This document shows, one piece after another, positions 1 through 64,000 of a stretch of 64,000 bases of DNA (positions are counted from its first letter, which is position 1; every line of letters begins with the position of its first letter). This DNA is from Podarcis melisellensis (lineage: Eukaryota): assembly GCA_964234715.1 (NCBI GenBank), contig OZ174285.1. One strand, given 5' to 3'. A model generated the notes under the pieces. The model saw only the letters and a list, made by a program, of their open reading frames with translations. It did not search any database and was not told the DNA's origin. Position numbers and translations under genes: made by a program.

Positions 1-616
1 GTTTTCTACTTGCAGGGATATTTATTTCCATAAATCACACCCCAATCTTTCCTTCAAGATCAAGGCAGCGTACATGGTTCTTCCCCTTTCCCCTCCATAA
101 CAACCCTATGAGATGGCTGTGTGGGGATTTGAACCTTGGTGTCTTAATTAATACACTGCATTGTCTTTTTAAGGAGGGATGCATTTCCTCACCTGCAGCC
201 TGAAGTGGTACAGTTCATTCTATTGCCAGATGTAGAGTGCTGAATCCTGCCACCAGATCCCTGGTGGGGAACCACATCGTATTTCAATACGGAAATATAA
301 TGCAAATTTAATTTCAGCCCAGGTTTGAGAGGGTCTACTCCACCACCACTCGCTCAAGGCTTCTCCTGGCTCCAGGAACCTGTTTTCAGGGTCAAAAGTC
401 AGTCGTCGAAACTGTTATGTAATATGTAAGAAAAGAATATCTGAGCATGCACAAAAGGCGCCCCGATAACTATCTGAGATGAGGATGCTCAACTCCCAAG
501 TAAAAAAATAAGTGCGTCCTCTAGGCAGGTTTCAGACCCCGAACGTATCAGTTTGAAAAGCGGGTCAAGACGGGAAAGGAGACGAGGTTGTAGCAAACGG
601 CTTCTCCAACCCGGAC

Positions 617-636
617 CAGAGAGAGAGAGAGAGAGA
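617..636. repeat. (GA)n microsatellite
   Basis: Direct reading. Confidence 0.9.
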
Positions 637-929
637 CGCACACAATCGCCTGTCCGTGCTGATAGGTAAATTCAATTTGACGAAATAAATAAATAAAATC
701 AACTGTCATTAGCTTCCATTTTATTTAGGGGAAGGGGGTCAAAGGAAGGGGGGAAGAAAACCAAGAAAGGCCCTGCGCGCTAATTGGAAACGGATACCGG
801 AACGACCTAATGATGTTGGATTGCTGAGGGTTTTTTAATGCGTTAATACGATTCATTATTTCCAAAAGTGACTTCAACGAGGCCGAGATATTACCTTAGC
901 TAATACATTTTGCTGTCCCGAGCAACCCC

Positions 930-1870
930 TGACCCCGGGGACTGGCCTTGCAGGAAGTTGGGGAAGGCGGCGGGCGGGGGAAGCAGCGGCAGGCGTGGCC
1001 GAGGGAGAAGCGGGCAGGCCCCGGCGGCAGCGCTTTCCCCTCCCCTTCCTTCCTCCGGTTGCCTCCTCTTTCCCCTTGGTTGTTGATTATTAGTATTTTC
1101 CTAGTTTTCCAAACTAATAAGTGCCACTATCAGGCAGTTGGAAGCTCTCAGAGGCTGCAGANNNNNNNNNNNNNNNNNNNNNNNNNNNNNNNNNNNNNNN
1201 NNNNNNNNNNNNNNNNNNNNNNNNNNNNNNNNNNNNNNNNNNNNNNNNNNNNNNNNNNNNNNNNNNNNNNNNNNNNNNNNNNNNNNNNNNNNNNNNNNNN
1301 NNNNNNNNNNNNNNNNNNNNNNNNNNNNNNNNNNNNNNNNNNNNNNNNNNNNNNNNNNNNNNNNNNNNNNNNNNNNNNNNNNNNNNNNNNNNNNNNNNNN
1401 NNNNNNNNNNNNNNNNNNNNNGGAGAACTGGGCATGTGCTGCAAGGAAACTTGTCTCCGAGCCATTTGCCTGCAGCAACGGGGCTCCTCCATGCAACAGC
1501 GGCTGCCCACGGCAACTGGAGCTCCTGCCAAGCCCTTGCAGAGGGTCAGGAAGGCGGGCGCTGATGGCAGAGGAAATGCGCTGGATGGAGCCAAGGCCGG
1601 GCTCGTCCGTCCGCGGCTCACGGACCCCATTTTCTCCCCATTTACAAAGCAGCAGATCCACAAGTTTGTGATTTATCTCTGTCCGCCAGGCCGGCCAAAG
1701 TCGTGCATTTTCTACCCTGCTCCGGCAGAGGGCGTGCGCACGAGTTACTATCGGGCCACCGCTGGTTGATTTGGGCGAAAGAAGAGCCGCTGGGGTTTAA
1801 AGCTTGAGAGCAAGACCTTGACCCTCGTCCTGGAGGACGGGGAGATGGCGGCTGCCCCGGGGCAGTGGAG
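930..1870. promoter_or_regulatory. CpG-rich island surrounding masked block 1
   Basis: High GC and CpG density compared with the CpG-depleted 3.6-7 kb background; no recognisable protein in any frame. Confidence 0.6.
1162..1421. other. N block, 260 nt (probable masked conserved element)
   Basis: Run of N; unique non-repetitive flanks; length 4 mod 8, like all other blocks. Confidence 0.6.
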
Positions 1871-2724
1871 GCTTGCCTATTAGGGTAGATGGACCACTGC
1901 CCAACCAATTTCCTTGATTCAACCAAGCCCACCTGCTCCCTCTTTTTAAAAAAGAACAGTCCAGAGGGTGGCCATTGGCTGTCTGCTAACTCTTCCTTAG
2001 TTCTCACTTTTGCTTTTGGAGAGAGAGACAGGGACAAAAATAGAATTACAGTAGTTGGCTCTGCCTGTCATTTGCTCTGGCTCCCCCTACTGTTGACCTC
2101 CCTGTCTTCCACTCTAGTGGTTCTGCTGACACTGCCCTGGTGCGAAAGGCATGGGCTGCAACTCCTATCATGCCTGGCTATTGGCCATGTTGGTTGCAGC
2201 AGATGGGAGATGACATCCAACAGCATATTGGGGGCCACCCATGTTTAAAGGTACACATTGCTTCAGTGCTAACAGGGCTGACTCCTGTCACTGAATACAA
2301 ACCAAGCCAAATTATCATTAAAAGAAAGCTGTTTGCTTTCCTCCAGCTTCTTGGAGGAAGGGTAGAATATAAAGAGTAATAAATAAAATATCTGCTTCTC
2401 CCTTCTTGCCATTGCTGAGCTGTCATCATAGTGTAGCATTTATTATGGGGATGTAGATTTCAATCTGTATTGTCTTTGTTATCATAATAAATGCAGAACG
2501 GTCAGCAATGGTAAGTGGAATGATGACTAATAAAGGAAGACTAGTGAACATTGATATGTTTATTACAATTTATATTTTGCCTTTCTTCCAATGAGCTCAA
2601 GGTGGTATTCATGGGTCTCCGCTTTTTATCATCAAATCAATCCTGTGAGGTCGGTTAGCCTGTAGCCCTATGCAGGTCTACTCAGAAGCGAGCCCAATAT
2701 ATGCTCCTAAATAGGCATACAGTA

Positions 2725-2878
2725 CAGTGGTACCTCGGATGTCAGACATAATCCATTCCAGAAAACCGTTCAACTTCCGAAATGTTTGACAACCGAGGCA
2801 CAAAGTCATTGGAAAAAATGGGGGGGGGACACAGAAGCTGTTCGACTTCCGAGATGCTCGAAAATCGAGGTACCACTG
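2725..2878. mobile_element. Tc1/mariner (Tigger-like) MITE
   Basis: TIRs CAGTGGTACCTCG / CGAGGTACCACTG, flanked by TA on both sides (2723-2724, 2879-2880). Confidence 0.85.
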
Positions 2879-3155
2879 TATATTGGACCAGCCTTAGTGA
2901 GATTTTTGGCCGAGTAGGAATTTGGACATAGATGCCGCTGGTCCAGCACAAACTATTATAATACCTCACTGGCTCAGGTCAACTTCTTCCTTACATACTC
3001 CTAGATCACTGGTGTAGTTTTAAGCCTAAAGCTGCAATCCAATGCAGACCCTTGGGAGTAAGTTCCTTTGAACTCGGTGGGACTTATTTCTGAGGAAGCA
3101 TGCTAAGAATCATGATGCATGGGCCCAAGTTATGATTCAAGATATCCCTGCTTTA

Positions 3156-3490
3156 AAAAGGTAAAGGGACCCCTGATCATTAGGTCCAGTCACGGAAGAC
3201 CCTGCGGTTGCGGCGCTCATCTTGCTTTATCAGCCAAGGGAGCCGGCATACAGCTTCCGGGTCATGTGGCCAGCATGACTAAGCCGCTTCTAGTGAACCA
3301 GAGCAGTGCATGGAAACACCGTTTACCTTCCCACCGGAGCGGTACCTATTTATGTATTTCGTGCTTTCAAACTGCTAGGTTGGCAGGAGCAGGGACCGAG
3401 CAACGGGAGCTCACCCTGTTGCGGGGATTCGAACCGCCGACCTTCTGATCGGCAAGCCCTGGGCTCTGTGGTTTAACCCACAGCGCCACC
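3156..3490 (-). mobile_element. Sauria SINE, near full length
   Basis: The reverse complement has the tRNA-like head (ggtggcgctgtgggttaaaccacagag...ggttcgaatcccc) and a ccctttacct tail. Flanking direct repeat CCTGCTTTA (3147-3155, 3489-3497). Homologous to 51146-51493. Confidence 0.9.
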
Positions 3491-6400
3491 TGCTTTACTC
3501 TGCCACAAACCAACTAAGGGGTCTTATGCAAGCTATTCTTTCTTATGCTTAGGCTGTAATCTTAACTTTACTTAACTGAGAGTAAGCCCCATTGAATTGT
3601 ATAGGATTGACCTGTGAGTATACTTCATTAGGACTGCACCATTAGCTGAGCTTATTCCCCAGTGTATGTCTTCAGAATTGCAGACTTGGAGTATCCAAAG
3701 CACTTCACATATACAGTAGATTCCAATTGGATAATACACAATATGCTTTGAATACTCTCAGGCTGTGGTTCTCAAGACATGAGGGATTAAGTGCTCCATT
3801 GAAAACTATTGGACTTAACTTCTAAGTAAACAGACATAGAATTGTGTGGTAAAGCACTATGTGCATCTCAGGCTGGCCCAAAGGACTTTGCAACCTGTAG
3901 TGGAACGACAAATTGCTCCCTTTCTCCCCAAGGTATCTAGTACCCAACGCCAGACAAGTATTTTCAAAAGCTGAGAGAAAATTCCACAGATGCCCAGCAC
4001 TAGCAATAAAAATGCAGTAATAATAATTAACCACCCCTTCATGACACCCAAAATCAACTGTCTGAGATGGCCACCTCACTTTGCCAAGTGGTAAAGCTTG
4101 CTGCTTGCCCTATAGATAAATTCTAAGTAGCACCAGTGGTGGTGTTAGTCTCTAGCTGTAAGTCTGCCAAGGACAATGGCTCCTCGTCCATCTTAACAAC
4201 CTTTACCAAGATGAGCTGCTTAGAATATCTGCAATGTAGATGTGAATTATGTTCTTCGGGGGGGGGTTAAGGTCTACCCTGTCTGTTATTCCTTTGCCGT
4301 ATTCTAATTACCCCTTTAGAAGTATTTACAAATATGGAATGGTTTATAAATGTGTGTGTCATTTGTGTGTAGGAGTCACTTTAATCTTCTGTGTATCACT
4401 CCAATTTTAGTGTGATGCCAAAACAAGCACCTCTTTTGGGATTATTTCTTAAGTGTTTGCTCTGCACACCACACATTTGTGTGCACACTCCTGCTTGCTC
4501 TGCATCCAGTGTGTTCCTGCCACTGGTTTTTGAATTGTTGTACACACAGCTTTAGCCACAGTCCATATCTATCCCGTCCTTTCTTAGGAAATGTTGTTTT
4601 GATATGTGTTTCTACAACTGAGAAAAAGAACAAGCTAGCAGATTTTTAATATGGCAATGTGTACACGGCCATCATCTCAGTACTAAGGTATGCCAGTGTT
4701 ATTAATAACCTATTTACATAAAGTTTCCTGAAGCAAGGAATAGTGGTCAACATAATACCTGATCCACCAGGCATTTAAACATTGATACAACCAGTGTCTC
4801 TATTAACAACCTCCTATTTTTTCTTGCCTGGGACTTCAAAAACAAGGAGAACATGTGACTGGATCACATATTGTGTAAGCCTGGCCTAAAGTCACCCAGT
4901 ATATTCATGGCAGATCTGATATTTGAAATGGGAATTTCCAGATCAGAGCTCTTGATCTTAATCACCATAATCTCTCTCATATTTGTCCTCAAAGTTATAA
5001 TACTGTGAATACTGTTGTTTCTGTATGACCAGGTCTAAGAGCATCCCTCTTATTTGCTAAACTAAACTTGTACTATGCTGCTAAAAGTGATATTTCAAAT
5101 GTACTTGAAGTATTGGAAATCTTTTAACTTTATAAATTCTTTATAAAATTTATAAAGTTATAAATAACTTTGATTTATGGTCACCAATCTAAGCAATACC
5201 CGTTATTATTCATCATTTCATGTATATAGTAATTTTGGCATACATACTTTGACACAATTTTGTTGATATATCCAGAAACGTTTATCTCATTGTTTATAGT
5301 TGATTTTAAATTTTATGTAATTGTTGCATGTCATAAAGTCTAATGTAAACAAAGCTAGATCTCAATGCAACCATGTTAAATAGTTTTTATTAATTTTCAT
5401 TTAAAAACTATGTTTAAAAAAATAGAGTGCCATGGGTCATGCCAGTAGAGTGTATAACTCTTAGAGGAAACAAATCAGGGAGTGTAGTGTAGGATTGTCA
5501 CTGGATGGTAGAAATAGGGTGAGAAATAGAATTTGGTTTGGGACAGTAAGCAAAGTGATGCTAGGTTGGTCAATGAAACCATTCCTAGAATCATAGATTT
5601 TAGAGGGAGGCCTACTCTCTCACTACAGTATAGGACCCCAACCTAAGGCCTGCCAAGGGATGTGACCTTACTCTCCTCATTTAGGCTCTGTTACATTTTT
5701 CTGCACTTATTATTATATAGCCCTATAGTGTACATAGTGCTTTACAAAGACAACAATCACCATTTTCATGAGCTGGGAACAGAAGGTAGATATTGGCAGC
5801 CTTTGCCAAACTGGGGTCCTCCAAATCTTTTGGACCATAACTCCCATCAGCCCCAGCTCAGCACCCATACTATGTTAACTGTAAATTAACTTTGCCCTAA
5901 TAGAGCAGCCCTCTAGCCCACATTACATTAAAATAAGACTTCAGTTACTCATATATAACAGGTACCCCAGTTAACTTTTGTGAATTAATCACCTGAATTA
6001 CCATGCAACCAAGGGGTAAAAACAATGTGTATGCAAAACCTTCTGAAGCCCTTTTTACCAGACATCAAACAGCTACTATTCTAATTTTCTGATTTGTTTT
6101 TTAAAAACAAGAACCATAAACACGCTGGTCATTTTGGAACAATAGCTAAAAATCACAGAGCCATTACTGTCCATTAAAATCCTGTTTACAGTTCAATGGA
6201 GGTTCATATGGATTGCCCATCCTTCATAGAGGGAAGGAAGGGGTGGGTGGGAAGAGATTTATAATCTTCTAAGGGTCTCTAAACCCTTTCCAGTCTTTGA
6301 CAGCCTTAAGGCTGGGTGCACAAATTGTGGGAAAGGGAGGAGGGAAATCATATTTAATTGTGGGAATGGGGATTAAATAAGTAGCTGTTGGATGCCCTGA

Positions 6401-7419
6401 TTTCTATTTGATCAATAAATCATCAAGTGTCTTAAGTGCTGTATTCACTATTAAATTAAATGAAAAATACTTTAACCTGCCTCCCTTGTGTCAGCAGATA
6501 AAGCTAATAATATTTTTCGGTTATATTTCAATTTAGGTATTTAAGTGCATCAAACACCATGGGACATTTTTTTTCCTTGGAATAAATAGAAAATGGCCTT
6601 CAAGTTTAAATGTGGAAAAAATATTTTCTAGTGAAGAGAGCTGTTTAAATAGAGTATGTACATGGGTTAATATATTTAAATGGTACATTAACAGGCAGGC
6701 AACCCAACGTGTTTACACTTAAAAGGAAATTTCAGAGGGAGGTGATGCTGCTGAGCTTTGTATGGCACAAGCAGCGCTTTTCAGTTAGGAGTCTCAGCGC
6801 TCAGAGCTACACTTTAAGTAACCTTTTCTCTAAATGTTTACCCTTTCCTTTTGTTTTCACCTCTAAATTAAGTTTACTTTTAACTCTTTCTTCTCAAGCG
6901 TTCCATTCCTCCAGGCTTCTCTTATCCTGACAGACCAAGGGCGAGTAAATCTATCTAAGTGTCATCTCTCAGGGGCTTACACTACAAATACTATTCTCTT
7001 TCTCCCCCCGCCTTTTTCAGATGATCAATATCCCTGCCCCCCAGCACGAGGAAAAAACTCGCGCGCGTATCTTCTAACGTGTATACGCATTAGCACTTAG
7101 GGACGCACATCTGGGTCATGTGGTCACTTTATCTATTTTTCATAGGACTTTTCCTACATTGCAGGAGGGTGTGTACTTGCGTGTGAAAAAAAATATTAGA
7201 TGAGGCTTTCAATTCTTAGGGGGATCCGGTCAAACTCACCGGCATTTTTATAAGCGTATACTCGGTAGGAGGCCAAACAAATAAACATAAAAATGAGTTT
7301 CAACATGTTTTGGGGCCTCACAGATCCCAGGGAGGAAAGCGAGAGCCGAATCGTTTTAGAGTGATGTCAACTTTCCCCTAATTTTAATGCCGATCTGCTT
7401 TTATATGTAAGAGATCTCG

Positions 7420-8170
7420 CTCGCCTTCTTTCCCCTCTAGCGGTAATAACCTGACGCTGCCCTAAAATCGCGATCGAATGATATCGGTGAGGTTTAATTG
7501 CCAACTTAGCATCTCCGTCACACCTCCCAGCCCATTAGACGCTGCAGCCTCACCTGGTTCTACGGGCGAGCTCAGCGGCCTCGACGGCCAGAGCCTGATT
7601 ATACAGCCAAGCTGCTAATTTAGCGAACCGCCCTTTCGAGGGAGGCCTTGATGGACGCCACACGCCGGAATCAGGCGCGCGCTCCGAGGAGGGGCCGGCG
7701 TGGCGCCGCTGCTCCCCGCCCGCCCGCCGCCGCCTCCCTGCAGAATGAGAAGCGGGGAATTAGCCGAGGTGTGGGCAGGCAGGGAGCCGAGCAATTAGCG
7801 CCGAGCGGCCGCCGGGGGGACAGCAGGGGAGGCGCCCGGGCCGCACTCTGCTGCAAAGGGCAAGGCGGCGGCCGGCCAGGCTCTGCGCCAGAACGGCAGC
7901 CGCGGCGCCTGGCCTCCCGGACCCTCTGCCCTCTGTCGGGAGGGCGGCGTAAAGCCGAGGCCGAGCAAGACTAGCAGCAGCAGCAGCAAGCCGGCGGGTG
8001 ACGTGTTTCCCACCCCGGCAAGACTCTAAAATAGCAGGCGCGGGGAAACCCTGAGAGGCAGAGGCCTTTAACCCTTCGCTCCCAGGGCGCTGGAAGAAAA
8101 GGCTTTCATCTGGGAGAGCGGGAGCTTCCCCTGCCCCCCCCCAGCAAATATCTGGCGCAGGGTGGCGAGA
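7420..8170. promoter_or_regulatory. CpG island without an evident coding exon
   Basis: Very GC/CpG-rich, with several TAAT/ATTA cores; ORFs are low-complexity Arg/Gly/Ala/Pro. Confidence 0.7.
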
Positions 8171-8289
8171 GGGAAAGGTTAAAGCCCCACCCTCCCTTTC
8201 AAGGGTTCTGACCCGGGTGAGGGGGATCCCTGCGACTTTCTTCTTTAACCTTTAAGAAGCCGTCAGCAGACATGGCAGCTGCTAGTTTG

Positions 8290-8365
8290 TCATAGAATCA
8301 TAGCATTGTAGAATAGGAAGGGACCCAGAGGGTCATCTAGTCCAACCCCCTGCAATGATGGAATC
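8290..8365 (-). mobile_element. CR1 LINE 3' end fragment
   Basis: catagaatcatag...gggtcatctagtccaaccccctgcaatg is the reverse complement of the CR1 tail seen at 57560-57621. Confidence 0.8.
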
Positions 8366-9075
8366 TCTTCCCCCCCCCCCGCCCCTTGACCCACACCACC
8401 TAGAGTTGAGTATAGAACGAGATATCCGAATCCCAGACACACCAGCAGTTCTTTGGGGCAGATTAATGTATATGATGTCTATAATCTACGAACTGCACAC
8501 TTACACCCCCCCACACACACATGACATGTAACTGTGATGATATGTGTGGGAATGTTTGTTATATTCTGATAAATATTGAATGTGCAAAGACCCCACAGAT
8601 GGTCATCCATGTATTATGGTGTCCCTAATATGCAATGTACAAGTGTGTGTTCTGAATCTGTACAGAATCTTATAGTGCACACATGCAGTAAACGAATATA
8701 CAGTGCTTAATTCAGGCATTTTTGCATTCCAGGCCACTTTATGTCTCTCATGAAGCAGACTATAGACCACAAGAGCTCAGGCCCCAATCAATCTTCCAAG
8801 TGTCACAATAATTTTGCTAGCTTTTGCTGCAACAAGCCAATGTGGCTAATCTTCGGCAGTATGTGTGATGGGTGCCTATTATCATGCAATAACTACTGTA
8901 TGTGCAAAATTTGATGTGTGTACAACAGAGAAATGCATACTTCATGCATGCATGATACTGGCATGCAGTCTATGCATGGGTGTATCTATAAACACATGTA
9001 TTACATGTGGTCAATATGCATATTATATATATGCATTATGTACTATGTATAAAATAGAGAGCACACTATATAATA

Positions 9076-9076
<1 letters not shown>

Positions 9077-9105
<29 letters not shown>
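9077..9105. repeat. (TTGA)n tetranucleotide repeat
   Basis: Direct reading. Confidence 0.9.
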
Positions 9106-9106
<1 letters not shown>

Positions 9107-9879
9107 CCTGCCTATGAACTCAGAACAGGACTTCTTATCCCACCAGCACTGGGAAGTCCAAGATCAATAGGGAAGATGGTGATTTGCCCAATGCAATATG
9201 CACATTTGAGGGCTGTGAGGGATTAGTATCCTGGATGTGAATCCACATTCCATCCACTAAGGCTACTCTGGCATTGTGTATGTGCATTTATATGAGCCAT
9301 TAATATAACAGATGTTCATATTACATACATATATAACAGTTTGCATAATTCCATTTTGGTGTGTCCATGTGTGTAGCATCAGCATCTGTATCACGCAAAT
9401 AACCCCAGCCTGTGCATGTAATGCGTTTAGTCGAACAGATGTTGATATGCAACTTGCCCGCTTATTCCAGGTGGGTAATCAAGGAGCCCTCTCCAATGTA
9501 CCAGCAAACCCTTTATGCAAGTGGCTCTCCTTGTATGTCTGTTGCAGATAAAGATACATTAATGGGCCAGGCACCCATTATTATTGTATAGGCAGGCACA
9601 AATAATGGGGAATGTGCACACATGACCATAGAGCATTGTTAATGATGTACACCAGCGATCTAAGATATACTTCATATCCATTTCAGTTTGTAGATAATTT
9701 TGCTACGTTACCCTCCCGTTTTTGTTTGTGGTGTGTGTGTGTGTGTGTGTTCGTTCTCCGGGTGCCTCACTCTTCCTTCCGGACTGTAATCACAAGGGTA
9801 AATATTGGTCGGGAGGCAATATAGGTTTATGGCCCAAATGTGTGTGTAAACGCTTGAATCTAGGACTAACCTATATTTA

Positions 9880-10650
9880 TTTGGTGCTCCGGGCAGCCAG
9901 TGGAAGCTGGAGGTGCGCATCTTTGCAACACAAAAGACCATGGAGCAAGCGGGTGTCTCCCCGCCCCCCCGCCCCTCCCCCTCGCTGGGCACAATGGCGA
10001 AGGAATCGCAGGACCGGCGCAAATGCACTTCGCCAAGCGCTTTCCCTGGGAGTTGCTTTGGGCATTTCTTGGAGCCTTTGGCAGCGGACCACTTTTCGGG
10101 GGGAGAGTGGGGGGTTATAGATTTCTCCCGAGCACCCGCCCTCCTTCTCCTCGCCGTCCTATATTTCTATATTCATCTGATGGGCGATGGTGGCGTTATT
10201 AATTGTAGCCGCGCCTTTGCTTGCTCTTTGCGAGAGCAGCGCTCTAAATTGGCTCTAATAAATATTAGCCGCTAGATTAGGCGAGGTGAAGCTGGCGCGG
10301 CGCTCCATTTTCGACCTGTAGCCTCTGCAAAGCCGCCAGTTCTGCGCCAGATTAGCCCCATCCATCCAGTGTCAATGGTTGTCTTGTTGAGAAAATCAGT
10401 GAGTAAACACGGCTGACAGAGAGGGGGCTCAGCTGATTACTCATACAAATAGACTGCAAACTCCTCCAGGAGAAGCTGTTTCCAGAGATGGGTTTCTCGC
10501 ATTGACAGCGCGCCTTCTCCCAGGATCGTGTGTCCTGCTGTTCCCACTTTGTCCTCCATCAATCACACAATTGTGTCCGGGATGTTTTATAGAGTCACTT
10601 AATATCCCTGCCTTCATCTCTATTCACTTAGAGAATGATCTGCCATAAGG
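9880..10650. promoter_or_regulatory. CpG-rich candidate conserved enhancer
   Basis: CpG-rich unique sequence with clustered TAAT/GATTA, TGACA and ATCAAT motifs. Confidence 0.45.
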
Positions 10651-10662
10651 GGGAAAGGCTTT

Positions 10663-10666
<4 letters not shown>

Positions 10667-10731
<65 letters not shown>
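10667..10731. repeat. (CT)n microsatellite
   Basis: Direct reading; explains the ERER/SLSL ORFs in the track. Confidence 0.95.
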
Positions 10732-10737
<6 letters not shown>

Positions 10738-13700
10738 CCCCCCACAGACAAACCCGGGCCACAATAGCTCTGGTGGGGGAAACGCAGCCAATCGGGGGAA
10801 GCCGGGAAAATCTTGCCCGGCTTTCTGATGCAAATATATCAAACCATCCATGAGATATTTCAATTCCAGCCAACCCTGTGGTTTACATGTCGCCCGCTAT
10901 TTCTTTATTGTCTGGTGTTATTACATTACCTCCAGCTTCTCATAATCACCTGGGGTAAGAAAAACAAAATTGGGGGGGGGGAGGAGGAGAAAAGATTACT
11001 GGTTGAGAAGGGAAATGCTAAAGCTACATTGCACCTTCACACACACACAAATAGCATGAAATATACAGAGAGAATCTGATCTGTTATTACCATCCATTAG
11101 CATCCCAGTTTGGGTTTTAAGTTGTTTAACTGACTCGAATTTAACTGGTTAATGGTTCAATTAGTCGCTTGATTTGAGAATCTCAATAGTGGGGCAAGTG
11201 GAAGGTATAAAAAGAAGCGGAGAGTTTCTCTCGCCTAAATGAGGCAAGCGAATAATGCATGGCTTGCGAGGAATCACCTTCAGCGCATTTCTCGAAACCA
11301 GAGGTGAAGTCAGCCTGACAACGGTGCCACCAACATCGTACTCGTCCGATTAAAAGTCGCTTTTGAAGATTGCTTCCTTAAGCACGCTTAGCTGAAAGGA
11401 GGCTTCCTTGAAATCAATTGGACTGGCTTGAAAGTTTGGTGTTGGGTGTGTGCTGCTTTTTCCTTTTTGTTAATTTGTGGCTGTCAATGGATTCCTTACT
11501 CCCAGTCACTTAGTAAAAAGGACCCCAACACACAATTCCAAAGTAAATTCCGATTAGGTGCATCGGGCTTGTTTACAAGTAAATCTATTAAGAATCAGGT
11601 CTTTAAAGTTACATAACAGTAACTGGCATAATTTATGGAATGGGCTTGGGTAACTCCAGTTACAGCGCTCTCATCAGTCTTTTAAACATTTGACAGCAGC
11701 CCAAGACCAAAAGACCTGGTTTAACTGGATTAGTGGACGCAGTAAGTGAAGTTCAACATCAAAATATAAAAAGTTTCAGATAGACTGTACTGTAAAATTG
11801 CGACGGGTCCCATAATCCAGTTAAAACAATGCACTTAGTATAATGATAGTATAGTAGTTTCCATGAGTGCGCATTTTCTTCGCAACTGCTTTGTCCCTGT
11901 CCTGTTCTTACTGCCATATTGAAATAAGCATCACCATCACGTTTCCCTTGTAACTAGAATGGCCAGCCGGTCTAAGACGGCCTTGAATGCTGGAGAATGT
12001 TAAAGACAAGCGAAGGAGTTACAAGGTATTACTGTTGAAGTGCCTCATCTGCAAATTAGATTGCTACACAATTAATCAGAAAGTTAATTAATGAGCAAGT
12101 TACTAATTAGGACAATTTAAAACCGATGTTTATAGAGTCTTACTTTAAAAAAAATAAAAATACCAGCCAGCTAATTGGCCCATACCTTGGTTTCATAACT
12201 CATCACCAAGGTTATAATGCTACAGATGTTTTGTTTATTATGTAACACAAGGCAATTATGTCAGTATTATATTGGGCGCATCGTGAATCAATCTTGGAAA
12301 TTTTGTTATCACTTTAAAGGCTGATATTTCTTAAAATAATAGAGAGAGGAGTATAACTAGGGAGGAGGTGGTTATTTTTCGTCACTCTCTCCAGAGACCC
12401 GACAAAGCCTGAATCTTTACCTGCTACAGCTTCCTGCAATACACACAAGCAGCTAGAAAGAGAGTAAGTCACGTTTCGCTGAGGTAAATAGCCAAATTAC
12501 TACTGATATCGTAATAAGGGCTCTTGGATTTCCTCAAGTAAGTGGGCATTGAGCAGTAGGGCAGACTAGATGTCCTTTAAGTTTCCTCCAAACGCTAATT
12601 CAACCATGATATGATTGTAAGTCTCTGTGACATACTCCCAGGTATTCTGCCTACTCCCTTGGCGATTCTGGAGAATCAGCGTTTTGTTAATGGGTGATAT
12701 AGAAATTATTTTACATTCAATCTTATTAGCTCATGGTGTTTTGTAAAAAAAAAATGTTCTCTCCATATTTGCGATAAAATATCCAAAACAAACAAAAACA
12801 AACAGACAAACCCGAGAACAAGAAAGATAATTTAAAAAGCAAACAAACCACTAACATCTCTACCCTTTAAATGGGTGGTGGAACATAACTAGCTAAAATA
12901 AACGTATCGATGTGTAAGGACTGGGTAAGATTCAATACCTGTGAAATAATGTCGATATAACTCCTTAAAACTAGGGATGAGAGGAATTAAGACTTATGAA
13001 ATGCATAAAACTATGGTGGCAGCAGACCCAATAGTGAGTTTATTTTCCAAATATCCTGAATGGGGGGGGGGGAGAGAATCGCGTTTACCTGAATACCTAT
13101 AAAATTCGTGAAGACTTTAAACTTTAAATATAAGGACAAACTCCACAAAGCCTGTGTGTGTGTTTGAGCATCCACGTCAGACTTCAGTAGAAAATGACCT
13201 TTATTGTTTTTAGTGGAAGGAGCGCATGAGCGCAGGCGCTGCCGCCGACTTGCCTTTGCGTTTGCTCTGTGGCGAGGCGAAGACATGACAGCAAGCCCCC
13301 ATTGTCTGTTAGGTCCCCAAATACTGATTAATTCTGTGCGCTGTAATGGCTCAGGTGTGTGTATCCTCAAACTGTACCGACCGCTTGTCTAACCCTCATC
13401 TCCTTGCACCAAGCCTTCCTTCTCCATCCTCTTAAACACAGAAGCCAATGATTCCTACGAACTCAGCAATATACAACCCCAGTACATTTACTCCACAGTC
13501 CTTCCCGTAAAGGCAATGAAACAGCGACGAACTAAAATCTACCACGCCAGAATCAGGTCGATCTTCCACTCAAAACAAAACAAAAAATGTAATCAATGAA
13601 CCCCCTTGAAGTTTTGGGGAGAGCTGTTTTTGCTCCCTCCCCTTAATGCAAATATTTTAAAATTTGCTGAGCTATACCAAGTTTCTCATAAGCAAGTAGA

Positions 13701-14211
13701 GTTAAAGTCTTGTGCAGAGGACTTGCTTCCCTGTAGTTTGGGAGGTGGGTATATTTCATTCGCAGGGTTGGGGCCAAGTGTGGCTTTCGGCATTCACAAT
13801 TCTGCCTCGCTTTCTCTAAACAAGGCCAAATGCATGTATGTGTTCTCCAGGAATCTTGTTAATCATTCTGACTGGGGCATAACACGTTCGCACGTGTGTT
13901 TGTGTGTGTGTATGGAGGAGGTTATACCTGAATTAGCTCTCCTGCTGCGGGTGGGTAGGGGAGAGACGAGAACTAAGCCGAATTATTTAGGGGCGTTTCT
14001 GGACAGTGTATATCGAGCTGCCTATTTTAGAAATCGGCATTATAAGTAGTTCCGGGTCACCATTCGCTAGTGTAGTTCAAGTTGCTGCTCCTTAGCAGTT
14101 GTTTGGAGCGCCATAACGCACCCAAACAACTCCTGGCAATCTCATCTTCAACCATGAGGAGTACATATAGGTAATTTTTAATGAAGAGGTTCCTGTACCA
14201 CGTTATTAGCA

Positions 14212-14383
14212 NNNNNNNNNNNNNNNNNNNNNNNNNNNNNNNNNNNNNNNNNNNNNNNNNNNNNNNNNNNNNNNNNNNNNNNNNNNNNNNNNNNNNNNNN
14301 NNNNNNNNNNNNNNNNNNNNNNNNNNNNNNNNNNNNNNNNNNNNNNNNNNNNNNNNNNNNNNNNNNNNNNNNNNNNNNNNNNN
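14212..14383. other. N block, 172 nt (probable masked conserved element)
   Basis: Run of N; TAAT-rich unique flanks. Confidence 0.6.
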
Positions 14384-14976
14384 ACTCGACATTTTCTCAC
14401 TTTTTTGTAATAAATAAGGACTGTAATAATTACAGGAGGTAATTGCTGCTCTGATCAGACACATATGTGTTTCTCTTAAAATCTCCAGCGGACACAAGAT
14501 CGGATCAATGCGAAGCAAAGCCTAAGAAAATAACAAGGTATTGTCCAGCAACACGGATAACAGAAAAAGTAAACCTTTGAAAAAAAGAAAGAAAGAAAGG
14601 CGAATTTCTTCGCAGAACGATCCGACGCTTTCTGGGTGCGCCTACCAAGCTGGATGGGCCACGTTTTCCGCTCCAAACCCCACAAAAGCCCCACAACTGG
14701 ATGCGAGCGTGTCAGCTTGCCAGACAATTAGAGCTGGATTGCAGAATGGTTCAGGGACGAAGATATTATTGGACTGTCTTCGTCACTTTGTCTTTGCACA
14801 CATACATGCTGCACGCAGAAACGGGTCTAGATACTCTGGATAACCCGTCATCCATCCTCGCTGGCGGTGAATTACCGAGAGGGAGAGAGAGGGAGAGGGA
14901 GGGGAGCGAGCGAGCGAGCGAGTCTCTGGCGAAGAGCAGCACAACACTCTATCTGTCCCTTAAAGGTTACACGGCG

Positions 14977-15188
14977 NNNNNNNNNNNNNNNNNNNNNNNN
15001 NNNNNNNNNNNNNNNNNNNNNNNNNNNNNNNNNNNNNNNNNNNNNNNNNNNNNNNNNNNNNNNNNNNNNNNNNNNNNNNNNNNNNNNNNNNNNNNNNNNN
15101 NNNNNNNNNNNNNNNNNNNNNNNNNNNNNNNNNNNNNNNNNNNNNNNNNNNNNNNNNNNNNNNNNNNNNNNNNNNNNNNNNNNNNNNN
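14977..15188. other. N block, 212 nt (probable masked conserved element)
   Basis: Run of N within CpG-containing unique sequence. Confidence 0.6.
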
Positions 15189-16924
15189 TTATAATCCGCC
15201 AACGAGGCCACAGGCAGTTAAAAATGGTGCGTGTGTGGATGTGAGAATGGCGGTGAGGAAGAAAAATAACGTCTCTGGCCAGGGAGCTGACCTTCTCCTG
15301 AGAGGGCAACTCAGGGGTATACAGAGATAAATGCAAGTTATATATAATAGTACAAGCACACACATTGTATACATATATACAGAGTGCCATATATTGCATT
15401 ATTGTATTATGAGCCTTACACATTTTGTTTTCGCATTTAAGGAATTTTCTGCAAAATGGGCCAATAATAATAAACTACTCTCTGACCATTGACTAAGGAA
15501 GTGCATATATTATGTATATCATGTACATAATATATGTATTGCATATAATTATATATAGTTATGTCAGTACTGAATAGATCATATTGGCACTAACAAACTG
15601 GCCATAATTCAGAGCACAGTGTGATGCACTGAAATTCCATTAATATCAGTGGGTTTAAGAAACTGAATAGTGGCCACTGTGAAGAATATACATTGCTAAT
15701 ATATACAATTATTGGACACATAATTCCATATATACTCATACCTTACAGTATATGTGAAAGTCTGTTTTGATATAACAGGCTGGGTGAGCAATTCACATGT
15801 GTTTGTGCAAAGGTTAATCACACTCTTACATAAGATTACATCTTTATATACATATACATATTTTCTGGATGAATCCCTGAATGTAAACAGGTTATCCTCT
15901 GTTTAAAATTGGAATTTTGACTGGCTACAAGGCCTGCATCCTGCAAGACTAGATTGTCTGGAAGTGCGTTAATCCAGATTGGTTGCCAAAAATATTTTAT
16001 TCCGGTCGATTGGATGGCCTTAAAACAACATGGGAACACAACCAATGGCGTTGGGCTGCATTCCCTTAACGAGAGACTCGCCGAAGGTTGAGCCTGACAC
16101 ACATCACAAAACCTTTTCTGATCGATATCATATCACCCCGTTAGAAGGGGGTGGTTTTGGTTTAAATGTAGGGCTTGCTTGCCACGACAAATTTCCCCCT
16201 AAAAGCCTGTGTCTAGAACTGTAACCTTAGGGCTAAGGCGAACAAGAAATGGGAAACAATGGCAGATAAAGACGCTCATGGGCATCCAAAGACCCTGATC
16301 TTTAAGGCTGGCATTCAGCTCCCGTGGGAATCTTCCTCCCCCAAAAGTTTGAAGCCTTCACCCTAAGATCGGATTGGCGAGAAACAGTCACGTGGACAGG
16401 GTGGGCTAAAGGGTGGCGATGGAATTCGAATTGAGCAGGCAGTTGAGGGGAAGCGCCTTTTAGTTTCCCGGGGCCAGGCGGGGGGAAAGGGCGCTTAGGG
16501 TGTCAGCACAATTCCGTTCACACAAGTCACGCTTCTTGTTCTCGCCATTCACCCGGAAGTGTAAATGAAATAAATCCCGAGGTGGTTTTTTTTATTGCCC
16601 GCCACCTCCTCCCCGTCAGGAAAGTCGAGCATGTTTGTATTATGATTTCTCGCTGCCTCTCTCTCTGGGCTAAGAATGATAGCGCGAGGAAGGAGCCATG
16701 ACTGGAAATGTTGCCCTTCCTCTTCTGTCAGCTACCAGGGCAGCTCGCGGCGGCTGCTGCTGCTTGCTTTCCCTCCTCCTCCTTCCCACTGCAGCTGGTG
16801 GGGTGGTTGTTTTGTTTTTTTAAAATATATTTTTTTTATGACAGATGTCAGCCACCTCAGGCAGCGGGAGCGAGAGGAGGAAGGAAATTCCCCACAAAAT
16901 AGCAATGGTTTCGAAAAAAAAGGA

Positions 16925-17352
16925 NNNNNNNNNNNNNNNNNNNNNNNNNNNNNNNNNNNNNNNNNNNNNNNNNNNNNNNNNNNNNNNNNNNNNNNNNNNN
17001 NNNNNNNNNNNNNNNNNNNNNNNNNNNNNNNNNNNNNNNNNNNNNNNNNNNNNNNNNNNNNNNNNNNNNNNNNNNNNNNNNNNNNNNNNNNNNNNNNNNN
17101 NNNNNNNNNNNNNNNNNNNNNNNNNNNNNNNNNNNNNNNNNNNNNNNNNNNNNNNNNNNNNNNNNNNNNNNNNNNNNNNNNNNNNNNNNNNNNNNNNNNN
17201 NNNNNNNNNNNNNNNNNNNNNNNNNNNNNNNNNNNNNNNNNNNNNNNNNNNNNNNNNNNNNNNNNNNNNNNNNNNNNNNNNNNNNNNNNNNNNNNNNNNN
17301 NNNNNNNNNNNNNNNNNNNNNNNNNNNNNNNNNNNNNNNNNNNNNNNNNNNN
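16925..17352. other. N block, 428 nt (largest; probable masked conserved element inside the promoter island)
   Basis: Run of N ending about 160 nt upstream of the NRF1 site. Confidence 0.6.
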
Positions 17353-17559
17353 TCCCTGAGGAGCTCGCGCTGAATGCCTGAGCGGGCAGCGCGCCAACTT
17401 CTCCACAAGGAGGAGAGAGAGAGAGAGAAGAAAAAAAAGAGAAAGAGTGAAAGGGTGGGTGGGGGAGGGGAACAGGAAGAGCTGCGGCCGCGCGCGCCAA
17501 ACAACGGGAAATTCTGCGCATGCGCACGCGCTTCAGCCTCTTCTAGGCGTGATTGCAAA

Positions 17560-17672
17560 GCGCTGGAGTCGTAGCGCCCGCGCGCTTTGTGCCGAGGGGG
17601 ACGGGCGATGGCTGAGAGCTGCTGCTTTTTTAGTATCCCGCGGTTCGTTTTCTGTCACATATGCCTACGCAG
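17560..17672 (+). ncRNA. Putative first exon of a spliced lncRNA/5'UTR (start approximate)
   Basis: Lies downstream of the NRF1 site and ends at CAG|GTGCGC; contains a strong-Kozak ATG at 17608. Confidence 0.45.
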
Positions 17673-20600
17673 GTGCGCGTGAGAAAAGAGCCCGGTCCTC
17701 CTCTCGGAAGATGCTGAGAGGCTGAGCAGGCTCGTGCACGCGTGATTTTCTTAAGCGAAATGGCCAAATGCCTTTCTCCTTTTAGCGGGCGCGTTTGTGT
17801 GATCTATGGCTCTGTCAGTTTGAAACAGTTAAAAGAGAAGCCAAAGCCTGGGCTTTTAAGATGCCGGCCCAGCAACCCCATTCATCATTGCGTCGCGGCG
17901 TTTTTTAACGTCCCCGCGCTCGGCTGGGGTTAACGTCTTAACAACTCCTTTGACGCAAGGCAGAGTCTGGATCCAGCCTAAGGGGTGGGTGCTCAACAGA
18001 AGAGACCCTGTGGAAAAGAAGAATCGGGAAGCCCGCGTGAGAAAGGGGGGTTCCCCCCAGAAAAAACAGCATAAGAAAATAAATATTCTCTACGTAGGTT
18101 AGGAGGGAGAAAAGTGAGTTTATTATAATTGGATTTATAATTATTGCCTTAGGCCAAGGTTCAAATCCCAAGTTTAGAGGTGCTTGAAGGAGATTGAGTT
18201 ATACATCACTTTGGGATTCACTTTATACACACACAGTATATAAATAATGATTTGCCCTGGTTTTAGTTATTCCCACATATTTTATTCTTTTTATTTCCCT
18301 ACTTCTTAAAAAGTACCTCATTCCTAAATAAGGAAATGGAAGGCTAATGCTAATACAGCCAATTGCAGGTAGGGGTTTGTGCAGCCCAGTTAAAGGTTTC
18401 CACTCATCAGTTGAAGAAGTGGTTTAGGAAACTGGTTTTCTAGATGAAACTGAGTAAAATGAAGGAAGGGTCAGGAGGTCAGTTTTCAAACCTATGAAGG
18501 AATGTAATGAGCTCCCAACTGTGTTTCTTGGTCTAACGGGGCAGGTTGTCGCCAGGTGTGAGTTTAATAGTGGCCTTAGATAAGCCACTCCTTAACATTT
18601 GAACAGTGACTTCTTGAGACAAGAATTGGAAGTACGTTGGAAGCCTTTGTGTGCTGTACGTGTTTATGTGTTGGAGTTCACATACTGTTTACTCCTATTG
18701 GATGAACTATCAAGGGCAGGGCAGAGTGAGGCTTACCTGTGCCTTCTAAGCTAGCCTGCTGCACTCAGGTATCATGGAGGGTGTTGTCCCATTGTCAGTG
18801 TTGAAGTCATACTAAACTGCCAGTCTAGGTGGCTTTTGTACATGATATACAGAGAGTTACTATCTGCTTCAGGTAGCCCAATGTTTTGGGCTGGCCCTTG
18901 TCAAGGGAAGCAGTGGTTCAGTTGGTATGGGGGGGGGGGGAGAAACCATGTACAATTCAGACCTGGGGTGGCCAACCTGGTGGCTCCCAGTTGTGAATCA
19001 GCCCTGGCCATCATAGCAAATGGTCAAGAATGAGGGGAATTCTAGTTTACATATTCTGGATGCTGGGAATCCCTATTCTAGACTAGAGATTCTGTGTAGT
19101 GAGGGATGGTGAGTTGATGTAAAGAACAGATAAAAAGCATTGTGAGCAGCTAAAAGAAAAACTTCTCTCTGGACCTAAACACAGGATAGTTGTGTGTGTT
19201 CTTTGTGGGAAGGTGGACTTAAAAGTGCTATTAACCAAGAATGTGAAGGTTGGGGGTGGTGAGTTTTTCATATTATTCAGCACACATTCATATTTAAATA
19301 GCTTGTTAAACGTTTGGTTGCAGTTTTCAAGTACATGTAATATTTAACTTTTCATGCAGGAAATACATACTCTTGAAACAGTTTAATTATTAGGTTTAAA
19401 CTCAAGTTGCAAATCACATACTGTACTCCAGAGTTGTTTTATTTGAATGAATGGACTTACTTTGGTGATAGAGACTTAAGGAGTCTGAGCCCAGTTTTAC
19501 CACTAATATCTTCTCTTACGATTTGTAGCTAGGCATTAAAAGAAAGCAAGTCTATATTTGTGGCACTTAAAAAAAATATATATATTGAATTCTGAATCCA
19601 CAAATCGCCCCCCTGTCCAGATGGAACAAAGAAGTCTTCAAAAGTTGCAAATCCTGACCTGGCAATATTATATAACATTCCGCTAGAGAGTTTTATATAC
19701 TTCATTTTATGTCCCCTGGGTAACTTTACTGGGTTAGCACTTTCCCTATTGCCATGGAGCTGCATAATATGTGAAGATGTACTGCACTCTAAATGCTTAA
19801 GTGCTCTGTCTTACAGTGCTTTCCTGGTAAAGGTCAACATAAATTCATCTTCCATTGATGCAGCATTTGTTTTTGGCTTCTAAAGCACGCTGTGTTAGGG
19901 ATGGAAAAGAATTTCCATTAAAATGTAAACAGTGAATGGACAGGTATATGGAGCTACTGCTGAGCATTTGGCAGTGTTCTCTTTTTTGTACGTGTGATTG
20001 GGTGGTTTGGGGAGCTCTTAAGTTGAGATATGCTTCTAATAAGTGTTCTTTGGCCTCTTTTTTTCATTACCAATATGGCTTGATCTCATACTACTTCCAG
20101 AAGATACTGTTGTGCACACCTGTGGCTTCAGAGCTGCAAATATGAAAAAGGTAGCAAGCACACCTGTTTCCAGCAGAAAATGAGTGCTTGGTGGAAAATC
20201 CTGATTCAAACACCAGGGATTGTTTGTGCCTGCATTCTTTTTGAAATAGACATGCATGCTTACCCTTCCCAAATTATTCCTTCATGCATTATAATACAAA
20301 ATCATTGTAGAAAGTGTACAGCCAAAGGCTACACTATTAGGTGTACTTAGAAAGGGGAACAATCTCATTTGATTGCAGTGCAATCCTAAACATGTATAAT
20401 AGGAAGTTAATTCTCCATTTAACTCTTTGAGACTTATGGAGCAAGCCTGTGTATGCCTACACAAAAGTTATACCCCACTGATACAGTAGGAGTTATTCCC
20501 AAGTGTGAGTGTGTAGGATTGTGGCCTTACTTCCAAACAAGCATATATAGGATCATACTGTAAGGACAGTTTAATAGTGCCAGAGATCATCACTTCTTTT

Positions 20601-20904
20601 TCATAAAGGTCAGCTTAGAGTGCCCCTAAGTTCTTGATTAGCTGGGTCACAGAGCCTGCAATGGCCAAGTTCAGGATGGTAACAAAACTAATGTTGCCTT
20701 AATTTATTTATTTAATATGCTTCTATCTTGCCTTTCTATTAATCAAATTTTTAGGACTGCTTCATATATTAGTTATAATGTGCACTTGCTACAGAACTGT
20801 ATTGAGTACTTGCTAAAATTGTAACATGAAGCTCAAATAGCCTTTTTGTTGTTGCTTGTGTATGTCATTCAGACTTGTTAGAGACTTTGGGCTCACCAGG
20901 GCTT

Positions 20905-20948
20905 TGTTGTTTAGTCCTGTCCGACTCTTGCACATATACCTGCTGGTA
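20905..20948 (-). mobile_element. Tiny RTE/BovB-type 3' tail insertion carrying a captured local segment
   Basis: The minus strand reads aagagtcggacaggactaaacaacaa, matching the RTE tail at 52633-52670; direct repeats ACCAGGGCTT at 20895-20904 and 20949-20958. Confidence 0.65.
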
Positions 20949-21689
20949 ACCAGGGCTTACCTCAGTGTATTTCTGCATTGTACATGAGATGGGGTGTGGT
21001 ATGCTTGTGGGAAAGCTGTGTGTATTTCACTGTATTAGCAGGTATACAGCATAGCTTTGTAATGCATAACTCTTAGCATTGTCACATAGTTGGGACAATA
21101 CTGGCCAGGATCCAAACAACTGTGAAACTAGTTCCATGAACCCAAGGAGGCTTTAGATTTGTTTCTCTTGAACATTAGCCTCACACCATGCTGCACAGCA
21201 AATCTCTTTTGAAACTGTAGGGAGTTTAAGAGGGGAATAAAGGACTCCACTGTGCTGTCTGAGCTTAAGTAGTTCTTTAGATCTCAGCTTCTCAAACCAT
21301 AGATGTAGGAGCCTATGGAGAGGGCAAGATAGCTCTATGGTAGTAAATGTATAAAACAAATATAATAAACTTATTAATTGGCAAATAGGTGATCTTTCAT
21401 AGTACATCAGAAAACCACCACCTGAGGTGTGTGCCTCACTCTGCCAAATTGTAGGATTAGTCCCTGAGACTCTAGGTGATCAGAAACGCTAAGCACAGAG
21501 GGAAAGACATAACTTGCTGAAATGGAGTACAGAAAATGCCTGAAAGGTGGACCAAATCTAATATTTTGGGGGCTGTCTGTATTTACAGGTAATCCGATAG
21601 TTTGGTGGGGAAAACAATTATTATAAAAAACATTTCTAGGCAATTGCCTTTCTAGACAACTGATCTTAACCCCCATCTTCATGAGACTG

Positions 21690-22120
21690 CTGTTCAATAT
21701 CTTTGTAAAAACTGCTAAGTCAAGTCATCAGATGATCTGTAGTGTGGCGTCAAGCATATGTGAATGACACAGAACTTCCTGCTTTTCCTATTTCATCTAA
21801 TTCTGGTCAGGTGGTGAAAATGCTGAACCAATGACTGGGATTGGTAATTAAGTGTATAAGAAAAGGTGGAGGTTATGTTGGTGGTCAGTTTGGTTGTGTG
21901 GGCTGGTGGTATTCAAACCTATTCTGGATAGGGTTGCATTTCTAAAGAATGACATCTGTGGTTTGGGGATACTCCTAGATCCAACTCTCTCTTTAGAAGC
22001 ACAAGTAGCCTTTCAGCAGTTTTCCAAAGTGTTGCAAGTTGCTGTAAAGTACAGCAAGAATATAGCTGCAAGATTGCTAACTAGGATCAGGTAGTGGGAA
22101 ACCACCTTGTTGGTGCTTAA
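21690..22120 (+). mobile_element. Degenerate L2-clade LINE RT fragment
   Basis: Translations LGILLDPTLSLEAQVA and NIAARLLTRI resemble the L2 ORF2 C-terminal region. Confidence 0.6.
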
Positions 22121-22999
22121 GCTAGGAATGGGGACCCTGTGTTGAATAATAAGCAGCTAGGGGAGAAGGAGGAGAGGATAGAGGTTGAAAAAAGAGCTGT
22201 AAGTGGTGGAGAGCCCTATTCCTATCCTCTGGTCCCTCTGGAAAGCTCAATAAAGCTGCTGTACCTGGAACTGGTTGGAGACATTGCAGCTGAATGGGAC
22301 ACAGCTGTGGGCACCCACCTTGGGTCTGCCCATAAAAAGCAAGTCTCAAGTGAGAGACTAGGATGATGCCTGCTGTTTCCAGGAACTATTCTCATTATGA
22401 GACTTTTCTGGGTGAGCTGAGAGTTTGTTTGGACCTTGGGTGAGAACCTGGAGGAGGCTGAGAGGGAGAGTGTGTCAAAAGGAAAATGAATTGATACTGA
22501 TTTATATATTTGTAGCTTTGTATTCTTGTATGTAAGTGCATATTTTTGTAATATTTTGTTTAAGTTGTCTGTTGCTTCAGTATTTTGTACACTGTGTAGA
22601 GATATTTTTAGTATATTAAGTGGTATAGAAATAATCAAAATAAATACTCAAATTACAATTGTCCATACTAGTTGGGAGTTGGAGTCCAACAACATCTGGC
22701 AAGTCACAGGTTTACCATCCCTGTTTTAAGCAGTTAATGTTGGCTCACTTCTAGCCCTGATTCAAAGTACTGGTGTTTGATTGTAAAGCCATTGAGAACT
22801 GGGTACCTGTTATAGGATCATTCTATAGCTACTGTACTTGCAAATGATCACTGTGCTTACTTTGTGTACATTTAAGCTGTAATTGAATGGTCACCAACTA
22901 CACTTTTGCATGTCATTGACACTTGACCCCACTGTTTACATTTTTTAACCCCCCTATAATATATATATATATACACACACACACATACCAACTGAGGAT

Positions 23000-23105
23000 A
23001 GCATTTCGTGCATCTGAAGAAGTGGGATCTAGTTTATGAAAGCTTATGCTGTAATAAATATGTTAGCCTTTACAGTGTCACAGGGCTTTTTGTTGTTTCT
23101 GTTGC
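23000..23105 (+). mobile_element. Penelope-like element terminal fragment
   Basis: gcatctgaagaagtggg...gaaagcttatgct..aataaa..gttag..cttta..gtgtcaca resembles reptile Penelope termini. Confidence 0.6.
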
Positions 23106-23498
23106 TTGCTTAGAGTAAGTTCTTATGTTTTAAGAGATGGAGAACAAGCCATTGTTATGCTTCTTGTTACCAGCAGGTATGGTATATGTGCAAATATACC
23201 AGCATAGCCTCATTTGAAGACAATGATTAGATGTAGATTTCATGGCTTAAAAATCAAAGTTTTTTCTTCCCACTGTGCATTATTGTTTTTCTTACAGAGA
23301 TTGCAGTAGAGTATTGCACACTATTCTGTAATATTTTGGTAAGCCTGATAAAGGTATTGTTCTAATATGGATTTTGAATGCTCCCTACTATACTACTGCT
23401 TTATGAGTGCTTTTGTAGAGACTACATTGTAATCTTCTAGAATATGCTTTTAAAAAGCCACAAAGTTAAAAACATGCCTCCTTTGTTTTTCTCTTTAG

Positions 23499-23594
23499 GT
23501 CAATTTTGTATACTCTGCCAGCTCCAGTGATGAAGAACTAGGATAGATATCAGCTAATTGCAAGGCTGTACTTCCATCCGTTACAAAGGAACAG
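23499..23594 (+). ncRNA. Putative internal exon (96 nt) of the + strand transcript
   Basis: Long pyrimidine tract cctcctttgtttttctctttAG before it and donor CAG|GTATGT after it; stops in all three frames. Confidence 0.65.
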
Positions 23595-26500
23595 GTATGT
23601 TTTATTAGCAGTGCAGTCAGACTAGCTTTACTTTGGAGCTAATAAAATCAAATCTGGTATAGATGGGTGATTTCTTGTTTGTTATTTTTGGCACCTGGAA
23701 TGGTAATCAGAAATAGTTGAAATAACTCACCCAGTTTTGTTTTGGCTCAAAATTGTTCCATTTTTATTTATTTGTTATTTTTCACTATATCAGTACCTAT
23801 TTTCTGTTCTACATCTGGCACTATGGAGTTACAAGAATAACGGACACAATCCCAAGGAAACTAAGCATGTTCAAATACTATAGAAATCAATGAAATGGAA
23901 AGGCATTAAATTTTCCCTGCATTGCACCTAGCTATTGCAATCCAGTGAAAAGTGGTTGCAGGTAGAGTTGTGATGGGAACGGGTCGTTGCTCAATAGTAG
24001 AATTCAGTTGTCCCTAACCCTCCAGTTTGCGGATGACTGTCTGAATGAACGTGGTGTGTACTGACACAGTCCTCCATCAGGAGAGGATGTGGGATCCAAG
24101 CCCAGCCTTTTACACACTGGACCTCATAGACTTTACATGATAACATAGAAACAGCCAAAGTTCTACTTTCCTTCACTTAAGATTTTGGCTTCAAATGCTT
24201 GGGACACATGATCAATTCACTTAAATTAACTATCTGACTAGGGTTTTCCCCTAGAGCCTTCTGGGGATGGTAGGCTCACACCCTTTCATTATCTGTCTCT
24301 AAGCATTCTCTCTGCTGTGGGGAAATCAATGGGGACTGTTTGTCATTATGTTTGGGGGCAAATCAAGCTACTTACATGGGGTCCTGGATTTGGAAGCGTG
24401 AATTTAGAAGCCTTTCTGCAGGCTCCTATCTTTGGAAATGTTGGCTCTGGATTCTTTTCAGATTTGTCAAAATAAGAATAAAAATATTTTCTGGTTTGGC
24501 TAGAAAACCATCACTTAGTTGGCTCAGCTTGGTTTCCCACCCCCTCTAGTATCTTCTGCAGTCCATCTGTTGAAATGTGAAGCCAAAATGCTTTAGAATT
24601 ATGTTTTCATAGGGAATTCCCTGTTAATTAGTTATTTCTCTCTGCCATGTGTAGCACACTGATGATATCAGCTATTTTAAGTCCATAAAATGCAATCAGC
24701 TGCTCAAAAAGTTTTTTCTCCTAGGAATCATTTATTTTCTCTGGTTATAAACATGCTGCATTTGAACCTTGGCATGTTGATCATTTGAGCTGCCAGATCT
24801 GTTTGCAACACTAAGGTCAATATCCCTGCAACACTGCTGACATAAGAGTGGCATTGCCTTACTGTAGCAGGCAGTAAGCACCATCATTTGTGCATAATGT
24901 TTGTCGTTTTTAAAAAAATATAATTTCCCACATCCATAATTCAGAATGAATGCAACATTGGAACATAATTTGATTTAAAATGTCTCCCTTCAACTATCTA
25001 TTCTCCATTGACAACCATATTGCACCTCAAGAACAAGGGGCAGGCTTAAATGTATTTTATGTAAAAGTGCAATGATCACCTATTGATGGGGACATAGGAA
25101 TGGAGTACTTTGAATCATCTCCATCCCCCAAACAAGTGACTGATACTGTGAAAGTGGGTGAAAGTACTGGCCATCTGATTAGCTTCGTGCACAAATGGAC
25201 CCGCCTTGCAGAATCCATTTCAATGTAAGAACATAAGGAAAGTCCCAATGGTACAGTGTAGACCAGCATCCTGTTTCCAACAGTGGGTGGCTAAGATTCC
25301 TCTGGAAGTTGGCAAGCAGGACATACAAGCAAAAGTTTTCCCTTATTATTTATTCCCAGTGTTTGGTATTCAGAGGTATACTGCCTCTAAACACAGAGCT
25401 TGTATTTAGCAAAAATGCACTATGTCTGGTTGGCTATTTCTGAGTATGCACTCCCATTTTAGGACAGAAAGAAACATTTGTTTCTTGTTTCACCATAAGT
25501 GAAATTTTTTTCTTTGTCTCTCATTTGAAAAATACATTAATATGTCAGTTCTTAAACCCTTTTTGTAAGAAATTGTTACTCATGCAGATCAGAACGGAAG
25601 CATTCATTAGTACAGTATTAGTATTAGTAGAAATAATATGTGCCATCAATGTGCATGGCATTTTACAGAGTACAAGAGAATAGGTCCTTGCACTGAGGAC
25701 CTAACAGTCTAATATTCATGTGATTAGGATCTAGTCACATGACCTAATGCTGGAAAATCAATTTTTCATAAGAATTATATATGAGAAAAAGGATTTGAGT
25801 GTTAAATCAAGGAATGAATTCTCACAGTTACCAAAGTGTGGTAAGTCACAATAGTAGAATGGGAAGAAAGCTTATATCTTTTTTTAAACTGAAATTTTAA
25901 AAATTCTATAAGATAGAAGCCCAATCATTAATTTTTTAGGTTGTTAGGTTGATGAAAATGGCTAATGTTGAATATACTGTTTGTAATCCTATTCCCCCGC
26001 ACCCCAATTTATTAACATTTCATCATTTATACAACTTCAGACATCTGCATAACAGTAACAGTGTTTACAACTGTGTTTATAAGGGTACCAGAATTGGGAT
26101 AGGAATAGCTAACAGATATACCGGTATGTGCAGAGCTTTAATGATATGGTTAAGATTTACCAAAGTTTAAACAAATGGGATAAATAGTGTTTTTCAGCAA
26201 TCTCTTTTTTCATTTGTTCCTCCTTCACCTGTATACTCTTTCTGCCTTTCCTTCATCTACTATTTACTTGTACAGTATTCCCCATTTTTTTCAGTCTACT
26301 ACCTGTTCTGTCCTCTTTCTTCAGCTGTTCTGTCTATGAGTGCCCTGCCCCTTAGCTTTCCTTCTGATGAGTCATCTTCTCACTTTACAGTCCTCAGATT
26401 CCTTCCCCATGTCTCTTGTTTCAGCCAAACAGAGCTTCAGCTTCCAACACATAGGCTGGATTAATTCAATGAACAATTAAAACTTTCAGAAGCATTCTAT

Positions 26501-29500
26501 GACATCACAGTTCAATCTATCACTATTAGAGATTTCAAGATTACACAAAAAACCCCTGTATTATAGTACAGATGCATCTGTATTACAAAACTTACCCTTA
26601 GGCCATGTTTGCCAAAACACAGACGCCTTAGGTTGCCTCTGATAAATATTCACACTCAGGAGAAAGAGAATTCCACAGTTGGGAAGCAACCATTTTGAGG
26701 ATTTCCCCAAAAGACAGACCTGGCAAGTGGAGGAGCTTTGAGTGCTAGGCTACTCCTAAGCCCTAGGCAGTTCCTAACTGTGATCATAAAGGACAAAGAG
26801 ATGGAACAGCTGAAATGTGATTTCCCCTCAACTCCCAATGCACATGTTTATGATTTAAATACAATTTGTTCCGTGAGGTCTAAATAGATCACAGTAGCAA
26901 GGGTTCCAAGGTTTCGAACCTTTAAGATTGAAACAGATGTTGGGCAGCACCTCTTAGATTCTATGGTGCTTTGTTGATACTCCTAGAAACATAATGGTTT
27001 GGCTCATAAGAATTGCCAGTGGAGTTTTGCTTATAAAACAAGGCTTTCCCAGTTCCTCTACCCATCTGTACCCCATCACACACAAGGTTGAAAACACAAG
27101 TTTGTGTGCAGTTTGTTATTTAAATTATACTTTTCATTGAGTACACTTTTAAATTTTATAGCAAGTTACTTAGTATTTAATGATAAATGCATCCATTACC
27201 AAGTAAAAAGGCAGATGTGGAACACCAGCATTTGTGTTTTTAGGAGTACATGTTGCATGTTTCAGTTCCATGCCTTAACCTGTAGCACATACAGTGTTCC
27301 TGCGTGAATTTCATGGCTGAGGCAGGATTTGAATCTCCCCTTTGTAAATCAACACATTCTCCAGTGCACCTTTCTGATTTCCCTTAGTACAATTATATAT
27401 GCTTATTTTCAAGCATCATATGCAAGGCACTAGATTGAATCTATGGTTTAAAACAAATATTTAGATGAAGGGCTGAGAGGGGGATTATTTACCACAGCAG
27501 AGAATGTGAGCAGGGACAAGATTATGCTAGGAACATCACATTTTATTTTTTTCTCAAGACTGTATAAGGTAGCTGGCACCCACAAAGGAATATTATAACA
27601 CTTTGAACAAATCAATCCTGATTCTATTTTCTCTTTCTGTTGGTAAAACATTTTCTTTTTTTTACACATCCAAATAAAAATAAATATCGCCAGTAGGGGG
27701 AATAGATGTATAAAAAACAAACTCAAAAATATTTTTATGATATGAAAATGATTTGAACAGCATTAAGCAGTACATCTAAAATTCCTGGAGCATAAATGGG
27801 TTTACCACATATTTTCATATGAAGAAAATGTCAAATGGTGAGTATGTGTCTGAATTTAGATTTCTGGAAGCACTTGTAGCAGTAATTTACCCTTTCTGCA
27901 CCATAATGCAATATATGGCTTTTATAGTGAGCTTGGGTTATTGTGTCACTTTCCTAGCTTTTCATTTCTGCTAATAATGAAACTGAGGAAAGAATAATGA
28001 GTGAAAGAATGAAACCATCATGATTCTGTCATGGTTGTACGTTCCTTCTACTGTCTACAAAAAACCCTGAGAACTGGTTCTAGGCCTTCCTTGTAGGTTT
28101 GAGTTAACAATACATGGATAGCTCTAGTTTAAAATCTCCATCTGCTACATCTCAGTATATGGAGCAGCAGCTCTCCAGGGAGGGTTTCCCATGAGGCTTC
28201 TTCTTTAAATGAAAGATTTCAAAGCTTTTAATGACACTAGCATTTTCTTCTTACAACCTGATTTGTACCTCTGCACACCTCAGTATGCTTATTTATTTCA
28301 CCCATTCAGTCGCTGCCCAACAAAAGGCGCTAAAGAGAAGAGGAGGGAGCAGTAGGCATAGGGTGGCTTCATAAAGTGTCAGGAATATGAAGATGGTCTG
28401 GTTTTGCCCACCTGCAAAAGGCTACTTCTGTAGTAGTTTAAGATCCATTGTTCTGTTTGCAGGGAAGTGGATGTTCTTCTGTGCTGGAGGACCAGCCTCT
28501 TGTCTTTAGAGTAGTTTTCCATGGCTGCAGGTTGTTAGCATCCACACCAGAAGCGTATACTGTATCCCAGTAGCCACATGCTAAGAATGCCAGGACCTCA
28601 GTCCTTGACCATGTGAAATATAAAGAAGGGTGCCACTGTGAAGGTGCAGAGTGATTTTCTCTTTCATCACAGAGTAACTAGAGCTACCTCCTACATATAT
28701 GGGTTTGAGGGTACCATTTTTAGTTTTGAGGATGTGGCTTCCAAGCATACTTGAGCCCTGACACCTCTCTTTTTAGAAAGTAATTGTAGCAGGATTCACA
28801 GGCTGATCCCTGCAAGGTGTAAAAGCATTATAGTTAGCAGGGAACCCTGCAGTTTCAAGGCCTAAGTACACATTACAGATATGTGCAAGGATCCCTTGAT
28901 GGATGCTTTGCCCTTTTTCTAAGCAAAGATAGCTTTGGGAGGGGGATGTTTAGAGAGTAGAAGTGTTGGGGGAGAGGGGGCACTTAACCTTTCCCAACCC
29001 ATTACTTCTCTGCTCCAAGTCATACCTTCAGCTGTTTTATCTCTCCTCTCCAAATCCATGGTGGCGATTTGGGATAGAAGAACATTGGGCAGGAAAAAAA
29101 TACTTTCCTTTTCTCTTCCCATACCTGCTTTCTCTCTGCTTCAACCACCTGAAGCTGCTGCTACTTAGAAAAAGAGGCTGTGGGATTTGCTGCATGTAGA
29201 TGTCCAACTACATGGAACACCAAATCTTATCGCATATTGTTTATAAAGTAATATAATGAAAGTCACACCAAACCATTTAGTTTAAAGTGGTGCTTCCCAT
29301 TCACTTTAGTTATACAGATATATCTTTAAACACCAGGAGGAGCACTGGTATGGACAAACTTGGTTATAAGGAAACAACAAAGATATTTGAAATAAGGTTC
29401 CATGAGTTAGGTAGACTACAGCTATAATTCCTTGATATCAGTGGAACTGGTCTGTGGAAGTGGAAAATAGATCTGACCCACATGTAGAATTAATAAAAAG

Positions 29501-29996
29501 AATTGGCTGGGCACCTAGATTCAAAACATGGGGCTTTTCACGCTCTTCAGCATGAGCGAGCCCCCAGCAGAGTGAAAGATTCATTCTTCCCTTGTTGCTT
29601 GCTGCTTGTTTCCCCAAACCTTCTAATGGTTCAGGGGAACTAGCACACTTACCTTGGATATAATAGTCAGATATTTTGTCATTTTTGAAAACAAAAATTT
29701 ATTAACAACCAGTGGCAAGAGCATTGGCAGAGCTCTTGCTGTCCAGGTCACTTCCCCCAAGAAGCCCCTCTCTCAGGATACTAGTGTCATAGCCCCACAA
29801 CAGGCTGTTAATTACATATATACGTCATTTTATTTGTATGACACTTTTCCATACTTAAAACCATGCTCACGGCGCCGTACAATGTGAAGCAACCACATAA
29901 TTCCAAACATAGCAAAAGTAGTTATAAACAACAAAACATGAAAAGTACATAACCCAAATTGAACAAATTCCACATAAATCATAACATGATCTAAAA

Positions 29997-30310
29997 CGGG
30001 TTGGCAAGGCTTACTAGGCATGGGCTGGATCACTCCCGCGGAGATCCTCCATGGGCTGGACCGGCGCAACATGTCTGCGTGTGCCCAGACACTGAAAATT
30101 GTACCTGCACAGAAGCAATTTTTGGCATCTGGGCATGCACAGAAGCGATTTCTGGAACTGCGGAAGAGTCCCCGTGCCGCGCTGTGCCAGTTTAGTGCAG
30201 CGCATCGGGATTCGCCAAGTGGGAGACTCAGTTCGGGGGAGGCTCGTGGGCCGGTTAAACGGCCTCCGTGGGCCGCTTCTGGCCCATGGGCCGCAGGTTG
30301 GGGACCCCTG
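29997..30310. mobile_element. hAT non-autonomous element
   Basis: 8-bp TSD ATCTAAAA (29989-29996, 30311-30318); 3' end ggttggggacccctg. Confidence 0.75.
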
Positions 30311-30369
30311 ATCTAAAATAAGGATACAGTAGCAGCAACAACAACCCCGTCCACCATAATCCCCTAAAC

Positions 30370-30503
30370 CAGGCATAGGCAAACTCGGCCCTTCAGATGT
30401 TTTGTGAACAACTCCCATCATCCCTAGCTAACAGGACTAGTGGTCAGGGATGATGGGAGTTGTAATTCCAAAACATCTGGAGGACTGAGTTTGCCTATGC
30501 CTG
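30370..30503. mobile_element. Palindromic hAT-type MITE
   Basis: TIRs CAGGCATAGGCAAACTC / GAGTTTGCCTATGCCTG; the whole element forms an imperfect hairpin; same family as 58234-58359. Confidence 0.85.
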
Positions 30504-30519
30504 GTGTACACCATTCTCA

Positions 30520-30680
30520 CCCTCCTAATTTTATCCTCACAACAATGTGGTGTGTGGTGGATGAGGCTGAGAGAGAATGAAGGACCTAAGGTCACCCAGT
30601 GAGCTTCCTGGCTGAGGGGATTTGAACCCTGGTATCCCAAGTCCTAGTCTAGCACACTAACCACTATAGCACACAGGCTT
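30520..30680 (-). mobile_element. MIR-like tRNA-derived SINE
   Basis: ttttatcctcacaacaa...gaggctgagaga...aaggtcacccag...ggatttgaaccctgg...aaccactat. Confidence 0.7.
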
Positions 30681-32616
30681 ACATACTGCAGATCCGTATA
30701 TGCTGCTGCATGTAAATATTGTGCATGCTTTTCTGAAGGACACTGGGTTACAGACCCCAGAAGAGCTCAGATTTCAGAGTTCCTTTGAATGCCAGGGATT
30801 AGTCCTGGAACATTCAGAACAGGAATACTAATCTAGGGACAACATACAAGCAACTCCCAGTTTACGTGGGGGTTAGGTTCCAAGGCACCATGCATTTAAG
30901 GAAATTGTGTATATTTGAAACATCATTGAAAAGCCTGCAAAAACCCCTTTCCACCCTCATTTCACCTCTTTTTGTGATGTTTTTGGGTCACTTCTGGGTT
31001 CAGCATGATGTGCGCATGTGCAGTCAAGCATATATCAGAAGCACATAAAACAGTCGCTGCCTGTACTGTGTAGATCACTGGAGTAGCTTCTAGAGTACAG
31101 GATATGGTTTCTAAGCAAGAATTGTACTCTAGTTGCACATTTATAGAAAACAAGCATTACCCACATTGAAGTCAGTGAACAGAGGACAGCAGCCAAAACC
31201 TCCCAGATATTTCCCAGTTCCTACTTCCTAAATGTTACTAAGCCACATTTTTGAAAAATTTGAAGTGACTTGTTTGAATAACACTACGGCAGAATCTCAG
31301 TTGACCTCATAATGTTTTACCAGTACCTTCTTGCAAGGGGGACTGAGGTAGTCATGGCCAGGAATTCACCTGAACTTCAGGACTAAAATTCCTGCTAAAA
31401 CAGGCTTGAGTATTCTACCAACCTTGTCTGAGAGTGCATTCTCCCCCTCCCCTTTCAGGTAAATCTGTGCTCACAGATCTTAAATGTGACATTCTCTGCA
31501 CATACAGACCCTATTAGAATCCACAAGGCATCTCTCTAAATAATTAGGCACACATGCCAGAATTAATATACTGATGTGGATAGGGACCAAGGTGGTTCAG
31601 CTACCATTTTGGGGCCCCAGATGGCACCTTGAGGCTGGGGCTGCTGCAGCTCTGGTGCTCTTGGGGTTCTGTGCAAATCTTTTGATGGCATACTCTCTAG
31701 AGGCTAAGCCAGGCACGAGAGATTCTATCTATTGTCATTTATTTTCCTGCTTGGAAGAAGAGCTCCAATGCACAATGAGGAATACACAGAGAATGAGCAG
31801 GAAAATCAGTTTAATTACATGAAGGGTTAGTATGAATGAGGCAAGAATGAGGTCAACTAGAAGGTGTAAGATGCAAGAAGGGCTAAGGGGGAGGGGAAGG
31901 CTGTATAGCTGCACAGTTCTTGCTAGCAGCCCAAGTAGAAATAAACTGTGCTTTTCAAGTTTATATTCCTTTTCCAGCACTACTACTAGGTCAACACAAA
32001 TCCTCCCTGTGTCTAGTAGAAATCAAGCAGAGCAGTCTGTGGGATTTGTTGTTTAAAAAAAGAAATGTTCCAGTGAAGTTTGGGGGAGCAGGTTGAGATA
32101 AACTGGCACACCTCATTAAAAAAAAGAGAGAAAAGAACAAGTAATGATGCAACCATTTCATGGGATATTACACTATAATGATGATAATAATCCCATTTAA
32201 ATCTGATCTTCTACAGTCTTAGTGAAATTAGCTTCTGTGCCACCTAGCAAGAGTAATTTATGAGATAAAAAGGGATCCATTGAGAGATAATGTAATGAGT
32301 ATTTACAGTAGCCTTGATGGTATTCGTACTACTGGAGGAAGAAGTAGATGCTGGCATTGAGAGCTGATGCTACTGAAATATTGACAATAATCACAATATT
32401 GCAACATAGGGAATTGATACTATTCTAATTACCGGTATATCTGTTTCCTGGGCAGGAGAAAGGTAGGTTTGTGTTTGTTTGTGTGTGTGAGAGAACACAC
32501 ATTAAAGCAGCTCATGGTATCTACACATAGGTGCATCAACATAACAGGAAACGGTGCAGTTCCTTAAACCTCTTTCCAAAAAACAATACCCTCCTGCAGA
32601 CTCATGCAGTCATTTG

Positions 32617-32948
32617 NNNNNNNNNNNNNNNNNNNNNNNNNNNNNNNNNNNNNNNNNNNNNNNNNNNNNNNNNNNNNNNNNNNNNNNNNNNNNNNNNNNN
32701 NNNNNNNNNNNNNNNNNNNNNNNNNNNNNNNNNNNNNNNNNNNNNNNNNNNNNNNNNNNNNNNNNNNNNNNNNNNNNNNNNNNNNNNNNNNNNNNNNNNN
32801 NNNNNNNNNNNNNNNNNNNNNNNNNNNNNNNNNNNNNNNNNNNNNNNNNNNNNNNNNNNNNNNNNNNNNNNNNNNNNNNNNNNNNNNNNNNNNNNNNNNN
32901 NNNNNNNNNNNNNNNNNNNNNNNNNNNNNNNNNNNNNNNNNNNNNNNN
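32617..32948. other. N block, 332 nt (probable masked conserved element)
   Basis: Run of N; unique flanks. Confidence 0.6.
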
Positions 32949-33029
32949 ATGGAGAAGGGGAGGGTGGCATTATCTTACCATAGCAAAGCCCCATGTTTAG
33001 CTTTTGTTAACATTTACAAATATAGAGAC

Positions 33030-33030
<1 letters not shown>

Positions 33031-33090
<60 letters not shown>
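33031..33090. repeat. Compound (TG)n(AG)n microsatellite
   Basis: Direct reading. Confidence 0.95.
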
Positions 33091-33093
<3 letters not shown>

Positions 33094-34318
33094 CATACAT
33101 TTCATTTGAGTTATAGTGAGGGTGGTGTCAGCAACCCAGTAACTTCATGCAGCATTTTTAATATGAAAGGGGATTTATCAGTTAGCACATTTTTAAAAGC
33201 CAATATAAGTATATATATTTATAGATTTATAGACATTGCAGAAGCATGGTAAACAAAATAAATAGCTACCTTTTTTTTCTATGTACATGTATATACAGAG
33301 CTATTCACAGGTTATTGTCAGCATAAACTAAATGCCAGTTTAAATCTATGATCAACCATTTTGCGTTATCACAATCTTTGTTATTCCACAGATGACACAA
33401 CACCAAGGTCTGATGCATGTTAGATTAGGTGAACAAATAGTACATAAAAGTCCGGGTTGTATTAACTGGGAGCTTTTCCAAAGATACAATATGTCAGCAG
33501 TGTAGTTAATATGTCAAGAGTGAAATAATAATACCTCTTCTATTTGAAAATGAGTCCATTTTAAGGCATCAATATTTCAAACCTTTTTGCTCAAGTATTA
33601 TAACTTTTCAGTCGCCTTTTCATGGTTTCTCATATATCTCAAACACACTCGTCAGCTTCCTATGGTAGCATGTAAGACACTGTTAGCATTATTAAAATAA
33701 CTTTTTATTGTTAAGAAAAGTATGTGTGTGATGCCCCCCCCCCCCGCCTCCCATGTACAAAGTATTTCCTAAGGCTGCCAGTATTCATTGCATGACCTTA
33801 GTTGGGGATCATCAGCCCTTAAATAAAAGTACTCAGCAATCACCCTCTTAATTGAAGTCCTGGCATCCAAAGTCACAAATCTGCAAAAGTACACCACTCA
33901 AAGTCAAATGTTTTACATATACTTCACCTTCATTATCATGCTGTTCGGGGCAGTAAAGCATTTCAATAAGTTATGAGGCTGACTTGTTAAGAAAAAGGGT
34001 AATTAAAATGGGGTTTTAATGTAGTGAAGGTTCTGATAACCTTATATCAAATAAAAGGGTACAATTAGAGATGATTGGTCAGATGGGAAGGTCTGGAGGC
34101 CACTAGCCAGAGTTTAACTCCCCCAAAGTAGCACCAAATTGTGTGACCATACCCCTTGAGCAGCAATCATTGACAGGTTGAGTTAAAGATACAGCAGTCA
34201 CAGTGGTCTATCAAGAATCTGATAATGTCATTATTGCAAGTTTCACATACTTCCTTAAGTAGCGTGGTCTGGGTAACTGACATTCTTTAGTAACGAGAGA
34301 ATCATAATCTTAAATGAG

Positions 34319-34389
34319 CTGAGATTCCTTCATTGTAGGGGGTTGGACTAGATGACCCTTGGGTCCCAACTCAAAGATTCTGTGATTCT
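34319..34389 (+). mobile_element. 71-nt CR1 3' end insertion with 15-bp TSD
   Basis: ggggttggactagatgaccctt...gattctgtgattct; TSD ATAATCTTAAATGAG (34304-34318, 34390-34404). Confidence 0.85.
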
Positions 34390-35191
34390 ATAATCTTAAA
34401 TGAGGGAACAATTCTACATGGGAGCAAGAGCCATAGATTTTTATGATACTTTCAAGTAAGAATGCACAAAGCTATAGTTGCAGTTTTTTCAACCTACCTT
34501 TGTTTAGCCGATTATTTAAGATGACTGAGTGGTGGATAATCAGGACCATCAACTAGTAGCAATTCTTGAGTATATAAATGGTCAAAATAACTATTTGTTT
34601 ACAAGCCTCCAATTGGGAAATGCCAATAGCTTGGAAATAGCTTGATTGGGCCACATATAGATCTATATAAAAGAAGGTGGGCTATAAGATCAATATGATT
34701 TACTGAAGAGTTATTTGTCACACTCCTATCAACATAAATTTAATGCCCAATAGATTCGAGATTTTTGCAGAAATCTTGTAGGCTATAGAAACCGAGTAAC
34801 TGCTACCCCCCCCCATTATAGTGTATATAGTAATCTCAGCTACTCCCCCCATTATAGATATACATTAAGCCACAAAAGAAAGTTCTCAACATATTTCACT
34901 CTAAGCAAAAATTAAATAATATAGTTGCATTGCCTCAGGACATGCCCTTGTCGTTTATAAGAGGTGGGAAAGCACAGACTTTTTTTCTTAGGAATGAAGA
35001 AAAAGGAGTCTTAGGAGTGAAGAAGCTCTGTGTTTCACAAAGTTTGTAAATCTATGAATATTTATTATTTGAATTTTAATCTTGAGTCACATTTATGATC
35101 TCTGACCCTCAGGATGAACTCCCAGGTTCTTTTTTCCTATTTCCTCTGAAGAACTGGAAATTACTAATGACAGTATGTTAGATGGAATGAC

Positions 35192-35889
35192 CAGGAGTGA
35201 GAAACCTTAGGCCTAGGGGCCAAATGCGGCCCTTCAACGCTTTTTATTTGGACCATAGGACTCTCCTTATGCCACATACCCTTCACAGGCCACATTTTAT
35301 TTATGTATAATGATATTTATATTCTACTATTTTGTAGAAAAATATCAAAGTGGCTTACAATAATATAGAAAACCATACAATAAAACCAATACAAATAATA
35401 GTAATTAAAGTCAGACATCAATTAACTATTGTGGAAATATGTATTCTTAATTGCCTGCATAGGTCTGGTGAAATAAAAAAGTTTTTGGCAGGCAATTAAA
35501 AGTTGCAACAGAAGTCACCTGGACCCATGACACTAAAGGTTGGGTTTTTGTTGCTGATGAGCCTTACCAACTCTGGGAACGACCAGTGATGCTCCTGCAG
35601 ATGTTTTCAGTGATCTATCTGGGATATAAGGGTTCAAGCGATCCCTGGGGCTGTCTCTCTTCCCGTCTCACACTATCTCTTAATGTTTTTGGCTGACTGG
35701 AATGTGTCCTTGAATGCTGACAGTGTCTCTTGCTTGCCTGGGTGGAGGACAGAGAGGGCTTTGTGTAGAAAGCAGCCTACTGTATGGAGACAGCATGTAT
35801 ATTAGTTGCTCTTCCCACTCTTCTCTCTGGCCCCACCCACTGCTGGAAGGGAAAATGGCCCTTGGACTGAAAAAGGTTCTCCACTCCTG
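35192..35889. mobile_element. hAT-type element with a nested minus-strand L2-like 3' fragment (about 35295-35650)
   Basis: Imperfect TIRs caggagtgagaaacct / aggttctccactcctg; the internal segment resembles an L2 3' end. Confidence 0.55.
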
Positions 35890-36009
35890 TTCAAGAGGAA
35901 CCATAATATACTTAAGATGCTTACTGGCTAAGTAATGCTTTGAACTCAATGAAACTTTGGGGATAATGCAGAAATATTATTTGAGACAGTTTAATAGGTA
36001 TTTGAATAT

Positions 36010-36472
36010 AGATTTGCAGCCCCCCCATTTATGTGTGTTCTACTCATGTGCGACTGTGTATGCGTGTGGTGCCGGAGAATAAACAATTCAAATCCAGAAA
36101 TGGTGGGGGAGAGCTGGAGAGTCCGTGTGGCTCATGAAGAGACCCTCCCTGGAGCCCAAAGAGGGTGGACAAAGCTATGAAGAGAACAGAAGCATCACAG
36201 GGCTTTGTTTATGATGTTAAGCTTCTCCGCCTAAGAGCTGATGTGTGGCATAGTGCAGCAGCCGCCTGCATGACTTGCAGCCTCCTGCCAGCCCCAGAGA
36301 GTCATTTCTAGTTGTGGATATTTTTGGATACAATATTTTTTTGTATGGATTGAAAAGAGAGTGGCAGTGACGGTGTTTGAAGAGTGTTTAGAGGGCGCTC
36401 CCCACTTTACGTGATTTCATTTATGCATGCGGGGCCAGAACGTAATCCCACGTAAGTGGGGAGTCAACTGTA
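36010..36472. mobile_element. Degenerate Tigger-like DNA element
   Basis: 3' terminus cgtaagtggggagtcaactgTA; internal ccccactttacgtg repeat of the terminal motif. Confidence 0.45.
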
Positions 36473-37775
36473 TTTAAAGGAACTTGAGACCCTCTATTTG
36501 AAACTGCCAGTCAGATAGATCAACGGCCTTGCTCAGTATAAACTAACTAGCTTCATATGTGGGACAATTGCCTTCCTCCGTGTCTTTTGGTTTAGCTCTT
36601 TACGTTTAACCATCTGGATTGATTTTTACAATTATTTCTTGCTTGCAGCCTTGTCTGAAGCTCCAGAATATAGCACTAAGATTATATGAGAGTGCCCTTT
36701 GCCTTTTTAAAAGGAACTGTCTAATAAGAGATGCTGCTTTTGGACAGGAAGCTTGATGACTCCTAAGACCCTTCAAACACTGTGGTCCTCCAGTTATGCA
36801 TTTACATCCCCAAAGGTCTGAGGGATCATAAAAAAATCAGGAATTTGGATAAACTAAATACAGTAGCTTATTACAGAGGTCATAGTGAAATGGGTCACCA
36901 TAGTGAAAACATTATGACTGTGATTAAAAGTAGGTGGGAAATGAAGGCTCCATTGAATCTCTATTATTCAGTTAATTTAAGATTGTGAACCTGTAAACAT
37001 GTTCCTTCCCATCAAAATGAATGAAGCCTATATCTAGGGTTGCAGATTTAGGCAGGGATCCTCAGGCCACTAAAGGTGAAATGCTTTGATATGTTGACAT
37101 ATCTTGACCCTAAGACTTGCAAGCCCAGTAAATAGAAGTACAGTATACTGACTGCTTCACCAGCCAAGGGTAAGGAACTAATCTGGTGTTTCCAACAGAT
37201 TTTGATAGCACAGATATTTAGCTCATAGGTATCAGTTTTGTTGAATTCAACAGGACAAAGCTAATTTAATTCTAGGAATTGCTACTTTATGGCCTTGTCA
37301 TGCAAATCATTCATTTGCTGCTATGCTCAGTGCAAATTCCGGGTGGCCAAATTGCAAGGCTATTGCCTGGGTCACTCTTGGATTCATGCCATCAGATACA
37401 TAAAAAAATCTGGCATTTTTTGACTTTGTGATTGGAAATCACCTATCTCCACCAGTGGTGTAGGCTCCAGCACAAGAACAAAATGGAAGGAGGGAAAAGG
37501 ACTGGAAGCCAAATAATAGCAAGGGAAGAAGAAAGAAAGAAAGAAAGTCTTGGAGTACTTTGGCTTTTTGAAAGAAAATATAAACAGGTACATTGATTTT
37601 GTTTCATATTTCCCCATCTTTTCCCTACCTCCCCCTTTCCTACTAGTTCTTTGAAGATGATTGCCCTGCTCCGCATTAAAAGATGTTATCAGTCCAAAAG
37701 AGCAAGTGTGCTCTTACACTAACTAATATCTGCTCAAACGTACCTGACTGCATTGGAAATGTTGCAGTAGATTGG

Positions 37776-37907
37776 NNNNNNNNNNNNNNNNNNNNNNNNN
37801 NNNNNNNNNNNNNNNNNNNNNNNNNNNNNNNNNNNNNNNNNNNNNNNNNNNNNNNNNNNNNNNNNNNNNNNNNNNNNNNNNNNNNNNNNNNNNNNNNNNN
37901 NNNNNNN
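37776..37907. other. N block, 132 nt (shortest; probable masked conserved element)
   Basis: Run of N. Confidence 0.6.
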
Positions 37908-38464
37908 CGTTATGCATTCCCTTGCCCTTCTGATAGGTTTTAGAAAGGTCATAATTTAGGGTATTTTGCCGTTGATAAATGATCTGTGTGTTTGTGTTCA
38001 CACGCACCGATTGATTTGTTATAGCCAAAATATTGTTTTTATAACAACCTGCAGTAGGCAAACAACAGACAAAAGGAAATCCATGTAGGAGGTGAAGCGA
38101 AATTTGATCCTCCTTGGGATGGAGGTGGGAGGCAAGGAGCATCAGAGTCTGGTTTAAAAGGAAGGAGTGGCTTGGTTGAGGTCTGTTAATTTCCTCAGGG
38201 CACCTTATACAAGTGTTTGCCCCATGACGAGCATCCAAGCCCTTGGTGCAGTTCCAGCTGATCACAATGGTTTTGTGTTGTCCAATGCCAAAAAATCTTT
38301 GCAACTTGGAGAGCTCCCTAGGTGGCAAAGGGTTGTTGGGGCAATTTTCCCGCCTTTCTAGCCTTGGATGAGGCTCCCTGTTTCCGGGCCCAGTTGATGC
38401 ATTATGCATCAGGGCTGCCTGCAACTGACAGCCCCTCAGCCAGCGTCTACTTGAAAAGCAATGG

Positions 38465-38724
38465 NNNNNNNNNNNNNNNNNNNNNNNNNNNNNNNNNNNN
38501 NNNNNNNNNNNNNNNNNNNNNNNNNNNNNNNNNNNNNNNNNNNNNNNNNNNNNNNNNNNNNNNNNNNNNNNNNNNNNNNNNNNNNNNNNNNNNNNNNNNN
38601 NNNNNNNNNNNNNNNNNNNNNNNNNNNNNNNNNNNNNNNNNNNNNNNNNNNNNNNNNNNNNNNNNNNNNNNNNNNNNNNNNNNNNNNNNNNNNNNNNNNN
38701 NNNNNNNNNNNNNNNNNNNNNNNN
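38465..38724. other. N block, 260 nt (probable masked conserved element)
   Basis: Run of N; unique motif-rich flanks. Confidence 0.6.
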
Positions 38725-39945
38725 TCCCTGGGGAATGGCGGGAAACAAACAAAAAGATTTAACAAGTGGTCAATAGGAAAGAGAGAGAGAGAGAAAATTT
38801 GCAGGCTGCAAACTCCAGGAGCTTGCAATAGTTCTCGTTCTCTCTCACTCACTCTCTCTCTCACACACACACACAAATTACTGAAGAAATAAATTATGTG
38901 TCTCATCATAATGTTTAACTCTGTAGTTATGCATAATCGCAGTCATGCAGTCCAAACTAAGAAGCGATTCTTGCCTAAAGGGCATGAAGATAAATAGTTC
39001 CAGCAAAAGGGTGGGGGACATGCCCTAATTTATCCTTTAAAGGAAAGGAAAGGAAAGAAGGGCACTCTCCTTAGCTGTATGCCTCCTTTTTATTTTTTTA
39101 CACTATTTGCCCCTGAACCAAAAATTGGATTAGGTATTGGGAGCAACTAAGAGGTTTTTAGTTGTCAGTTTAGATTTGGTGTGTGTGTGTGTGAAAAGGT
39201 TCATTTTTGCTAGTTTGCTGCACGGCCAGAGGTGTTGCCATCCTCCTCCAGTATCCTCTCAAATCAAACATGTCAACTATTTAGCTGCAAATTAATTAGA
39301 TAGGAATTAATGCTTTGGATAAGCACATTAAAAATCAACACTAAATACTTAGAATTACATAAGCAGCATATCAGGCAATGAACAAGATTGGCTAGAAAAG
39401 TACCATCTTTATGTATTGTGTGTTTTGTGTCTAATACAAACAGGACAAAAAGTACTTTTCCTATCTTCCTGCTAGCTTGAGACAGCAGTCAGCTCCTGGC
39501 AGACAGCATCACCATCATCTATAGATCTTGGTACAAACTATATTTACTCACTAGGACTACTGTCTGTGGATAGTAATGTCTTAATTTTTTCCACCAGTTT
39601 CTCAACGTACTGCTAGTAATATTGTGCTTTGTGTCATCACACTGGAGTAGCTAGGGTGGTCAGGTGAAGAACAGCACAAGGTATAGTGGGCAATGTCTTC
39701 TGTACTGGGATCATATTTCCTGGGGCATTTAAAGCATACAGGGTGTCCAAAGCAGTTTCTGTCTGTGCCAAAAGTGGGTCTAAACTCCAATTGAAATGGA
39801 ATGGATCTAGAACATCAGTTTCCTCCAATATCACTTGCTTAAGAACCTTGCCCAAGAAGGGCTGATTGGCAACTGGCCAAATTCAGGGAGGGTTTCTTAA
39901 GGAGTGGTTTTACCACTGCCTCCTTCAAGCAGGCAGGGCCGACCC

Positions 39946-40143
39946 CAGAGCTTTCCAAACTTTTCATGTGGGTGACACACTTTTTAGACATGCATCATTT
40001 CATGATACAGTAATTAAGTTTTTCTGAGGTTAAACTAACCCCTTTCCAGCCCCGGAGGAGCGTGGGGAGTGTTTGCGTGACACACCTATACACTACAGCT
40101 GACACACTACGTAATGTGTTACAACACAGTTTGGAAAGCTCTC
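39946..40143. mobile_element. hAT-like MITE nested in the L2
   Basis: TIRs CAGAGCTTTCCAAACT / AGTTTGGAAAGCTCTC. Confidence 0.75.
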
Positions 40144-40436
40144 GACTACCTCCTCTCGCAGGGAAGCATTAATCACTTCCCTGGCCCAGCCAGCTGTCCC
40201 CTCCCTGCTAGTTTTTACCAGCCAAGAGGGACAAGGGTCTAGAGCACAAATGATCGCCCTGACCAATCCAAGCACCTTGCCCATGTCCTTGAGCCTTACT
40301 AACAAACTCATCCAACATAACAGGACTAGACAGTGCTCTGGACACCTCAAGATTCATCTGATGTAACAGTGGAGTCAAGATCTCAGTGGATGCAAGCAAT
40401 TTTGTCTTAAAATGCTTTGCATACAAGTCACATCCA

Positions 40437-40448
40437 ATGATGATGATG

Positions 40449-40498
<50 letters not shown>

Positions 40499-40590
40499 TT
40501 AATTTCCATCTTGCCCATCTGGCTGGGTTTCCCCAGCCACTCTGGGCAGCTCTCAACATATTAAAAAACAAAACATCAAACATTAAAAAC
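40437..40590 (-). mobile_element. L2-type 3' end with (AAT)n tail, nested in the older L2
   Basis: (ATG)n(AAT)n repeat followed by gcccatctggctgggtttccccagccactctgggc. Confidence 0.65.
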
Positions 40591-41877
40591 AAAATGTCAC
40601 ATACAAGCAACAAACCAATAAATCAATAGAAACCAATAACAGCAATGATAACAATTAACAACAACAACAAACAGAGTTAGTGTTGATTCTACCACATCCA
40701 TAGATCAAGACTGTTAAAGGCCCTGTACTACCTGTAAAAGCTCTGCTGGCAGCAATGAAAGCTGCCTTCACTGCCACTAAGAAGGCTTGATGATGAACCT
40801 GCACCAGAGCTCAGTTGTATTTGACTGGGGTTTCCTCCAGTTGCATTCAAGCTGTCTTCCAGCTTGTCTCATTACCCTAAGTTCTGGAGTATACTGTTGA
40901 GTTAAGCAGGCTCCATGAAGCAGGAGAAGGGTGCTCAGGAGCAATAGTGTCAATGGCCTGAGTCAGTTGGATGTTCCAGAGTTTGACCAGGGCTTTGACA
41001 GGACTGCCAGTTATAGCATCCAGAAAAATCCCTGAGAGCATTCTGGAAACCAATTGGATCTATCAGCTTCTGAGGGCAGACCATCCTAGTAAGTCCCGTA
41101 CCTCTGCAGAGGGTAAGGGCGCTGAAAGCCTAAATCTTAACAGGAAGTGATCTGACCATGACAAGAGACTGATGTAAACATCCCCAACTTTCAGATCACT
41201 CTCTTCATGCCCAGTTGAGAAAACAAGGTCCAGAGTGTAGATTGCCGCATGCTTTGGGACGATGACATGTTGGGCCAGCCCCATGGTAGCCATGAAATCT
41301 GCCCTGATGCTGAACCAAGTAACAAACCCTGTGACATGGGGGGGGGGGCGACCTCAAGTGAATTGAAATAGTTGATCAAGATTGTTGGCTTCAATGCTTC
41401 ATTTACCAAGAGCCCAGGAAAGGTAGTTTGTGGATCATTTGTTGATTACTGAGGCTCCAAACATGGCTAGTTCAGTGGAAATGGTGTGGTATGTTGAACT
41501 AACCAAACAAAAGGAATAAACATGGTTTAGTATATATATATTCCTTGATGGTTCTTCTGACTCATTCCTTGTGCAGCTCTAAAAATTAGTAGCTAATACA
41601 TATTAATTAGTCCAGTGATTATTCCAGCTTCTAATAGTTTCCCCAAATTCATTTGCATCCTTCCTCACTATGAAATGTTAGACTAATGAATGAAGCAACA
41701 CAGATGATATATTCTAATCCAAGCCCAAAGTAATATGCTTCTGTCATCAGGCCATAACTGAAGTATCATTGAATAAAGAATATCCTATTGTCACTTGAAA
41801 GACCTCTGCATGAGGCTCAGACATCATGACTATGATGGAAAAGTTTGTTTTGCTGGACCGGTTGAATCAACAAGTGT

Positions 41878-41908
41878 TTCTTCTTCTTCTTCTTCTTCTT
41901 CTTCTTCT
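41878..41908. repeat. (CTT)n microsatellite
   Basis: Direct reading. Confidence 0.9.
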
Positions 41909-42309
41909 TTTCTTTCCCTGCCAGCAAATGGTTAATGAACAGCAGCCTCTGATTGGCCGTGGTTCCAGGAGGGAGAGTTTAAAAGGAGAGGATTTGAGGA
42001 GAAACAGGGAGTTAGGAATTGGGGGTTGGTTTTGGAGGGTTGGAATTGAGGTTGGAGAGGTTAGGAGATAGGGAGACAGGTTGAGGTATAAAGAGAGAAT
42101 GGGAGAAAGAGTTGGTTCTGGGTAGAAACATTCACTCTGACCGTACTGTGAAGGACAGAGTGTGGTGTCCTGTAGGAGGAATAGACCAGAATTTTACTGG
42201 GAGGCAGAGGTTGAGCCTTAGAAGTAGGAGCTGGAAAGGAGCAGCCTACTTGGGACTCAAATCTAGTCTGGAGGGGAGAGATTCTTCTAAGGAAAAGAAG
42301 AAACTCCCA

Positions 42310-42487
42310 AACCTGAAACTGTTCTTAACCTGAAGCACCACTTTAGCTAATGGGGCCTCCTGCCGCCGCCACGCCGCCGGAGCAAAATTTCTGTTCTCGT
42401 CCTGAAGCAAAGTTCTTAACCCGAGGTACTATTTCTGGGTTAGCGAAGTCTGTAACCTGAAGCGTATGTAACCCGAGGTACCACTAT
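42310..42487. mobile_element. Tigger-like MITE 3' portion
   Basis: Ends cgaggtaccacta, the same TIR family as 2725-2878; repeated taacctgaagc subterminal motif. Confidence 0.65.
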
Positions 42488-44010
42488 AAAGAGAGGGGGT
42501 GTGGCGAGCCCTTTGGTTTATTACTTAAAGTACCTCAGGAGCAAGAGTGTTAAAGGAGGTGGATAACTGAAAGAAAGTATCACTGTATAAAGGAACCAAA
42601 CCTATAACTCAAAAACCACTGAGGACGAATAAAGTAAAAATCGCACTGTATTCTTGAAGTAACCTAAGTATAATCCATGTGTGTTATATACTGTCTTGCC
42701 TTAAATAAATCTTTATTGTTTATTTAAGGAAAACTTACTAGTTATCCCCTCACAGAGGTCCCCTCTGCAGGATACTCTGGGCTAGAATTTTAAGAGGAAA
42801 GGAAAAGAAACCTTTGGGGAAAGGGTTGTTCAGTAAGGGGGGGCGTAATTTATCTGAGTGAGAGCGGGTCCACCAGTGTGAGAGGAAAAAGTGCTGACGC
42901 GCCTGTCACACAAGACTACTCAGAAAGTACAGTTTTTAAATGTCCTGTTTAAACAAGCTACTAAGAAGATAGCACCATTATTGAAACACTGATAATATTT
43001 AGCCTCAGATCTTATTTTCATCAAAAACTGGCCCCGTAGTATTATTACTTATTCAGCATCTGACTAATGAGTTGGATGAGAACAAATTGACTGTAGCTCC
43101 AATCAAACATGAGGGAATAGATGCTTGTTGGGAAGGGGAAACATTTTGGAGCGTGGAATAAATGCTATTTCAGAATCATTTTTGGAGCTGTAGGATTTTC
43201 TTTTACTTAAAATGGCTCATACTGTACAGTCAGACGGTTAAGCAGACCCGATGGTATTCAAATGTAGGCACCCATAATCCTCAGAACATGACAGCACCCT
43301 TTTGTAGAATAATCTAAGTTGATTCAAGGGTCCAGATCTTGGTAGAGACTACATTTTTGAGTGATTATTATTATTTATGAAATTAATTGAAAAACCTCCT
43401 AAAATGTATTCTGCATCGTATCTACATTTTTGAACTTTATCACTATTCTTAGCTTGTAATGAAGCAACTTGAAACACAATCTCTGCATGAGATAGAGGAA
43501 GGCACTTAGGACTAATTTCTTTCTGCATCAAGTGGCACAAATTTATGCATATTCATTGGCTCTGTCACCTGATTAAAGAAATGTTAATCAATTGCATGAG
43601 GATTAGTCAATCAGTTAATCTGATCTACATACACTTGTGCATCAGTAAAATAATAGCTTTCAGGGGGGAAAGCATGCATCCTGTGTTTTTAGATGATGAA
43701 TGCACATGTTATAGCAAGGACTATCTCAGGGTACTGCAGACCTACATATTTTTGGTGGTAAGATTGCTTTAAAAGTGCACTCATTATATTTCATTCATAC
43801 ATGTACTTTTTAAGGCTGAATTCAGGGAGGGAAGTTCTGGAAGTTGGAAGTATTTGTCTGAATCCAGCACTGATTGGCTGATACCTGTGACTGACTGATT
43901 TCATTTATATGCCGCTTTCCCACAACTGGCTGTGCCCAAAGTGACACAGAGCAGACACTCAAAACTTCAAAATACAGAGCATTGGAAATACAAATATGTG
44001 TATCTTCGAC

Positions 44011-44178
44011 AGCTGGGATACCTCAGCCGGTAGAGCACGAGACTCTTAATTTCAGGTGTGTGTGTGTTTGTGTGTCTGAGCCCCATTTTGGGCAAAATAT
44101 TTCAACACTGCAGGGGGTTGGACTAGATAACCCTCAAGGTCCCTTTCAACTCTAAAATTCTATGGTTCTATGATTCTC
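44011..44178 (+). mobile_element. tRNA(Lys)-like SINE with CR1-type tail
   Basis: Head ggatacctcagccggtagagcacgagactcttaat (box A plus CTT anticodon-like arm); tail ggggttggactagat...attctatggttctatgattct. Confidence 0.7.
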
Positions 44179-45369
44179 TGAAGTTAGTCCCTGGGACTTA
44201 CTCTTAGTTAAGTATGTTTTGGATCGCAGTGTAATTAACGAAATATTGTAGCCCCAGTATTTATGCAAATATCCTGCCAAAGCTCAATTCAGTATTTTTT
44301 TCTTTTTTACAAAAAGCTTTTTAATATAACACCTAGAGCTGTTTAAATGAATGTGGGTAAGTGAGAAGGGGTGAGCCTTAAATGTCCTCCTATGTGCCCT
44401 ATTGTATGGTAGAAATACTTCAAGTTCTGCTGCTCTTAAACATATATTAACTCTCACACAATTCTGAATAGCAGAGCAAAGTGACTGCTGCTGTCTCTTT
44501 AAGACCTTTGATCATTAGCCTTGCAATGACACCTAACTAACTAGAATCACTGCTTGAAAATTCACTCATGAATCATGACTTCAGCTAGACTCCAAGACCT
44601 TAGGTCTCCCTTGACCTTAAACACTTTCCTCAATGCCATTAAATAAATTAAATGTTTAAATTACTTATATTAGCTTTAATTATATAATTATAGAGTCAAT
44701 GAGAAATAAATCTGGAAAGGAGAGACTTTAATTTAAAGAACTAGCTTTAACTTTGAAGTGGATGAATGCTCTAGTAGAAAGAGTTGAAACAGCAGCTTGC
44801 TGATTTTTAGATTGGGTAGCAGACAAAGCTTACTTGAAATACCGTAACACATGATGACCATGTAAATCAGACTGCTGTCCAATTTGGTTTGTAGTAAACT
44901 CATTATTTGTAGAGAAGAGCCCAGGATGGTCTGACAGCTTTCCTGCTATATGGTAGTTGTGTTAAAAGTCAAGATGCTTCTCTGGGCTGGAAGCGGAAGC
45001 TGAGGGAGACTGGTGAGAGCACCTGCTTGCCCACCTTGGAGGAAACATCCCACTGCCTGCTGGCCTGGGTTGGAGCGGGCGTGAAGATGCCAGTGGCAGG
45101 GATGGCAGCAGCGAGTGGTGCCCTTGGCTACCAGAAGCTGCTGGAGCAGTGCCAGACTCAGGAGCTGGAGGCCCCTAGAGGAATAGCAACACCACCTGTT
45201 TATCCTAGCTTGATACTTTTTACATAATGACATGAACAATGCACAGTATTTGTGGGAAAGTCGAAATGCCTAACTATGAGCCACCTTGAAAACCTCTGAT
45301 ATGGCACATACAATGTAAAGAACACAGAGACATATAACAACTAAATATAATGACTATCAAGTTTGTATC

Positions 45370-45693
45370 CTGCCTTCCCAAGCTGGTGACCTCTAGATAA
45401 TATTGGACCACAACTGCCACCATCCCAGATTATTGGCTATGGTAACTGGGGCTGATAGAAGTTGTAATCCAGTGGTGTCCAAACTTTTTTCAAAGAGGGC
45501 CAGAAGGGCCAACCCAACCAAACTTCTTGAGCTTTTTTTAGGATTGGAGGAGTTGTTGAGCTTTTTTTTTGATTTTACCCCAGAAAATAAACTGCCACGG
45601 GGCACAGGGGCCCGATTAAACTAACCAGTAGTCCGGATTATGAATTGCCTGTTGTAATCGAACAACATCTGGGGGGTACTAGGTTGGGAAGGA
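45370..45693. mobile_element. Palindromic hAT MITE containing a second hAT element (45470-45651)
   Basis: Outer ends gccttcccaagct / aggttgggaagg; the inner element has an 8-bp TSD TTGTAATC (45462-45469, 45652-45659). Confidence 0.75.
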
Positions 45694-48099
45694 ATTATAA
45701 TCAAAGATGGGCAAAAGAATGTGACAACATATTTTTATTTAATTCATTCTCAGCCTGCCAGGCAATTCACTATGAAATTTAATTTAGATATGAAATTGAG
45801 TTGCTGTATGTACTCATAGCTGAACTGGAATATTACTGGGGAAGTTGATTTGATAAATGAGGATTTTTAAAACTTCATGTTTTAAATTCGTATGAAAATA
45901 ATAGGGTATTTTCCCCTGGAACAGTAGGTGCATATGTAATGCCCTATATAACTGCATTGCCTTACATGCCTCACCTCCAAATCACCTGCTTTTATAATTG
46001 TAGAGATAAGCATACAATTAGCATTTGGGGGGGGGGGCGTTGTGGCAGGAAGGCCAAGTCATTTAACTTCTCCTGTATTACTGAAACCATTTGCAGGCTC
46101 TTGGATGAAGGGTCAAGAACACAACAGCCAAAGATAGTGATGTAAAAGTGTTAACAGTTCATTCAAAATCCATAAAGAAACTAAAGGCACTATAAAGAGT
46201 TGAAATCCAGTCCAAACTATCTCATTGCAGGGCAGCCCAAACTTCAGGTTCAGACCATCTCATCACAGGGCAGCCCAGAATCAGTTTCATCCAAATTTTT
46301 AATGAACAGTTGATTTTGGTTGGTGTGCAAGTTCAACTTCACTGCCATTTAAATATTAATAACAATGTTGGCAGTTTTTTCATCAACCTCAAAGAGCATT
46401 CCCTGAATGCATAGTTTAGCATTAATCTACCCAGGAGGATGCCACCAGAAGCAGCATCCCTGTGGCAAGTTCATCACTCACACTTCAGTTGTAACATATG
46501 GCAAGTCATAGTACACAGATTACCTCTGTCACTCTAAGAGTTTGCAGGCTACCACTACACATTCCTGGTGACAGCTGTGTGGAGATTCTCTATGTGATTG
46601 TGGCCGTTCATGTGGTAGCAACTTTGGAATGTTACAGCTGGAGAGCTTTTCATAGATGTGCTGTTCTCATTTTGTGCCCAAGTAATTTAAAATAAAGTGC
46701 CTGTTACAGTTATTTTTCCATGTAAAATTTAGTAATCTTTTGTTAGAATGTTGAACAGGTCACACTGACATTTCAAATGTTACTTGTATAAGTGGGACTA
46801 TGAAAAAATATATAGCCAGTGTCCTCTTTCCGAAAATATAGCATGCGCCTTAGGAAAGCACACACTAAATGCAGCATGCACTAAATGCAAACTAAGTGGC
46901 ATAGGTCAATGGGAAAAGACAAAATAGTGGAGGAGTAAAGGAATTAGACCAAACAAGGATATTTAATGTACCGTATTCCCTCCAGAATAGCCTGCAATGT
47001 TAGAGAGGTTCATTGTGTGAGTTAAAGTCACTCTAGGGCAGTTCTAACTTGCATGACTAATATTTACTTAGCTGATCACCAAAGGTCTCACTGATCTTGG
47101 CAGCATTACAAGGCTTGTATTTTCCACACAGATGAACTGTTCTTGAACAATTTCTCCAATGAATTAGGCACAAATGTGCTTTACTTCAGCATCAGACATG
47201 CATGGCCATTCATTCTGCCAACCTTATTTCTCAAACAAATATGCTTATTCTGGCAAATACAGGCAAAGTTTGCTTTTGTATTTTTCTCCAGTAATTTCCT
47301 TAGGCAACAAACAAAAACATAAATATGTCATATTTGTGATGGTTCCAAGAGTTAATGCAAACAAACACCACTTTTGCTAAAAGTGCATTATTATGCAGTG
47401 AAGAACTGAAATGTAAATAATACATAATATATAAATATTTCAAATTAACATAGCAGAAACATAACTAAGGAACAGAAAGTGGAGGTGTCTCTTTGAATTC
47501 AAGCTGTGGGAGTTTGCCTTACTTTCTTTTCCTGAAATTCATTTCTTACCTACACCCTCCATTCCATTCATATGGCAATGTAACTGTTTGTATTAATGTT
47601 GTGCAACAAAACCTGTCTTCACAACTGCCAAAAGGCACATTTTATCACCTTGTGGGAGATAATCAAACAGTCCACATTATGATTAATACAATTAGAGAAA
47701 TATAATACAGAAATGTTGGGTGCTTTTGGTAGCAGAAGGAGGAATTCCATAAAAATAGAAATAAGAATAAGAAATAGTTATAGAGTCAGAATATTTTTCT
47801 GCTCCATGATAATGCCTTAGATTCAGACTTTGCTTCCTTAGGCAGGAGTACCCTCTAAGTAGAGTTCTGCTTGGGGAACACTCCTCCCAATAGAGGGGAG
47901 GAAGGCATCTTTTATTCATTCCCCACACTAAATCTTCTGGGGCATTGTGTGAGCTGGTTGTTGGAGGAGGAAGGGAGAATAGGCAAGAGTAGGACCCCTC
48001 TGCTTGATCAAAAGCTTTCCATGTATGGAAAAAGCCTTTCTGTTCATGGAAGGTGAAGTCTGGATCCAACCTAGAGTTTTTCTTCTGCCATGTTTATAA

Positions 48100-48235
48100 A
48101 TGCTGCACCTCAATCCTACTCCCTTAGCATTTTTCTAAACTAAAAAGCCCCAAATGTTGTAACCTTTCTTCATAGGGGAGTTGCTCTAACCTCTTAATCT
48201 TTTTTGCTGTCCTTTGCTGAACCCCCTCCAGCTCT
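48100..48235 (-). mobile_element. CR1 ORF2 C-terminal fragment
   Basis: The minus strand translates approximately to ELEGVQQRTAK..I..LEQLPYEERLQHLGLFSLEK. Confidence 0.7.
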
Positions 48236-50072
48236 ATTGTAATGTATTCCCATAGTTATTTAAAATTACCTCCCTCAGTCTTTTCTCAGTCTAAATTTCT
48301 CATTCAGTTTTCCCTTCCTTATTTGTGGATCTGCCTAAGTTCTCCTGTCTACACCAGAAAACAGTCTAATGGCTAGTTTGTATGTTTCCTTTAAGAAGAA
48401 ATCTGTTGTGACTATCCACTCTACTGGAACTCTAGAGCAGATGGTGGAATCCACAGTCACCCAGGGCATACAGAAAGAAGCCTGTCAGAGTTAGGTCTTT
48501 TTCTGCATGCCCAGAGTCCTTCTTTGAACTTCCCAATTTTGGCACCAGTAAGTATCAGTTTGGTACTGGATGTGGGCCTAGGAGATCTTGGATTAAATCC
48601 CAGATTTTGTATTTCGGCCTCAGAAGCTATATATAAAAATATGAACAGTAGGATTCTTCAAATATTTTCTATGAACAGGCAGAGATTGAGGCATTTTTCT
48701 AACAGACAAATGCTACATAATGTATTAAAGAATGACATCAAATAATAGCAGTACCAATGCCAAGTTGATGGGCTGAATATCTATGTCCCAAAATAGGCCT
48801 TGCCAAAGGGTCTGTGTGGAAAATTAAGAATAGTCAAGAAAGGTCAAGCTACCACCCTAATGTCCAAGAGAAATCTTTTACAGGCATTAGCCTGTATCTG
48901 TATAACTGCCGACTAGCCTGCAGCATCCCTGGTTCCTTTCATAAAGAGGATGTTCTGCAAAGACAGGGAGGAGTTTTATAAACTACAAAATGGTTGGTTG
49001 CTCACCAGATTACTTTTTTCTTCCCTCATCTCCTCTGTTTGCCTTTGAAATGTACAATAAAGTGTTTGATTTATAGAACATCCACGAGAGAATGGGACAG
49101 TTAATCTAAGTGGTCAGCAAAGACAGAGCAGGAATAAAGATGTTAAACTAAAGGAAAGAACATGTAGATTTCCTTACACCAGGAAACTTTAACAGTTAGG
49201 GAATGTATAAAGAATGGAGAAACAAGCTTTCAAAGGGCAGGAAACTTGAGAAATGTCCATGTTTTGGGATCAGTTCCAAAGACTGTTTTGCCTGGTTGCA
49301 GTCAACACAAATTCATATTTTCAGTGGATTTGCATGTCAGAATGGCTGTATAAATAGTTCAACCTATTCCAGACAACTCATCTCATTTGTCTTTATTCAA
49401 CCCTCTTTTTGAGGTTTTTACATGACAAAGTATTTAGCAATTTGGAACATTCACAAAATTCATTTCAGTACATGCAAATACGCAAAAAACTTTGGGTGTT
49501 TACTTTTCCATAGTAGTACATAACTCATAAAGTTCTTTCACAAAATCCGATATCTCTAAATCTACAGAAGGGAGATGATCAACCAATTCAAGACCGATAA
49601 TAATAAGATACACTACAAAGCTGAATGAGTTCATTTGGGTACCTTTGGCAAAGAACTTGTTCATTACTGTCACTAATGTATGTTGGAAGACATCTGATAT
49701 GAAGTTCATAATTGAAATGTTATGAACACTTCAACATATGGATCTTTCACATCCACTTAATTGCCAGTTTAGTAATAATTTTATGTAATGAGGAATTATT
49801 AATAATACGTGAAAAACTAAATTGACGTAATCACCAAAAAACCATAATATGACACTTGCAGTATAAAGGATGTTATAATTCCAGGTGTTTTCTGCTTTCC
49901 CCCCATAAAAATGTATGCCTGCATAACATTAAAATTCTTACATAGAATTGTTAGCTACTAATTCTCTTAAATCAATAACAGAGAGAGAGAGATTTGTTCA
50001 GTGTCAAAGTATTTTCTTTGTATGTAGTTATGCCTCAGAATATGAATATTATCATCTTGGAAGGGTGAGGAG

Positions 50073-50278
50073 CACTGGCGGAGGAAGAGGAGTGTGGGGG
50101 GAGCGCAGCACCCTGGCAGCGCGATCCCGGTGGGGTGCCATCGCGGCTGCTCCCCCGCCCGTGCTGGGTGCCATGCCCCTGCACGCGGCGTGCCACGTCC
50201 CTTGGCGGCGTGCCAGCCCGGCCCCCGCCTGCTCTCCGTCCCCCGGTGCTGGTGCCAGAGCATGAAGCTCCGCCACTG
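50073..50278. mobile_element. GC-rich hAT (Tip100-like) MITE
   Basis: TIRs cactggcggag / ctccgccactg; near-perfect 8-bp TSD GTGAGGAG / GTGAGGCG. Confidence 0.75.
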
Positions 50279-50817
50279 GTGAGGCGGTGAAAGTTAGGGA
50301 AGATGTGAGATCAGAAAAAGCTTGACTTGGCAGGTAGATTGTAGTGCAGTGCAGAGCATATGGGGAACTTACAGGAAGTCTTAACTTCTGAATATAGACA
50401 GGCTTTTTAATGGCATTATAAAAGCATTTCAATATACCAGAAATCCTATTTGATCTCAATTTCTGCAGCCAGTTTCTCTGAATATTGTAAAATGGAGTAC
50501 CATCTCTTATAGTAAGAAATACACATTATTTTCCTCAACTGAGGGGTGTGTGTGTATGAAGAATCCCATGTTTTAGGAAGGGACTAGTAAGATGTGACCT
50601 TGGATCTCTAGTACACGAATCTAGTACACAAATCCAATAATTGATCATTGGTATCAATCTGATGTTTAATATTGTACTTGGACCTTGTATTGTTACCATA
50701 GCAGTTATATTGAAGAGTATGTACCTTTTGGGATTTCTAGCTTCGGGTGAACTTTGGAATCATATTGCATGTTGTGTGGGGAATGGTTGTGTGTGCCCCC
50801 ATTATCATGAGTTCATT

Positions 50818-50937
50818 GGGTTGTAGTCAACTAATCTTTACTCAGAGTAGTTCCATTAAAATTAATAGACCAAAGTTAGTCATGGCCATTTGTTTCAGTG
50901 AGTCTACTCTGAGTAAAAGGTAGCTGAATACAACTCA
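50818..50937. mobile_element. Short palindromic non-autonomous DNA element
   Basis: gggttgta...tttactcagagtag / ctactctgagtaaa...tacaactc; related degenerate copies near 3030-3110, 3550-3640 and 20380-20560. Confidence 0.55.
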
Positions 50938-51145
50938 AAGCGTCTTCCATTTGTGGATGCCATGTGAGTGTTGTCACTGGTACAACCTCTGACTCACAGG
51001 TTTGGCAGTGTGTTTAAGAATGCTTGAGGAATGTCTGCCATTTCCCTACCATTTTGGAATTTTCCTAGTTACATTCCCTGCCCCCTGGCTGTGCTGGTAT
51101 AGGATATGGTAACTCTTCCATTTACGTATCTCTACCCCCAGTGTA

Positions 51146-51493
51146 GCGACGCGGGTGGTGCTGTGGGTTAAACCACAGAGCCTAGGACTTGCTGATCAGT
51201 AGGTCAGCGGTTCAAATCCCTGCGACGGGGTGAGCTCCCATTGCTCGGTCCCTGCTCCTGCCAACCTAGCAGTTCGAAAGGACGTCAAAGTGCAAGTAGA
51301 TAAATAGGTACCGCTCTGGCGGGAAGGTAAATAGCGTTTCCGTGCACTGCTCTGGTTCGCCAGAAGCGTCTTAGTCATGCTGGCACATGAGCTGTACGCC
51401 GGCTCCCTCAGCCAATAAAGTGAAATGAGAGCCGCAAACCCAGAGTCAGCCATGACTGGACCTAATGGTCAGGGGCCCCTTTACCTTTACCTT
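51146..51493 (+). mobile_element. Sauria SINE, full length
   Basis: Head gacgcgggtggtgctgtgggttaaaccacagagcctagg; tail (ccttta)n; 13-bp TSD TACCCCCAGTGTA (51133-51145, 51494-51506). Confidence 0.92.
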
Positions 51494-52593
51494 TACCCCC
51501 AGTGTAATTAGGGTATGAACTCATTATGATTAGGCCACCTTAAGACATTTGCTGTCTGACAAGATGGACGAGATGGCACCCACCCCCCGGGCACATACAG
51601 AAGCCAACTGGACTGGTAGTTTAATCTTACTCCAGTACTGCTGAAAGGACACTGTCTTCCACTATAGTGGAGGGCAGCAGGCGGTTGTAGGGGCCACCTG
51701 ACACAGCTCTGGCCACTCCCTGCATCTCAGCATCTGCTGCCCAAGGCAGCTACCTCACTCTTCATCATTGTAGGCCTGGAGCCGTGATTAGATAACGCAG
51801 ACAGTAAAATGAAGTAACAGCAGAACACATCAAAATGTAAAAAACAGACAAAAACAAAAACAAAAAACCACCTTGCCAAAGGCCCTCTAACTGTTTGCCT
51901 ACTTAGAAAGTCTCCAATGTTTTGGCATTATCGTTGATTTTTGTAGACATCTGTTCATTTGCTTTCAAGTGGTGTTAGAGCATCAGAGAGTGCTCTGACC
52001 AGTTTAAGGCCAAGTCTGAGCTGCTTAATGTGACTAGCTATCTCATTGTCAACTCACATGGCCGTTTTGTGCCTTCATACCATGACAACTCTGTCTTCTT
52101 TGTCTAAGGCTTTTGAGCTTTCAAAGTGTTCACTCTCATGGATCAAAGTTTAAGAGCTGTTCCACAGGTGTGTTCTATGGTGCATTACCTTGCTAGGCTT
52201 TGTGGTCTTTTTAAGATTGCTGCCTGTGAAGGAGTGTGATTGTTTAGTGGGGTGAAGAGATATGGAATTAAGCCACTATCTTTCCTATTGACAAGTCACC
52301 CACCCACCACACTTTAGCTTTAGGAAGGTGGCTGTTTCACATTCCTTCACCATTCTCTAGGGATGATGAGGGATATCTTCTAAAATTTGAGCAGTCTATT
52401 TAATGGCTGGCTCATATGTTCAAAGTGACTTCCATGTGATGCAGCCTGAATCTAATTAATGATCATGTGCCCATGATGACATTGGTTACTGGAGAACATG
52501 TGAATTGACACAATCATGAATTCAGTTGCAGTTATTAAGCAGATATATCTACAATTGTGACAACACTTTTTGAAACCAGTATACTTGTGGGAA

Positions 52594-52670
52594 GACAGAA
52601 GTGCCTGGCATCCTCTGGTCCATGGGGTCACGAAGAGTCGGACACGACTAAACGACTAAACAACAACAAC
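52594..52670 (+). mobile_element. RTE/BovB-type LINE 3' end, 77 nt
   Basis: gtccatggggtcacgaagagtcggacacgactaaacgact(aac)n; 13-bp TSD ATACTTGTGGGAA (52581-52593, 52671-52683). Confidence 0.85.
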
Positions 52671-54991
52671 ATACTTGTGGGAATCACTGCCAGCTCACTG
52701 CAGCTGTAGTGATGGACAGTACACCCCTAGAGGCAGTTGGGGTTCACATCATGGAGTCAGTTTTGACAGCATGGATGGGGATAAAGAAATACACCCATAG
52801 TTCCTATATGAGGCCATTCATATCAGGCTGTCAATCTGAAATTCTAACCCGTTTAAAATGTCTGCACTGTAAACTAAACAGTTCTAAGGTTCATGTTTAG
52901 CTTTACACTGCTGCAGTTAAAGCAGTGTCACAGCAAGTAGAAGGGAGCTCTCTAGCTCCATTGTACTTGACAGAGAGAACAGCATTGTGTCAGTACAATA
53001 ATCCTGAGACTACTCCAGTGATGAGGGGCCTCCATTGTGTCCTCAGCTGTATTGAGCCATGGACTGGGGAGTGATATGTACTTTTGTTGTCGGAAGCAAA
53101 AGTCATGCTGCCAGGGTGGGATTTTGGGGTGGAAATTCAGGGCACCTCTCAGCAGAGAGAGCAGAAGGGTCTGCAAGTGCAGCAGGGCTGGCTTCCCACA
53201 TTTAGAAGTTGGTGAACTAACACACAACACATTCTAAAATGTTTCATTAACCCAGTAAATCTAAAGTCTTAGATTACCAAACTAGGCAGCTCAAAGGATG
53301 AGTCATGTGTTTCTCAGTGCTAAAATCTCAGTACCCTGTTTGCCACTTTTTCAGCATAGATGTTCTTTTGGATACAACTGTAGGAATTTACTATACATTA
53401 ATACTTGTTTATCTTTTGCAGTAATTGTATAGAAGGCCTTTGTGCTACAGATCTGGTCTTTGCTATAACCAGTTTAATATACAAATGGAAATTGAGTTAA
53501 TATTAAAGGATCTGATGTCATATTTTTGTATTATTTTAAAAATGTGAAAAATAAAACACTGAATATGCTCTTTCAGAAGGTCTTTAGCACCATAACTTAT
53601 TTTTGTCTGAAACATGCTAAACAGCAAGAATAATATCAGGGGAAAACATTTATTTTATGTGTGATGGCTGGCAAGAGAGAAATTCATTTATCTTCATTTT
53701 TGTATTTTAAAATCCACATAATTTAGTTCACACTGGAGCACTAAGCTGAATGTTAATAATTTTTCTTTGTCTTCTGCATTAAATTATAGACAGAATGCAT
53801 CCCCCGCCCAATTATTCTCTTGTTTTTAATTCTAAGCCAAACTGTGGCAATTCAGGTACACAGAATCCTTTCCAGCATATGATGTAATACCAGTCTTGCT
53901 TTGCAGATAAGTAATATTTTTCATGGAAAATGTTCCCTGAGGCTAAGAGGTCCACTGAAAGCCCAAACTAGTAAAGTGTCTAGAACTGAGGTTCTCAAAC
54001 TGTGTTCCATGGATCACTAGTCACCTGTGAACTGTATTCAGGTGATCTATGGGAAGGTTGTACAACTGCTAAGAATATCTGTATTTGATTAATTTTTCTC
54101 TCTCGTAATGGAGAATGACTTCACATAACTATGCTTAAAAAGGGGTATATTCATTGCCTTAGAAAGGCAAGGTTGTGAGCTATGAGTTAAATACAGCAGT
54201 GCTTTCAATTGCAGAAGGAAAAAAAGGATAGTGGTCTGCTGAGACTAACAGTTTCAAGTGGTCCATTAAAAAAATGGTTTGATGAACACTGGACTAGAGA
54301 ATCTATTTGAATGTGAGAAACTGAGGTACAAATCCTGGCTGAGTTCTGAAGTTCACAGGATCTTACAGAGCTGTGGAGAAGCTATACAGACTAGACTGGG
54401 GTAGACACTTGAGAGAGGTGTTGAGATCCTAGTTTCTCCTAGTTGGCTCTACAAATTTAGGTGCAATGAGAGTGACCCTAATCTGAAAATGCATTGAATG
54501 AGACCCATTATTGTTTTGATTTATTTCACTTTTGGGGAATTTGCTTTTCTTTAAAAAATGTAGCCATTGGCCTTTGAATAAAAATACTTGGCAATATTTA
54601 TTTGCAGTTCTCTTGTCAGGATGCATTTAAAGGTATCCTTCATGTTTTAGACCTTACAGCTATAACTTTCACTGTTTGTCTAACTTGGAATGAAAAAGCC
54701 TCTGTGACTAGGAAAGTGTCACAACTGCAGTAAAATAACTACATGCATCAGTTAGAAATTCAGAATAGATATAAAGTGTGTATATTGTGTTTTTGGAATT
54801 CTGGTTTTCAGATTTTGCTTTTGATACTTATTTATAAACCCTATCTACTGCTATTTGTACAATGACTGTTCCTGCTTAGAATTCTATTAAGTGCTGTGCA
54901 TTAATCAAAAGGAAATAATGGCTGAACAAACTCAAAAACAAAATGTAGTGAAATATATAAAAATTGTACAAGTGTTTACTTCAACAACAAT

Positions 54992-55137
54992 GAAGGGGTG
55001 TAGCTCAGTGGTAGAGCATGTGCTTAACATATAAAAGGTCCTGGGTAAGTCTGGGAAAGATTCCTTCCTGAAACCCTGGAGAACCACTGCCTGTCTGTAC
55101 TCCTTTAAATTGGTATGTCAGCTTCCCATGTTCCTAA
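54992..55137 (+). mobile_element. Degenerate tRNA-derived SINE
   Basis: Box A gtagctcagtggtagagc; body cctgaaaccctggaga; tail cagcttcccatgttccta. Confidence 0.65.
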
Positions 55138-56069
55138 TGATGAAGTTGTTGAATAGAAGTGATTCTATTAAGATATTTTTGGAGCAAAATATTACTTCTA
55201 CACACAGCACAAACATGTTCCTTGCAGACATGCTTGATTCATAGTAAATGAATCAATACCTGAATATTTACATTAAGTTTTAAAAATAATAATGATGGTG
55301 ACTGCATGTGTTTTCATGGAAAGATACCATATTTGGCACATTGTGAAGAAACAGCATGCACAAAGTTATTATGTGAAAAAATAGCATACACAACAGGCTT
55401 ACAGATCATTTTTGAATGTCTCAGAGGAAGTTTGCTTTAATTTCCCACAAAATAAGGACAGGCAGATGAATGGACAGAAGAATTAATGTCTATAAGTATG
55501 GTGACAAATACATTTAACACTTAGAGATACACAGTGATGCAATTGTAAGTCTCAGAGCTATCAAAAGATAAATACATTTTCCAAGATAGCATGAGCACTG
55601 AGAAGTGAACTGGTACATATTTTAATATAATTCCATAGTGGTAGCCAGACCATGTTAATCTGCTGCAACAAAAGCATACACAAAAAAATGAGTCCCATGG
55701 CACCTGAGCCCTCAAGATGATTTACACCAGCATGTCATGGTTAGGTGAACACGGAGGAAGTTTTGGAGATGTTGGACTTTGTGATACCTATAATGAGTCA
55801 AATGTTTACTCACTGAATATAAGGGAAGTGGTTTTTTTTATTATAATCCTTAAAACTACAGCATGAGCTAGTGTACATGAGAGTATATAGTTATTCTGCG
55901 GTGATAAAAAATAAAATTAAGCAAGCATACTCTTGTTACTCTTTACCTAATTCAGAGAATCAATTAAGAGAATAAACTCTTGCTTTTTAGTTCTCTTGTA
56001 ACAAAATGATTTAGTCACAGCTTCATATGTGTCCAACTATATTTTGAATCTTTCAGTTCTTCACTTCAT

Positions 56070-56860
56070 GATAATAAAAATAAAAATAAAAAATAATAAT
56101 TTTATTGTTTATACTCTGTAGAATAAAGCATCAAACATTAAAAACTTCCCAAGCTGCCTTCAGATGTCTTCTAAAAGTTATGTAGTTTTTTATCCCCATA
56201 ACATCTGAAGGAAGGGCATCATTCCTCAGGGAGGGTTCCCTGTAACTTCGCTTCTCACACTGAGGGAACCAGCAGAACACCCTCAGAGGAGGACCTCAGT
56301 GTCCAGCTTGAATTATGGGGTGGTGATGCTCCTTCAGGTATACTGGGTCGAGGCCATTTAGGGCTTTAAAGGTCAGCACCAACACTTTGAATTGTGCTTG
56401 GAAATATATTGGGAGCCAGTGAAAATCCTTTAGGACCAGTGTTATATGGTCCTGGTGGCCACTCCCAGTCACCAGTCAGCTGCCGCATTCTGGATTAGTT
56501 GTAGTTTCTGAGTCACCTTCAAAGGGAGCCTCACATAGAGTGCATTGTAGTAGTCCAAGTGGGAGATAACCAGAGCAGGGAGATAACCGTGGGCAGGTAG
56601 CATCTAGCTGGTGTACCAGATGGAGCTTGTAGACAGCTGCCTTGGACACAGAATTGACCTGTGCCTCCATGGACAGCTGTGTGACTCCTAGGCTGTGTAC
56701 CTGGTCCTTCAGGGGCACAGTTAACCCATTCAGGACCAGGGAATCCCCCACTCCTGCCCACCCCCTGTCCCCCTGAAACAGTACTTCTTTCTTGTCAGGA
56801 TTCAACCTCAATCCATCCCCCAGCGATCTCCAGACACTCGCACAGGACATTCACTGATTC
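56070..56860 (-). mobile_element. L2-clade LINE 3' fragment
   Basis: Minus ORF with LRLNPDKKEVL, VPLKDQVHSLGV and MEAQVNSVSKAA; A/T-rich tail at about 56070-56100. Confidence 0.8.
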
Positions 56861-57169
56861 TGATTTAAAAGAGAGGTAGAGTTAGGTATCTGACGATATC
56901 AGACAATTCATAGTAAAAGTAGGCATAGTAGTGAGTGGTCAAGCTACCAAACAAGCTTGAAGCAAATATTAAAAACCAAAAATCTTTTGGTAGATCTTGA
57001 TACAGCAAAGGATAACCACAAAACAGTATGTGGAGGTTACAGGTACGCAAATGGAAAGATTTTGACAATACTAGAATTCAGAAAGATGTGAAGGCTTTGT
57101 CTACTATTTAAAGCTTGATCTATCCAAAAGGTTTTGTGTTTAAGTTCAAGTGTTTTCACAAATGCAGTT

Positions 57170-57621
57170 ACAAGCTGGAATGTGTGCAGAGGAGGACAAC
57201 CAAGGTGATTAAGGGTCTGGAAACTAAGCCCGATGAGGAGCGCTTGAAGGATCTGGGTATGTTTAGCCTGGAAAAGAGGAGATACAATGGCCATCTTCAA
57301 GTATCTTAAGGACTGTCACATGGAAGAGGGAACATACTTGTTTTCTCCTGCTCTAGAGGGTAGGACTCAAACCAGTGGCTTCAAGTTACAAGAAAGGAGA
57401 TTTTGACTAAACATTTGGAAAAAACTTTCTGACAGTAAGAGCTGTTTGGCAGTGGAACAGACTCCCTTGAGAAGTGGTGGACTCTCCTTCCTTGGAGGTT
57501 TTAAAGCAGATGTTGGAAGGCCATCTGTCATGGATGTTTTAGCTGAGATTCCTGCATTGCAGGGGATTGGACTAGGTTACCTTTGGGTCCCTTCCAACTC
57601 TAAGATTATTTGATTCTATGA
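57170..57621 (+). mobile_element. CR1 LINE 3' fragment
   Basis: [37 protein letters not shown]; ends gggtcccttccaactc...gattctatga. Confidence 0.92.
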
Positions 57622-58233
57622 ATTGACTTACTATCTGCTGAATAGAAAGGTGAAATTGCATGGATTGACTTCTTGAGCAGCAGCTACTCAGAAAATGTTC
57701 TGTTCCACAAAAAGCTGTAACCTGAAAACTCCCAGTGATAAAACCAAAGGCAATGTTTCAGTACATAGACCATTTTGCAAGGTGTCCAGAAAGTGTAGCA
57801 GGCTAATATATGAGAACTTGTTTGAGAAGAATCTTGTCCTACCCTTTGTTTCATACCATATTGGTTGTACCACATGGTATTCTGGCAAATCTACTTCACT
57901 TTAAGTTGCCCAGATGTTGTTTTAAGCGTAACTGATAACTTCATGAAAAATCTTTGGTGATATGCTTTTTATGATTCTTACATTCACCATCACTCAGACT
58001 ACCTCACAGGATTGCTGTGAGGATAAAATGGGGGTGAGTATGCTTCCTTGAGTTCCTTGGATGAAGAGTGAGGAAATGATAATGTTGGTGTTGCTGACTA
58101 ATTTGTAAGGTATTCCTTCAGTGTTTACTGAGCTGGTAGGCACAATTTTTGGTACGAGGCTAAGATTGAGATAAAGTTGACCTTTGGGGGCTTTGATACA
58201 GATAATAAAGAATATGGAGTAATGCTGCTAAGC

Positions 58234-58359
58234 CAGGGGTTCATAACTGCGTCCGTCCAGATGTTGTTGGACTACACCTCCCATCATCCCTGACTATGCT
58301 GGGGCTGCTGGGAGTTGTGGTACAGAAACATCTGGAGGGCTGCAGTTTTTGTACCCCTG
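58234..58359. mobile_element. Palindromic hAT MITE
   Basis: TIRs caggggt / acccctg; perfect 8-bp TSD TGCTAAGC. Confidence 0.85.
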
Positions 58360-59117
58360 TGCTAAGCTCTCAACCCATTAAATATCAGCAAAAAAGCACA
58401 ACCCAGTATTAAAACTTTCTCTCTGATTTTGAGAACAAACAAGTAGTTCAGAAATGCTCCTTAGATACTATGTAGAAGGGTGAAGGTCTGTAATCTGTAG
58501 GCATGGATATTTCTCTTTACATAGCTTTACAGACTCTTATGTCAATACTGTGTGAGAGATTTCAGTGGCAATCAAAATGTGTAAGATGCAAGTGACTATT
58601 AAAATTATTACATAAGGAGGATGTTACTTACTGTACAGCATCCTGTCAAAGGCTATCACAAAAGTATCTATGGTAAATGGAAGAACTTGATCAGTAGATG
58701 TCAAACATACCTGCTGCCAGGTATTCAGGCCTTGGTTTCATTTTCATTTCCTAAGACAATCTTGCCACCAGTCCATAAATGTGCTACACCAGCATTACAT
58801 AAGAGCAAGATACCAGGCTGTTATAATGAAGCGTTGTCTGGTTTACAGGAAGAGTCTTCTTATCTTCATTGGCTGTGACTAACACTAGGAAGAAAATTTA
58901 AATGCCAAACCTGGGTGATAGTTCCTATAGTTGGTGGGAATATGTGAGAGGGCTTTTAAAGCTGTGACGCCAACTCTGTGGAACTCCCTGTCCTAGGAGA
59001 TCTGAACCAGCCCCCTTTTGATAGTATGTTATGGCCAGATGAATATGTTTATTGTTAAATATTTTCCTCAGCTGTTTCTCTTCCTCGTTATGTTTTTAGC
59101 AGTTAAATGCTGCTTTT

Positions 59118-59607
59118 TTAAAAAGATATTTATTGAAATTTCAAAGGTTATACAAAAAAAGTAATAAAAACAAAACACAACCACAAAAAATGACAAATAT
59201 AAAAAACAAAATACAAAACTAAAAACTATTTAAAAACAAGTAAAGTTTCATTCCCTTATTTTCTTATAACTTACTTCCCCGACCTCCTCATACCTCCCCT
59301 TTTTGTATTCCAATTTCTAATTATTAATTCAGCAAATCCTCTCCCTTAATTTTCATTTAATTTTCAACCTTTCTTTTCTTTTTACTTAATCATTACAGCT
59401 GAAAAAAACCCTTAATTTTCTAAACCAACATCATTCTAACATTCATTAATTTTGCAATATTTCCCAAGATAGTCCTTAAATTTCTTCCAATCTTCTTCCG
59501 CCGTCTCTCTTCCCTGGTCTCGGATTCTGCTAGTCATTTCTGCCAGTCCCATATAGTCTATCACCTTCATCTGCCATTCTTCCAAGGTGGGTAGATCTTG
59601 TGTCTTC
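59118..59607 (-). mobile_element. L1-clade LINE, 5'-truncated, with 18-bp TSD
   Basis: The minus strand reads WKTQDLPTLEEWQMKVIDYMGLAEMTSRIR (L1 ORF2 C-terminus style), followed by a 3'UTR and AATAAA; TSD CAGTTAAATGCTGCTTTT (59100-59117, 59608-59625). Confidence 0.88.
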
Positions 59608-61718
59608 CAGTTAAATGCTGCTTTTGCTGTATTTCAATGGTTTTAAATTTGCTTTGTAAGCTATCTTCAGTTCAGTCCTGTTTTTGAAACAGGTATGATA
59701 TTAATGTAGTCTGGTCACATCTTACGTGCATTTAACTTGTACAATTTAAATTACGTAGCTAGTTGAAATCAAAAGGTGAGGGTGTGTGACCTAACTAAGT
59801 CTGGCAGGACAGTTTACTCTCTGGTCTTAATCCCTTCATGCATTAATTAGAGTTACCAGTAAATATGTTGGTTATATGAGGCGGGAAATATTCCACAGAA
59901 ATTGGCCAGGTTAGTTTGAGCTTTGAGCAGAAAAATTATAAGTTATTTAAATTGGCTCCAGTGAGTAGTCTGGAAGTACCTGCTGTTGTAGTATTCCTTA
60001 TTTTAAGCAGAATGGACCTAATCAGTTTGTTTGATGTGAGAGCTCTATGTAAGAGTATTTTGTATGTTTCATGCATGCATTTTGGGCACAGCTTCTCTTC
60101 ACCAGATGAAACAAATGTAATATACTCAGTAGTAAGCCACACTGCAATTTCTTAAGTTCTTTAAAGATGGGTGCAAAATTTATATTTAGATCTGTTCATT
60201 TAAATGCATTCGGGGCGGGGGGAACCTGCATGGAATTTTGTGGATAGTGTTTAGTTCAAAGTCGGTTGTGTTATTGGCTACTGAAACTCGCTGAGAAGAA
60301 GTAGTTACCAGATGGTGAAATGAAAACCACTTTTTCCTGTTCACCTGATGGCCTAAAACTGGAAGCAGTCAACTCAATTATAATGATGGGACACATACTT
60401 TGCAATGAAGTTGTTATTCCTTTCTCATTCATGGGTGTCTGTGTTTAATGAACCTGACAATCATGACAAAATTGACAAATGAGTGTTGTGGATGGGGCAG
60501 GGGGATTCAGGTGGCAGAGGAGGTGGTGGTAAGGTGAGGCTCAAATTGTTGGAGAAAGTATGTGCTGAAAAATAGGTCTTACAGTTGTGTGTAAAGGAGG
60601 AGGCAAATTGTGTGATTGCAAGTTGTGTAGACTTGCATGTGGAAAAAGAAAAAAGAGTGCTGTTTCTAACCCACAAAAAAGGAAAAAGTAATCCAAATCA
60701 CCCTTGTTAATGCCAGGGTAGTAGTCAACCTGAAATTGGTAGATTCTTGGAACTGTACATAATCTGCATGCCCTATTTAGCTGCAGAGCGCATTGTTCAG
60801 TAGTAAAGAATCCTGATTGCTCCAAATAAGTCTCATATTGAAGACGCTTCCTTTCTTTCTTGGTGGGTTTCATCATTTGCGGATGTTATTTCTGCAGTAC
60901 GACTTGCCAGAGGACTTATTTATTATATTACAATTATTTATATCCCACTTTAAAAATGAATCAAGGATACACAAAGCAGCTTACAAATCTTAAAGGTATT
61001 TACAACAATGAATAAAACACACAAATGCGAAGTCACAATGAAACAAAAAGCAGATGGTATAAAAGCTAGCAGCTTAATGAAAGTGAAGCAATAGTATTTT
61101 GCTTTAATTCAGCAAGCTCAGCTTACAGATCTTGCCTTAATTGCTGGTAGCGTCGTTCAGAAAATATCAGATAAACTAAATTGAGGATTAGAATGCATCA
61201 TAGATTAAAGTCTAGAGCTCAGATTTAAGTACCAGCTGGAAGGGAGAACAGCCTTAAAATTGGTGCCTCCCACGCAAAGTACAAGAGCTGGCAGATGTGA
61301 TTAAAGTGCATTAATATACAAACTATTTGAATTTGGGTTTATTAGTTTGTATAGTTTCTGTAGTTTACAGCTTCTAGTTTATTGCCCCGTTGAACAAAGG
61401 CAGAAAAGCATGGCAGTTTTATGTGGCATTGTTTAAGTATTCATAAAACAGAAGTAGCCGGCTTTCTCACAAGGGGCTGTTTCCGCCCTGCAGTAGAGAA
61501 AGATACTATTTTTCCCAAAATAAATGAGGAAAATCAATTATTCCCACTTTCCTTGAATCCGCCCACCACATACCCCACATCTCTCATATATACGCTTTAC
61601 TTACATGATTTAGTTCCAGCTTGTAGTGGTTGTCCTAATATGTAATTGTTTGATTGACATAAGGTATGTAACAATAGATAGCTGTGAAATACATTAAGCG
61701 TTTAGGAGTATGTTGTGC

Positions 61719-61970
61719 NNNNNNNNNNNNNNNNNNNNNNNNNNNNNNNNNNNNNNNNNNNNNNNNNNNNNNNNNNNNNNNNNNNNNNNNNNNNNNNNNN
61801 NNNNNNNNNNNNNNNNNNNNNNNNNNNNNNNNNNNNNNNNNNNNNNNNNNNNNNNNNNNNNNNNNNNNNNNNNNNNNNNNNNNNNNNNNNNNNNNNNNNN
61901 NNNNNNNNNNNNNNNNNNNNNNNNNNNNNNNNNNNNNNNNNNNNNNNNNNNNNNNNNNNNNNNNNNNNNN
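61719..61970. other. N block, 252 nt (probable masked conserved element)
   Basis: Run of N; unique TAAT-rich flanks. Confidence 0.6.
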
Positions 61971-64000
61971 TGTTATTTTCTCAGGTCTCCTTCTCCTCCT
62001 CTACATTCCTTTAATTAATGCATACATATGGTTCTGAATATATTGTAAACTAGAGCTTGCTCAAACTCTTAATAAAACTCACTTACAGAAAGTGGGGGGA
62101 AATTGCACAATATGTTTTCACCCATATTTTTCTTTTAAAGTGGAACATTACCCCATCTCTCCACACACCCCATGCTACTCCTGATAAGCTGTGTATAAGT
62201 GATGGCTATGGAAATATATAGACAAGTGAAATCTGTTCACATTACTTTATAATCAGAAGTTCCGTCTCAGAACTGTGATGGTTGTTCAGTAGTCACATTG
62301 ATGGCAATCTGACATCCATTCAGTGGTTTTGGCATCTTAAAGATCATCAGAAAATATGTTGCATCTATTAAACCTTCTCTTAGTTTTGATGAGCTGGAAA
62401 AGTATGAAAGAGGGATGGAAATGCCTCATTTTCAAAAGAAGATTATTCTAATATTTAAAAGAGATTATTTTAAAATATTGTTTCCAACCAAGCTGTTCAT
62501 AAAAAGGCCGACAGTACTGAGAATTTACATCTTAAGTAACAATTCCACGCATAAAACTGGAAGAGTTTTTTGAAAGCTGTATCCAACAATCTCAATTGCC
62601 AAGTTACTGTGGGAAGGTTTTCTGTGTGAGCAAAAATGAACAACCTTATGCACTTCATGTGTGCCATGTAGTCATTATTTTCTATTATTATAATTTTATC
62701 ACTTGAAAACAACAATAATAGCACCATCCATATCTGTAGTATCTAAATTTTTGTTACCATTTATATTTCACTTTTATGGTCAAATCCTGTTACTTTATAG
62801 GAATGCTATGCCAGCAGCAGGGGAAACTATCTAACTAGGGATGGAACTTTCAGAAAATCTTGAGCTTATCCACACAGATATATTTTTCTTCTAATTCCCA
62901 TCACCCTCCTTGATCTCAACAAAAGCACTTTTCTTTTACTGGTTCATCATTTTTTCTTTTACTTACATGCATCATTAGTATATTATAACCATATGCACTC
63001 CAGGTTTCCTAAAGTAACCAGCACATAAACAGATTCATTCAGCAATTCACACAGCTGTATAAAAATACTCTTGTATTAATACCTGTAAAATTATGCTGCT
63101 GCAAAAGTCCAGTACTGCACGGGCATGAATCTTTTATATGTATTGTATGCATAATATAAGTTGGGCTTAATAAACAATAACATTGACCAATTCATGAGCA
63201 GCTCAGATTTAAGTAGCTACTTGATGCAAGAGGCAGCCCAATGTAGACTGATGACAGTGATAAGCCCACCACAGAGATTTAAACTTGGGATTCCTACATT
63301 TACAAGGCTAGTCACTGACTCTCACATCCCAGCAGCTTTAGTTTTGGAACTAGGCACATTATCCCATCACTTCCTATTTCCATAGTCTTGACTTGCAAAT
63401 GGATGTTGTCTATGTAGCCTGGTTTTTAGTGAGTAGAGAGGGGCAGTCTAAGGGAAAATGTTGTTTGCCATTTGGTGGGATACTGGCCATGCTCACTGTT
63501 TCTTAAAAAAAGCTTTAGCTTTCTTCTACAAGTTTTTAAACAATGCAAATAAGTAACATTCAAGCAAAAATTAAAAAGGAAGAGATAAAATAGGGAAAGG
63601 GACATGGGTTAATGTATTTTGACTATCTAAATTGGAAATACAAATACATTGGACTGCAACTATGATATATAAATCTCCCGAAGCTGACCAGATGTTATTG
63701 TATTTATCTTCTTTGCACTTTTGTCAATACATTGCCACTTCAAATAAGGACAAGGACAGCAAACCGTTAATCTATTGTTGTATGGAAGGTAAATTCTCCT
63801 TCCAGTGTTGAAGCATAATGCCATGCTCACAGTTATGCTGTATGCACAACTCACCATGAATTTAGGCAAGCTGTCCAAAAAAAAAAAAAAAAAAAAAGGT
63901 GTGCTGGATCTTACCAAGGTTCCATTTAAGTCCAGCATCCTGCTTCCTGCAATGTTCAAATGGATGTCTCCAGTAAACCTAGAAGCAGGACCTGAAAGCA

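What the first reader, a model, noticed from the sequence alone, without database searches (positions are those of the whole stretch)
1162..61970. Eight N blocks share a length rule (132+8n) and probably mark an array of ultraconserved elements
Seen: the lengths are 260, 172, 212, 428, 332, 132, 260 and 252, all 4 mod 8. The chance of this is about (1/8)^7 if lengths were arbitrary. Every block sits in unique, motif-rich sequence rather than at a repeat edge, where assembly gaps usually fall. Inference: a stepped k-mer mask (for example 32-mer hits at step 8, padded 50 nt each side) hid segments identical to a reference such as human. If so, the window holds eight deeply conserved elements in 61 kb with no visible coding exon. 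Established: such density is typical of genomic regulatory blocks around developmental transcription factor genes.
Basis: partly seen in the sequence, partly recalled or inferred. Interest (0 to 1): 0.75.

Follow-up and report, generated by a model that had tools for sequence, protein, structure and literature searches.

The report
Deliberate masks over human-like lizard DNA
The eight runs of N are almost certainly deliberate masks laid over short stretches of lizard DNA that match human DNA, so the length rule comes from the masking program, and what lies beneath is probably an ordinary cluster of deeply conserved elements.

Summary
There are eight N runs of 260, 172, 212, 428, 332, 132, 260 and 252 letters, all 4 mod 8 (chance of one shared residue 8^-7).

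The rule points to a mask, not to assembly gaps and not to biology. The starts share no mod-8 grid, so the 8-step lies inside each block or on the reference side. A 71-nt (TC)n stayed unmasked, so simple words are exempt. Contigs of the same species that the index holds were withheld around the blocks when laid, which fits a human-match filter but is not proof.

A 132-letter block needs only one shared word.

The setting is CpG-island-rich non-coding lizard DNA with no detectable coding exon. RNA contigs of two related species show a spliced non-coding + strand transcript: exon 1 ends at 18113 and exon 2 is 23499-23594. Block 4 sits at its 5' end.

The blocks are most likely conserved non-coding elements. 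Hidden exons or small RNA genes remain possible.

First readers noted the same kind of N runs on other pieces of this genome. This is ordinary, so interest is low.

The parts
1162..1421 (.). N block 1, 260 letters (132+8*16); flanks GC-rich (0.58) and CpG-dense
14212..14383 (.). N block 2, 172 letters (132+8*5); AT-rich flanks with TAAT-type motifs
14977..15188 (.). N block 3, 212 letters (132+8*10); inside a CpG-island-like segment (14601-15200), with a GA/GAGC tract just to the left
16925..17352 (.). N block 4, 428 letters (132+8*37), the longest; lies between two RNA-covered stretches and just upstream of the CpG-island promoter
32617..32948 (.). N block 5, 332 letters (132+8*25); (TG)n(GA)n microsatellite 80-140 nt to the right
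37776..37907 (.). N block 6, 132 letters, the minimum size; one shared word would suffice under the mask model
38465..38724 (.). N block 7, 260 letters; 557 nt from block 6
61719..61970 (.). N block 8, 252 letters (132+8*15)
17201..18000 (.). CpG-island-like promoter segment (GC 0.54-0.61, CpG o/e 0.98-1.11) with an NRF1-type palindrome at 17516-17525
17639..18113 (+). Visible, RNA-supported part of exon 1 of a spliced non-coding transcript; GT donor at 18114; stops in all frames
18114..23498 (+). Intron 1 (GT...AG), shown by RNA contigs of two related species that jump from about 18113 to 23499; GC skew +0.12
23499..23594 (+). Exon 2 (96 nt), with a polypyrimidine-AG acceptor and a GTATGT donor; stops in all three frames
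16420..16734 (.). Stretch left of block 4 that is also present in the RNA contigs of both related species (strand unknown); ETS-type site at 16553
7401..8200 (.). Unmasked orphan CpG island (GC up to 0.72, CpG o/e about 1) in the CpG-island-rich left third of the window
10666..10736 (.). (TC)35 microsatellite, 71 nt, left unmasked; serves as a control showing that low-complexity words are exempt from the mask

Best explanation
The eight N runs are not unread DNA. They are deliberate masks, very probably length-preserving, laid by the scan's own human-likeness screen over stretches that share exact words with human DNA. Each mask appears to be the union of fixed-length word hits spaced in steps of 8, with the step inside each block or on the reference side, plus fixed padding. 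That gives lengths of 132+8n. Because all eight blocks keep the 8-phase from first hit to last, none has a net insertion or deletion against the reference (inferred). What is hidden is most likely a cluster of deeply conserved, mostly non-coding elements. Blocks 1-4 would be promoter-proximal or CpG-island-associated elements. Blocks 5-8 would be enhancer-type elements inside the transcription unit of a spliced non-coding + strand RNA that starts at the CpG island next to block 4. This is the usual picture of a regulatory landscape of a developmental gene, and that gene was not identified. Shown here: the length rule, the absence of a common grid, the exemption of simple repeats, the withheld contigs, the CpG-rich setting, the spliced non-coding transcript and the lack of detectable coding sequence. 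Inferred: that the reference is human, the word and pad sizes, and the non-coding nature of the hidden parts.
For:: all eight lengths are 4 mod 8 (P about 5e-7) and the starts are on no common mod-8 grid; (TC)35 and (ATA)15 are unmasked, so this is a filtered word mask and not a blanket one; run X4 (same species, another sample) holds 0.80 of the sampled words of 13100-19000, yet its laid contigs appear almost only outside 14085-18615. The tool states that contigs matching human DNA are left out; no interspersed repeat lies at any block edge; blocks 1-4 lie in or next to CpG-island-like DNA, and the flanks are CpG-richer than random placements (P = 0.002); no Pfam family and no homologue for any open frame abutting a block or 120 aa or longer in the window. 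RNA contigs of two related species give a GT-AG intron at 18114-23498 and non-coding exons. GC skew is +0.044 to the right of 17.5 kb against about 0 to the left (P = 0.02), as expected for + strand transcription across blocks 5-8. (PMC3531063): ultraconserved non-coding elements occur as clusters near developmental regulator genes, about half of them intergenic and the rest in introns and UTRs; unchecked scan notes report similar N runs in other windows of this genome, at loci they name FOXP2, ZNF521 and ARX.
Against: No laid contig bridges a block, so continuity and true length are not shown directly. The tool itself warns that a hole in depth proves nothing. An unchecked follow-up note elsewhere in this genome (s1-508139) concluded that N runs hid coding exons. 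The 557 nt between blocks 6 and 7 are open in one minus-strand frame (local P = 0.003). TAAT-type motifs are not enriched at the flanks. No target gene was found.
Confidence: 0.65

Rival explanations
1. Some or all of the masks hide exons of one or more highly conserved genes, either coding or UTR. For example, blocks 5-8 could be downstream exons of the + strand transcript whose two non-coding 5' exons are visible. Blocks 6 and 7 could instead be parts of one large minus-strand exon.
For:: a spliced + strand transcript starts at 17.6-18.1 kb and runs towards blocks 5-8, and its first two exons could be 5' UTR; the strand skew is consistent with transcription across blocks 5-8; the whole interval between blocks 6 and 7 is open in one minus frame (P = 0.003 locally); unchecked note s1-508139 concluded that N runs hid coding exons elsewhere in this genome. 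The 50-nt pads would hide the splice sites of short exons.
Against: No open frame leaving any block has a Pfam match. The 185-aa frame has non-coding-like composition (G-poor first codon position, few D/E/V/A, many C/H/N) and no homologue among proteins of 188-597 aa. An open frame of that length occurs in 10% of simulated windows. Exact 32-letter identity between lizard and human is uncommon in ordinary coding exons because of synonymous change (general knowledge). Blocks 1-4 lie upstream of the transcript start.
Confidence: 0.2
2. Some of the shorter masks hide small, near-invariant RNA genes. Examples would be a microRNA pair 0.7 kb apart (blocks 6 and 7) plus a third one 23 kb on (block 8), all hosted by the non-coding transcript, or snRNA- or 7SK-type genes.
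For: The visible transcript is a spliced non-coding RNA of the kind that hosts microRNA clusters. Under the mask model the spans of 32-160 nt fit hairpin-sized conserved cores. The 328-nt span of block 4 happens to equal the largest span a roughly 331-nt RNA could give (arithmetic; RNA sizes from memory).
Against: Nothing visible supports it. Rfam finds no partial match at any block edge. No Pol III promoter is seen at the right distance from block 4. Blocks 4 and 5 are too long for microRNAs. The spacing argument rests on memory only.
Confidence: 0.1
3. The N runs are true assembly gaps with estimated lengths.
For: The scan's program labels six of them as assembly gaps. No laid contig bridges a block.
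Against: Eight estimated or conventional gap lengths would not all be 4 mod 8 (P about 5e-7). The flanks are unique sequence, not repeat edges. The missing contigs are explained by the human-match filter, because the index holds 0.80-0.92 of the words of the stretch. Unchecked scan notes report similar runs at known conserved-element loci in the same genome.
Confidence: 0.03

Closest known systems
Clusters of ultraconserved non-coding elements (UCNE clusters, genomic regulatory blocks; UCNEbase PMC3531063; Sandelin et al. 2004 PMC544600)
   Same: Several human-matching stretches lie close together (8 in 61 kb) in unique DNA with no detectable coding sequence and many CpG islands. The sizes inferred from the mask (32-328 nt) overlap the UCNE range.
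   Different: Identity, length and non-coding status of the hidden parts were not measured. No target developmental gene and no synteny were established.
Transcribed ultraconserved regions and conserved-element-bearing lncRNA loci (from memory)
   Same: Block 4 lies between two stretches present in RNA contigs of two related lizards, at the 5' end of a spliced non-coding transcript.
   Different: Transcription of the block itself is not shown. The left RNA-covered stretch may belong to a divergent transcript.
Assembly gaps (runs of N of conventional or estimated length)
   Same: They are written as N in the sequence.
   Different: The lengths follow an arithmetic rule, the flanks are unique sequence, and same-species contigs exist for the region but are withheld.
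Hard-masking by a k-mer screen against a reference
   Same: Quantised lengths, a fixed minimum size (132), merging of nearby hits and exemption of low-complexity words.
   Different: The actual parameters and reference are not documented to me. The 8-step is not on the query's coordinate grid.

Membership tests
Assembly gap | Length set by convention (one fixed value) or estimated individually, with no arithmetic rule across gaps | tested here: not met
   there are seven different lengths among the eight runs, all 4 mod 8 (P about 5e-7).
Assembly gap | Independent contigs of the same species end at the gap edges, typically at repeats | tested here: inconclusive
   no contig bridges a block, but contigs are missing for kilobases around the blocks, not only at the edges. 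The index holds 0.80 of the words, so a filter explains the hole; no repeats at the edges.
Deliberate mask of human-like words | Quantised block lengths with a fixed minimum | tested here: met
   lengths are 132+8n, with the minimum of 132 observed.
Deliberate mask of human-like words | The hidden letters match human DNA | not testable with these tools
   Reading the letters is barred by the operators. Indirect support: same-species contigs around the blocks are left out by the tool's human-match filter.
Ultraconserved element (200 bp or more, 100% identical in human, mouse and rat) | Length of at least 200 bp and perfect identity among the three mammals | not testable with these tools
   The letters are hidden. 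Under k=32 and pad=50 the hit spans are 160, 72, 112, 328, 232, 32, 160 and 152 nt (arithmetic).
UCNE (UCNEbase: more than 200 bp, at least 95% human-chicken identity, non-coding) | Length, identity and non-coding status | not testable with these tools
   Definition from PMC3531063. The hidden letters were not read. The visible flanks show no coding signal.
Genomic regulatory block | An array of conserved non-coding elements clustered in a restricted region | tested here: inconclusive
   Eight masked stretches lie in 61 kb. That they are conserved non-coding elements is inferred, not shown.
Genomic regulatory block | Conserved synteny with a developmental regulator (target) gene | not tested
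Transcribed ultraconserved region (block 4) | The conserved stretch itself is present in RNA | tested here: inconclusive
   RNA contigs of two species cover 16420-16734 and 17639-18115 on either side of block 4. Contigs over the block itself would be filtered out.

The most novel reading that the evidence does not exclude
Block 4, a stretch whose human-matching words span some 330 nt without net indel, may be part of the first exon of a lizard non-coding RNA driven by a CpG-island promoter. It would then be a transcribed element kept nearly unchanged since the lizard-mammal split, whose constraint acts on the RNA or on promoter-proximal DNA and not on a distal enhancer.
Probability: 0.15. Interest if true: 0.35.

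Novelty: already known. Interest (0 to 1): 0.1.

Why it matters
The main value is for housekeeping. They are neither gaps nor biology. Their number and length give only a rough lower bound on deep conservation. The biology underneath, a cluster of deeply conserved elements in CpG-island-rich non-coding DNA next to a spliced non-coding RNA, is a well-described kind of vertebrate genome organisation. One small useful by-product is that keeping the 8-phase implies no net indel inside any of the eight hidden elements.

Tried and rejected
1. Stepping on the query's own coordinates: rejected, because the block starts fall on six different residues mod 8.
2. 'Any shared 32-mer is masked': rejected, because (TC)35 and (ATA)15 are unmasked.
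3. The tiny runs X17-X20 as UCE-capture libraries, whose contigs would centre on the blocks: rejected. Their contigs carry a GT-AG splice junction (18113 to 23499) and are RNA.
4. Coding exon between blocks 6 and 7 (185 open codons, local P = 0.003): no Pfam family, no homologue, non-coding-like composition, and not unusual window-wide.
5. Pfam scan of all other open frames of 120 aa or more and of frames leaving blocks 1, 3 and 4: nothing.
6. Rfam at permissive threshold, looking for partial lncRNA or miRNA families at the block edges: nothing.
7. TAAT/homeodomain motif enrichment at the flanks: absent.
8. RNA raw reads of organism F (X23): 0 reads laid, so no test.
9. Locus identification through the scan's notes: no note names a neighbouring gene.
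10. The microRNA-cluster and 7SK ideas for blocks 4 and 6-8: they cannot be tested without the hidden letters and are kept only as a low-odds rival.
12. No letters at N positions were reported by any tool or used, and none were looked up.
Full report
OBSERVATION. Their lengths are 260, 172, 212, 428, 332, 132, 260 and 252. All are 4 mod 8, that is 132+8n with n = 16, 5, 10, 37, 25, 0, 16 and 15. For arbitrary lengths the chance of one shared residue is 8^-7, about 5e-7, so the rule is real. The N total is exactly 2048, which I cannot explain and record only in passing. The rest of the window is 41% GC with CpG o/e 0.30, which is typical vertebrate DNA. Scan notes call the genome a wall lizard, and Rfam finds hairpins of the mir-5408 family.

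WHAT THE RULE SAYS ABOUT THE MASK.
- The block starts fall on residues 1, 3, 0, 4, 0, 7, 0 and 6 mod 8. A screen that stepped along this genome in eights would put all starts on one grid, so that model is rejected. The 8-step must be inside each block. The simplest case is reference words sampled every 8 letters and looked up at every query position, with hits merged and padded.
- A perfect 71-nt (TC)n at 10666-10736 and a 46-nt (ATA)n at 40449-40494 are unmasked. Such words surely occur in any vertebrate reference (general knowledge), so low-complexity or high-frequency words are exempt.
- In this model, a block that keeps the phase from first hit to last has no net indel against the reference. 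All eight keep it.
- Lengths reported in notes on other windows (302, 189, unchecked) break the rule. In this model they would be merges of hits in different phases.

GAPS OR MASKS; CONTINUITY. The scan's program asked that continuity be tested first.
- I searched runs with 13100-19000 and laid four of them on that stretch.
- X4, the same species from another sample and study, holds 0.80 of the sampled words of the stretch. Its laid contigs nevertheless appear almost only outside 14085-18615. The interior, including 1.7 kb of unique unmasked DNA between blocks 3 and 4, is nearly empty.
- The tool states that contigs matching human DNA are left out without notice.
No contig bridges a block, so continuity and exact hidden length are not shown directly.
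- No letters at N positions were reported, and I looked none up.
- True gaps remain very unlikely because of the length rule and because no interspersed repeat of the window touches a block edge.

SURROUNDINGS.
- The left 18 kb is rich in CpG-island-like segments: 801-2000, 7401-8200, 9801-10600, 14601-15200 and 16201-18000.
- The flanks of the blocks (300 nt either side) are richer in GC and CpG than random placements (P = 0.0075 and 0.002), driven by blocks 1-4. TAAT/ATTA motifs are not enriched (P = 0.75), so "motif-rich" is a property of the whole window, not of the flanks.
- Four blocks have a GA/CT tract within 200 nt (P about 0.04).

CODING POTENTIAL. No open frame that leaves a block, and no frame of 120 aa or more anywhere in the window, matches a Pfam family. 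One oddity is that the whole 557 nt between blocks 6 and 7 are open in one minus-strand frame. Locally this has P = 0.003, but several points speak against a gene:
- 10% of simulated windows contain an equally long open frame.
- The composition is non-coding-like.
- A word search found no relative among proteins of 188-597 aa.
I take it for chance.

A TRANSCRIPT.
- Two small runs of related species (X17, X18) are RNA. Their contigs cover 17639-18115 and then continue with 124 letters that do not fit there.
- The first 30 of those letters match the window at 23499 onward.
- This defines a + strand intron at 18114-23498 with a GT donor and a polypyrimidine-AG acceptor. Exon 2 is 23499-23594 (96 nt) and is followed by a GTATGT donor.
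- The visible part of exon 1 and the whole of exon 2 have stops in all frames. They are therefore the 5' exons of a non-coding RNA or a 5' UTR.
- An NRF1-type palindrome lies at 17516 and an ETS-type site at 16553.
- The same RNA runs also cover 16420-16734, to the left of block 4. Block 4 therefore lies between two RNA-covered stretches, either inside a long first exon or between divergent transcripts.
- GC skew is about 0 to the left of 17.5 kb and +0.044 to the right (35 of 46 1-kb bins positive, P = 0.02), and +0.12 in intron 1. That is expected if + strand transcription runs across blocks 5-8.
- I examined the exons separately and did not join them.
- The RNA raw-read run X23 laid no reads and is no test.

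WHAT IS HIDDEN.
- It cannot be read here.
- The main reading is conserved non-coding elements. This rests on the clustering, the unique CpG-island-rich non-coding setting, the lack of coding signal, the rarity of exact long word matches in ordinary coding exons at lizard-human distance (general knowledge), and the known habit of such elements to cluster, about half intergenic and the rest in introns and UTRs (PMC3531063; PMC544600).
- "Ultraconserved" in the strict sense is not implied. A 132 block needs one shared word. Under k=32 and pad=50 the spans are 160, 72, 112, 328, 232, 32, 160 and 152 nt, so only blocks 4 and 5 can reach 200 nt.
- Two rivals stay open. One is hidden exons: an unchecked follow-up elsewhere in this genome concluded this (s1-508139), and the + strand transcript could continue into blocks 5-8. 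The other is small RNA genes hosted by the non-coding transcript.

VERDICT. The mask reading is supported and refined. It would be a known kind of genome organisation in any case. The length rule belongs to the scan's data preparation, not to the lizard. First readers noted the same pattern on other pieces of this genome.

Noticed in passing
window 1-64000: The eight N runs sum to exactly 2048 letters (2^11). This may be coincidence or may reflect a property of the masking or window-selection program.
   Followed up: no
window 4328-4431 (-): U6 snRNA match just above Rfam's gathering score (45.6 against 44 bits). It is unmasked, so it shares no long word with the reference and is probably a diverged copy or pseudogene.
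   Followed up: no
window 30395-30478, 58260-58332, 45396-45479: Palindromic hairpins matching the mir-5408 family on both strands, well below the gathering score (28-45 against 90 bits). They look like copies of a small inverted-repeat transposon; the family is known from Anolis (from memory).
   Followed up: no
window 3157-3493 and 51151-51488: A pair of about 330-nt interspersed repeat copies in opposite orientation, 83-90% alike and SINE-sized. A second pair lies at 8290-8373 and 44090-44173.
   Followed up: no
window 37909-38463 (-): The whole 185-codon interval between blocks 6 and 7 is open in one frame (local P = 0.003). It has no Pfam family, no homologue and non-coding-like composition, so it is taken for chance.
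   Followed up: yes
window 14883-14891, 17413-17427, 33060-33090, 38781-38862: GA/CT low-complexity tracts lie within 200 nt of four of the eight blocks (P about 0.04 against random placement).
   Followed up: partly
window 17500-64000: Sustained positive GC skew on the + strand to the right of the promoter (+0.044; +0.12 in intron 1) against none to the left. This is consistent with a long + strand transcription unit.
   Followed up: partly
window 18736-18783: Many unrelated contigs of the same-species run match only this 35-50-nt stretch, so it is a short, highly repeated sequence in the genome.
   Followed up: no
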